Below, piece by piece: positions 1-64,000 of a DNA stretch of 64,000 nucleotides. The DNA comes from Malacoraja senta (Eukaryota), in contig CM075995.1 of NCBI GenBank assembly GCA_038087875.1, positions 9,302,001 through 9,366,000 of the forward strand, read 5' to 3'. The position numbers and the translations under genes are program-made. The notes beneath the pieces are model-generated. The model made no database searches, was not told where the DNA came from, and saw only the letters and a program-made list of their open reading frames with translations. The first letter of the stretch is position 1; each line of letters opens with the position of its first letter.

Positions 1-480
1 CATATCTTTGATCACAATTTCTACTCTGTTCACTTGAAGGCTGGAAGATTTGATCAAACAGATAACATTTAATCATTTCTGTCTCGCGGTCTTGTGCACA
101 ATAATCTGTGATTGGAGTGCTTTATAAAATGATGAGTTATCAAGTTGCCAATCTTTGTAAATGTAAACAATTACAATGGTTGAATTGGTTGCCTGGTACA
201 GATTTATCCAAGGTCCCATCGGAGGGGCGGCCCCGAATGTTTGGCAGCATAATTGCACAAAGTTAATTTTTATCCAGTTTAAAATAAATATGTGGGCCAC
301 ATCATCCCTTGAATTTGTTTGTTATGGCTGACCTGTGACTGAAATTCATATTCCTGACCATATAACCGTCTCTCCCTGTCACGTAACTCTTGAAATTCTG
401 GTGTTATTCTAATCCATTTGCCTTGCTGTCTGTCACCCCAAGGTCCACATTGCCCAGAATTGTTCATGCTCCTCTCTTCG

Positions 481-632
481 TAGGAATAGAATTAGGTCAT
501 TCATCCCATCGAGTCTACTCTACTATTCAATCATGGCTGCTCTATTTTTACCCTTTGAACTACATTCTCCTGCCTTCTCCCCAAAACCTTTGACCCCTTC
601 AAGAACCCATCAATCTCCACTAAAAATTCCAA
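481..632 (-). mobile_element. CR1 LINE 3' end fragment (diverged)
   Basis: Reverse complement matches the CR1 3' UTR seen elsewhere in the window (GGGGAGAAGGCAGGAGAATG...AGCCATGATTGAAT...GTAGACTCGATGGG). Confidence 0.75.
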
Positions 633-1049
633 TAAACCGGAACAATTGTTGACGGACTGATGATTAGACCAATGAGCTGCCAATCGATCATTGCTAATGC
701 ATCTTCAAATACAAGTTAGCAGCATCATTATCAAATTTCTATTGTAAATCATTGCCAAGGACAGCACAATATTTTGTCTAACATATGCTCGGGCCAAATG
801 TAATTGCAAAGTTGTGATACAATAAACGGAATCTGATGTTTATTGCTCCCATTTCAAACCAAAAAAGTTTCAACTCCAAACTTTTTCAACAGTAGGCAGA
901 GACTCGGAGTGATTTGGCAATTACGGCTAATATCCAAGGTATCCAAGTTTTGATCGCTATTGATGTTCACTTGACCAGTGATTCCACCAGAAATGCATGT
1001 TAATGGAAATATCATCTTTAAGAATGAATACTACTGCATTAGCATGTCC

Positions 1050-1712
1050 AAGGACTTAAACTCCAGTACAATGGGTAGAGCAAAGGAAAAGGTACAGAGC
1101 GCAGAATATAGTTCTCAGCATTATCGCGCAATAGTTCCAGAGACAAAGACAATGTCCGCAATGAGGTAGAGGAGAATCGGACAGTACCCTAGTTTATAGA
1201 AGGTCCGTTCAGAAGCCTGATGAGAGAGGGGAAGAAGCTATTACTGAGTCTGATGGTGCGCGTTTTCAAGCTTCTGTACTTTTGCACCAACGGTGCGGAG
1301 AGAGGAAAAGGTCTTTGATTATTATGTCTGTTCCTACCCAAGGCAGCGTGAAGTGTAGACGGTGGGAGTCTGCTCCGTGTGATGGACTGGGCAATACCTA
1401 TAACCGCGGTCTTGGGTAAAAGGGTGATTGCAACCTGACTGTATGCTTTCGACTGTGTATCTGCAGAGCTATGTAAGAGTCGTTGGAGATGCCATATTTC
1501 CTCAGAGTGCTAAGGAAATAGAGACATTGGAGTGCCTTTCTTGGCTGTCACATCAATGTGGTTGGTTCACGACAGATCGCTAGTAATATATACATCAAGG
1601 AACTTGAAGCTCTCAACCATTTCCACTTAGGAACCATTGATGCTGATTGGGGCATGTCCCTCACCATGCTTCCTGAAATTGATAATGACGGAGAGGTCGT
1701 TGTCCTCTCACC
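1050..1712 (-). mobile_element. Rex1/Babar-type LINE 3' fragment (decayed)
   Basis: Minus strand gives decayed ...YRSLKTRTIRLSNSFFP, the same C-terminal motif as the better copy at 63422-63810. Confidence 0.7.
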
Positions 1713-1789
1713 ATGTAGACCAATAGGTGGGAGTAGGATGGAGAATTACACTGATGGATATAAAAATAAATTGGAAAGACTTCTACAAA

Positions 1790-2250
1790 AAGGCGGCATG
1801 ATGGTACATCGGTAGATTTGGTGCCTTCCAGCGCTTACAGCACCAGAGTCCCGGGTTCGATCCTGGCTATCGGTGCTTGTCTGCACGGAGAGTTTGTACA
1901 TTCTCCTGTGACCTGCATGGGCTTTTCAGAGAACTTCGATTTCCTCCCACCAAAGACGTACAGGTTTGTAGGTTAATTAGCTTGGTATAAATATAAAATT
2001 GTCCCTAATGTAGGATAGTGTTAATAGTCAGAGAGTCATAGTGATCCAGTGTGGAAACAGGTTCTTCGGCCCATTCGTGCAAGGGCCAACAAAATCCCAG
2101 CTACCCTAGTCCCACCTGCCTGCGCTTGGTCCATAAGCTTCCAAACCTCTCCTATCCATGTACCTGTTAATGTGCGGGTATTGCATCCTTCGGACTTGGT
2201 GGGCCGAAGGGCCTGTTTCCACACTGTATCTCTAAACTAAACTAAAACCA
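1790..2250 (+). mobile_element. tRNA-derived V-SINE (HE1-like), interrupted by a CR1 tail
   Basis: tRNA-like head with B box GGTTCGATCC, V-domain (GAGTTTGTACATTCTCCTGTGACCTGC...TTCCTCCCAC..AAAGACGTACAGG), tail GGGCCGAAGGGCCTGTTTCC...(AAACT)n. Confidence 0.85.
2026..2164 (-). mobile_element. CR1 3' tail inserted in the V-SINE
   Basis: 7-bp TSD TGTTAAT at 2019-2025 and 2165-2171; (TATGACTC)-type tail. Confidence 0.8.
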
Positions 2251-2384
2251 AAAGGTTTTAGAGAGGAGCCTCTCTAAAGGTGCTTTATTCCTGAGGGGTT
2301 CCTTTCTCTCTGGTTACCCTTTTTCCTTTTATGTGCTTGTAAAATTTCTTGGGATTATCCTTAATAGTATCTGCTATTGAAATG

Positions 2385-3650
2385 TTACAGCTACAGAGAA
2401 AGTGCAGATAAAAATAAGTGCAAGGGCCGTAACGAGATAGAATGGAAGATCAGGAATTCATCCTGAGCATACGAAAGGTCAATAGACAATAGGTGCAGGT
2501 GTAGGCCATTCGAGCCAGCACTGCCATTCAATGTGATCATGGCTGATCATTCCACAATCAGTACCCCGTTCCTGCCTTCTCCCCATATCCCCTGACTCCG
2601 CTATTATTAATCTAGCCCTATCTATCCATCTATCTCTTGAAAGTTTCCAGAGAACCGACCTCCAATGCCCTCTGAGGTAGAGAATTCCACAGACTCATAA
2701 CTCTCTGTGTGAAAAAGGGTTTCCTCATCTCCGTTCTAAATGGCTTACCCCTTATTCTTAAACTGTGACCCGTGGTTCTGGACTCCCCCAACATCGGGAA
2801 CATGTTCCTGCCCCTAGCGTATCCAAACCCTTAATAATCTTACATGTTTCAATAAGATACCCTCTCATCCAAAATTCCAGAGTATACAAGCCCAGCCGCT
2901 CCATTCTCTCAGCATATGACAGTCCCCGCCATCCCGGGAATTAACCTTGTGAACCTACGCTGCACTCCTTCAATAGCAAGAATGTCCTTCCTCAAATTTG
3001 GAGACCAAAACTGCACACAATACTCCTGGTGCGGTCTCACCAGGGCCCTGTACAACTGCAGAAGGACCTCTTTGCTCCTATACTCAACTCCTCTTGTTAT
3101 GAAGGCCAACATGCCATTCAAGAAAGGTCCATTCAAGAAAGTGATAACAGCAGGAAGAGACTGTTGTTGTGGTATGTTCTTGTAGCTTCTGCCTGATGGG
3201 AGAGCAGAGAAGAGAGGAAGACGTGGGTATGAGGGGTCTTTGATTAACTTAGCTGCTTCCCCAATCAGCAGTGTAGCTGGTGTACATGTGGGAGAGAGGC
3301 TGGTTTCTGTTATGGACTGGGTTGCATCCACAATTCTCAGCCACTTATTACAGTCTTGGTTATTACAGTTGACATCCCAAGCTATGATTAATCAAGATAG
3401 GATGCTCTCCATGGTGTATCTCTAGAAATTGGTAGTCATTGGAGACGAAGAATCTTCTTGGCCATCTGAGGATGTTGAAGTTGGTGTGCTTTGTGGCCAT
3501 TGCGTCAATGTGGCTGGATCATGACAAATTGTTAGTGATATTTCAAAGTCTCCACTTCAACACCATTGATACAGACTGGGGTAGGTACTCTGCCACTTCC
3601 TGATGTCCATGACCAGCTCATTCGTTTTCCTGACATTGAGAGAGAGGTCT
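2385..3650 (-). mobile_element. Rex1/Babar LINE 3' fragment split by a CR1 insertion
   Basis: ORF 2909..3331 reads ...KLIKDPSYPRLPLFSALPSGRSYKNI...PAVITFLN (Rex1-type C-terminus) fused to CR1 sequence. Confidence 0.75.
2481..3121 (-). mobile_element. 5'-truncated CR1 LINE
   Basis: NGMLAFITRGVEYRSKEVLLQLYRALVRPHQEYCVQFWSP motif; (TATTGTC) tail; TSD GAAAGGTC at 2473-2480 and 3122-3129. Confidence 0.9.
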
Positions 3651-4074
3651 GTGAAAGTATCTGTTGTTGATGGTATATCTGGCTGTGTTCTTAAAATCTT
3701 CGTGGACCAACTGGCTGGACATCTGCAACCTCTCAATGGTTTAGTTTATTAATGTCACGTCAAAAAATACCCTCCACACCTGTCTGTGGCAATGAATTCC
3801 ACAGCTCCACCACCCTCTGACTAAAGAAATTCCTCCATCTCCTTGCTAGAGGAAGGTTCTTTCATCCTGAGGGCACGTCCTCTGGTTCTAGACTCTCCCA
3901 CTCGTGGAAACATCATCTCCACAGGCCTTTCAGCTGTGATGATTCTCTCCAGCTATCAGATCTTCAACATGCGACCCGTTGGTTTGAGTAGAGCTTTGCT
4001 TATAATGTAATAACGAGAAACTGCAGATGCTGGCTGGTTTATACCAAAGATAAACTCAAAATGCATCAATCTTT

Positions 4075-4546
4075 TTAATTTCTTCCCAGTTACTATCAGG
4101 CAACTGAACTGTCCTCTACCAACCCAGAGAGCAGTCCTGACCTATCATCTACCTACAATATCATTAATCAGACTTTACTGGACTTCATCTTACACTAAAC
4201 GTTATACCCATTATCATGTATCTGTACACTGTGGATGGCTTGATTGTAATCATGTATAGTCCTTTCGCTCCCTGGATAGCACGCAACAAAAAGGTTTTCA
4301 CTGTACCGCAATACATAAATAATAATACCGCAATACATGACCATAATAAACTAAACAGAAGGCAGTGGAGGCCGAATCACTGGATGTTTTCAAGAGAGAG
4401 TTAGATATAGCTCTAGGGGCTAATGGAATCAAGGGATATGGGGATAAAGCAGGAACGGGGTACTGATTTTAGATGATCGTATTGAATGGCGGTGCTGACT
4501 CGAAGGTACGAATGGCCTACTCCTGCCCCTATTTTCTATGTTTCTA
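4075..4546 (+). mobile_element. Rex1-type 3' UTR (to ~4355) followed by a CR1 3' end
   Basis: TTCTTCCCAGTTACTATCAGGCAACTGAAC...AATAAACTAAAC, then CR1 GCAGTGGAGGCC...CCTATTTTCTATGTTTCT. Confidence 0.75.
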
Positions 4547-5559
4547 AACTATTACTCTGGCATTTTGTGTCTATCCTTGCGTATGTTTTTTGAGAATTTG
4601 TTAGGAAAATGACTCGTTGAATTTGGCAACTGGTGTACGCTGCATGGATTCAATAATGTAATCACTTCTTTTATCTGCTACCGGATTTGATCGGGATGGT
4701 TTGCCAGCACTGGATATATAACATTTGCGTGGGTGCATTTTGTTTTCCTTCCGTTAGAATAATTTTAATTCCAAAATGTTTTTCATTATAGTGATGTTAA
4801 ACAATGAACAGAGATCCATGAATAATGTGTAAAGCTTGCAGATGTACTCATTGTATTGAATATCCGATGTAATGCGTTCAAAACAAATGGGGGAGAAATG
4901 AATCAGTTAAGACTGGTAGGAAAGCAGCAAAATGGACCAATTGTAATTGTTTATAAAAAAACGTTCCAATGTGCTTGCTTATTTTGTAGTTTGTTTCATG
5001 ACTGATTAGTGATGCTTTTTATTTCTCCCATGGAGCTCAGCTTTGGGACCTCAATTTGCATCCATTGGCAATTTTAATGAATGGATTATAGGATTGGCCC
5101 TGAATAGCCAATTTCTCAGAAATGTTGGATTGTTTTTCAGAGCATGAAGCTGATCCATAGATATAAAACCCATGCAAATCGGAATGAGGACAGAGTGTTC
5201 AACGCTGATGATGATTTTCACAATCATGCCACTGATGGGAAAATTAGCAACTTTCTTTTCTCCATCCCATCACACTTTCTTCCAAACCACCCCCCTTCCC
5301 TGGCTCTTTCTCCCCTCTTGTCTGGCCACTCTCACCTCTTCTCGCCTGTCCTCTCTCTATAATGAGTAAGGTCCAATGTGAACAATGCCAGTCATCTACT
5401 CATTGATTACAGCTCAGCCAACAGCATGATGCCAAATAAGCTCACTCCAAAACATTTGGACTTTTGGCCCCACTTCTCCATGAGCCCTCTCCCCCAACAC
5501 CTATCTCCACCCCCCCCTCCCCCCCAGGTTCTTCTCCCCTGCAACCATAGGTCAGAATT

Positions 5560-6135
5560 TGTAGAGTCATATAGCACAGCAGCTGGTCTTTTTGACTCAA
5601 CACGCCGACCAAAATGTCCGATCTAAGCTAGCCCCGTTTGCCTGCATTTGGCCCATACCACCTAAACCTTTCTTATCCTTGTACCAGTCCAGATATCTTA
5701 AATGCATTTACTGTACATGCTTCACCTGCCTCCTCTGACAGCTTGTTCTATGTATACATACCCTTGATTCTGTGGATGACTTAATTATCATCATGTATTG
5801 TCTTTCGGCTGACTGGTTAGCACACAACAAAAGCTTTTCACTGTACCTCTGTACATGTGACAATAAACTAAACTCAAACTCTGCCCCTTAGGTTCCCGTT
5901 AAATCTTTCCCCACTCACCTTAAATATATGTTCCCTGGTTCTTGATTCCCCTACCCTGGCCAAAAGCCTCATTCACCCTATCTATTCCCCTCGTTATTTT
6001 ATACACCTCTAAGATCACCCAACAGCCTCCTGCGCTCCAAGGAATAAAGTCCTAGCTTGATCAGCATCTTCCTATAGCTCAGGCCCTCGTCCTTGCAACA
6101 TCCTCGTAAATCTTCTCTGCGCCCTTTCCAGTTCA
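5560..6135 (-). mobile_element. CR1 3' fragment with a nested Rex1-type tail (~5770-5880, +)
   Basis: GLSYRKMLIKLGLYSLERRRLLGDL on the minus strand. Confidence 0.8.
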
Positions 6136-6146
6136 TTAACATGGAG

Positions 6147-6392
6147 TTTAAGAAGGAACTGCAGATGCTGGAAAATCGAAGGTAGACAAAAGTGCTGGAG
6201 AAACTCAGCGGATGCAGCAGCATCTATGGAGCGAAGGAAATAGGCAATGTTGCCTATTTCCTTCGCTCCATAGAAGGCAATGTTTCGGGCCGAAACCCTT
6301 CAGGGTTTCGGCCCAAAACGTTGCCTATTTCCTTCGCTCCATAGATGCTGCTGCACCCGCTGAGTTTCTCCAGCACTTTTGTCTACCTTCAA
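6147..6392. mobile_element. Hairpin mini-Penelope element (family 2)
   Basis: Inverted arms AGACAAAAGTGCTGGAGAAACTCAGCG.../...CGCTGAGTTTCTCCAGCACTTTTGTCT; TSD TAACATGGAG at 6137-6146 and 6393-6402. Confidence 0.8.
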
Positions 6393-6469
6393 TAACATGG
6401 AGGTTCAAGTAACTCAGATGGAATATCCACTGCTGTCTTAAATATGTTTCAATTATTTCGAGGAGGTTA

Positions 6470-7252
6470 TTCATGGGTTTAAGGTGAGAGGGGCAAAATT
6501 TAAATGAGATTTGCGGGACAGAGTTGAACTCTTTTCACACAGAGTTGTGGGTGCCTGGAAAGCACAGCCAGGACTGTTGGTAGAGGCTTCTAAGAGGCTT
6601 TTCGATAGGCACATGGATATGCAGTGACTGGAAGGATATGTATCATGTGCAGGCAGAGGAGATTAGTTTAACTTGGCATTGTGCTCAGCATGGACGTTGT
6701 GGGCCAAAGGGCTTGTCCCCGTGCCATAGGCACACAATGTGGAAACAGGCCATTCAGCCCAACTAGCTCACACCAACCAACATGTCAAATCCACATTAGC
6801 CCCACCTGCCTGTGTTTAGCTCATATCCCTCTAAACCTATCCTATCCATGTACCTGCCTGAATGTTTCTTAAACACTGCAACAGTACCAGCCTCAACTAC
6901 CTCTCCTGACAGTTCGTTCCATGCACTCACCACCCTTTGTGTGAAAAGGTTACCCCTCAGGTTCCTATTAAATCTTTTCCCCTTCACCTTAAACCTATGT
7001 CCTCTGGTCCTCGATTCCCCTACTCTGGGCAGGAGACTGTGCTCTATTCCTCTCATGATTTTACACACATCTATAAGATCACCCCCTCAGCCTCCTGTGC
7101 TCCAACGAATAGAGTCCCAGCCTGCTCAACCTCTCCCTGTAGCTCAGGCCCTTGATTCCTGGCAACATCCTCGTTAATCTTCTCTGCACCTTTTCCAGCT
7201 TGACATCATCTTTCCTATAACATGGTGCCCAGAACTGAACACAATGCTCTAA
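6470..7252. mobile_element. Two tail-to-tail CR1 3' fragments (+ to ~6725, - from ~6728)
   Basis: ORF 6796..7068(-) SRTRGHRFKVKGKRFNRNLRGNLFTQRVVSAWNEL is the CR1 ORF2 C-terminus. Confidence 0.85.
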
Positions 7253-8657
7253 AAATACTCTGTGCTGTACTGTTTATGTTCTATTCCTGGGATCCTGATC
7301 CCTTACTCAATATCACAAGAAAGCACATGATCAGGTCCTTGTACCTTGATGTTGTGGGACCTTGCTGCATCCAACTTGCCTGATAAAATGTTCACAGCGC
7401 CAGAGTGACCAAACCTCCGAAGGAATTTATTTACTGAAAAACCCAAAGGGCATCTCAGGTCACAAATGATGTCATATGTACACATTCCTTTCTTTTGCAC
7501 GTAATTGACTTGAAATAAGCTGGAAAATACCAGAGCGATGGGTTCCTACATCCTTAAAATTGAAAAGCGAGAGAAATGTGTTTGGCTACAAACATTTGCA
7601 GCTTGCGGCTGAAAGAGGTTTTATTCTGCTTACTCGAGCAAGGCAGCTCTACTGTAGGTGCTGTTGCTATGGAAAAGTGGGTGGATTCCTGTAAACCTCC
7701 AACAGATTGCATCTGAACAAATCATAGAATGAATCTAATCTGATGTGGCAGGGCGATTCAGGTGTGCCGAGGCACACAGGCTAGGGATGACATGTCAAGC
7801 AGCTGCTAATGTGGTCAATGGAAAGATTGGTCAGAAAACGTTGCAGCTGAAATACGACACGCTTTGTTATGTTTGCATGGAATTACCGGCTGCTGGCTGA
7901 ATGCTTTGCATAATTTTTAAAATCATTTTACTATTAATGGGAAAAATTCTTATTTGCTTTTCTTAGTATCTATGTTGATTGACGCTGAACTTTGAAATCA
8001 TGGTGTCTGGATCACAGCCATATTTGTTCTCTAAAATTGCACTGCCTGTTCGAATGTGTGTGGCATCCAAATATATTGGGATTTCTGTTACAGCTGTGTC
8101 TACGTTATTGTTTGATGTGAATGAAATGCATGCTAATATTGAGCACATTTCTGTGCTTCTCTGCTTGCTGTATGCCTCTCCATGCATGTGCCCTCTCCAC
8201 TTTATTATTCTACTCGAATGTGGATGTTTTCAACTCCTCTAATAATTTTTTTTTTGTATCTGTGTGTCACTGTTTCCATCTCTTTGTTTCTATGGTTGTG
8301 TGCGTACATCTGTGTCAATCTGCTCTACATATGTCTGCATGTAGGTATACGCACAATCAAGGAAAACATCAACCATTTGGTTTATGTTCTCTGAAGCACT
8401 GTGAATACAGGTTATGTTAAAGGTATTTCAGTTGAACCTAGGGGATGCAGGTTGCTAATAGCAGAGGACTTTTTGATTGCCGCATCTCTTCCTTAAACCT
8501 TGCTTAAGCTCGAGATCCTGATGTATTCCAAAAGGCTGTCTGTTCTGTAAGTTCTTTCGCTGAAGAACATTTCACAAATTATATTTTGATATAATGCGTT
8601 ATGCATTAGTTTTATAATGGACAGTTGTAAAATAAACATCTTGCACTTTTGTGTATT

Positions 8658-9715
8658 AAACTCCATTAACCATTCCTCAGTCCACCTCCCCAACTGATTA
8701 CGATCCTCTCAGTCCGCCTGGACCTACCTGATCGCCTGGTTGCCAAACACTTTAATTCCCCTTCCCATTCCCACACTAACCTTTCTGTCCTGGACCTCCT
8801 CTATTGTCAGAGTGAAGCCAAACGTAAATTGGAGGAACAGCACCTCATATTTTGCTTGGGTACCTTACACCTTACACGGAAGATGGTCCAGAACTAAATG
8901 TGTTTCAAAAGAAACTAATGGACTATGGGTTAATAACTGGAAAAAAGCTAATTCTAAAATTTTGGAAGAAGGCTCCAATACCAACTATAAATATGTGGAT
9001 TTCAAATATGTTTGAAACATTACACCTAGAAGAGATAAGACTCCTCCTAGCAGGTAAACCAGATCACTTCCACCTGACGTGGTCTGCATTTATAGAATTA
9101 TTACAAACATAGGGTGCAAAAGTACTTTTAAAAAAAAAATTGAGGTCAGGTAAGGGGGGATGATAGTTGAAGAGTTGGTATGTCCCATTTACGTAATGCT
9201 CATAAAAATATTTGTTTCTCTCTTTTTCCTCTTTCTCTCTTTCTTTCTTTCCTAGGGTCTATTTCTTAACTCTTTTTCTTTTGTTTTTAATTTTGCTCTT
9301 ATAGGGTCTTCGTCCTTTTTTGTTGTCACATTTCCTACACTTTCACTTTTTCCTTCACTTTCTTCTTTCTTTCAATCTTTTCATTTTCTAGTGTAAAAAA
9401 TAAATGGAGTACATTAATTGTAAGAAGATATAAATGACAAGTACTAATGTATGTGGTTGTAATGTAATGTACTTCTAATAAAATACAAATTAAAAAAAAA
9501 AAAACTCCATTAACCATTCCTCAGTCCACCTCCCCAACTGATTACGATCCTCTCAGTCCGCCTGGACCTACCTGATCTCCTGGTTGCCAAACACTTTAAT
9601 TCCCCTTCCCATTCCCACACTAACCTTTCTGTCCTGGACCTCCTCTATTGTCAGAATGAAGCCAAACGTAAATTGGAGGAACAGCACCTCATATTTTGCT
9701 TGGGTACCTTACACC
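8658..9715 (+). repeat. 214-bp direct duplication (8658-8871 / 9502-9715) flanking an L1 insertion
   Basis: Two copies with 2 mismatches by eye; they bracket the L1 fragment exactly. Confidence 0.9.
8872..9501 (+). mobile_element. 5'-truncated L1-clade LINE (ORF2 C-terminus, T-rich 3' UTR, poly-A)
   Basis: KKLILKFWKKAPIPTINMWISNMFETLHLEEIRLLLAGKPDHFHLTWSAFIELL resembles the fish L1 ORF2 end; AATAAA at ~9477 followed by an A-tract. Confidence 0.8.
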
Positions 9716-10070
9716 CCAGCGGTATGAACATTGACTTCTCTAACTTCAAGTAACCCTTGCAACCGTCCGTCCCCCAATCAAGTCGTTGTACGAGCTTCAA
9801 AGTCGTCTTGTTGAGTCTCATTGTATGTAATTAATTTTCATCTAGGCCACAGCTAACAATGGCCTGTCTCCTTTATCATCATTACTTTTTTGCATATCTT
9901 TCATTCATCTGTTCTTTATCTCTCTATATCACCATATATATTTCTTGTTTCCCTTTCCCCTGACTCTCAATCTGAAGAAGGCTCTTGACCCCAAATGTCA
10001 CTGATTCCTTTTTTGCCAGAAATGCTGTCTGACCCGCTGAGTTACTCCAGCTTTTTGTGTTTATCTTCGA
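9550..10070 (+). mobile_element. Penelope-like element 3' end: GIY-YIG C-terminus and 3' UTR with decayed hammerhead
   Basis: Translates VAKHFNSPSHSHTNLSVLDLLYCQNEAKRKLEEQHLIFCLGTLHPSGMNIDFSNFK* (stop 9751-9753); CTGAAGAAGG at ~9972. Confidence 0.85.
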
Positions 10071-10395
10071 CCAAGATTTTGACAACCACTTTTCCTTGTT
10101 ACGATGCCACCCAGTTTCGTGTCTTCTGCAAATGTACTAATCATGCCAATGTGCATTCTCAACTAAATCATAAGCCACAAATAACAAAGGGCCCAGCACT
10201 GACCCCTGAGTCACACCACCAGTCACAGGTCTCCTGTCTGAAAAACAACCTTCCACCCTCACCCTCCGCTTCCTTCCATGGAGCCACTTCTCACTCCAAT
10301 CGGCTAGCGCTTCCATGTGATCTAACCTTCCAGTGCAACCTACCATGCAGAACCTTATTAAATGCCTTGCTGAAGGATGTATAGACAAGGTAGAC

Positions 10396-10670
10396 ATTCA
10401 GATCCTTTTTCCCAGCGTGGAAATGTCACAGATAGCTTCATGGTGAAAGGGGAAAAGTTTAAAGGAGATGTGTGAGGCAAGTTTCTTTACACAGACTAGT
10501 GTTGGGTGCCTGGAACGTGTTGCCAGGGGTGGTAGTGGGGCAAATATGATAGTGAGATTTTAGAGGCTTTTAGATAGACACATTGATATAGGGACAAAGT
10601 TTACATGCAGGCAGATGAGATTTGTTTGCCTTGCATGGCCAAAAGTGTCTGCGCTGTGCAGTTCAATGTA
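10396..10670 (+). mobile_element. CR1 3' end (old)
   Basis: TTTAAAGGAGATGTGTGAGGCAAG...GGGTGCCTGGAACG...TTTTAGATAGACAC. Confidence 0.7.
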
Positions 10671-11254
10671 TGTCAAAGCTCTTCCTCCCCACTCTCGTGA
10701 CACAAGTGCCATGTGTGATGACATTTAAACTCTGAATGGAATTTTAGTACTGAATGTGCGTTCAACAGAAATTTTGATTTTGTGGGGGAGAATACAAGCA
10801 AATTCATCATTGTGAGCAAAATATTTTGCCATCAATTTAATGTCAGTATACCCACTGTTTTTGCATTATGACTCGTATGGTTGCTCATGTTTTCATTCCT
10901 AACGTGTATTAGATATGATCGGAATTATAAAGTTAGATAAAATACATTTCCAAAATGTAGTTGGTCCGTGGCAGAGCATGGTCAGTCATGACCGAGGGGG
11001 GCCTACGATACAGGTGGACATACATGACAGAGCATTAAGCTTGTGATTTAACTTATCAATTGTAGAACTATGTCGGCAGGTTTTTCACAGAAATAATTGC
11101 AATAAAATTTCTTTGCAGGTAATGACTTTAATGATTTATTTAATACTGCTTTACAGTAATATGTAATTTGGAAATGTCAGCATTTTGTTGGTATTGCCAC
11201 ACATGACATCAATTTCTTTATGAACAAGATAAGCAGGAGTAGAATCATGGTGGC

Positions 11255-11970
11255 ATTGAACATGGAAACAGGCCTTTCGACCCAACTTGTCCTTGCCGAC
11301 TAGGTTTTATAGTTGAGTTGTGTTTGGCCCATATCCCTCTCGACTTTCCTATCCATGTATCTGTCTAAGAAGAGTCTCAATTTAGAGTCTTTAGAGAAAA
11401 GTCTCTACCTGTTTAAATGCTGAAGATTTTAAAGTTTGTAATTGTACCACCCTCTCCCTCTCCCTCTCCCTCTCCCACTTCCACTCCCTCTCCCACTTCC
11501 CACTGGCTTTTCATCCTTCATACCTATCACGTTGTGTAGTAAAGGTTGCCACTTAGTCCTAGACAATAGACAATAGGCAATAGGTGTAGGAGTAGGCCAT
11601 ACCGCCATTCAATGTGATCATGGCTGATCATCCCCAATCAGTACCCCGTTCCTGCCTTCTCCCCATATCCCCTGACTCCGCTATTTTTAAGAGCCCTATC
11701 TAGCTCTCTCTTGAAAGCATCCAGAGAACCGGCCTCCACCACCCTCTGAGGCAGAGAATTCCACCAACTCACCACTCCCTGTGAGAAAAAGTGTTTCCTC
11801 GTCTCCGTTCTAAATGGCTTACCCCTTATTCTTAAAAGTCCTCTTGTATCATTCCCCCCTCACTTTAATCCAATGCCCTCTGGTTTTGGACTTCCTGGGG
11901 TCTGCGGCCCTTCACCTTATCCTATGCCTCTTATGATTTTGCATACCGATGTAACGTCATTCCTTAGCCT
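11255..11970 (-). mobile_element. Old CR1 3' fragment with a younger CR1 (11561-11835) nested
   Basis: (TAGACAA)n tail at 11560 plus the CR1 3' UTR; host CR1 on both sides. Confidence 0.75.
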
Positions 11971-12014
11971 CGTACACTCATGCACTTTGTCTGACTTTGG
12001 TGGTTGGTACGTTT

Positions 12015-12492
12015 TATTATAAAGGATGAGGTTACGGAGTACTTAGAAGTTCATGATCGGCTGAAGTCAGCATGGTTTTGTAGAGGAGAGGTCTTGCCTG
12101 ACAAATCTGCTGGAATTCTTTGAGTATTTTGCGTTTGTGTTTTATGACTGTAGGCAGATCAATTTGCCTCCTGCGATAAATAAAGTTCCATTGTATCGAA
12201 AGTAAATAGCAGGACAGACATAAGGAGAGTCAGTAGATGCTGTTTACCTGGATTTTTAGAAAGCCTTTGATAACATTCCATGTGTGAGGCTGCTAAGGAA
12301 GATGAGAGCCCATGGTGTCAAAGGGCAGGTACTAGCATAGATAGCAGGTTGGCTGGATGGCAGAAGGCAAAGAGTGGCAATAAAGGGGGCTTTTTCTGGT
12401 TGGCTGCCAGTGACTAGCGGAGTTTCGCAGGGGGCGGTGCTAGGGCTGCTACTCTTCACGTTGTATATTAATGATTTGGATGAGGGGATTGA
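12015..12492 (+). mobile_element. CR1 RT fragment
   Basis: Decayed QHGF..RSCLTNLLEFFE, YLDF.KAFD and VTSGVSQGAVLG motifs. Confidence 0.85.
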
Positions 12493-13020
12493 GTATAAAG
12501 TGAGTAGAGCAGGGAACTGAGCACACAGCCGTGACGTGCTCCTGTACTGATTGTTATTGAGGAAGAAGTGTTTCTATCAATTCAAACCAACTGTGGTCTG
12601 TTGCTGAGGAAGTTGAGGATCCAATAGCAGAGGGATGCCCAGTTCTGTGAGCTTGGTAACCAGCTTGGAGGGGATGGTGTTATTGAACACCGAGCTGTAG
12701 TCTATAAACAACAGCCTGACGTATGTGTTTTTATTGTCCAAGTGCTCCAGTGTAGAGTGGAGAGCCAGTGAGATCGCATCCTCCGTTGACCTGTTGTGGC
12801 GGTAGGCAAACTGTAGTGGGTCGAGGTTCTTGTTGAGGTAGTAGTTGATGTGTACCATAACCAACCTCTCAAAGCACTTCAACACCACGGACTTCAGTGG
12901 CACCGGTCGATAGTCGTTGAGGCACGTCACCTTTCTCTTCTTGGGCACCGGTATTATTGATGCCCTCTTAAAGCAGGTGGGAACCTCAGACCTCAATAAT
13001 GAGAGGTTGAAAACGTTGGT
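12493..13020 (-). mobile_element. Rex1/Babar RT fragment
   Basis: ORF 12577..13074: [28 protein letters not shown]...[18 protein letters not shown]...[13 protein letters not shown]. Confidence 0.9.
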
Positions 13021-13569
13021 TGGTTTGCAGAGGTGGGACGAGGGTAGATGGGAAATGTTGATCAGTGTGGGCAAGTTGGGCCGAAGGGCCTGTTTCCATG
13101 TAGTATCACTCTATGACTCCAATTTAGAAGAATAAGGAGAATTGGAATTAAATATATAAGATTTTGAGTGGACCATTGAGTACCTAGTGGCAGGTAGTTT
13201 CATCTACCTGGGGGACCTAGAATGGAAGACACAGTCAGCTGTTTAGGTTGGAAATGACAAGAATTTTGTTGACGTGGAGGTATAAATCATAGAATTCTCG
13301 ACTAAAGGAGGGATGTGAAGGCTGAATTTTGAAGTGAAGCAAGGAAGCTTGAGGTGAAAGATTAGCCTTGAAGTGTTGAAGGTTGAGCGAAACTGGTTCC
13401 TTCTCTGGTTTCAGATGTTCTTGTGTTTTCTAATATTTTAATTTTGTTGTAAGAAAGCAATTCCATGCTACTCTTTCTGTTATCCTGCGATCTCATTTTG
13501 ATAGACCTGTGAAAGGGAATGATGTATCTAGTTTGAAAAATCTACTTGGCTTAAAGAAAGATAATTTTA

Positions 13570-13893
13570 TTCTCACCCTCTCACCCTGGCCACAAACTCT
13601 TTGAAGCACTTCCCTCTGGAAGGCGACTCCGGACTGTCAAAGCTGCCACAGCCAGACATAAAAACTGTTTTTTTCCACGAGCAGTAGGTTTACAACAGCC
13701 AAAAGTCTGTCCTTTTGCTCTGGTATTTTATTTCCTTCTTCACATGTTTAAATTATGATGTTTTATTTTTAATTGTCTACTGTATATCGTGCTGTTACTT
13801 GCGAGCAAAGCACCAAGGCAAATTCCTTGTATGTATACATATTTGGCTGATAAAATGTATTCAATTCAATAAAATGTATTCAATTCAATTCAA
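13570..13893 (+). mobile_element. Rex1/Babar 3' end
   Basis: SHPGHKLFEALPSGRRLRTVKAATARHKNCFFPRAV; (ATTCA)n tail; related minus-strand tail at ~50730-50895. Confidence 0.85.
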
Positions 13894-14231
13894 AAGCTGC
13901 ATTTTTTAAGTGTGAAATATATTGCTGTATCCATTCTTTATTTTGTATGCCTTCGTACTTGTAGATGGATGCACACTTCCTAAGAAATAAAGTTGTGGAG
14001 TAACGCCAGAACTTGGGTCTTGTCTCTTTCGTTGCAAGTTAGCATCTGGACTTCCTTTTTTTACATTCTGATGTACGCTTCCTCTCTGGGTAAGGTTGAT
14101 AGAGTGGATACTTGCTGAATTTTGGGATTATAACTAGTCTCTCATTTGAATAAATGTAGTAGGAGATTTCCTCGTTCAACATAACCATGTCATCTCCAGA
14201 CAAACTTTTCACATCAGTTATTTACTTTATG

Positions 14232-14494
14232 TAGCAACAAGGAACTGCAGATGTTGATTAATACTAAAAAGGAAACAAAGTGCTGGAGGAGTAACTCTGT
14301 AGGTTCAGTCCGAAGAAGGGTTCCAACCCTAAACGTTATCTTTTCTCCAGAGAAAAAAATATTCCTTTTCTAGAGAGATGCTGCCTCACCCACTGAGTTA
14401 CTCCAGCATTTTGTGTCTAGGTCGGGCAGCATCTCTCGAGAACATGGATAGACGATGTTTCGGGTCGAGACCCTTCTTCAGACAGTCTGAAGAA
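14232..14494. mobile_element. Mini-Penelope pieces (family 1); continues at 15332
   Basis: AAGGAACTGCAGATG...CAAAGTGCTGGAG arms; hammerhead motifs in both orientations. Confidence 0.75.
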
Positions 14495-15331
14495 CAAAGG
14501 ACAAAGGACATTTATTGTCACACACCAATTGGTGTAGTGAAATTTGAGTTGCCATTTGCAGCACACCAATAAGAATAAAACACAACATTAAAGAATTTAA
14601 CATAAAACATAAAAACATCCCCTCACAATGGTTCCCACTGTGAGGGAAGGCAGCAAAGTCCAGTCCACTTCCTCTTGTTCACCCATGGTCGGGCTTATTG
14701 AGGCCTCCTCAGTCGCCGCGACGGCGGCCCGATGTTTCAGGCCCTCTCGCTGGATGGTGGAGATCCGGCGTCGGAAGAACGCTCTCAGCGGCTTGGAGTG
14801 TCTGGAACGGCGGCTTCCTCCCCGGAGACCGCGGCTCCCGAAGTCCACAGGCCGCGCTGGTCGGAGCTCCAACACTGGCGATCTCCACGAAAGATCCCAG
14901 GCTCCGCGATGTTTAAAGTCAGCGCCGCCCGCGGCTGGACGCTCCGCAACCACAGCTCCGCGATGTTGGAGTCGGCGGTCTCAGCACTCCGGAGCTTATC
15001 ACACGGCGACCCGGGTAAGGCATCGCCCGCTCCGCGATGGTACTCCAGCGCTGTGCCACCGCCGAAGCTGAGGTTCTGGTTGGTCCCGGCAGGAAACGCC
15101 GCTCCAGTCCCGTTGGTAGGCCGCGAGGAAGGGGCGAAAATGTGGCTCGGAGGAAAGCTGCATCTCCGACCAGGTCGGGACTGAGAAATACAGTTTCCCC
15201 CTCCCTCTCCCCACATAAAAAGACTAGACCTCCAAAACAAAAACTTTCAACACACTAAAAATAAAAAAAAGGGGTGAAAGGACGAACAGCTGCAGGCAGT
15301 GCAGCCATACTCAACGGCGCCCCCACGGTAA
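14495..15331 (-). mobile_element. GC/CpG-rich non-coding retroelement with Rex1-like 3' tail
   Basis: TSD TGAAGAA at 14488-14494 and 15332-15338; minus-strand 3' end GTGACAATAAATGTCCTTTGTCCTTTG; shares blocks with 29531-30250. Confidence 0.7.
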
Positions 15332-15350
15332 TGAAGAAGGGTCTCGACCT

Positions 15351-15614
15351 GAAACATCACCTATCCATGTTCTCCACAGATGCTGCCTGACCTGCTGAGT
15401 TACTCCAGCACTCTGTGAAACGTCACCTATCCATGTTCTCCACAGATGCTGCCTGACCCGCTGAGTTACTCCAGCACTCTGTGAAACGTCACCTATCCAT
15501 GTTCTCCACAGATGCTGCCTGACCCGCTGAGTTACTCCAGCACTCTGTGAAACGTCACCTATCCATGTTCTCCACAGATGCTGCCTGACCCGCTGAGTTA
15601 CTCCAGCACTCTGT
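15351..15614 (+). repeat. Tandem array, 4 x 66 bp (PLE-derived)
   Basis: Unit GAAACGTCACCTATCCATGTTCTCCACAGATGCTGCCTGACCCGCTGAGTTACTCCAGCACTCTGT starting at 15351, 15417, 15483, 15549. Confidence 0.95.
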
Positions 15615-16154
15615 GTCCAGCTCTTTTCTTTGCGGCCTGCAATGTATACATGAATCCACTTCCTTTTTATGAAGGCTGTTACGATAGCTTCTGCTTTCAT
15701 TGTTTCTAATAGTGCATAATGTGTTTTTTTGATGATATATTTAAGGGCAGCACAGAGTTGGTCTTGGCATCATGTTCGCTGCACACATTGAAGGATCTAT
15801 TCCTGTGCTGTACAATTCTATATTAACACTCTGGGGGAAAGTCACCGAAAATAATAGCTCATCTAAGCACATCATTTAGAGTTTGTTTTTGCCAATGGGC
15901 TAATAATTTATGAAAATATTAAAATTATTTACTCTTGAACTTAGACTTGGAAAGATCGTCTATTATTAGATGTTGGAGCAGGTTTGAGGAGTTGTGACCT
16001 ACTGTTAGTTTGTATATTTTTGGGGAACTTCAGTGTTATGTTTTGAGCTGGCCATTTATTTAATATTAACTGCTATTAAGGTTAATGTACTGTCAATAAA
16101 TACTTTTCAGATGTGACAAATATTTTAAGGGGAGTAAAGAATAAGCTTTACTGT

Positions 16155-16426
16155 AGACTTTAGAGGTGAAGCATGGAAACAGACCCTTCAGTCCATCGAG
16201 TCCGCGTTGACCAGCAATCCCCATACACTAACACCATTCGAAAGACTAGTGACAAATTACAATTTTACCGAAGCCAATTACCCTACAAACCAGTAGGTCT
16301 TTCGAGAAAACCGGAGAAAATCCACGTGGTCACAAGAAGAATGATCAACCTCCGTACAGACAGCTCGAACCCGGGTCTCTGGCGCTCTAAGGCTGCAACT
16401 CTACTGCTGCACCACTGTGCCGCCCC
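16155..16426 (-). mobile_element. V-SINE
   Basis: Minus-strand head GGGGCGGCACAGTGGTGCAGCAGTAGAG, B box GGGTTCGA, V-domain and CR1-like tail. Confidence 0.85.
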
Positions 16427-17824
16427 AAGTACTGCTAGTTTGTATATTTGTAGGGAAGTTGCAGTTATGTTTTGAGCTGGCCGTTTAATTCATATTGTGT
16501 CGGGAGGCACTGCAGATGGTGGTTTACATTAAAAAATATGCACAAAAGTCTGCTGTAACTCAGCGGGACAGGAGCATCTCTGGAGAGAAGGAATGGGTGA
16601 CTTTTCAGGTTGAGACCCTTCTTCAGACTGCCTGAAGGGTCTCGACTTGAAATATCACCCATTTAATTAATATTAACTACGACTGATGTAAAGTTTGTGC
16701 ACTGATAATAAATACTTTTTAGATGGGGCAAATCTTTTCAAGTGGAGTAAAGAATAAGCTGTCTGTGATCAAACTGAGAAAATATTCAGAATGGAACATA
16801 ATGAAAGCAGTTAAATGCATGTCATTGATTTTCTCAACAATGCAAATATAATGCACATAAATCCGTGGGTAAGGCTCTGTATTCAAGGTGTACAAAATAC
16901 AGGAGTTATGATTTATAACGGCAATTATCTGAATTATACAGCAGAAAGTATGTATAGATTAGATACTTGCCTGTTAACTCATTTGCATTTCATCTCATTT
17001 GCAAAATGGAGGGATTTTACCACCGCGTGATATTAAGTAACACAGATAAAGCTGCTAGTGAGGGTTAAGGGACATCTGCACAAGTCTTGCTCTTATTTAT
17101 CATTTAGTCATGAGGTATGATAATACATGTGATGGTGAGGTGGAGGGAGCTTCCCTGTCAATATCTGCCACATGTGGGGGATGCAGTTTATTTCTCAACA
17201 TTTATCGTCCACTCCAGAGCAAGCAAACATAATTCAACCCAGGAAGAACAGTCTAAGTAATAATTTTTGATGACATCTACATTTCAGACGTTCATGCACT
17301 CCTGGCCAATTGAACCATTCCTGGCAAAGTGAACAGTTTTGAACTACAGTAGATTTTTAACACCAGACTTGCTTTGCATACATTGAAAAATGTACAAGGG
17401 CTTGTTTGAAATAGGGTCACAGGGTAAGAAAGGAACTACCTGGTGGGTGCCACACATTCATTGATATAAATGCTATTTAATAAACACGTCAGAAACAGGA
17501 GCTGGAGTGGGTCATAGAAGCCCACATGTGTTGCAATCAGATCATTTGTGATCTAATCTTTGCTATCAATAATCTCCTCCATGATCTTCACAACACATGA
17601 CTTCCCTGAAGTCCAAATATATTATTACCTCAGCTTTAAATGTGCCTAGTGATTTGACATCAACAGATTTCCGAGGAAGATAATTGCAATGATTCACATC
17701 ACTGTGAGAGAAAATAATCCCTAACCCTTCAGCGTTAAGTCATCAGCCCTTAATCCTGAAAGTATGACTGCTAGTTCTTGACTCCCACCAGATGAAACAT
17801 CCCTGAAGCCCTGTCAAGAAGTTT

Positions 17825-18200
17825 AAACAGTTCAATGTTGCTTTATTTGTCTCGTATTCAACGGCACAGTGACATTTGTTTTGCATATTTACACATGTGT
17901 GCGCCGCCGTGTTTTGGCACCATTTCCAAAGTCTAGTCCGCCTGTTTGCACGGTCTACTGGAGCAGTTCCTGATCCAGGTGAGCCCCAGGCTCCATCGCC
18001 CTCAACTGGCTTGCCCCACCAACCGTCGTCCCTCTCCTCTCCTGAACATCTTTGTCTCCTGCAGCCGACCTTGAAGTCGCTGGAGGCATTACCCTGTTTC
18101 ACCCACCCTTGCTCCTCGCATCCGATGTCGCCAGTGTCTCCCTCTGTTGAGCCTTCGGTCGGGCACCACCAACTGGCAAGCCTTCGGCCTCTACTACGCG
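17825..18200 (-). mobile_element. GC-rich non-coding element with Rex1-like tail (second family)
   Basis: Homologous in opposite orientation to 63005-63205 (GCCAGT.GAGGGCGA.GGAG...CCTGGATCA.GA.CTGCTCCAGTA). Confidence 0.6.
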
Positions 18201-18389
18201 GCACCTCAGGAAGGCTTCATTCACTCATTCATGTCAGTTATTCAGTCACTCAATCTAAACTCTTCTAAAAATGGTATTGATCAATTCTGCTTAATATTCT
18301 TGTCCCAGTATTGCCACTTTGGCGTGCATTTTATTAAATTTGGAGACTTGACAGCCCAGTGCCACCAAAGCCCAGTACCATTTCAGCAA

Positions 18390-19035
18390 GAACATAGAAA
18401 AATAGGTGCAGGAGTAGGCCCTTTGGGCCAGCATCTCCATTCAATTTGATCATGGCTGATCATCTAAAATCAGTATCCCGTTCCTGCTTTTCCCCCATAT
18501 CCATTGGTTCCTTTAGCCCTAAAAGCTAAATCTGACTCTCTTGTAAACACCCAGTGAATTGGCCTTGCACTGCCTTCTGCGGCAGAGAATTCCACAGATT
18601 CACAACTCTCTGGATGAAAAAGTTTTTCCTCATCTCAGTTCTAAATGGCCTACCCTTTATTCTTGAACTGTGGTTCTGGACTCCCCCAACATCGGGAATT
18701 TTTTTCCTGCACCTTGCCTGTCCAATCCTTTAAGAATTTTATATGTTTCTATAAGATCTCCTCTTATCCTTCTAAATTCCAGTCAGTACAAGCCCAGTCG
18801 ACCCATTCTTTCATCATATGTCAGTCCAGCCATCCTGGGAATTAACGTGGTGAACCTACGCTGCACTCCCTCAATAGCAATAATGCCCTTCCTCAAATTA
18901 GGAGACTAAAATTGCACGCAATACTCCAGGTGCGGTCTCACCAGGACCCTGTACAACTGCAGTAGGACCTCCTTGCTTCTAATCTCAAATCCTCTTGCAA
19001 TGAAGGCCACATGCCTTTAACTTTTTTCACTGCTC
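18390..19035 (-). mobile_element. 5'-truncated CR1
   Basis: Same family as 2481-3121 and 45672-46948; (TTTCTATG)-type tail at 18390. Confidence 0.9.
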
Positions 19036-19249
19036 CCAAAGTCCACAAGCCTAGCTGGGTGGAGATTCAACACTGGCGTCCCTCGGCAAAGGAGATGACA
19101 CAAAGCTGGGTGGCAGTGAGAACTGTGAGGAGGATGCTATGAGAATGCAGGGTGTCTTGGACAGGTTGGGGGAGTGGGCAGATGCATGGCAGATGAAGTT
19201 TAATGCGGATAAATGTGAGGTTATCCACTTTGGTAGCAAAAACAAAATG

Positions 19250-19560
19250 TAAGCGACCTGTCCAGCTTTCGCCGAGGTAAGTGGGTGTTTGTTGGAAGTC
19301 CAAGCGCCTGTTGTTAACGAAGACAGCTAGCTCTCGCTTAGCTTCCTTGTTGTTTAGATGGAATGCTGTTGACACTGTTTTGCCTTCACTCAGCTTTAGA
19401 CGCCACTGTCGTAGGTATACAGCCAAAGTTCCCATGTCTTGACTCAAGGAGCTTTAGATTGTCTTCCACTCTTTGTGTCTCATCAGGATGGCTAGATCGT
19501 CAGCATACCCATATTTTCCAGCGATGGTCTCTGGGAGGTCATGGATATACACGTTGAATA
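19250..19560 (-). mobile_element. I-group (Vingi/Ingi-like) LINE RT fragment
   Basis: FNVYIHDLPETIAGKYGYADDLAIL...YLRQWRLKLSEGKTVSTAFHLNNKEAKREL...PTYLG; contains the YADD catalytic motif and an internal stop. Confidence 0.65.
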
Positions 19561-19799
19561 ATTGACAACTAGCATCTCCTTTTGTACCACCCAGACTTTA
19601 GCTCAGTGGAGGATAACCTGGATTGCAGAATGATGACTGAAATAACGATGAAATAAGTCTGATCTGTTATATATAAAAGAAAAGAGAGAGAAAGCCGTGG
19701 AATGAATCATGGAAGAGACTTACAACAATGGCAGAAAAAAGCCTGAAAAGTGGTAGATATAGCTAGCTATTGAATAGGAAACATGGTGGAGTACATGCA

Positions 19800-20462
19800 C
19801 CAATCAGTAACACCCACAATCTGTCCTGGACCAACCACGTTGAAGCTATGGCCAAAAATGCCTCTAATTCCTCTAGAGACTGACATTTGACATGTTTCCA
19901 ACTTTCACCGATGCACCATAGTAAGCATACTTTAGGTTTGAGAACAGCTCTTCCCCAGACCGCAAGAAATTGCAGAGAGTTGCGGATGTAGCCCAGAACA
20001 TCACACAGACCAGACCACCATTAATTCCATCTACACTTCATGCTGCCTTGGGAAAGCAGCCAACATAATCAAGGACCCTTTTCACCCCTGGTCATTCCTC
20101 CTCGTCCTTGTTCTTGTTGGGCAGAAGATGCAGAAGTTTGAAAACACACACCACCAGACAAGGTGACAGCCGCTACTCTGTTATCAGATATCTGAAAAGT
20201 TCTCCCATAAGCCAGGATACACTTCTGATCTTCCAACCTACCTCATTGCAGACATTAAACCTTTTCTCTGGAACTATAACGCTACAATTTTGAAAATTAT
20301 ATTTTGCACTCTGGTAGATTTTCTCTTTGCTCTACATGCTGTACTTGAGTTTGGTTTGATTGCATTCATGTATAGTATTATCTGCTTTAATTAGCTTGTA
20401 CGCAAACAAAGGCTTTTTACTGTATCTCTCTACATGTAACGAAAATAAACCAGTACCAATAA
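19800..20462 (+). mobile_element. Rex1/Babar 3' fragment
   Basis: Decayed DRKKLQRVADVAQNIT...IIKDPFHP...GRRCRSLKTHTTR plus the typical 3' UTR. Confidence 0.8.
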
Positions 20463-21000
20463 ATACAGAAAGCCCATCATGGTGTCAGTGGATGGAGAGA
20501 TGTGGGTGGAAGGGGACAGAGGGGGGGATAAAATGGAACTGGGAGACTCGGGGATGGGAGATGAGTGTATGAAGGAAGGGGAAGGAGCAGGGTGACTGGG
20601 GAGTGCACCAGGGGGGCAGGCAGGGGAAAGAAACAGGGCTTCAGGGTATTTGACAGACTGTATTTCAGGCAGGTCTTGACCCAAAACGTCACCTATTCCT
20701 TTTCTCTCGAGATGCTGCCTGACCCGCTGAGTTACTCCAGATTTTTGTGTCTATGTTTGATTAGAACTGAGTAATGTGGTTTAGGCAAGCTCGAGTTTCC
20801 ATTTGCTTGTCGAACATAGATGTATGTTAGGAGAGTCACCTGTCTGTACTTTGGAATGGCTTCTTGCGTTTGAGGCAGCAGAAGTTATGTAACGCCCTCC
20901 AGGCACTGTAGCCAGTTAGACCTTCCGCATTCTGATGCAGCAGGGTGATGCCATCCGGCTCGACATCCGTAGGGCGCATGCTCCGGGTTGGTGCCAAGCC

Positions 21001-21226
21001 GCGGCGAGTGAGGTTGCATTAGGGCTGCAAGCTGCGGCGACTGAGGTTGCATTAGGGCTGCAAGCTGCGGCGACTGAGGTTGCATTGGGGCTGCAAGCTG
21101 CAAGCTGCAGCGACTGAGGTTGCATTAGGGCTGCAAGCTGCGGCGACTGAGGTTGCATTAGGGCTGCAAGCTGCAGCGACTGAGGTTGCATTAGGGCTGC
21201 AAGCTGCGGCGACTGAGGTTGCATTA
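21001..21226 (+). repeat. Minisatellite, ~6.6 x 33 bp
   Basis: Unit GCGGCGACTGAGGTTGCATTAGGGCTGCAAGCT; one 7-bp internal duplication near 21100. Confidence 0.95.
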
Positions 21227-21614
21227 TTCCTGCTGCTGTCTGTGTTTGTTGTCGTTCACCTGACTGAGGTCACTTGACAGGGCGAGGAGGTCGACAACAT
21301 CAGCCCCTTTGAATGGCTGTGTCACTTTGTAAAGATTCTGGATACGTAGGCTACATGTCTCAGGACTACCTGAACAGAAATGATTTTGTATTGATTTAAC
21401 TTTACCCATATTTTCTATCTCACTGAACTTACCGTGTGAATCAATAGCCACTTCATCATTGTTTGGGGGAGATGCCTTTTTGCCGGCCGTGCCAGATTGA
21501 ACAACTGCCCAGGGGGTATATTGGGTACTATGTAATATGTGTTGCCATATTAGCGTCCATATAGGATAAAGAACAGCAAAGAAAGAATGGAAAATCAACT
21601 AGCTTTTTAAAATT

Positions 21615-22560
21615 TTCTGTATTGCCATCGTGGACTGTTATTGGTCCTGCAGTTGTTCATAATTGATATAAATGATAGAAGGTTCACACCCAAGTTTGCT
21701 AATGATACAAAGCTCAATGGGAAGTGAGCAGTGAGGATAAAGCAAAGATATGCCTCCCTTTATCGATCGGGGCAGTGAATATAAGAGTCAGGAAGTCACA
21801 TTACACATTTATGAGACTTTGGCTAGGCAGCATTTGGAGTATTGTATGCAGTTCTGATCAACCATTACAGGAGGGATGTGGAGGTTTTATAAATGGTGCA
21901 GAAGAAGTTTACCAGAATGCTGCCTGGATTAGAGGCCTGCAAAGAGAATTTGGACCACCTTGGATTATTTTCTCTTGAGCGCTGGAGGTTGAACTGTTGA
22001 AGTATATAACGTTATGAGGCACATCGATAGGGTAAATACAGAACCTGGTTCCCAGGGTGGAATACTTCAGAGATACAGCTCAGAAATGGGCCCTTCGGCG
22101 CAAGCGAGTGTTCACTCTGTACACTAGCACTACACACCAGGGACAGTTTAGAATTTGTTTTATCAAAGCCAATTAACCTACAAGTCTGCATGTCTTTGCG
22201 GTGTGGGAGGAACCCGGAGCACCTGGAGAAAACCCACAAGGTCACAGGGAGAAGGTACAAACTCCATACAGACAGTACCCGTAGTCCGAATTGAACCTAG
22301 AGATACAGCATTAAAATTAGCACCCAGTGGAAACCCACGTGGTCACAGGGAGTACGTGGAAACTCCACACAGACTAGAGGGTATAGCTTTAAGGTGAGAT
22401 AGTCAAAGTTTAAAGGAGCTTACGTGGGCCAGGTTCTTACGTACAGAGATTGGTGGATGCCTGCAACGCACGGCCAGGGATGGTAGTGGGGGCAGATAAG
22501 ATTGACGCATTTAAAAGGCTTTTTGATAGGCACATAGATATGCAGGGAATGGAGCACATT
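21615..22560 (+). mobile_element. Old CR1 fragment with nested V-SINE pieces (~22070-22375, -)
   Basis: KFANDTKL, HLEYCMQF and CR1 3' UTR remnants. Confidence 0.7.
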
Positions 22561-22837
22561 GTGGCAAAGTGTGAGATTGTGCACTTGTAGGAAGGAAACA
22601 CCGTTTTTTATAATGGAGGGAAATTAGTGAGCATAGAGTCGAGAGTTTTTTCTTTGTCATATGCATTGTATGTGAATCGGAACAGTGAAATGTTTAGATG
22701 AGAGGTGCAGCTTTGCAGGTGCATTAGATACAACAACAATTGAAATAAACATTATTTTTTAATGCATAATATATAATAAATGATCAAATATTCGACGTAA
22801 TTCCAATGAGATTCTTAGTTCCAAGAGATTTTCGACC

Positions 22838-23238
22838 CCCCTTGGTCATGGCTGACCACGGGTGTCTCCAGGGTGCTATTCCCTATATGGAGGATGCCTG
22901 TGCGTGACTTTGTTTAACGTGGGGAGACTGGTGCACAGACAGCCACCCCACGGTCCTTGACAGATCTGGGTCAGGATCCAGTGGCATGGAGTCCAAGACG
23001 ACCGGAGACCCTTTTCTGCTGCAGCCTTCATCCGCCTTCCCAGCCGTTGTGACGCTCCACTAAGGTCAGCCATCGTCCTCCGCCTGTTCCACCGTTGAGG
23101 TCTTGGTTGGATTGCTCTTTGTCAGAGACCTCCCCCTCAACCTTACCGCCATGGGTGGCCCTACCAGGAGCATAGCTCCAGACGGCATCGCTCTCAGGAC
23201 CACACAAGCTTCTCCACCACGACAAGGTGACAATCCAC
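22838..23238 (-). mobile_element. RTE-clade 5' UTR-like segment
   Basis: Minus strand begins CACCTTGTCGTGGTGGAGAAGCTTG...GAGCTATGC...GGGCCACCCA...TCTGACAAA, resembling RTE/BovB/Expander 5' ends (from recall). Confidence 0.6.
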
Positions 23239-23714
23239 GGAGATCTGGTCTTCTGAATTGCATCAGTCATTCGGGAGGTGAAAGTGGATAATGTGATAGA
23301 GGTCCGGAAATGCACAATGAAATGGGTTTCCGCTGCCAGTGGACTTGGAAAGCTGATTAGTTACTAATTAGAGTGGCACCAGGAGAGTTGTGTGTTTGCC
23401 ACTTGCCTGCAGCATCTGAGAGCCGAGATCTGCAATCTTCCTCCACCCACTCCCACCCCCCTGCTACCCACCAGCCTCCTCTGCTGCCTGTACTTCCGTC
23501 AAGGCAGCATCATCTGTTTGTCATATCTTACATCAATCAAAGAAGGTGGAAATGTTAAGCGCAGCAATTATTCCAAAACAATTTTTGTAGAATTTTGGTG
23601 GCTCATTCATTGGCCAATTATGACAGCAGATATTTCTGCCTTGCACGTTAGTCTTTACTTCTGTCTTTCTGTCAGAAAGATCGCTAGTCTCGCCTCATTC
23701 TGTCTTTATTATAT

Positions 23715-24010
23715 TAGACTTTGGAGATACAACATGGAAACAGACCCATTGGCCCACCGAGTCCAGGCCGACCAGCAATCCCCGTATACTAGCTCCATTT
23801 GACACACTAGGGACAATTTATAATTTTACCAAAGCCAATTAACCTACAAACCTGTACGTCTTTGCAGTGTGGGAGAAAACCGGAGGAAACACACTCGGGT
23901 CAGGGGGAGAACGTACAAGGTCCGTACAGACAGCACCCGTAGTCGGGATCGAACCAGGATCGCTGGTGTTGTAAGGCAGTAGCTCTGCGCTGCACCACTG
24001 TGCTGCCCTA
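23715..24010 (-). mobile_element. V-SINE
   Basis: tRNA head with GGTTCGATCC, V-domain and tail. Confidence 0.85.
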
Positions 24011-24217
24011 AAACATTGAACTGCATCTGTGGTGAATGTGACGCTTTCAATTTACCTGTGATTTGGAGTTTAATAGCGATGCAACGTTTTGATCTTCAGC
24101 TTTGTGAGATTCTATCTTAATGTTGTAATGTGCATATCATTACAGTAGTTTTACTTCAGAATGTGAAGGGCCATTATTTCTGCAATTCTAAACCCAATAC
24201 CATTGCAGTTTCTGATT

Positions 24218-24452
24218 GTATAGGAAGGAACTGCAGATGCTGGTTTAAACCGAAGATAGACACAAAAAGCTGGAGTAACTCGGCGGGTCATACGGCATCT
24301 TTGGAGAAGAGAAAATATATCTCTGGAGAAAAGGGGAAAGACCTTTCCCCTGACTGTCAGTCTGAAGAAGGGTCTCAACCCGAAATGTCACCTATTCCTT
24401 TTCTCCAGAGATGCTGTCTGACCCACTGAGTTACTCCGGCTTTTTGTGTCTT
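24218..24452. mobile_element. Hairpin mini-Penelope (family 1) with hammerhead motif
   Basis: Inverted arms; CTGAAGAAGGGTCTCAACCCGAAATGTC from ~24362. Confidence 0.8.
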
Positions 24453-24976
24453 TCCGCAGTTTCTGATTTGCGATTGAATACTGATTGCTGGCGTTTGAGG
24501 CTGAGACAGCACAAGGCGACGATATTTGTTTTTTTCAGTTCCTGAGCCTAAATTTGTGAAATGAATTTTGTCCCCGAAGAATGTAAATGGAGCCGAGGTC
24601 ATTGTCTTTGTATCAAGATCTACATGAAGATCTTGAGCTGAAGTTTGATGACAGTGTGGAAAATGATGGTGTGTTGTGCTGTGGGAGCTGATGTTTCCAT
24701 TATGCTCTCTATTGATAAATATCTTGTACTGCAACAGTTTGACTCGAATGCAGTTTATTTAAAGTGTGCTCAAAATGTTTCATTCATCTCCCAGCTTTGC
24801 TTCAACTTGAAGATCTTTCATGACTCCATTAATATTAGCAAATGTATTAAACATCATAGACTAATGGTTGTGTTCTCTACTTAGTGTGGCACCAAAAGGT
24901 TGGCTTTTCTTTTATTTGTTCGCTTTATGAGATCTGGAGATTGATGGAAGGACTGGCATTTATTGCCCATCCCCTT

Positions 24977-25910
24977 TGACTAGTGGTGCCTCAGGGTTCG
25001 ATGCTGGGCCCTTTACTGTTTGTCATCTGTATTAATGATTTGGATGAGAACATACATGGCAAGATTAGCAAGTTTGCAGATGATAAAAAAGTGGCAGATA
25101 GTGAAGATGGTTGTGAAATTTTTTAGCATGATATTGATCGATTGGCCAGGTGGGCTAAGGAATGGTTGATGGAATTTAATACAAAGAAATATGGGTTGTT
25201 GCATTTTCGGAAGTCTAACATGGGCATGACATACACAGTGAATAGTAGGGCTCTGGAAAGTGTTGTAGAGCAGAGGGATCTAGGAGTACAGGTGCATGGT
25301 TCCTTGAAGGTGGAGTCGCAGGTGAATAGGTGGTCAAAAAGGCTTTTGGCACTTTGGCCTTCATCACTCAGAGTACTGAGTATAGAAATTGGGAAGTCAT
25401 GTGGCAGTTGGGTAAGACGTTGGTGAGGCTGCATTTAGAGTATTGTGTTCAGTTCTGGGCACCATATTGTAGGAAAGATGTTGTCAAGCTGGAAAGGGTA
25501 CAGAGAAAATGTACGAGGATGTTGCCAGGACTAGAGGAGGCTGGGACTATTCCTAGGAGCACAGGAGGATGAGGGGTGATCTTATTGAGGTATATAAAAT
25601 CATGAGAGGAATAGATCGGGTACATGCACAGAATCTCTTGCTCAGCGTACGTGAATCGAGGATCGGTGGACATAGGTTTAACATGAAGGGGAAAAGATTT
25701 TATAGGAATCTGAGGGGTAACTTTTTCACACAGAGGGTGGTGGGGGTATGGAATGAACTGCCATCACAACGTTTAAGAAACAGTTAAACAGGTACATGGA
25801 TAGGACATGTTTGGAGTGAATTAACAAAACGCGGGCAGGTGGGTGTAGTAGCTGGGACATGTGGGCCAAAGGGCCTGTTTAAATGCTATATGACTCTACG
25901 ACTATGACTC
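24977..25910 (+). mobile_element. 5'-truncated CR1 inserted into an older repeat
   Basis: [45 protein letters not shown]; (TATGACTC) tail; host resumes with ATCCC at ~25912. Confidence 0.9.
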
Positions 25911-26361
25911 TATCCCTACTTGCCCGTGAGAAAATGGTGGTGAACCATGAACCATGCAGTTCTTCTGGTGAAGGTATTCCGTGATCTAGACCCAGTGATG
26001 ATGAAGGAACTGCACGGTGTGTGATTAGTGAGGGGTGGGGGATATGGGAGGCTAGACTGCCAGTCACGGTCTTCCCAAGTCCCTGAAGCCATCTTCCTAA
26101 ATGACAGCAGTCGCTGATTTGGGAAGCACTGTGGGAGCAGCCTAGGTATTAACAATGCATTTTGGAGATGGCACAAACTTAGAAACATAGACAATAGGTG
26201 CAGGAGTAGGCCATTCGGCCCTTCGAGCCAGCACTGCCATTCAATATGATCATGGCTGATCATTCAGAATCAGTACCCGGTTCCTGCTTTCTCCCCATGT
26301 CCCTTGATTACGTTAGCCCTAAGAGCTAAATCTAACTCTCATGAGATGGTACACACTTTTT

Positions 26362-26660
26362 TGGTGGCGCAGTGTTAGAGTTGCTGCCTTACAGTGCCAG
26401 AGATCCAGGTTCAATCCTGACTTTGGGTGCTGTCTGGATGGAGTTTGTACGTTCTCTCTGTGACCACCTGGGTTTTCTCTGTGTGCTCCGGTTTCCTCCC
26501 ACACTCTAAAGACGTACAGGTTTGTAGATCATTTGGCTTTGCTAAAATTGTAAATTGTCTCTATGGTGTTAGTGTGCTGGGATCGCTGACCTGCGCGGAC
26601 TCGGTGGGCCGAAGGGCCTGCTTCCGCTCTGATCTCTAAACTAAAAAAACTAACTAAGCT
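26362..26660 (+). mobile_element. V-SINE
   Basis: GGTGGCGCAG..GGTTCAATCC head, V-domain, tail. Confidence 0.85.
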
Positions 26661-27548
26661 AAACTACAGGTGGCAGATCTGTTCTGTGTCCACTCATTTA
26701 ACACGATTGTGATGCCACAGTACGTAATATGGGAAGATGAGTCTTTTTCACCACCAAGGTTGTGCTGTGGTCCATGTGACTGTGGACAGATGCATCTGCC
26801 ACAGGTGGATTGATGAGGATAAGATTGGGTTAGTTCACTCACTAGCTGTGTAGACTCAGCCTGGAAGCTCTGTACTTCAGGACTGGGCCAGCTCAGCCAC
26901 TGGTGACGCTACCAAGCCAGGATTGATACGGGACATTAAAATCCCCCACCTCCAGTAAATTCTACTGTAAGTGCTTCTTCCAAGTGTTAAGCAAGAGTGG
27001 TGGGTGTATAGACTAAGCTGCCGGAGGAGGTATTTGAGGCAGGTGCTATCGCAACGTTTAAGAAACATTTTGATGGTTCATGGATAGGATAGGTTTTGAG
27101 GGATATGGACCAAACGCGGGCAGTTTGTGGGACTTGTGTAGATGGGACATGTTGGTTGGTGTGGGCAAGTTGGGCCAAAGAGCCTGCTTCTACGCTGAAA
27201 GTCTATGACAAAAAAGGAACGATGGTTCCTCAGCCAAGAGACGACAGTGGGTGGAGATTTCTCGGGAGGTGGTTTCCTGGCCCATGTGTGACCTGATGTC
27301 TTGAGCTCTGCACCCAGTGCTGAGGACTGGAGAGTTCCTTTCCCTTGCCTGTACATAACTGTGCTACTACCTCCAGTGGGCTTGTACTGTGTTGACTAGG
27401 TCAGTCTTGACTTTGACTTTGTCACGTCCGACTGGTGCAGGGACTGATTCCAGATAGCCATCCAGTTTTCTTCTTTATCTTATTACCTATTAATTTTAAT
27501 GCTGCATTTGGTATGCTGCATTTGGTATGCATTTAATGCTGCATTTGG

Positions 27549-27965
27549 TAGAATGGAGCGGCTGGGCTTGAATACTCTGGAATATCGAAGGATGAGAGGG
27601 AATATTGAAGCATATAAGATTATTAAGGGTTTGGACACGTTCCCTATGTTGGGGGAGTCCAGAACCAGGGGCCACAGTTTAAGACTAAGGGGTAGGCTAT
27701 TTAGAATGTAGATGAGGAAAAACTTTTTCTCACAGAGAGTTGTGAATCTGTGGAATTCTCTGCCTCAGAAGGCAGTGGAGGCCAATTCTCTGGATACTTT
27801 CAAGAGAGAGTTAGATAGAGCTCTTAAAGAGAACAGTGTCAGGGGATATCGGGAGAAGGCAGGAACGGGGTACTGATTGGGGATGATCAGCCATGATCAT
27901 ATTGAATGGCGGTGCTGGCTTGAAGGGCCGAATGGCCTACTCCTGCACCTATTGTGTATTATCTA
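27549..27965 (+). mobile_element. CR1 3' fragment
   Basis: RMERLGLNTLEYRRMRG..YKIIKGLD..SRTRGHSLRLRG. Confidence 0.85.
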
Positions 27966-28442
27966 TAAAATGTACAGAGGTATCATAATTGAACAGTTGA
28001 CCTGACTATCTTGCAAGGTAGGAAAGAGGTTAAAAGAAATGGCCACGATGACCATTTTGGACTTGGCCTGATACGGAGCAATGAGTTGAGAGAAACTGCT
28101 CCTTGTTTTGCAAGAATATTTGCATTCACCAGATTACCAAGGATACTGTGACCAAACGTATGAACTGCATCTCTCCAAACTCAGAAACAGGGACTGTATT
28201 TAACCCGTGGCAACCCTTGGCTTGGTCCATGTGTTGAAGTGCATCATAATAGGTGGTTCAGGAAGAGGACTGCTTTGTAGGAGGAAGGGAATGAAGGGCT
28301 GGGAGAGACCATCGTTGCTGTGCTGTGTGGGGGAGAGGATTGTAACATGGAATGAGGTTGAGGAGTTGATGAGATGAACTTTGTTGGATAGTTGGAGAAA
28401 AGATCTAGGCAGGTAATCTGGTGGGGTGGTCAGGCTAATCTT

Positions 28443-28740
28443 AAGGGCGACACGATGGTGCAGTGGTAGAGTTGCTGCCTTACAGTGCCAGAGACCTGGG
28501 TTTGATCCTAACTATGGGTGTTGTCTGTACGGAGTTTGTATGTTCTCCCTGACACTTGCGTGGGTTTTCTCCGGTTTGCTCCCATATTCCAAAGACACAC
28601 AGGTTTGTAGATTAATTGGGTTGGTAAAACTGTAATTTGCCCCTGGTGTGCGTAAGATTGTGTTAATGTGCGGGGTTCGTGTGTTGGTGCTGACCTGGTG
28701 AGCCAAGGGCTCCGTTTCCGCGGTGTATCTATAAACTAAT
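28443..28740 (+). mobile_element. V-SINE
   Basis: Complete head, V-domain and tail. Confidence 0.85.
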
Positions 28741-28944
28741 CATCTTGGAGTTAGGCAGATGGCATGACTCTTTCCATGACTCTAAGATTTACGATGGATC
28801 CTCACCGCTGGGTGGGGCCAGACAGATATTTTGGGCTTTGTAGTAATATGCCATGAAATCGAGGCCTGAAAACACTGGTGGCAAAGGAGGTTATGGTGTT
28901 GACTAGTGGTCACTACAACATTAGACACTACTTGGCAGAAGGGG

Positions 28945-29260
28945 TGTGTAGGAAGGAACAGCAGACACAAAATGATGGAGTAACTCAGCGGGACAGGCAG
29001 CATCTCTGAAGAGATGGAATGGGTGATGTTTTGGGTCGAGACCCTTCTTCAGACTGAGTCGGAGATGGAGACAGGGATATGGACGGGTAAAGTGTGAAAA
29101 TGAGAGATCAAAGGGGACAAAGATCAAGGAAAATGTAGAGTAGATCATTGTTAGCGAGGGGAAGGTGACAACGAGGCATACAATCGGTAAAATTTAATCA
29201 GGACAGTCAAATTAGTCTGAGAACTAGGAAGGGGAATGGCGGGACAGCCAAGCAAAGCAG
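28945..29260 (-). mobile_element. Penelope-like 3' UTR fragment
   Basis: Reverse complement of the 3' UTR at 35080-35310; hammerhead motif ~29023-29055. Confidence 0.8.
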
Positions 29261-29530
29261 GGTCTTAATTCTCAGGTTTAAACCTGCATCACTGTTCAGA
29301 CTCAAATGTCTCTCCAAATACACAGATTTCGCCCTCCATGTAGAAAATAAAGAAAACCTTGAACCTTTTAGAATTAGCATCTTTTAATCTTAGACATCAC
29401 TGCGAATTGTGTCTGATTTCATTTAGATAAAATGTAGTCTCAGCCAGTGGAGTTTGTTGTACTACTAGGGAAGACGTGCTCTATTGAATCAATTTGATTC
29501 ATTGATCAATGTTCATTCATTTTGAGGACA

Positions 29531-30250
29531 AAGTTTCAAAGGTTTCAAAGGTCTTTTATTGACACATGTTCCAATTAAGGTGCAGTGATATTCGTATTAC
29601 CATACAGCCATACTAACAAAAGCAACAAGACACACAACTACATAAAAGCTAACATAAACTTCCACCACAGCGGATTCCCCACATTCCTCACTGTGATGGA
29701 AGGCAATAAAGTCTAATCTTCTTCCCTCATTTTTCTCCCGCGGTCGGGGCAGTCGAACCATCTGCAGTCGGGGCGATCGAAGCCCCCGTAGCCGGCGATT
29801 GAAGCTCCCGCGTTGGGGCGGTCGAAGCTCCCGCGTTGGGGCGGTCGAAGCTCCCGCATTGGGGCGGTCGAAGCTCCTGCGGCTTGGAGCTTCCGAAGTC
29901 GATCTCTAACCAGGGACCGCGAGCAGTCCGCACGATCCCGCTGTTCAAGCACAGAGGTCGATCCCTGGCATAGGGATCGCCAGCTCCACGATGGTAAGTC
30001 CGCAGACCCGAAGTCGGTCTGCAGCAACTCCTCGATGTTAGGCCAAAGTGCAGACGGAGATACCATACGGAAAACAATCGCATCTCCGTCAAGGTTAGAG
30101 ATGAAAAAAAAGTCTCCCCCCCCCCCTTCCCCATCCCCGTAAAACAAGGTGAAGAACACTAACAACATACATTTAACAAATACTAAAGAAACAACAGAGA
30201 AGGAAGGGACAGAGAGACTGTTGGCGAGGCAGCCACTACTGGCGCGCACA
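29531..30250 (-). mobile_element. GC/CpG-rich non-coding retroelement with Rex1-like tail
   Basis: (CCTTTGAAA)n tail on the minus strand after AATAAA; internal ~23-bp repeats GAAGCTCCCGCGTTGGGGCGGTC; shares CACTGTGA.GGAAGGCA..AAAGTC with 14635-14660. Confidence 0.7.
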
Positions 30251-30430
30251 GTTCTAAGAAATTGGTTGTGATTCCACAAAATTTAGGAAACCCCTTAATT
30301 CCGACCAGCGAAGCAGTTGGAAAATGCTATGACGGCCAATTACAGGAAAGTTTTACAGGAATGAATCCTATCAGGAATTCTTACTCGACTGCTAGTTGCA
30401 AAGTTACTGCTTTGAATTCCTTTTTCACTA

Positions 30431-30760
30431 AAGAGTCATACAGCATGGAAGCAAGCCCTTTGGCCCAACTTGCCCATGATGATCAACATGCCCATCTGCC
30501 CTACCATTGGCCCATAACCCTCTAAACATACCCTATCCATGTACCTGTCCAAATGCCTCTTAAATGTTATGACAGTCGCTGCCTCGACTACCTTCACTGA
30601 CAGCTCACTCCATACATCCACCACCCTTTGTGTTAAAAAGGTACCCCTCATGTTCCTATTAAATCTTTCCCCCCTCACCTTAAACCTATGTCCCATGATT
30701 CTCGATTTCCCTACTCTGGGCAAGAGACTCTGTGCATTTACCTGCTTTATTCCTCTATAT
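30431..30760 (-). mobile_element. CR1 3' end
   Basis: ORF 30436..30723: GHRFKVRGERFNRNMRGTFLTQRVVDVWSEL. Confidence 0.85.
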
Positions 30761-32675
30761 GGCTGATAATATATTTGGATGCTGTTATTATATAAATTGC
30801 TTCATGTGTTTTTATATTTTGTTCAGTTTGCTGTGTCCAATCTCACAAACTCCTTTTCAAGTCTATTTAAACTTGTGCTTTAAGTTCGGGAGCATTTAAT
30901 TGTAAAAAGTGCAAAACAAATGGCTATTGCAGAAAATCCTGATCTTGCTTGTGTGTGATAAACATCAAGCAAGAGCAGTGCTAGTAGGTTGATTATAATG
31001 AGGGGCAAGAAACTTGTTCTCCTCACTTTCTCCCTGGCTTCAATCCTCAAACAACATGGAAAACTCAGCAGAGAACCAAGACCAGGCTAATGCTTCTAGT
31101 AGCCGTGGCCTCGGAGCACAAAATACTGCACTTAATGCCTAGGTTTCAGTTTAGTTCATTGTCACGTGTATCAAGGTACAGTGAAAAGCTTTTGTTGCGG
31201 GCTAACCATTCAGCAGAAAGACAATACATTATTACAATCGAGTCATTTACAGTGTACAGATACATGATAAGGGAATAATGTACTGAAGGAAGATTTGACT
31301 AATTTACAGAAAAGTGCAGTTGAATCTGTTTTTAATCAGTAGAATAACCCATTCACAATTCTTACAGTTAAATGGAGATTTTTTGGTTTGTGTCAGCACA
31401 CAGTCATTTAGATGAAATAGCTTTCTCTACTAACTTCCACGAAGATGTTTACAAAAATACTTTCCACTCATTAACAGTAGGGTATTGTGTGTTGTAACTA
31501 TTGCTCGCAGTAGATGAGAGAATTTTGTGAGATGTGACAAATTGTTGGATAGTGAGTTGTGAAATAACTTGTAATTGGCTGCTTGTGATGTCGATACTGT
31601 CAGAATAGGTATAATGAGCTGATTTCACTGACAACCAATGGAAGGGTACTGTTGCACCAAGTTGGGATTGGTTTATTGCATACAGTTTGTTTTATGTAAC
31701 TGTGCTTCATTCCTTGGATCCTTGTCCAGAAGTACCATCGCTCGCTCTTCTTGTGAGATTCTGCTGTTGTTTAGATCGAGATGTTTGTTGTAATTCTTGG
31801 AGTCTGTGTTGATGCTGTTGGAATGCTGTAAATCCTTGCAAATCAGTGGTAAGAATATACATTTCGAAATGCATCCCTTTATTTGACTTTGTAAATGGCA
31901 GGCTTCTTGCATTGTGCTAGAGTAGCTATTAATCTGCTAGAGCTTGAGAATCGAACATCATTTTGGAAAGTGATAACATTTTGTGCTGAGTTAATCTGGT
32001 CATTTTTTGGTCTGACAGTGGAAAATCTGGCCATGAAAGTTAATGAATTGTCATGAAAAATCAAGTGGTTCACTTTTACTGGGCAGGTAAGGGAACTTGC
32101 ATGTTTTAAAGTCTACTTGCTCCACTCCCCTTGTCCTGGTCGTGTATGTAGTTGAGTCTAATTTTCCTGGGATGTCTTCGAAAAGCACAGTTAATGAAAC
32201 TCCCTGTAACTTTTCTAGATAACCAGCCCAAAGCAGTAAATGGAAATTCACCGGTGTCATCTGTGTGATCCCGTCTACTGCTTGAGAACTCATTTATTTA
32301 AAGTGGCTTGAAATATCTTCATGCAGTGTTCAGCTGAAAGGGTGCAATCAACAACTGTAACTTTGACTACTACTTATAATTCCAAAACAACTTACTACAG
32401 AATGTGCCAAGGCTCCTCACAGGACCATTATTTAATATAATTTAAAACTGAGCCACACAAGGCAAAAAAGATCACAAAGTAGATTGTCCTGTGTGCTGTT
32501 AGCAGGAAAGATGAGGCTGAAGGAGGAAATTAGGACTTTGACAGAAGGTGGAGTAGATTCGAAGCTGTTCGAAAAAAAACGAATTAGGGGAGCAGAGATA
32601 CCGAGGAGGGTTGAAAGGTGGAGCTTGCCGTGGGTTAAAGAGTGGCAAGATCACGGAGGAGTGTGACGATTTACT

Positions 32676-32842
32676 GGTAGACACAAAATGCTGGAGTAAC
32701 TCAGCAGGACAGGCAGCATCTCTGGAGACCTTTCAGCCATCACTCATTCCTTCTCTCTAGAGATGCTGCCTGTTCCACTGAGTTACTCTAGCATTTTGTG
32801 CCTATCTTCGATTTAAACCAGCATCTGCAGTTCCTTCCTACA
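32676..32842. mobile_element. Hairpin mini-Penelope (family 1)
   Basis: Arms GTAGACACAAAATGCTGGAGTAACTCAG/CTGAGTTACTCTAGCATTTTGTG plus tail CCAGCATCTGCAGTTCCTTCC. Confidence 0.8.
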
Positions 32843-33541
32843 CAATCAGTTACTGCAGCAAGCAAGCAAGCCTAGGTCTGATTATGGGTATTCATGACAT
32901 GATGCAATTTGTGGCACCAGAAAGGAATTTTGAAGAGTGGACCTTGGAATATGAGAATAGTCATATTTGCAGATACCTGTGTGGAGTAATTCCGTGGCTG
33001 CTTTTCATGTTTGAAGAAGGGTCTCGACACGAAACGTCACCTATTCCTTTTCTCCAGAGTTGCTGCTGACCCGCTGAGTTACCCCAGCATTATGTGTTTA
33101 TCTTTGTAGCTTTTCATGATTTGAGGCATTCAGCTGTTACCTCTGTGTGAAAGCACAGCAAGGGACCAGATGTGACCGAGGGAAGAGATTGACGATGGAG
33201 ATGTGGAGAAATGACTTCAATCCAAAGGATGTCAACCTTGACTACGGAAATTAGGAGGATTGGAGGCAGGGGCTGGCGTTGGTGGAATTGGGAGATGCAA
33301 TTTGCACATGAGCCAGTGGAATCTAGTGATGGCTGTGGAGGTCAAGTTGCTGAATATATTTACAAAGAGTATAGATACATTTCTAGGGACAAAAAGCATT
33401 AAAAGGATCAGCCCGAAGAAGTGTCCTGACCCAAAACCCGTCTCCAGAAGCTGCCTGATCCACTGAGTTCCTCCAGCACTTTATGTTTTGCTCAAGATCC
33501 CAGCACCTGCAGTTTCTTGTGTCAATAACATAGAGAGTGAA

Positions 33542-33745
33542 GGTACACAAAAATGCTGGAGAAACTCAGCGGGTGCAGCAGCATCTATGGAGCGAAGGAA
33601 ATAGGCAATGTTTCGGGCTAAAACCCTTCTTCAGCCCGAAACGTTGCCTATTTCCTTCGCTCCATAGATGCTGCTGCACCTGCTGAGTTTCTCCAGCATT
33701 TTTGTGTACCTTCGATTTTCCAGCATCTGCAGTTCCTTCTTAAAC
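33542..33745. mobile_element. Hairpin mini-Penelope (family 2)
   Basis: Near-perfect inverted arms, 35-nt unpaired tail, TSD ACATAGAGAGTGAA at 33528-33541 and 33746-33759. Confidence 0.9.
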
Positions 33746-34304
33746 ACATAGAGAGTGAATATGGCATGAGATGATCAGCTATGTTAAATGGTGGAACAGC
33801 CTTGAAGGGCTGAATGGCCTTCTCCTGTATGTGTTTGATTGTGTTTGCCACTGTTTCTCTGAAATCATTAAGGCAAGGGAAATTACATCTCCCATTTTCA
33901 TTGCCCCTAACCCTGACACTTTTCCTAGTTAAGGTTGGCATCCTTTGGATTGTCTGGGATTTCCCCTGGATTGAATAATATCTTCTGGAGATTTCTAAGA
34001 GCAACCAAGGAGATATATCTCTCTGTCAATCCTGGAGAGATTGAGCACATTGAAGTTGTATATTGTACTAGCCTGAAGGACTCTTGTCCGGGAATTTAAC
34101 CAGTCAGGTTACTTGAAGGAGGCTTTCAAGAGAGAGTTAGAGTTAGATTTAGCTCTTAGGGCTAACGGAATCATGGGATATGGGGAAAAAGCAGGAACGG
34201 GTACTGTTTTTAGATGACCTGCCATGATCATATTTAATGACGGTGCGGACTCGAAGGGCTGAATGGCCTATTCCTGCATCTATGTTTCTAAGTCTGGTTC
34301 CGTC

Positions 34305-34660
34305 TGGTTCATTGTCACGTGTAACGAGGTACAGTGAAAAGCTTTTTGTTGTGTGCAATCCGGTTAGAGGAAAAACTATGCATGATTACAACCAAGCCAT
34401 TCGCAGTGTGCAGAGACAGGATAAAGGGAATAAAGTCTGGTAATAATAATCTGAGGGTCTCCTGTGGGGTAGATGGTAGCTCTGGACTGCACTCTGGTTT
34501 GTGATAGGATGGTTCAGTTGCCTGATAACAGCCGGGAAGAAACTGTCCCTGAACCTGGAGATGTGCGATTTCACACTTCTGTACCTCTTGCCTGATGGTA
34601 GAGGAGAGAAGAGGGAGTGGCCAGGGTGCGACTGGTCCGTGATTATGCTGCTGGCCTTGC
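34305..34660 (-). mobile_element. Rex1/Babar 3' end
   Basis: ...KSHISRFRDSFFPAVIRQLN plus 3' UTR. Confidence 0.85.
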
Positions 34661-34814
34661 CGAGTCTGACCTTCGTGCCCAGTGTGTGTGATGATGCAGT
34701 AGCATAGCTGAACTTGCATAGAGATTGCCTTCCCTTCCTCTGGATCCCAGAGGCAGGAAAGATGCCTTGTCAGTGCCAACAGGAGTGTTGGGAACAGGCA
34801 AGGTGTCCAGTACA

Positions 34815-35715
34815 GTGTAGGAAGGAACTGCAGTGTAAGGAACTGCAGATGCTGGTTTACACCGATGATAAACACAAAATTCTGGAGAGAATGAATGGGT
34901 GAAGTTGCTAAACACTTTAACTCCCCCTCCCCCTCCATTCCCACACTGACCTTCCTGTCCTGGGCCTCCTCCACTGTCAGAGTGAGGCCCAACACAAATT
35001 GGAGGAACAGTACTGCATATTTTGCTTGGGCAGCTTACAACCCAGCAGTATGAATATTGATTTATCTAACTTCAAGTAACCCTTGCTTTCCCTCTCTCTC
35101 AGTCCGTCCCCCAACCTAGTTCTCCGATTAGTATCATGTCCTTGTGATTAATTTTACTGATTGTATGCCTCGTTGTCACCTTCCCCTCAGCCAACGATGA
35201 ACCATTCTACATTTCCTTGACCATCGTCTGTCCCTATCACACCTTACCCTTCCATAATCCCTCGTCTCCCTCCCGCTGACCCTCAGTCTGAAGATGGGTC
35301 TCGACCCGAAATAGACAATAGGTGCAGGAGTAGGCCATTTGGCCCTTCGAGCCAATCATCCACAATCAGTATCCCGTTCCTGCCTTCTCCCCATATCCCC
35401 AGACTCCGCTATTTTTAAGAGCCCTATCTAGCTTTCCCTTGAAAGTATCCAGAGAACCTGCCTCCACTGCTCTCTGAGGCAGAGAATTCCACAGACTCAC
35501 AACTCTCTGAGAAAAAGTGTTTCCTCGTCTCCGTTCTAAATGGCTTACCCCTTATTCTTAAACTGTGGTCCCTGGTTCTGGACTCCCCCAACATCGGGAA
35601 CATGTTTCCTGCCTCTAGCGTGTCCTTTCCTGCCTCTAGCGTGTCCCCCATTGTCACCCATTCCTTCTCACCGGAGATGCTGCCTGTCCCGCTGTGTTAC
35701 TCCAGCATTTTATCT
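34815..35715 (+). mobile_element. Penelope-like 3' end with inverted 5' arm; CR1 (35311-35650, -) inserted in the hammerhead
   Basis: GIY-YIG end SHTDLPVLGLLHCQSEAQHKLEEQYCIFCLGSLQPSSMNID; CTGAAGATGGGTCTCGACCCGAAA then CR1; PLE resumes at GTCACCCATTCC (~35653). Confidence 0.85.
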
Positions 35716-36624
35716 GTCCAGTACCGTCGCGGACTGCTGGCGTTAGATGGCCATGACCCTGAGTGAGGTGTGGATTGGGCAACACGGCTTGCCAAGTCCA
35801 AGTGGGAGATAAGATCGGAAGCCTCTCTCACCTCACCCTGAACTGCTCGTCTGTTAGGTGGAGATCAGTCATTGGTGCGGTTTCACCACATGACATCCTG
35901 ATGCAATAGGTTTGAGGAGAAACCTCCTGGAACAGATCCAAACAAAGCTGACAGCCGTCATTCATGTCCACACCATGTGGTTTTCCATGGAATGCATTCT
36001 ACAGGTATAATGTTTTGCAAATTAATTCTAAGCTGATAAATGTCGCTAGATTTTGAGAGGGAATTGTATCCCTGATGAAAAGCCTTTAATCTTTTATGTA
36101 GGCATATCCTGAAAATCAACGTGTTTACTTTTGCATGAGGGCTGTAACAAACCTACACCAACCGCTGAAACCACTTCAGTTGGAGATAGAAATGTGTTTG
36201 ACTGGCAAGTTCCAACAAGGGAGAAAGAGTGACCTTATTCTGGTAGCTTTATGTTCAATGGAGCCGGCTGCGTGAAGCAGTTATGTATTACATTGCCACC
36301 TACTGGAACTTCCACATCTACAGTCAGTGTGTTTCATTTCTTCATCTTGTGTTGATCTTTCAGCTCAATATTAGGTAGGGTAATCACCAGAAGTAAATTG
36401 CAAACTGAACCAAAGTCTTTTAAATACCATATCGCTCTAGTTTTTGCAGTAAAATATTTTGTACATCTGTAAGCTGATGATTGAGCATTGATGATCTTCC
36501 AAAGTGCACTTTGTCCCATATAGAACAGTACAGCACAGGAACAGCTCCTTCAGCCACAAAGTCTGTGCCAAACATGATGCTAGGTTAATTATTGTCCTCT
36601 GCCTGCACGTGACCCCTCCCCCCA

Positions 36625-36876
36625 CCCCTCCGTCCGTGCCCGGGTGGTGTTTGAGAGGGACTACGCGCTGTCCACGGGCACCCTGGGGGAGTTCCGGTAC
36701 CGCTGGGCACCACGGGGGTGGAATATATCCTGGACAAGGAGTGAAGATAGTTGTTTAGTAGCTTACTTAGTATGGTTGTTTTGACGTGTATTTTGGTGGT
36801 GGGTTCTGTTTTGTTTTATTGTCTTGTAAATACTATTTTAATATTTGAATCAATATTTATGATTTTTTTTTAAAAA
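36625..36876 (+). mobile_element. Tx1-like (L1 group) LINE 3' end
   Basis: VRARVVFERDYALSTGTLGEFRYRWAPRG followed by a T-rich UTR. Confidence 0.6.
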
Positions 36877-37835
36877 GCAACGTGTTCCAGTCACCCACCA
36901 CTCTCTGTTTAAAAAACAAAAACTCCCCACATAAATCCTTACTCACCATAAAGCTATGCCCTCCAGTTGAGTAAACTGTGCTCTTACCATTTTGATTATT
37001 ACCAGATTGATTATTGAAGGATAACCATATGATTAAAAAGGAAAGTAAATATTTTGCTATAGAAAAGAAAGTGTAAGGAGAGTTGAAAGCTTTAGGAGCC
37101 CACCTACACTTATTTCGACCTTCACCGTGTTCTTAACCTGGATATGAATTTCTCAGTGCAACTAGAAATTATGAGGTGAGGTCAAATTTTGAAATTAATA
37201 TGTACTATATATAATATTTCTGATAATTATGTTGGGGCAGAGTGCCATTTTCAATAACATAAAGCTGAAGAGCTATTTCGATGAAAAGGTTTTTGGAGAA
37301 TTTTGCTTCATAATTAAATGCATGGTTTTATAATAATAATAATAATAATAATATCTTTTATTGTCATTGCACATATGTGCAACATGATTTGGTATGCAGC
37401 TTCCATCCTATAGTCATAACTTAAACAACTAATAAAAGGTAGATTTAGATACCCCGAGAAACATGATTTATAAAGAACAGTAAAACAGTCAAAACAGTCT
37501 AAAGTGCAAATGTGTCTGTGCCGGGTCGATGTGCGATGTGACCATCCGAGGGAGACAGTTCGTGGGGGGTGGGGGGGGGCGGCACTCAGCATTTATTTAC
37601 ATTAGCATGCAATAAAAAGGCTAGAAGAACTCAGAGGGTCAGGCAGCATCTGTGGAGGGAATGGACAGATGATGCATCGGGTCAGGACCCTTCTTCAGAC
37701 TGTTTGTGATGGGGGGGGGAGAACGCTGGAAAAGAGAGATGGAGGTGGGGGCAAAGCCTGGCAAGTGATAGGTGGATAGACACAAAGGGCTGGAGTAACT
37801 CAGTGGGTCAAGCAACATCTGTGGAGGGAAAGGAT

Positions 37836-37870
37836 GGGTGACGTTTCGGGTCGGGACCCTTCTTCAGACT
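37836..37870 (-). ncRNA. Minimal hammerhead ribozyme motif (intact core)
   Basis: Minus strand: AGU CUGAAGA A GGGUCCCGACCC GAAA CGUC ACCC. Confidence 0.6.
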
Positions 37871-38204
37871 GTTGTAGGAATCATAGAGGGGCAGCAGTGA
37901 GGTGATGTTGCAGAACTCCAGGAAGAGAACTTCTTCAAAGTAGGCAAATCTTGAGGAGATTTTACAGTGGAGCAGACAAAATGTGGATCTGCAGATGCTG
38001 GTTTATACCAAAGATAGACACAAAATGGTGGAATAACTGGCCTGGCTAGGGTACCATCTTTTTTTAATTGTTAAAAATACTGTAGAGTGTGATATTGTAC
38101 ATTGCTAATGCAACTGCAGAATAACACTTCACAATTAGTACTTCCATTTGTTGACAGTTGTTTCTTGCAACCACCCTCCATCACTAAGTTTTAAGTTGTG
38201 CACA

Positions 38205-38735
38205 TCCTTTTATCTGAGGCGCCATATCCGAGGAAGGATGTGCTGGCGTTGGAGAGGGTCCAGAGGAGGTTTATGAGAATGATCCCGGGCATGAGTGGCT
38301 CAACATATGATGAGTGTTTGACGGCACTGGGCCTGTACTCGCTGGAGTTTAGAAGGATGAGGGGGCACCTCATTGAAACTTACCAAATAGTGAAAGGCCT
38401 GGATAGAGTGGATGTGGAGAGGGTGTTTCCACTAGTGGGAGAGTCTAGGACTAGAGAATGAAAGGACGTACATTTAGAAAGGAGAAGAGAATGAATTTGT
38501 TTAGTCAGAGGGTGGTGAATCTATGGAATTCATTGCTACAAAAGGCTGTGGAGGCCAAGTCAATGGATATTTTTAAGGCAGAGATAGACAGATTCTTGAT
38601 TAGTATAGGTGTTAGGGGTTATGGGTCAAAGGCACGAGAATGGGGTTGAGAGGGAAAGATAGATCAGCCATTATTTAATGGTGGAGTAGTCTTGACGGGC
38701 CGAATGGCCTAATTCTGTTCCTAGAACATATGAAC
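38205..38735 (+). mobile_element. CR1 3' fragment
   Basis: APYPRKDVLALERVQRRFMRMIPGM...LGLYSLEFRRMRGHLIETYQIVKG. Confidence 0.9.
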
Positions 38736-38979
38736 TTTTAAACTTTGCTGCATTTATTTTTGTAGGAATGAACTACTAGAAATGTTATGGCTCAGAATGT
38801 ACTGAATGGCAGCTGTGTGTTGTGTGTAGAACCCCAGCTAACAACAATGAGCAGGTCAGCGGCTTCTTGGCTCTGCACATTGTCAGCACAAGTCTGGCTG
38901 GATAGAACAATACTGAAAATCTGAAAACTGATTTGATCCTTTTAAATTTCACATAATGCCAATAATTTTAATCTACGAA

Positions 38980-39580
38980 CCTTTAGAATGCAGGAGGATG
39001 AGGGGTGGGTTTATCTTATAGAGGTGTATAAGATCATGAGGGGAATGGGTCATGTAGGTGCACAGAGTGTCTTGCCCAGAATAGGGGAATGAAGAACCAG
39101 AGGACATAGGTTTAAGATGAGAGGGAAAAGATTGAATAAGAACCTAATAGACAAAATTGCTGGAGAAACTCAGCGGGTGAGGCAGCATCTATGGAGCGAA
39201 GGAAATAGGCAACATTTCGGGTTTCCAGCATCTGCTGTTCCTTCTTAAACATAAGAACCTGATAGGTACGTTTTTCACATGTAGTGTGGAGGGTGTATGG
39301 AACGAGATGCCAGAGGAGGTGGCCCAGTCTGAAGAAGGGTTCCGACCTGAAACATCACCTGTTCCTTTTCTCCAGTAATGCTGCCTGACCCACTGAGTTA
39401 TTCCAGCACTTTGTGTCTATTGCCAGAGGAGATAGTTGAGGCAGGTACTATAATAACATTTAAAATACTTGGACAGGAAAGGTTTAGAGTGATATGGGTC
39501 AAATGCAGGCAGGTGTAGACTAGTGTAGATGGAGCATCTTATTGGTGGTATGGTCAAGTTGGCATTGTTTCCATGCTGAA
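38980..39580 (+). mobile_element. CR1 3' fragment with two nested mini-PLEs
   Basis: Mini-PLE 39146-39250 has TSD ATAAGAACCT (39136-39145, 39251-39260); a second PLE piece lies at ~39325-39420. Confidence 0.8.
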
Positions 39581-40212
39581 TGACATTTATCAGTTTATCG
39601 GGATGCCACCTCCTCTGGCATCTCGTTCCATACACCCTCCATGTGAAATACTTACCTCTCTGGTTCCTATTCTATCTTTTCCCTCTCATCTTAAACCTAT
39701 GTCCTCTGGTTCTTCATTCCCCTATTCTGGGCAAAAGACTCTGTGCACCTACTCTATCAGTTTAAAGACAATAGACAATAGGTGCAGGAGTAGGCCATTC
39801 GGCCCTTCGAGCCAGCACCGCCATTCAATATGATCATGGCTGATCATCCCCAATCAGTACCCCGTTCCTGCCTTCTCCCCATATCCCCTGACTCCCTATC
39901 TAGCTCTCTCTTGAAAGTATCCCGAGAACCAGCCTCCACCGCCCTCTGAGGCAGAGAATTCCAGACTCACCACTCTCTGTGAGAAAACGTGTTTCCTCGT
40001 CTCCGTTCTAAATGGCTTACTCCTTATTCTTAGTTCTTAAAGTATTTTAAAGTAAATTTATTTCAAAGCTAGTTCTTGTTACATATTTTAAAGCTTTGAA
40101 AATGTTTACAAATGGCATGAACATCAGAGCCACACTATGTACGATCTTGCTCAATCAAATTATTACTTTTTACATACACATACAGAGAGAACCAAAATGG
40201 AAGGTTGCATGT

Positions 40213-40429
40213 AAGATCAACACAAAATGCTGGAGTAACTCAGTGGGACCGGCAGCATCTCTGGAGTGGGGTGACGTTTTAGGTCGACCCTTCTACAGTC
40301 TGAGGAAGGGTCTCGACCAGAAACGTCACCCCATTCCTTCTCTCCAGAGATGCTGCCTGACCCGCCGAGTTACTCCAGCATTTTGTGTCTATCTTCGGTG
40401 TAAACCAGCATCTGCAGTCCCTTCCTGGG
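40213..40429. mobile_element. Hairpin mini-Penelope (family 1)
   Basis: TSD AGGTTGCATGT at 40202-40212 and 40430-40440; central back-to-back hammerhead motifs. Confidence 0.85.
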
Positions 40430-40519
40430 AGGTTGCATGTCTCTGGATGATTCTTTCCAAATAAAATGTTGCCAGCCGGAGATGACATTCTCTCTAATTT
40501 TCACAACAGGATAGCTAGC

Positions 40520-41490
40520 ATTGAGAACCAGAGGACAGAGGTTTAAGGTGATGGGGGAAAGATTTAATAGGAACCTGAGGGGTAACTTGTTTTACACAAA
40601 GGGTGGTGGTTGTATGGAGGGAGCTGCTGGAGGAGGTAGTTGAGGCAGGTACTATTGCAACTTTTAAGAAACATTTAGACAGGTACATGGATAGGACAGG
40701 TTTAGAGGGATACGGGCCAAAGGCATACAGATGGGGCTAGTGTAGATGGGACGTGTTGATCGGCATGGACAGATTGGAACAAAGGGCCTGTTTCCACGCT
40801 GTATCACTCTATGACAGCAAATCAAAAAGAAAATGTACAGATTCTAGAAAGAAATAGAAAATACTGGAAACACTCACTCAGCAGGCCAGCCAATATCTGT
40901 GGAAAGAGAAACAGTTAGTGTTTCAGCTCAAAAAACCTTCAAGAGCATAATAGTCTCCATGTTAAAGAGGTCATTGGTAAAAATTATTTATCTTAATTTC
41001 TCTGCAGTCTAATAGCATGCATGATGATGATCTGGGGATGATTGGGTTACCATATGATGAGCGTTTGACAGCACTGGGCATGTACTTGCTGGAGTCCAGA
41101 AGGATGAGGGGACACCTCATTGAAACTTACTGAACAATGAAAGGCCAGGATAGAGTGGATGCAGAGAGGATGTGTCCACTAGGGGGAGGGTTTAGGATCA
41201 GAGGTCGTAGGCTCAGAATAAAAGGACGCACCTTTAGAAAGGAGATGAGAAGGAATTTCTTTAGTTGGAGGGTGGTGAATCTGTAAAATTCATTGCCACG
41301 GTTCTGTGGAGGCCAAGTCAATTGATATTTTTAAGGCAGAGATTGATAGATTCATCATCAGTGTGGTTGTCAGGGGTTGCGGGGAGAAGGCAGGAGAATG
41401 GGGTTGAGCGGGAAAGATAGATCAGCCATGATGAATGGCGGAGTAGACTCGATGGGCCGAATGGCCTACTTCTCCCATGATTTGTGAACT
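40520..41490 (+). mobile_element. Two CR1 3' fragments (~40520-40815 and ~41030-41490)
   Basis: Same CR1 subfamilies as elsewhere in the window. Confidence 0.8.
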
Positions 41491-42069
41491 ATCTAAATGA
41501 ACTGAATAAAACAGGTAAGAACAAAACACCATGTGCTGGAGTAATCTGTGTTGGGAATGGATAGATAGCCTGTCCCCCTGCTGTCTGACCTGCTGAGTTC
41601 CTCCAGCACTTTGTTTTGTTCAAGCTTCAGCATCTGCAGTTTCTTGTGCCTCCAAAACTGGTATGATGTTGTCAGTTGCTGCCCTGGTCATTGTATGGGT
41701 TGAGCTTCACTTCATCTAAGATGGATTCCTACCAGGTCTCTCCCCAATGTACATCTGAGGGTAGCTTGTTTATGGAAGAGCTTGCTCCTCCTCGGGTTGC
41801 AGGCAGGCAGGCAGTGTTATAAATTAACAAGTGGTTGATTTACACTTTGAGCATTGTTTTCCATTTGCTCGTCATTAACACCGAGTGATACCGATTACAA
41901 AAGATGCAATAGCCTGAATCCGCGGTCACAACGGTCATGTTTGATGCTATGCCTCCATGAAGCTGACAGCAACCTCTGGCATCTTGAAAGCACAAATAAA
42001 TGAGAAATCTAGTTGCTGAGAATGAGTCAATGCTCCTCCTCAATTCTGCTTCTCCTAAGAAGCCAGACA

Positions 42070-42145
42070 ATTTTTATTCCTGTAATACTGTGACATCCAG
42101 TACGTCATTGTGTACTGGATGTCACAGTATTACAGGAATAAAAAT
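42070..42145. repeat. Perfect inverted repeat, 34-bp arms with 8-nt loop
   Basis: ATTTTTATTCCTGTAATACTGTGACATCCAGTAC-gtcattgt-GTACTGGATGTCACAGTATTACAGGAATAAAAAT. Confidence 0.95.
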
Positions 42146-42579
42146 GCCTCTATTAGCTAGAAGGATTAACAGTGTACTTATACCAAAGCGACCTATTCTC
42201 AAGTTGTTTATTGTTTGTTTACTATTGGCTCTTGCTATAAATCAACATCAATTTGTACTTTAGACTTTATAGATACAGCATGTAAACAGGCCCTTCAGCC
42301 CACTGAGTTTTCAGTGCTAGGCCTAAAACAGGCATTGCCAAAGGCACCATCATCACCTTGAGTAATCAAGAGCTGGGGATTCCCACAAGTTGGAGAGATT
42401 GCACATTTCTTTTCAAGGTGGGTTTGTAAACATCCGTCCTTGAATCATTTCCTCTGTCTACCTAGTAATCTTCTGCCCTGATGGAGCTCGAGAGTAGAAT
42501 GACTGATTTGAGGAGTCGGGTGTATGGTATGTGAATTATGAGACCTGCCCACGAGAGTGTGATTAAAGCTTCAGTTATG

Positions 42580-43288
42580 GCTTTAGACTTCAGAGATACA
42601 GCGTGGAAACAGGCCCATCGACCCACCGAGTCCACGCCGACCATCGATCACTGTACACTAACATCCTACACACAGGACAATTTACAATTTGTTTATACCA
42701 AAGCCAGATAACTTACAATCCCGCATGTCTTTGGACCGTGGGAGGAAACCGGAGCACCTGCAGAAGTCCTACGTGGTCAGAGGGAGAATGTACAATCTCC
42801 GTACAGACAGTACCCATAGTCAGGATTGAAACCGGGGGTTTCTGGCCCTGTGAGGCAGCAACCTGCCGCTGCAGGTCTTTACTGGAGAATTTTATTTTAA
42901 GTCTGAAGAAGGGTATCGACCCGAACCTTCGCCTGTGTATTCCCTCCACAGATGCTGCCTGACCCACTGAGTTACTCAACACTTACTAAATCCCTGCAGA
43001 TTTAGTTTAGTTTGGTTTAGTTTAGAGATATAGCATGGAAACAGGCCCTTCAGCCCACCGGATCCACACCGCCCAGCGATCGTCACACACTAACACTATC
43101 CTACACACACTAGGGACAATTTATAATTTTACCAAGCCAATTAACCTACAATGAATCTTTGGGATGTGGGAGGAAACCGGAGATCCTGGACAAAACCCAC
43201 GCGGTCACAGGGAGAACGTACAATCTCCATACAGACAGCACCCATAGTCAGGATTGAACCTGTGTCTCTGGGCCACTGTGCTGCCCAA
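42580..43288 (-). mobile_element. Two V-SINEs (~42580-42870, ~43000-43288) with a PLE piece between
   Basis: (AGTTT)n tail on the second copy; V-domains and B boxes on the minus strand. Confidence 0.85.
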
Positions 43289-44519
43289 ATGTGATATCTC
43301 ACAAATATATCATTCTGTGGAATTCTCTGCCCCAGTGGAGGCAGGTTCTCTGGATGCTTTCAAGAGAGAGCTAGATAGGGCTCTTAAAAATAGCGGAGTC
43401 AGGGGATATGGGGAGAAGGCAGGAACGGGGTACTGTTTGGGGATGATCAGCCATGATCACATTAAATGGCGGTGCTGGCTCGAAGGGCCAAATGGCCTAC
43501 TCCTGCACCTATTGTCTATTGTCTATTGTCTATTCAATATTTTACTGGATTTGACCATGAACAGTACAATATGTTGGTCAAAGTCTGACACGATGGCATG
43601 GTATTATGGCCATGATCTTTTCATTCTGTCACAGTCTGCCATGCTGTCTGTCTCTGAGCCAAGATGAAGTTCCAAGGTGACAAGGATTGCAGCATCCTCA
43701 TCCTGTTTCTCACACCTCACTTGTATAGCACACAGCACAATCTCCTCTGATTTCCTGTTGGCAGACTAAGTCTGCACATGTTCTCACAATGTTATCCTTC
43801 TGCTTTTCAACTTCAGACAGGCAAAAAATGCAATTTGACAGCAAGTGTAAGAAGGTGATGAAGACAATGATAACAAAAATATATATCGCCACTCAACGTA
43901 ACACCTGTAGTCATCTAGCTCATAAACTGACACTGCTTAACTGAGAAGACTTTGGGATTTGCACTTTACATTGAACATAGAACAGTACAGCACAAAAACG
44001 GCTCTTTGGCCCACACTGTCTGTGCTCAACATAATGGCAAGATAAATTAATCTCATCTGCCTACGCATGATCCATATCCCACCATTTCCTGCATATCTAC
44101 GTGCCTATAGAAAAGCCTCTTTAACACCATATATGGAACAAGTTGCCAGAGGAGGTAGTTGAGGCTGGGACTATCCCATCGTTTAAGAAACAGTTGGATA
44201 GGTACATGGATAGGGCGGGTTTGGAAGGAGGGATATGGACTAAGCGCAGGCAAGTGGGACGATGGTAGCTGGGACATTGTTGGGCGAATTGGGCTGAAGG
44301 GCCTGTTTCCACACTGTATCACTCTATGACACTATGACTTCCCTATCATCCACCATGATACCACCACCATCACTGTCAGTGGATTCCAGGCATACGCCAC
44401 CCTCTAGTAATAAAAAAATCTGCCCAACGTATCTCCTTTAAACTTTGCTGCTCTGTCCTTAATGGGATGCTCTGTAGTCTTTGACATTTCTACCATGAAA
44501 ACAGGTTATGAATGTCTAC

Positions 44520-45160
44520 TTTAGTTTAGTTTAGAGATACAGCATGGAAACAGGCCCTTCGGCCCACCGAGTCTCCGCCGACCAGCGATCACCTGTACAC
44601 AAGTTCTATCCTACACACCAGGGACAATATTTTAAAGAATCCAATTCACCTACAAACCTGCACATCTTTGTCCAGAAATTCACCTACAAACCTGAGTCCA
44701 GAACCAGGGGCCACAGTTTAAGAATAAGGGGTAAGCCATTTAGAACGGAGACGAGGAAACACTTTTTCTTACAGAGAGTGGTGAGCCTGTGGAATTCTCT
44801 GCCTCAGAGGGCGGTGGAGGCAGGTTCTCTGGATGCTTTCAAGAGAGAGCTAGATAGGGCTCTTAAAGATAGCGGAGTCAGGGGATATGGGGAGAAGGCA
44901 GGAACGGGGTACTGATTGGGAATGATCAGCCATGATCGCATTGAATGGAGATGCTGGCTCGAAGGGCCGAATGGCCTACTCCTGCACCTATTGTCTATTG
45001 TCTATGGAATGTGGGAGGAAACCGAGTGCCCGGAGAAAACCCACACGGCCACAGCAAAAACGTACCAACTCTGTACAATCAGCATCCATGGTAAGGATGG
45101 AAACTGGGTCTTTGATGCTGTAAGACAGTAACTCTACTGCTGCGCCACTGTGCTGTCCTG
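44520..45160 (-). mobile_element. V-SINE interrupted by a CR1 3' end (~44694-45005, +)
   Basis: SINE halves on either side of ESRTRGHSLRIRGKPFRTETRKHFF. Confidence 0.85.
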
Positions 45161-45448
45161 TGTCCACTCTATGCCTCTCCAAATGTTGAACATAGGGCAA
45201 TGGCCAAGGGCATTGAAGGTGACATCTTCCCGGAGGGCAATGTTACATCTAAGTCTCAATGAATCCTTGTGTGCAATGTCAAGGACCATGGAACCATTGG
45301 ACAACTTTTTTTAGTGTACTTATGGTCTCATTGCAGAAACTGACGGATGCCATCTCAGCTGTCATTGCAGTTCCCACTTGAGTGAATTGGAATGATTACT
45401 TTTTGATCTTTCTGTTTTTGAATTTTGGCCAAACACAGAGAAGATAAA

Positions 45449-45625
45449 CACAAAGTGCTGAGTAACTCAGCAGGTCAGGCAGCATCTCTGGGTAAACTCT
45501 GGAGAATTCCTCTCCTCCCTCTACTTTCAGTCTGAAGAAGGGTTCCAACCTAAAACGTCACCCATTCCTTTTCTCCAGAGATACTGCCTGACCCTCTGAG
45601 TTACTCCAGCACTCTCTGTCTATTG
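45449..45625. mobile_element. Hairpin mini-Penelope (family 1)
   Basis: TSD ACAGAGAAGATAAA at 45435-45448 and 45626-45639. Confidence 0.8.
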
Positions 45626-45671
45626 ACAGAGAAGATAAAGATGCGGGGCCTTTGGCAAATGGGGAAATACA

Positions 45672-46948
45672 CGGTAAATCATGTCTGACGTATCATAGAA
45701 TTTTTCGAGGATGTAACTAGTAGAGTGGATAAGGGAGAACCAGTGGATGTGTTATATCTGGATTTTCAGAAGGCTTTCGACAAGGTCCCACATAAGAGAT
45801 TAGTATACAAACTTAAAGCACACGGTATTAGGGGTTCAGTATTGATGTGGATAGAGAACTGGCTGGCAGACAGGAAGCAAAGAGTAGGAGTAAATGGGTC
45901 CTTTTCACAATGGCACGCAGTGACTAGTGGGGTACCGCAAGTCTCAGTGCTGGGACACCAGCTATTTACAATATATATTAATGATTTGGACGAAGGAATT
46001 GAATGCAACATCTCCAAGTTTGCAGATGACACAAAGCTGGGGGCAGTGTTAGCTGTGAGTAGGATGCTAGAAGGCTGCAAGGTGACTTGGATAGGCTGGG
46101 TGAGTGGGCAAATGCATGGCAGATGCAGTATAATGTGGATAAATGTCAGGTTATCCACTTTGGTGGCAAAAACAGGAAAGTAGACTATTATCTGAATGGT
46201 GGCCGATTAGGAAAAGGGGAGATGCAACGAGACCTGGGTGTCATGGTACACCAGTCATTGAAAGTAGGCATGCAGGTGCAACAGGCAGTGAAGAAAGCGA
46301 ATGGTATGTTAGCATTCATAGGAAAATTATTTGAGTATAGGAGCAGGGAGGTTCTTCTGCAGTTGTACGGGGTCTTGGTGAGACCACACCTGGAGTATTG
46401 CATACAGTTTTGGTCTCCAAATCCAAGGAAAGACATTCTTGCCATAGAGGGAGTGCAGAGAAGGTTCACCAGACTGATTCCTGGGATGTCAGGACTTTCA
46501 TATGAAGAAAGACTGGATAGACTCGGCGTGTCCTCGCTAGAATTTAGAAAATTGAGGGGGGATCTTATAGAAACTTACAAAATTCTTAAGGGGTTGGACA
46601 GGCTAGATGCAGGAAGATTGTTCCCGATGTTGGGGAAGTCCGGAACAAGGGGTCACAGTTTAAGGATAAGGGGGAAATCTTTTAGGACCGAGATGAGAAA
46701 ATCATTTTTTCACACAGAGAGTGGTGAATCTGTGGAATTCTCTGCCACAGAAGGTAGTTGAGGCCAGTTCATTGGCTATATTTAAGAGGGAGTTAGATGT
46801 GGCCCTCGTGGCTAAAGGGATCAGGGGGTATGGAGAGAAGGCAGGTACAGGATACTGAGTTGGATGATCAGCCATGATCATATTGAATGGCGGTGCAGGC
46901 TCGAAGGGCCGAATGGCCTACTCCTGCACCTATTTCTATGTTTCTATG
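45672..46948 (+). mobile_element. Longest CR1 copy: RT domain to 3' tail, frameshifted
   Basis: ORFs 45725..46183 ([13 protein letters not shown]...KFADDTKLG) and 46087..46761; (TTTCTATG)n tail. Confidence 0.95.
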
Positions 46949-46984
46949 AAACGGGTTGTGCTTGCCAATATTTCAGCTGTTGGT

Positions 46985-47196
46985 ACACAAAAATGCTGGA
47001 GAAACTCAGCGGGTGCAGCAGCATCTATGGAGCGAAGGAAATAGGTAACGTTTCGGGCCGAAACCCTTCTTCAGACCCGAAACGGCCCGAAACGTTACCT
47101 ATTTCCTTCGCTCCATAGATGCTGCTGCACCCGCTGAGTTTCTCCAGCATTTTTGTGTACCTTCGATTTTCCAGCATCTGCAGTTCCTTCTTTAAC
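46985..47196. mobile_element. Hairpin mini-Penelope (family 2), young
   Basis: TSD ATTTCAGCTGTTGGT at 46970-46984 and 47197-47211; minus-strand hammerhead GGU CUGAAGA A GGGUUUCGGCCC GAAACGUU ACCU at ~47043-47076. Confidence 0.9.
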
Positions 47197-47374
47197 ATTT
47201 CAGCTGTTGGTGTTGTTCAAAGGTCCTTCAGTCTAAAGAGGACACCATGAGTTCCCTACTTTCTGCTCCATGTCAGCTTGCAGATTGTAAGGTTAATACT
47301 TTCATGATGCCAACAAAGTGCAGCAGACACCAGATCTTTTCATAAGTGCTCTGTTCAGTACTGTACGTTTGTCG

Positions 47375-48345
47375 GCACTGGGCCTGTACTCAATAGAGTT
47401 TAGAAGAATGAGGGGGGACCTCATTGAAATGTACAGAGTACTGAAAGGCTCGGATAGAATAGATGTGGAGAGGATGTTTCCACTAGTGTGAAAGTCTAGG
47501 ACTAGAGGTCACAGCCTCAGAATTAAAGGATGTTCTTTTAGTAAGGAGATGAGGAGGAATTTCGTTAGACAGAGGGTATTGAATCTGTGAAATTCTTTGC
47601 CACAGACGGCTGTGGAGGCCAAGTCTGTGAAGGGAGAGATAGATTGATTCTTGATTAATACAGGTGTTAGAGGTTATGGGGAGAAGGCAGGAGAATGGGG
47701 TTAGGAGGGAGATGTAGATCAGCTATGATTGAATGGCGGAGTAGACTTGACTGGGCCGAATGGCATAATTCTGCTCACATCACATGATCTTATGCACGAT
47801 TTCTCCAGCAGTGCAGAGATCAGAGGCATTGTCTGGGACATGCTATTTTTAAACATGCCCCAAAGGGTGGAGGGATGATTTACGAGGATGTTGCCAGGAC
47901 TGGGGGGGGGGGCTGAGCTATGGGGAAAGATTGAACAAACTAGGACTTTATTCCTTGGAGTGCAGGAGGATGAGGGGTGATCTTATAAAGGTGTACAAAA
48001 ATCATGAGAGGAATAGATCGGATAAATGTATTGAGTCTTTTGCCCAGACTAGGAGCATCGAGAACCAGAGGACAGGTTTAAGGTAGGGGGAAGAGATTTT
48101 ATAGGGATCTGAGGTGTATCTTTTTTACAGAAAGGGTGGTGGTGTATGGAGCGAGCAGCTGGAGGAGGTAGTTGAGGCAGGTACTGTCGCAATGTTTAAG
48201 AAACATTTGGATAGGTACATAGATAGGATTAGAGGGATATGGGCCAAATGTAGGCAGGCAGGACTAGTGTAGATGTGACATATTGGTCAGTGTGGGCAAG
48301 TTGGGCCGAAGGGCCTGTTTCCACACTGTATGGACACTATGACAC
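47375..48345 (+). mobile_element. Two CR1 3' fragments (~47375-47790, ~47860-48345)
   Basis: CR1 ORF2 end and 3' UTR motifs. Confidence 0.8.
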
Positions 48346-48356
48346 TCTTTTACTCA

Positions 48357-48665
48357 TAGGTAGACACAAAACGCTGGAGTAACTCAGCGGGACAGGCAGC
48401 ATCTCTGGAGAGAAGGAATGGGTGACGTTTCAGGTCGAGACCCTTCTTTAGACTGAAAACCTTCAGGGGAGAGGGAAACTAGAGATATGGAAGGATAAGG
48501 TGTGAAAATGACAGATCAAAGCAGACGACGATCAAGGAAATGTAGAATGGTTCTTTGTTGGCTGAGGGGAAGATGGCAATGGGGCATACAAACAGTAAAA
48601 TTAATAAGGAGGACAGTGAAACTAGTTTGAGAACTAGGGTGGGGGAGTGGCACAGGGAGAGGGAA
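48357..48665 (-). mobile_element. Penelope-like 3' UTR fragment
   Basis: Homologous to 28945-29260 and 55740-56020. Confidence 0.8.
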
Positions 48666-49264
48666 AGAGTAGGCACGATGTTGGATCTTGTGTATCTGGT
48701 TCCTTCGCCTGTTTTTGCAGCCTCTTGACTAGTCCCATTTTCTCTCTTCATTTTAAAAGTCTAGAAAAATACATTCTTAATTTAATTGATGCAGATTCTT
48801 GCAGAATTTGTTAATCCGAAATGACATTTGATTTTCCTTCATTCTTAATCTCTCCAAAACAAAAATCCGCTACTTCAAATTTGAACGTGTGGATCATTTT
48901 CAAAATAAGCCTTGAAGGTGGGCGTAGGTACACTACATTGGTATTAAAAATGGAAACAATTCCACAAAGACATCTTATGTTATTTTCCTGTACCCACTTA
49001 AAGGATTTTTTTTGAAGAATTAAAAAAAGACTTGATTGATGGTGACATTCAAAAGTAACAACAACATTCTGGAAAAGCTTCACGGTACTCCATGAGCAGC
49101 TGCAGGCTTTTGGCAGCTTTTCATTCTTATTCTGGAAATGCATTAGCCAGTATCATATTTATCTGCTTGAATGAGCGCAGCATTCATGAATAAAGATTTT
49201 CCATGTGATTTTCTGTGACTGCACAAAATTCTGACCATGGCTGAATTTCATTGCTTATGTAATA

Positions 49265-49548
49265 AGGGCAGCACAGTGGCGCAGCAGTTGAGTTGCTGCC
49301 TCACAGCGCCAGGGACCCGGGTTTGATCCTGACTATGTCTGTACAGATTTTGTACATTCTCCCTGTGACCTGCGTGGGTTTTCTCCAGGATCTCAGGTTT
49401 CCTCCCACAGTCCAAAGAGATACACGTTTGTAGGTTAATTGGCTTGGTATAATTGTGTAAATGAGTGTTAATGGATGAGGATCGCTGGTCGGCACGGACT
49501 CTGGGCCAAAGGGCCTGTTTCCACCCTGTATCTCTAAGCTAAACTAAA
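49265..49548 (+). mobile_element. V-SINE
   Basis: GGGCAGCACAGTGGCGCAG head, V-domain, tail. Confidence 0.85.
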
Positions 49549-49617
49549 AGTGACCCATTCGACAGACTATTACAGTCGAGACACAAGAAACTACAGATGC
49601 TGGAATCTTGACAAAAC

Positions 49618-50057
49618 ACAGAGTGCTGGAGTAACTCAGCGGGTCAGGCAGCATCTGTGGAGAACATGGATAGGTGACGTTTCACAGAGTGCTGGAGTAA
49701 CTCAGCGGGTCAGGCAGCATCTGTGGAGAACATGGATAGGTGACGTTTCACAGAGTGCTGGAGTAACTCAGCGGGTCAGGCAGCATCTGTGGCGAACATG
49801 GATAGGTGACGTTTCACAGAGTGCTGGAGTAACTCAGCGGGTCAGGCAGCATCTGTGGAGAACATGGATAGGTGACGTTTCACAGAGTGCTGGAGTAACT
49901 CAGCGGGTCAGGCAGCATCTGTGGAGTGAATGGATAGGTGACGTTTCACAAAGTGCTGGAGTAACTCAGCGGGTTTGGCAGCATCTGTGGAGAACATGGA
50001 TAGGTGACGTTTCACAGAGTGCTGGAGTAACTCAGCGGGTCAGGCAGCATCTGTGGA
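49618..50057 (-). repeat. Tandem array, 6 full + 1 partial 66-bp units
   Basis: Reverse complement of the 15351 unit, period 66 (49618, 49684 ... 50014), inside a diverged PLE copy (~49580-50240). Confidence 0.95.
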
Positions 50058-50371
50058 GGGAATGGACAGATAACCTTTTGGGTCGGGACCCTCCTTCAGA
50101 TTGATTATAGTAGGGGGGAGAAAACTGGAAAAGGGAGGCTGGGGCAGGACAGAGCCTAGCAATAGGTGGGTACGGGGGGGGGGGGGGTAGATTAGCAGAT
50201 GGGTGGAATAACAGATTAGAGGCGAAAAGGAGACAAAAGGGTAGCACATGACGAGAGGATGTGAAATATTATTGAATGTGAGACTCTTTCAGTAGTCAGA
50301 AATCACTTCAGCTGTACTGCTCACAGAAACTTACTTTTCCCCACTTTCTCATAAGATGTATGACATGACTG

Positions 50372-50683
50372 CGGAGGCACAGTGGCTCAGCGGTAGAGTT
50401 GCTGCCTAACAGCGCCAGGGACCCGGGTTCAATTCTGACTATGAGTGCTGTCTGTACGGAGTTTGTACCTTCTCCCCGTGATCTGCATTGCTTTTCTCCG
50501 ATATCTTCACTTTCCTCCCACACTCCAAAGACATGCAGGTTTGTAGGTTAATTGGCTTGGTATCAATGTAAATTGTTCCTATTGTGTGTAGGATTGTGTT
50601 AATGTGCAGAGATCGCTGGTCGGTGTGGACCCAGTGGGATGAAGGGCCTGTTTCCATGCTGTATCTCTAAACTAAACTAAACT
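50372..50683 (+). mobile_element. V-SINE
   Basis: A box TGGCTCAGCGG, B box GGTTCAATTC, V-domain, (AAACT)n. Confidence 0.9.
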
Positions 50684-51584
50684 TTATACGGCTCACTTAC
50701 ATTTCCCTGCCATAACGTTGTATAGCATAGAATTGAATTGAATTGAATACATTTTATTAGCCAAGTATGTTCACATACAAGGAATTTGCCTTTCTGCTTT
50801 GCTCGCATAGCAGAAAGGCTATAACAACACGATATACAGTAGACATATAAAAATAAAACATAATTTAAACATGAAGAATGAAATAAAATACCAGAGCAGG
50901 GGCCTTTGTCCCATCTCGTCCATGCCGAACAAGATGCCCCATCAAAGTTAGACCCATTTTACCATGTTTAAAGTCACAGTCTGAGAATCAAAGGGCTGAG
51001 CACTTTGGCCCAACTTGCCCACACCGACCAACATGTCCCATCTACACTAGTCCCACCTTCCTGTGTTTGGCCCATATCCCTCTAAACCTGTCCTATCCAT
51101 GCACGTCTGATTGCTTCTTAAATGTCGCAATAGTCGCAGCCTCAACTACCTCCTCTGGCAGTTCATTCCATAAACCCACTACCCTTTGTGTGAAAAAGTT
51201 ACCCCTCAGATTGCTATTATATCCTTCCCCCTTCACCATAAACCTATGTTCTCTGGTTTTGATTCATCTACTCTGGGCAAGTGTGTGCGTTTATTCGATC
51301 TATTCCTCTCAGGTCCATATCCATCTAAACCTTTCCTATTCATATATCTTTAAGTGTTGTCATAATACCTGCTACAACTACTTCCTCTGGCAGCTTGTCC
51401 CATATATCCACCACACTATGTGCGGAAAAAGTTGCCCCTCAGGATCCTATTAAATCTTTCCCTCTCACCTTGAGCCTATGCCCTGTAGTTCTTGAATCCC
51501 CTACTCTGAAAAAGACTGTGCATATTAGACTTTATCTTGCACTAAACGATATACCCTTTGTCATGTATATGCAGGATACCGAGA

Positions 51585-52175
51585 TGCAGTTGTACAGGGT
51601 CTTGGTGAGGCCACACCTGGAGTATTGCGTACAGTTTTGGTCTCCTAATCTGAGGAAAGACATTCTTGCCATAGAGGGAGTACAGAGAAGGTTCACCAGA
51701 CTGATTCCTGGGATGGCAGGACTTTCATATCAAGAAAGACTGGATAGACTCGGCTTGTACTCGCTAGAATTTAGAAGATTGAAGGGGAATCTTATAGAAA
51801 CTTACAAGATTCTTAAGGGGTTAGACAGGCTAGATGCAGGAAGATTGTTCCCGATGTTGGGGAAGTCCAGAACAAGGGGTCACAGTTTAAGGATAAGGGG
51901 GAAGTCTTTTAGGACCGAGATGAGAAAATCATTGATCACACAGAGAGTGGTGAATCTGTGGAATTCTCTGCCACAGAAGTTAGTTGAGGCCAGTTCATTG
52001 GCTATATTTAAGTTAGATGTGGCCCTTGTGGCTAAAGGGATCAGGGGATATGGAGAGAAGGCAGGTACAGGATACTGAGTTGGATGATCAGCCATGATCA
52101 TATTGAATGGCGGTGCAGGCTCGAAGGGCCGAATGGCCTACTCCTGCACCTATTCTCTATGTTTCTATGTTTCTA
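51585..52175 (+). mobile_element. 5'-truncated CR1 (young)
   Basis: ORF 51395..52078 C-terminal part is nearly identical to the 3' half of the 45672-46948 copy. Confidence 0.9.
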
Positions 52176-52439
52176 TCTCTCTGCACATCAACATTTACTA
52201 GTTTCTATTTTTAAAAGTATGCTGGTTTACTGTCCTTTCGACCATTCCGCCTAACCTCGCATGAACACTCCTCTTGCCAGTTACTTCATCTATTTATAAT
52301 CTCTTTGCATCCTCCTCGTGGTTCACTTCCCCTCCTCACGTAGCACCCTCGGTAGAGCTGCTTATGTTGTTTCAATCTCACTCAACATAAATTGTAACTA
52401 GATAACATCACCAGCTACTCTCTGGAAGGAACAGAACTC

Positions 52440-52785
52440 TCCCCCTCCCATTCCCACTCTGACCTTTCAGCCCTGGGCTTTCTCCACTGTCAGAGTGAGG
52501 CCCAGCGTAAATTGGAGGAACAGCATCTCATATTTCGCTTGGGCAGCTCACACCCCAGCGGTATGACCATTGACTTCTCCAACTTCATGTAACCCTTGCT
52601 TTCCCTCTCTCTTCCACATCCCTCCCCTACACTAGTTCTCCAACTGGTTTCACTGTCCTCCTGATGTATTTGACCGTTTGTATGCCTCGTTGTCACCTTC
52701 CCCATAACCAACAATCAAGCATTGTACATTTCCTTCATCATTGTCTGCTCAGCCATGATAACATCTCGACCCGAAATGTCACCCA
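52440..52785 (+). mobile_element. Penelope-like GIY-YIG end and 3' UTR
   Basis: HCQSEAQRKLEEQHLIFRLGSSHPSGMTIDFSNFM*. Confidence 0.85.
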
Positions 52786-52801
52786 ATCAATGGTTGCCTA
52801 T

Positions 52802-53245
52802 TAATAATAATAATAATAGATTTTATTTATATAGCGCTTTTCAGGACTCAAAGTCGCTTTACAATTGAGAGTCAGGAATAAACAAAACAAAATAGAGCAG
52901 TAAGACAGAGGGGGGGGGGGGGGGAACATGGGACTAAGGGTATGCAGAGGTGAAGAGATGGGTCTTGAGGCGGGACTGGAAGATGGTGAGGGACTCAGAA
53001 TTTCGGACCGGTTGTGGGAGGGAATTCCAGAGCCTGGGAGCTGCCCTGGAGAAGGCTCTGCCTCCAAAAGTGCAGAGGTTTGATTTCGGAGTGGAGAGGA
53101 GACCAGCTGATGTGGATCTGAGGGACCGTGAGGGTTGGTAGGGGGAGAGGAGGTCAATGAGATAAGGGGGGGCCAGGTTGTTGAGGGCTTTGTAGGTGAG
53201 GACCAGGATTTTGTAGGTGATCCGGTGGGAAATGATTAGTTGCAC
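52802..53245 (-). mobile_element. L2-clade LINE 3' end
   Basis: RITYKILVLTYKALNNLAPPYL..LL.PYQPSRSLRS...GGRAFSRAAPRLWNSLP...RLKTHLF; (TTA)n tail. Confidence 0.9.
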
Positions 53246-53744
53246 CAACGATTAGTGTGCAACAGTAACGGACTATCGGACATTGATGCAGGCACAACGT
53301 ATGCCCTACTGCACTATCCAATTGATCAAGGCCTTGTGCATTCATCAATTCATGAGATTGGATGCTTTTGTGGCATCAAAATATCATGTGTTATATGACC
53401 CATTTCCTGCTGGTATTTGGCTTATGTCTTTCAGTGTCACCAGCCTTTTCTTGAAGCAATAAAACAATTTGAAGAGTCAAGAGTGTTTTATTGTCATATG
53501 TGCAGGAAGGAACTGCAGATGCTGGTTTAAACCGAAGATGGACACAAATTGTCATATGGAGTGGCATCGGAACAGTGAAGTCCTCACTAGCTGCAACTTT
53601 AGAGACTTATTAGTTCAAAATGCACAAATACATAATAATACAATAAATCAGTAATACTGGGTAACCAAACCATGACAGTCAAAAACCTGATGTGGCCACA
53701 TGGTTGCAAATGCCGCTGTTTCCAGTCACCTTGCCCTGCATACC

Positions 53745-54312
53745 TTTAGTTTAGAGATTTTAGTTTAGAGATACAGCTTGGAAACGGGGCCTTTGGCCCA
53801 CTGAGTCCACGCCGACCAATACACTAGTTCTATTCTACACATTAGGGACAATATATAGAAGCCAATTAACCTATAACCTCTAAGTCTTTGGAATGTGGGA
53901 GGAAACCAGAGCACCCTGCGAAAACCCACGTGGTCACAGGGAAAATAGACAATAGGTGCAGGAGTAGGCCATTCAGCCTTTCGAGCCAGCACCGCCATTC
54001 AATGTGATCATGGCTGATCATCCCCAATCAGTACCCCGTTCCTGCCTTCTCCCCATATCCCCTGACTCTGCTATCTTTAAGAGCCCTATCTAGCTCTCTC
54101 TTGAAAGCATCCAGAGAACCGGCCTCCACCGCCCTTTGAGGCAGAGAATTCCACAGACTCACCACTCTCTGTGAGAAAAAGTGTTTCCTCGTCTCCGTTC
54201 TAAAGGGCTTACTAAATGTACAAACTTTGCACAGACAGCACCCATAGTCAGGATTGAACCCGGGTCTCTGGTGCTGCAAGGCAGCAACTCGACCGCTGCT
54301 CCACTGTGCCAC
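53745..54312 (-). mobile_element. V-SINE with nested CR1 3' end (~53944-54210)
   Basis: SINE halves flank the (TAGACAA)-tailed CR1. Confidence 0.85.
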
Positions 54313-55119
54313 CTCAATAATAATAATAATAATAATAAACTTTATTTCGGACTCAAGGTCCAGACTAGGGGCAACATTACATAAAAAATGCATTGCATAT
54401 TAAAAAAATATCAAGTACATATAAAATCTTAGTATATCACTTATAAAGCATCATTAGTGGTAAAGTTCTGTTTAATTAGTGTCACGTGTACTGAGGTACA
54501 GTGAAAAGCTATTGTTGTGTGGTGCTATCCAGTCAGCGGAAAGACAATACATGATTGCAATCGAACCATTTACAGTGATTACGTTATGCTGCATTGTTTT
54601 GAATGAGCATAAATTTGGAATTCGTGCCTGCAGAAGATGGTCTTCAGTTTCTCATTTGTGGCACGATTGATAGGGTAGAATGTCATGCCTTGGCTCTTGT
54701 TGGGGATTGGATAGAGTTTGTACTGCTGGATGTAACCTGGAAGACCCATGAGATGATACATGAGTGTCCAGCTATGGCCTTGAGCCTTAAACAAGGATGT
54801 TGTCAGCACCTGCTTGGATTAGGTTTAGATTTAAGTTTATGTTTCTCAGGTGTACCTAGGTAAAGTGAAAAGCTTTGTTTTGCATGCTAGCCAATGAAAT
54901 CTGATAATGCTACACTGCTTTGTGATAGAAAGTAAAGTGAATAAGCAATCGAGATTCACTCAGATATATATTTCTATGGTAGACAAAAATGCTGGAGAAA
55001 CTAAGCGGGTGAGGTAGCATCTATGGAGCGAAGGAAATAGGTGTTGAATAACCCAGCAGTAGCTCTGAACCCTGCCTCTGACTCTATGGCACATGTCCTT
55101 CAAAAACCCCAAGCTGTTT

Positions 55120-55630
55120 CAATAGACAATAGACAATAGGTGCAGGAGTAGGCCATTCGGCCCTTCGAGCCAGCACCACCATTCACTGTGATCATGGCTG
55201 ATCATCCCCAATCAGTACCCCGTTCCTGCCTTCTCCCCATATCCATTGACTCCGCTATCTTTAAGAGCTCTATCTAATTCTCTCTTGAAAGTCGCCAGAG
55301 AATTGGCCTCCACTGCCTTCTGAGGCAGATAATTCCACAGATTCACAACCCTCTGTTCTCTGCAGAGTTGCTGCCCACAGAGCCAGAGACCGGGGTTCGA
55401 TCCCAACCTCGGGTGATACCTGTGTTGAGTTGGCACTTTTTCCTCTGTGGGTTTTCTTTGGGTGTTCTGGTTCCCCCCCACATCCCACAGACGTGCAGGT
55501 TTGTAGGTTGATTGGCCTCTCTATAGGTTGCCCCTAGTGTGTGGGGAGTGAATGAGAAAGTGAGATAACATAGCACTAGTGTGAATCGGTGGTCAGTGTG
55601 GACTCGAGGGCCGAAGGGCCTGTTTCCAAC
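55120..55630. mobile_element. CR1 3' end (-, to ~55355) abutting a V-SINE (+)
   Basis: CR1 3' UTR, then GGGGTTCGATCCC head and V-domain. Confidence 0.8.
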
Positions 55631-56284
55631 AGGAGAATTTCCAGCTACATTGCTAGTCCTTTACGTCTTTGAAAGAAGACGTTACCTTGCTTGTAATGAA
55701 CTCTCACAACAGTCACAAGAAATAATCCAGAGCTTCACCTGAGACACAAAATGCAGGAGTAACTCAATAGGTCAGGTAGCATCTCTGGAGAATAGGTAAA
55801 ATACCGTTCTTCAGACTGAGAGTCAGGGGAGAGGGAAACTAGAGGTATTAAAAGGCAGCAGCGATAAACAAAGAGTCCACAATGGTCCATTGTTGGCTGT
55901 GGAGGAGGTGATAAAGAGGGGATACGAACAATAAAACTAGCAGAATGACTTAGGTAGGAGAAGGATGGAGAGAGAGGGAATGCAAGGGTTACTTGAAATT
56001 AGAGCAATCAATATTCATGTTCACCTTGTACACACTTGGACTTTCCACAAATCTCCCTTGCCACCATAATGGTATTAAAAAAGATCATCAACCTTGCATC
56101 AACCAAGAGATGGAGTTGGCTGCGATGTAAGCCTGCAAGTGATAGTATTGGCATTAAACAAGACTATATTCAGATGCTGATCCGCATTGTTTCACTGTGC
56201 TGATCTATATAGTTAATGCTTCAATATTGGTGCAAATGTGCATGCATAACGTGGATGCCATTTTGGAGCCATGTGTGTGTGAGT

Positions 56285-56665
56285 GGGGACCTCATTGAAA
56301 CTTACTGAATAGTGAAAGGCCTGGATAGAGTGGTTGTGGAGAGGATGTTTCTACTAGTGGGAGAGTTTGGGACCAGAGGCCATAGGCTCCGAATTGAAGG
56401 ATGTTCCTTTAGGAAGGAGATTGGGAGGAATTCCTTTAGTCGGAGGGTGGTGAATCTATGGAATTCATTGCCACAGAAGGCTCTGGAGGCCAAGTCATTG
56501 GATATTTTTAAGGCAGAGATAGATTCTTGATTAGTACGGGTGTCAGGAGTTTTGCGGCGAAGGTAGGAGAATGGGGTTGAGAGGGAAAGATAGATCAGCC
56601 ATGATTGAATGGTGGAGTAGATGATGGGCCAAATGGCCTAATTCTGCTCTTATCAATTATGAACA
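56285..56665 (+). mobile_element. CR1 3' fragment
   Basis: KGLDRVVVERMFLLVGEFGTRGHRLRI...RVVNLWNSLPQKA. Confidence 0.85.
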
Positions 56666-56865
56666 TGAACTGAAGCCCAAAGACCAAGCATAAGTCGTAC
56701 CAGTTTCACACCGAATGCTCTCTATTTCTATCTTGTGTTGTGGGAACTTTTCCTAATCATCGCTGAAAAACTTTTCTGGTCTAATGGCATTTTGTTTTGT
56801 GTAATACCATCGGGATTATTATGCCGCATGTAACACAATAATGAGAGCATGGGTCTATTTTTGCA

Positions 56866-57098
56866 TCTTTCTGCCTTGTTTTTCTCCCATCGCAGTGTAA
56901 TGTGACTATTATTCAATGGAAGCTTTCTGCATGCTGGAGCTGTTTCACACGTCAACACTGCTGCCTGTCACACTCTTTCTGCCTTGTTTTTCTCCCATCC
57001 CACTGTAATGTGACTATTATTCAATGGTAGCTTTCTGCATGCTGGAGCTGTTTCGCACGTCAACACTGCTGCCTGTCACACTCTTCTGCCTTGTTTTT
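56866..57098 (+). repeat. Tandem duplication, ~2.15 x 108 bp
   Basis: Units start at 56866, 56974 and 57082; few mismatches. Confidence 0.9.
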
Positions 57099-57770
57099 AT
57101 ACATTAAACATAATCTGCTCATTCTGTGCTGCCGGAATTGTATTTATATCTTAATTCCTCTCCGTGAAGGAGAGAGGGAGCCTTTGGTGTTTATCCTTCT
57201 CTATTCCCTTAAGTCTCATGATGCCGTTAGGTTATATCATTTACAGCAGCAAGTTCCCTGCAGGCTTAATTGTTCATTTCCATGCGTATTAAGGAAGAGT
57301 ACGAGGCAGCTTGCAATAGTTTTCTCCCACGCAGCGCTTGCCAGTCATCTCGATGCTGGTTGAGGAGCATTCCAAAATAGAGACCGATGAATCATATGCT
57401 CAGTATGTTTGTCCTACAGTATTCAAACTGCTGCTTGTTTTTTTGTCCTTCTAATCTGAATTGTGATTGAGGAAAGCATTCAATATTGAATTACAACCAC
57501 TGTGCAAAGTGAACGAGCTGGTCTTAGTCTACTTAAGTTTCCAAATGCGAGGCTGCTTTTGCGATGTTATCTCTATTCTTTCATTAGTATTGCTGTATTT
57601 AAGTTCCTTCTGGTATGTTGGTCTTTGGCCCTGGTTATTCTTTACCTCCACCCATCCCAAAATCTGCTCCTGATTATCGCATCTATTGTTGTTCTTGAGC
57701 CAAAATAGTTGCTGAATTCACATTGTGGGCTGATTCAATTTTGAAATCACTCGATTCTCATTTTAATTAA

Positions 57771-58374
57771 AGGGCCTGTCCCACTCGGGCCGTCATTTAC
57801 TCGACAGGTCGGTAGTGACTGACGAGCGATGGTCGCGCGCGTCATCATGCGTCCGCACAGCCGTCTGGAGCTCGTGACGTCATTTGAAGATGGACACAAA
57901 ATGCAGGAGTAACTCAGCGGGACCGGCAGCATCTCTGGAGAGAAGGAATGGATGATGTTTCGGGTCGAGACTCTTCTTCAGTCTGAAGATGGGTCTCGAC
58001 CCGAAACGTCACCCATTGCTTCTCTCCAGAGATGCTGCCGGTCCCGCTGAGTTACTCCTGCATTTTGTGTCTATCTCCAATCGTCTTGGCCCCGCTCTGG
58101 GAGTAGAAGTGGGGGCGGATCCGGATCCGCAACGGCCGTGAGCTCCAGGCCGAGCTCACCGATTGTTTGCCTGCTTCTGCTGCTATTGCAGGTGAGACGT
58201 TGCGCCTGTCCCACTTTGGCCGTCAGTTACGCGACAGGCCGGTGGCACGCGAAGATTTCATTCAGGACGAAGTCCACACTCCTCCACACCACTCCATGCG
58301 CCCATCCCGCGCTACCCACACGCTAACAGGTCGCGTAAATGGCGCGCGAATGAAAGCCAATTGGGACAGGCCCT
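57771..58374. mobile_element. PIF/Harbinger-like MITE carrying a mini-PLE hairpin (~57885-58078)
   Basis: TIRs AGGGCCTGTCCCA / TGGGACAGGCCCT, flanked by TAA and TTA; CpG-rich body; internal CCTGTCCCACT at ~58206. Confidence 0.7.
57980..58014 (+). ncRNA. Minimal hammerhead ribozyme motif
   Basis: CUGAAGA 57983-57989, stem II GGGUCUCGACCC 57991-58002, GAAACGUC 58003-58010. Confidence 0.6.
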
Positions 58375-58397
58375 TTAGGGTCGTAGAGTCATACAGC

Positions 58398-58675
58398 CTG
58401 AGGCATTTTGCCAGACAAGCTGGGCAGTCTGCTCTGGAAACCACACCACAGGATCCATGGAGTCATTTCCCTGCAGTGCCTGCAGGACGATCCATGACGA
58501 CCACTGCCCCATGGACTTGCGGTCAAAGGTGTTGGTCCGGAAGAACCTTTCCACAAACGACAGATGGTGCGGCAATGTCCAGCTGACTGGCACATTGCGT
58601 GGCATCTGCGCCAGGCCCATCCTTCACAACACCGGGGACAGGTAGAACATCAGCAGATAGTGACACTTGGTGCCC
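58398..58675 (-). mobile_element. Tx1-like LINE ORF2 internal fragment
   Basis: GTKCHYLLMFYLSPVL*RMGLAQMPRNVPVSWTLPHHLSFVERFF...DPVVWFPEQTAQLVWQNAS. Confidence 0.65.
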
Positions 58676-58914
58676 ATTCTTGGTTAGATCACTGGTAACA
58701 AAGCAGCGGAGAGGGTGCAGAGAAGAATTGTAAGGCTAATACAACAAAAGCAAGAGTATGTACATCAGTAAAGGATGAAGAGAAGTGCATCTGTCTGGAG
58801 ACAAGAAGGCCGAGAGGTGACATTATATGGCTTTTAATCTGAAAGATTTTCATCGAGTAGATACAGTGAGTGTTCCTGCTTCTGTGAGGAACAAAGCTGG
58901 AGGCCAGCTGTAAA

Positions 58915-60100
58915 CCATAGAGTGATACAGCATGGAAACAGGCCCTTTGGCCCAACTTGCCCACACCAACCAACACTCGTCCCACTTACCTGCGTTTGGC
59001 CCATATCCCTTTAAACCAGTTTCATCCATGTACCTGCCCAAATAGTTCTTAAACGTTGCGATTGTACCTGCCTCAACTCCGCCAGCTAGTTCCATACACC
59101 CACTATGGAATCCCATAGTCCCTGAGAAATCCAATAATAGACAATAGGTGTAGGAGTAGGAGTAGGCCCTTCGAGCCAGCACCGCCATTCAATGTGATCA
59201 TCCCCAATCAGTACCCCGTTCCTGCCTTCTCCCCATATCCCCTGACTCCGCTCTCTTTAAGAGCTCTTAGCTCTCTCTTGAAAGTATCCAGAGAACTGGC
59301 CTCCACCGCCCTCTGAGGCAGAGAATTCCACAGACTCACCACTCTCTGGGTGAAAAACCTTCTTTACTTAATAATCTTCTTTAACTAAAGAATGGCTAGA
59401 TAGTGAACTCTCTTGTCACAGAAAGTGACTGAAGAAATTAATACAGGTGAATTTAGGGCAAATATAGGAAGCAGAAGGGAATGTAGACAATGGAACAGGA
59501 CAGCACAGGAACAGATCCTTCGGCCCGCAATGTCTGTGCCGAATATGATGCCGTTAAACTGATCTCATCTGCCTGCACGTGATCCATATCTCTCTAATCT
59601 CTGCACTTCCATGTGCCTATCTAAAAGCCTCCTAAACACCACTATCATATCTGCCTCCACCACCACTCTCTGTGTAATTAAAAAAACTTGCTCTGCATAT
59701 CTTCATTAAACTTCCCCCTCTCACTGTATAGTTATGGCCTGTAGTGTTGTTGATTTCCACCCTTGGAGAAAGGTTCTGACTGTCTACCCCATCTATGCCT
59801 TATTGCATATCCTTCGATCACGTTTCACCTCAACCTCTAACGTTCCAGGGAAAAAAGAGTTACAGTGAAAGATTCAGATGAGGCTGTATGGATGGATGGA
59901 AGGAGAGGAGTATAAACAAGCTTAAAAGAAGCTGAAAGATTTGTGTTTGTGCAGTAGAGTCATACAGTGTGGAAACAAGCCCTTCATCCCAACTTGCCCA
60001 CATCGACCAACATGCCCCATCTACACTGGTCTCACCTTCCCACATTTGGCCCATATCCCTCTAAACCTGTCCTATCCATGTACTTGTCGAAACATTTCAT
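58915..60100 (-). mobile_element. Cluster of four CR1 3' fragments
   Basis: Pieces at ~58915-59100, 59135-59360, 59490-59850 and 59955-60100. Confidence 0.75.
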
Positions 60101-61068
60101 TCAATGTAATCCTATGAACTCAACCACAAATTTGAAAATGCTGTCAGCTGAACCACAGTTATCTCTAGAGGGATAAATCCGTGCTCCTCTCATGGGTTCC
60201 TGACGTTTTTTTTCATGGTTTGTAATGGAAGTTGTTTTTTCTGTTTGCAAATATTACCAAACACCGGGTATTAACAGTCATCAGAGGGACCTCAAGAGAA
60301 TAGTGAAATTTAATACATTTCATAAATTAAGTGTGCTGTAATTCACTTTGATGGGCAAAATTGAGGAAAAGGAGTATTAAAAAAAATAATGGACACATAA
60401 TAATACAGATGCTGGAGTTTTGAGCGAAACACAAAGTGCTGAAGGAACTCAGCAGGTCAGGCAGTGTCTAGGGAGAGAATGGACAGGCGACATTTTGGGT
60501 TGGGATCCATCTTCAGATTCTGTTTCAGTACTGTTTTAAAATGGCTCATCAATGCAGGGACTGAGAAGGATTTGGATTCAAATCTTGCATATAGAGCAAA
60601 AATAGAACTGTTGGAGGAGCTCAGCAGGTTCGTGCAGCGTCTGGGGGGGGTGATAGGAATTGTTGGTTTCTGTGTCTTTCTCTTAATTATAGCGGAATAA
60701 ATTGTCTATCATACAGTTAAGAAAACATTTGAATATGAAATCAGTCAAAATGTCTCTACAACAATGGGTAGTTCTGAGTGGAGTATGCAGATGTAGTTGC
60801 AAGGAATTGCAGATGCTAGTTTACCAAAAAAGAGACAAAATCCTGGAGTAACTGAGTATGTCAGGAAGCATCTCTGGAGAATGCAATGTGTAGGAAAGAA
60901 CTGCAGATGCTGGTTTGAATCGAAGGTAGACACAAAATGCTGGAGTAACTCAGCGGGACAGGCAGCATCTCTGGAGAGAAGGAATGGGTGACGTTTTGGG
61001 ACGAGACCCTTCTTCAGACTGATGGATATGCAATGGATTTGGTCAGGTCTGAAGAAGGGAACTGACCC

Positions 61069-61388
61069 AAAACATCACCTACCCATGTTCTCCACAGATG
61101 CTGCCTGACCCGCTGAGTTACTCCAGCACTCTGTGAAACGTCACCTATCCATGTTCTCCACAGATGCTGCCTGACCCGCTGAGTTACTCCAGCACTCTGT
61201 GAAACGTCACCTATCCATGTTCTCCACAGATGCTGCCTGACCCGCTGAGTTACTCCAGCACTCTGTGAAACGTCACCTATCCATGTTCTCCACAGATGCT
61301 GCCTGACCCGCTGAGTTACTCCAGCACTCTGTGAAACGTCACCTATCCATGTTCTCCACAGATGCTGCCTGAGTTACTCCAGCACTTT
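61069..61388 (+). repeat. Tandem array, 5 x 66 bp (last unit has an 8-bp deletion)
   Basis: Units start at 61069, 61135, 61201, 61267, 61333, just after CTGAAGA (61049-61055). Confidence 0.95.
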
Positions 61389-62731
61389 GCCTTTTTTGTA
61401 GTACGTAGATGTTAGATGGAGTGTAAAGGCTTCAAGAGGATGTAGCTGTGTTTACAGGCATGGTCTATGATTGAGGGATTTTGTGTAGACTGAAGAAAAT
61501 TTCAGCCGTGGTAATTAAGAGGAGATTTGATACAGCAGGTCAAATTCACAGGTGTCTTTGGAAAATTAATAAGAAACTTATCCCAATGTCTGACTGTAAC
61601 TAGAGAACTTAATTTAAAGTGACTGGCAAAGGGATCAGAAATGACAAAAGATGTTTTTTAAAAGCTGATTAATAAAAATGGTAATGTATGAGTAATGGTA
61701 GTGGAAGCAGATTTGGTGGTAATCATTCAAAAGAGAATTTCATTTAAAATGAAAATACACACGGGATGATGGAGAATAGAGAATAGATACCTTACCAAAG
61801 AAGGGCTGAATGAACTCTTGTGTTGAACCACCAGCTGGGCTAGGAATCTCCATTAGTTGTGTGCAATCTTGACCACACCAAACAATAGACTTGCTAAGCA
61901 AAGCGAAGCATGCCATGAACTCTCACCATCACACTTTTAAAAGCATCCCACATTCCGGACATCCCTTTGCCTGCAAATAATCGACTCCATTCAACTTGAC
62001 GTGAATGAAGTGCATGTGGAGAGGATGTTTCCACTAGTGGGAGAGTCGAGGGCCAGGGGCCACAGAATATAAGAATATGTCTTCAGAATGAAGATGAAGA
62101 GGAATTTCTTTAGAATGAATCTGAGGAATTAATTGCCACAGTAGGCTGTGGAGGCCGTCATTGGGTATTTTTAAAGCTGAGATTGACAGGTTATTGATTA
62201 GTACGGGTGTCAGGGGTTATGGGGAGAAGGCAGGAGAATGGGGTTGAGAGGGAAAGATAGATCAGCCATGATTGAATGGCGGAGCAGACTCAATGGGCCA
62301 AATGGCCTCATTCTGCTTATATCACGTGAACTTATGACCTTCAGTGCTCAAGCAGCTCTGCGGGTCAGGCAGCATCTGTGGAGAGAATCAACAGACGGCA
62401 TTTCAGGTTGGAACTCTTCCTCAGTCTGATGCTTAGAGTCATAGAGTGTGGAAGCAGGCCCTTTAACACAACTTCTTTCCATTGTTCTATCTGGGACATA
62501 CGACAATAAAACACTCTTGACTTGCCAACATATCTAACCAACATATCCCATCCACATTGGTCCCACCTGCCTGCGCATGGCCCATATCCCTCCAACCCTG
62601 TCCTATCCATGTACCTGTCTAACTGTTTCTTAAACATTGCGATAGTCCCTGCCTCAACTCCCTCCTCCGGCAGCTCATTCCATACACCCACCACCCTTTG
62701 TGTGAAAAAGATACACCTCAAGTTCCTATCA

Positions 62732-62766
62732 AGTCTGAAGAAGGGTTTCGGCCCGAAACGTTGCCT
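62732..62766 (+). ncRNA. Minimal hammerhead motif (family 2) in a PLE piece nested in CR1
   Basis: CUGAAGA 62735-62741, GGGU-UUCG-GCCC 62743-62754, GAAACGUU 62755-62762. Confidence 0.6.
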
Positions 62767-63204
62767 ATTTCCTTCGCTCCATAGATGCTGCTGCACCCGC
62801 TGAGTTTCTCCAGCATTTTTGTGTACCTTCGATTTTCCAGCATCTGTAGTTCGTTCTTAAGCACTCCTATTAAATCTTTCCCCCTTCACCTTAAACCTAT
62901 GTCCTCTGGTTCTCTATTCCCCTACTCTGGGCAAGGGACTCTGTGCGTCTACAAAATCTTTCCCTCTCATGGTTTTGTCCACAACGTTGTACACCTCTTG
63001 TCCGTTCTCTCTGCCAAGCCAGTGGAGGGCGACGGAGGCCTTGCAACAGCCTGGGGCTTACCTGGATCAAGAGCTGCTCCAGTACATCGAGTGCATGGAC
63101 CGTGTGACTTTGGACCTTTTGTAAATGGCGGCTCAGGCATGTGTGATATATATGCCAAAAGAAGTTCACTTTGGAGTGCACACGTGACAATAAAGAACCA
63201 AGTC

Positions 63205-63810
63205 AAGTCAAGTTTATTCGTCACATACACATATGAGATGTGCAGTGAAATGAAAAGTGGCAATGCTCGCGGATTGTGCAAAAAACAAACAAACAAACTA
63301 CAAACAGAATGGAACAGAATCACATATTCACATGTTACATATTTGTGGGAGGAAGGGAAGAAAAAGGGAAAAACAGCAATTTAAAAAAGACACCACACAA
63401 CAGTAGAGTGGTACAGTAAAGTTAGTCCCTGGTGAGGTAGGAGTTTATAGTCCTAATGGCCTCTGGGAAGAAACTCCTTCTCATCCTCTCTGTTTTCACA
63501 GCATGGCAACGGAGGCGTTTACCTGACCGTAGCAGCTGGAACAGTCCGTTGCTGGGGTGGAAGGGGTCTCCCATGATCTTGTTGGCTCTGGAGTTCCACC
63601 TCCTGATGTATAGTTCCTGCAGGGGGGCGAGTGTAGTTCCCATAGTGCGTTCGGCCGAACGCACTACTCTCAGCAGAGCCTTCTTGTCCTGGGCAGAGCA
63701 GTTCCCAAACCAAATCGTGATGTTTCCAGACAAGATGCTTTCCACAGCCGCTGAGTAGAAGCACTGAAGGATCCTCAGCGACACTCTGAATTTCCTCAAT
63801 TGCCTGTTAA
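63205..63810 (-). mobile_element. Rex1/Babar 3' fragment
   Basis: ORF 63422..63859: LRKFRVSLRILQCFYSAAVESILSGNITIWFGNCSAQDKKALLRVVRSAER...SFFPEAIRTIN. Confidence 0.9.
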
Positions 63811-63977
63811 ACCATTGAAGCGTTGAGATGCTGCTTGACCACCCGAGTCTCTCCAGCATTTTGTGTTTTGCTGAACGTAATCAACACACTGACATTTCTC
63901 TGATCGTAATTCCCAGTAAATCAACTCTTAAAAGTCTTTTACAATTTGCTATGAGAGCATGTACAGCAACACCAACG

Positions 63978-64000
63978 CAGGGGTCGGCAACCTACCGCCC
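63978..64000 (+). mobile_element. Probable hAT (Charlie-like) MITE left end, cut by the window edge
   Basis: CAGGGGTCGGCAACCTACCGCCC resembles hAT TIR starts; the other end is not visible. Confidence 0.45.

Follow-up and report, generated by a model that had tools for sequence, protein, structure and literature searches.

One 66-bp tandem unit with a shared junction inside older Penelope-like element copies at three loci of a skate genome

The window, a stretch of 64,000 nucleotides of Malacoraja senta DNA, raises the question of how one short tandem unit came to lie, joined head to tail in the same way, at three separate loci. TRF returned a single 66-bp consensus for these loci in the 64-kb window.

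Locus 1 array: 15350-15615, + strand, 4.0 copies
Locus 2 array: 49617-50058, - strand, 6.7 copies
Locus 3 array: 61070-61372, + strand, 4.6 copies; last unit extends to 61389 with an 8-bp deletion

A search for the junction 19-mer agreed with TRF, giving 12 occurrences and a single one-base variant in the window, all 13 within arrays, and thus bears out the shared unit and junction that a sequence-only reading of this DNA had reported. That reading was also right that the arrays are nearly identical and have intact CpGs. Over the 12 full-length internal units (a thirteenth, 61332-61389, was excluded from this count because of its deletion) there are 7 differences in 792 bases; nine are perfect and identical across loci. 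Internal units share a mean identity of 98.6% between loci, and all 12 keep both CpGs (24 of 24 sites). Outside the arrays, the family gives 40 BLAST matches in the window, whose mean identity to the unit is 86%; among the copies that span each of the two CpG sites, 14 of 27 and 21 of 39 retain it. Slippage arising independently in separate local hosts cannot yield one junction and one sequence, as had been argued.

The host of the arrays is the pLTR, the end of an abundant Penelope-like element (PLE) that carries the hammerhead. PLE hosts had been proposed, and we can specify them as pLTRs with a minimal type I hammerhead: the host family has the core boxes CUGANGA, GAAA and UH, an unpaired base before stem II, the G10.1-C11.1 pair and a palindromic 15.2-16.2. 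Stem II is 96% paired in 14 hand-picked copies. Covariation was not above shuffles (83-106 of 500), and an Rfam search of the window gave no hammerhead match and 17 sub-threshold matches, mostly miRNA models on palindromes. Strict hammerhead cores occur in seven copies in the window, four with the ACGT palindrome, and none is an array host. The unit itself is a 5'-truncated pLTR copy, from hammerhead G12 to the base of the pLTR 3' hairpin. It starts just 3' of stem II and stops a few bases before the point where pLTRs usually end on the 3' side. Both junction ends are RNA helix ends, a coincidence spotted post hoc that is relevant to the origin of the junction and not to its spread.

All three arrays lie in register inside pLTR copies, arranged as follows in element order.

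15332..15349, + strand: locus 1 host hammerhead half, 5'-truncated, C3 lost, one CpG transition in stem II
15350..15415, + strand: locus 1 first unit, of the array-unit subfamily, both CpGs decayed
15416..15613, + strand: locus 1 internal units, three, all perfect, 66 bp
15614..15619, + strand: locus 1 remnant of the usual pLTR 3' end
50081..50099, - strand: locus 2 host hammerhead half, A9>G
50015..50080, - strand: locus 2 first unit, mosaic; 1-22 of an older subfamily (9 differences, G12>A), 23-66 unit-identical
49619..50014, - strand: locus 2 internal units, six, with 3, 3, 0, 1, 0 and 0 differences in element order
49578..49618, - strand: locus 2 older-subfamily tail, resembling solo copies at 33474, 41602 and 60441
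60891..61025, - strand: inverted pLTR copy with tail, head-to-head with the locus 3 host
61049..61067, + strand: locus 3 host hammerhead half, CUGAAGA intact, loop II altered; matched in another organism's contig
61068..61133, + strand: locus 3 first unit, 4 differences in 1-15 (G12>A, palindrome lost), rest unit-identical
61134..61331, + strand: locus 3 internal units, three, all perfect
61332..61389, + strand: locus 3 last unit, 5' part unit-identical, then the 8-bp deletion and a host-type 3' end

Comparison of units with host flanks, a check that had been suggested, sets the 98.6% identity of units between loci against 7, 12 and 13 differences in 40 bases between pairs of host 5' halves. 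A CUGAAGA-stem II half had been placed upstream of each array; it is exact at 61049 and not at the other two, since C3 is missing at 15331 and A9 is G at 50099. G12 is changed to A at loci 2 and 3. At locus 2, older-subfamily sequence flanks the array on both sides, and 3' UTR-like sequence of this subfamily precedes the host half, to about 50300 (an approximate limit). At locus 3, host-type changes are confined to positions 1-15 of the first unit and to the part of the last unit beyond position 37. Host-like edges and unit-like centres are as expected if units were placed into existing PLE copies, a part of the earlier proposal that stands. The locus 1 host belongs to the unit's own subfamily, differing only by CpG transitions and 5' truncation, and is therefore weaker evidence for a foreign host than loci 2 and 3. 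Internal variants at locus 2 (a host-like T at 64, TCA at 20-22) indicate that its history was not one clean event. No 6-nt target duplication was found at any of the three loci, where element ends are approximate.

The junction is present in read-derived contigs of all four runs searched, which carry four organism codes, three with flanks 5-7% diverged. The joint from 61135 back to 61070, a step back of 66, occurs in 12, 25, 18 and 12 contigs of the four runs. The junction is thus not an assembly join, and it is older than the array copies look. A 105-nt contig from an organism with 7.4% flank divergence matches the locus 3 host half and stops at 61091; beside this host half, the three internal units of locus 3 carry no change. 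The contigs showed no empty orthologous site. At 61074 the same-organism run has the CpG-intact allele at 65% of contig depth, and the three other runs have it at 40-44%; we do not take depth as copy number, and the difference hints only weakly at a younger excess. A predicted skate protein, P0001, reads through the junction with host-type residues on both sides and, at the amino-acid level, appears to represent a fourth mosaic locus. Two named skates have unit-type sequence in the same position of their AMD1 isoforms (P0002, P0154), so the unit subfamily is old. The junction is absent from nine Logan-derived peptides (P0003, P0155-P0162). Some Logan-derived peptides, P0160 among them, are single pLTR read-throughs.

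Nearly identical arrays inside older, mutually different copies of the same tail suggest copying into existing copies. Our tentative best explanation, held at less than even confidence, is that the arrays form a multilocus minisatellite of PLE origin whose single junction is ancestral, and that homology guided its in-register copying into pLTRs already in place, most likely with an array transcript as template and the PLE reverse transcriptase as enzyme. The head-to-tail junction would predate the split of the sampled species and would probably stem from a jump of the reverse transcriptase; arrays would then have entered pre-existing pLTR copies as whole units, in register. A nicked old copy would anneal to an array transcript via a roughly 40-bp conserved block (unit 23-63), the PLE reverse transcriptase would copy 1-6 units, and the array cDNA would rejoin the host through the same homology; later local slippage may alter the unit count. 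Hammerhead cleavage would be unnecessary. We infer the order of events, the RNA template and the PLE enzyme, and the explanation draws on three loci and one protein. The lack of a 6-nt duplication, the recent PLE activity and the host-type edges agree with it. That PLE enzymes were recently active follows from a young subfamily in the window whose copies are nearly identical and have intact cores. Passages of PMC3846280 and PMC8557442 describe partial tandems, microhomology joins and template jumps for PLEs. The locus 1 host counts against copying, as it fits inheritance plus slippage.

A more specific form of this explanation, which we regard as doubtful, is a ribozyme-less parasite of a parasite: the PLE reverse transcriptase (a telomerase sister) would repeatedly copy the pLTR segment from stem II to the 3' hairpin, or go round a 66-nt circle, and homology priming would write the repeats into existing pLTRs, an RNA-templated homing in several skate lineages.

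Nothing in the data discriminates between an RNA and a DNA template. Copying from DNA, through ectopic gene conversion, synthesis-dependent annealing or reintegration of a small extrachromosomal circle, followed by slippage, would yield the same in-register mosaic without a target duplication, and passages of PMC9659126 review ectopic repair as a source of TE-derived tandem arrays. The units also fold into nested hairpins (with RNA parameters) that could favour breaks or slippage. We nevertheless think a DNA template rather unlikely. Perfect homology shared with the old hosts spans only about 40 bp, which is short for vertebrate homologous recombination, and random donors from old arrays should show CpG decay that the internal units lack.

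Alternatively, array-bearing or chimeric pLTRs, the latter from template switching between subfamily RNAs at insertion, may have been retrotransposed whole, with their units then multiplied locally. The subfamily of the locus 1 host and the age indicated by the AMD1 isoforms favour this history, and TE-borne multilocus tandem repeats are known from passages of PMC3389668. It requires, however, an unmutated founder at all three loci beside decayed edges. The probability for a single founder unit at each locus to have retained both CpGs is 0.022 at solo rates, which combine subfamilies that differ in age; if 1-3% of other divergence is assumed, it falls to 3e-3 to 8e-5. The match to the locus 3 host half in the 7.4% diverged species also argues against inheritance, which we consider fairly unlikely.

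An assembly or polishing effect, in which arrays and junction are real and multi-mapping reads overwrite inner units with the genome-wide consensus while flank-anchored edges keep their variants, predicts decayed edges and perfect centres. We judge it improbable, as inner variants persist in three of the six units at locus 2, the edges differ by subfamily-diagnostic bases and not by decay alone, and one junction in different hosts and four organisms is left unexplained.

The 66-bp unit is not supported as a self-cutting retrozyme because it lacks half of the ribozyme. As the sequence-only reading noted, it carries one hammerhead half, the GAAAC-GUC half, with no CUGANGA or stem II; CUGANGA was not found within one mismatch on the unit's sense strand. 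According to passages of the methods of bioRxiv 10.64898/2026.07.22.740005, a retrozyme has a complete type I hammerhead in at least two consecutive units, which no array has. Insertion at new sites, in some cases with target duplication, is a retrozyme feature likewise absent from the arrays, which sit in register within pLTRs. The same reading had a downstream unit supply helix III in cis. In a repaired model the geometry is possible, but the cis-hammerhead makes up about 8e-8 to 7e-6 of the ensemble in a nearest-neighbour model without tertiary contacts, and the downstream ACGU pairs with AUGUU from the preceding unit in a hairpin. Cleavage did not create the junction, which lies 8 nt upstream of the cleavage site.

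It is thus very unlikely that, as had been proposed, an intact upstream half cleaves at successive GUC sites in cis or trans and the 66-nt monomers circularise for rolling-circle reverse transcription into existing copies, since the cis fold is disfavoured and the host cores are dead (0 of 3 intact), even though the unit keeps ACGUC-ACCU, a formal substrate, and circles would yield variable copy numbers of perfect units. In its favour, min-HHR dimers and trimers cleave weakly in vitro (PMC4209133), and opening the unit at the cleavage site gives a rod-like fold (-17.1 kcal/mol, z -3.15; mean -9.4 for 12 solo equivalents, controls that are decayed and of other subfamilies). As a closed circle, however, the unit folds at only -10.7, and retrozyme RNAs described in passages of PMC7229834 are about 170-400 nt. 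Circle stability as a selected trait was rejected, the unit's rank of 67 among 885 possible intervals being unexceptional.

We compared the arrays with known systems. Minimal hammerheads in the pLTRs of metazoan PLEs (Cervera & De la Pena 2014, PMC4209133) resemble the host family in CUGANGA, GAAA, the extra base before stem II, G10.1-C11.1, the palindromic ACGU and a short helix I, and their elements also have many solo and inverted copies; here, by contrast, the repeated unit omits the ribozyme 5' half and the array hosts are predicted to be catalytically dead. Non-LTR retrozymes, in passages of Cervera and de la Pena 2020 (PMC7229834) and Li, Clavereau and Pollet 2026 (bioRxiv 10.64898/2026.07.22.740005), likewise form short pLTR-derived tandem arrays, mostly under 7 units, but with a complete hammerhead per unit. 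Passages of the preprint report retrozymes in the same vertebrate group, with consensus lengths down to 51 bp, and model local amplification from an inserted pLTR, whereas here different older hosts contain the same unit and junction.

The arrays are tandem, head to tail, pLTR-derived and non-coding, and at three loci they have the form of a multilocus minisatellite, in which a tandem unit of over 20 bp derives from a TE segment and occurs at two or more loci. TE-derived multilocus minisatellites likewise repeat a retroelement part head to tail at several loci (passages of Ahmed and Liang 2012, PMC3389668, and of PMC9659126); there, units are closest to local neighbours or travel inside the TE, whereas here the inner units are closer to those at other loci than to the ends of their own host. 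In passages of PMC3846280 and PMC8557442, PLE partial tandems share head-to-tail 5'-truncated pLTRs, inverted copies and an optional tail, but here the truncated copies lie downstream of a full 5' half, with one fixed boundary, in register in an older copy. In the open literature that we searched, no listed paper describes the 66-bp unit or arrays of this kind in skates.

PLE transposition is still poorly defined. If in-register copying into old pLTRs is true, skate genomes hold many dated homology-directed insertion events, and if the template is RNA, a telomerase-like or homing behaviour of the PLE enzyme is indicated. If the arrays arose by inheritance and slippage, they are an ordinary repeat. 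Under either reading, retrozyme screens that demand a full hammerhead per unit would miss them. The origin of most TE-derived minisatellites is unexplained, with 6% accounted for in passages of PMC3389668.

Head-to-head pairs and tails occur at many pLTR copies in the window. Inverted and tandem 5'-truncated PLE copies with an optional 30-40 bp tail are described in passages of PMC8557442 and PMC3846280. Three ORF-end stubs, related to one another, also lie in the window, and a hammerhead follows two of them about 210-220 bp downstream; none of the three has a Pfam match, and an atlas match of 0.91 to a cluster with GIY-YIG on 15% of its members is a lead only.

The junction and family patterns had no match in collections of metagenome, viral and prokaryote sequences, which is what vertebrate DNA should give. 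Every sense frame of the unit has a stop per unit, and an antisense frame is open. We rejected a coding role for this frame, its only three named matches all being minor predicted isoforms. A protein search with the 22-residue antisense repeat gave 1025 matches, which we set aside as period noise, the unit's peptide words occurring in none of the 150 matches listed. Two inspected matches of this search resemble leucine-rich repeats.

The arrays are present as the sequence-only reading described them: TRF reports one 66-bp consensus at 15350-15615 (plus strand, locus 1), 49617-50058 (minus strand, locus 2) and 61070-61372 (plus strand, locus 3). With unit position 1 set at the TG preceding AAACGTC, the 12 full-length inner units (those following a head-to-tail junction) show 7 differences in 792 bases, nine are perfect, and all 12 keep both CpGs; a thirteenth (61332-61389) was excluded from this count for its 8-bp deletion. 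All 13 occurrences of the junction in the window lie within the arrays. Non-array family matches (40 in the window) average 86% identity to the unit, and the two CpGs are intact in 14 of 27 and 21 of 39 non-array copies, respectively. Tandem repeats at 20995-21226 (33 bp), 29735-29881 (23 bp) and 56866-57098 (108 bp) are unrelated to the unit.

The host family is the hammerhead-bearing end (pseudo-LTR, pLTR) of a Penelope-like element (PLE). As had been proposed, its layout matches the minimal type I hammerhead described by Cervera and De la Pena in 2014 (PMC4209133), and its inverted pairs with optional tails agree with PLE descriptions in PMC8557442 and PMC3846280. A strict core is found in 7 family copies of the window, 4 of these with the ACGT palindrome, and a chosen set of 14 copies shows 96% pairing in stem II, with covariation no better than shuffles; Rfam gave no hammerhead match for the family in the window. 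Searching with a peptide motif gave three candidate ORF ends, two of them ~210-220 bp upstream of a hammerhead; Pfam named none of the three and the protein atlas gave a weak GIY-YIG lead only. Copies of a young subfamily differ by 0-3 bases over 76 and have intact cores, suggesting that PLE enzymes were recently active.

9514-9753, plus strand: PLE-like ORF C-terminal stub
34921-35079, plus strand: PLE-like ORF C-terminal stub
52398-52592, plus strand: PLE-like ORF C-terminal stub
6191-6377, 33554-33698, 46994-47149 and 62736-62815: pLTR copies of a young subfamily whose cleavage triplet is GUU, several of them almost the same in sequence

The GUU-triplet copies are mostly head-to-head palindromes, with intact cores at 47074 and 62735. 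LINE-like reverse-transcriptase fragments lie at 12577-13110 (minus strand; RVT_1 match) and, judged by appearance, at 45689-46761, 51329-52078, 2909-3391 and 63422-63880. A perfect 31-bp inverted repeat with an 8-nt loop (42073-42142) has a below-threshold Rfam miRNA match.

The arrays appear to lie within different, older pLTR hosts. Inner units are on average 98.6% identical between loci, whereas pairwise comparison of the host 5' halves over 40 bases gives 7, 12 and 13 differences. At locus 2, older-subfamily marks that also occur in solo (non-array) copies stand at both ends, in positions 1-22 of the first unit and in the tail that follows the array, with six unit-type copies in between. 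Three inner units there are variant, two with host-like bases, which probably reflects a mixed donor or more than a single event. Host-type changes at locus 3 are confined to positions 1-15 of the first unit and, in the last unit, to the part beyond position 37; with four whole units taken out, a single coherent old copy is left. Locus 1 is the weaker case for a foreign host, since its host belongs to the unit's own subfamily; 3 of 4 CpGs are decayed in the host half and first unit, versus none of the 6 that the inner units carry. Directly upstream, a GC- and CpG-rich stretch (~14490-15330) abuts the truncated hammerhead; a test 24-mer from it has no second copy in the window.

We compared contigs of four sequencing runs with 59600-61135, covering flank, host half and first unit with the junction excluded. 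The joint from 61135 back 66 to 61070 was recovered in all four (12, 25, 18 and 12 contigs), among the 15 best-supported of ~6100 joints. One run shares the organism code of the best match; for the three with other codes, three chosen flank pieces per run show divergences of 5.4, 5.0 and 7.4% relative to the window. The junction is therefore real and common to all four genomes, contigs bearing on its existence in each genome rather than on correct assembly of the three loci. In the most distant run, 60987-61091 is matched by a 105-nt contig at 4 differences, which makes an orthologous host half of locus 3 probable in that genome; the contig ends too early to show the array state. Other organisms also carry junction variants with altered bases or small deletions beside the same join.

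The junction's start is G12, immediately 3' of stem II, and its end is the foot of the 3' hairpin of the pLTR, a few nucleotides short of the usual 3' end, with 1-2 bases of microhomology; it lies 8 nt from the cleavage site. These features resemble reverse-transcriptase run-off followed by a jump, which may have formed it. Copying of arrays into pre-existing hosts, by whatever route, is on balance probable, its main weakness being that no orthologous site lacking the array was observed. As the route, we tentatively propose that PLE reverse transcriptase copied array transcripts into existing pLTRs by homology priming, which would require only the 40-bp conserved block, add whole units in register, amplify one clean sequence and leave no target duplication; none is seen at any of the three loci. 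DNA-templated conversion into existing pLTRs, which would yield the same product (PMC9659126), seems unlikely. Inheritance of chimeric elements followed by slippage is equally doubtful: at solo rates, the chance that one old founder per locus kept both CpGs at all three is 0.022, or 3e-3 to 8e-5 with an assumed 1-3% other divergence, indicative values that pool subfamilies and take the perfect unit as founder. That consensus polishing produced the perfect inner units is quite improbable.

Least probable is the hammerhead-circle model of the sequence-only reading, since no array host has a core, the unit's sense strand has no CUGANGA, and its closed-circle fold is unremarkable (rank 67 of 885). 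The ribozyme reading of the unit fails where testable. The host at locus 1 lacks C3 and the palindrome, locus 2 has A9>G and G12>A, and locus 3 has G12>A and no palindrome. Nor does a downstream unit appear to supply helix III in cis, as had been suggested: this fold makes up 8e-8 to 7e-6 of the ensemble (intact-core model with 2 or 3 units, secondary-structure energies only), because each unit's AACGU pairs with the preceding unit's AUGUU. The rod formed by this pairing is notable, at -17.1 kcal/mol (z -3.15) against an average of -9.4 for 12 solo equivalents, although these controls are decayed.

Retrozymes are defined by complete hammerheads in consecutive units in Li, Clavereau and Pollet (bioRxiv 10.64898/2026.07.22.740005), so by this defining feature the unit is not a retrozyme. 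The same preprint reports families derived from pLTRs with lengths of 51 bp and above, also in one chondrichthyan, and cleavage in 1 of 9 tested; RNAs of animal retrozymes measure about 170-400 nt (PMC7229834). Multilocus minisatellites derived from transposable elements (PMC3389668) and pLTR-derived tandem repeats are already known. Searches of the open literature listed no half-hammerhead unit with a single junction recurring in different older pLTRs. The unit works like a non-autonomous PLE derivative.

The unit's antisense frame is open, giving a 22-residue repeat (49538-50104, plus; 15311-15769, minus), and its peptide occurs in proteins predicted for Rhinoraja longicauda and Amblyraja radiata, which makes a skate the probable source of the window. 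The C-terminus of P0001, a predicted Rhinoraja isoform, crosses the arrays' junction, flanked on both sides by residues of host type, and, from amino acids only, appears to be a fourth case in a host-type context. NCBI-predicted isoforms use this frame: P0001, a CCSAP isoform, terminates in the junction, and AMD1 isoforms of two skates (P0002 and P0154) contain one unit-type piece, stopping at a GT donor-like site on the antisense strand.
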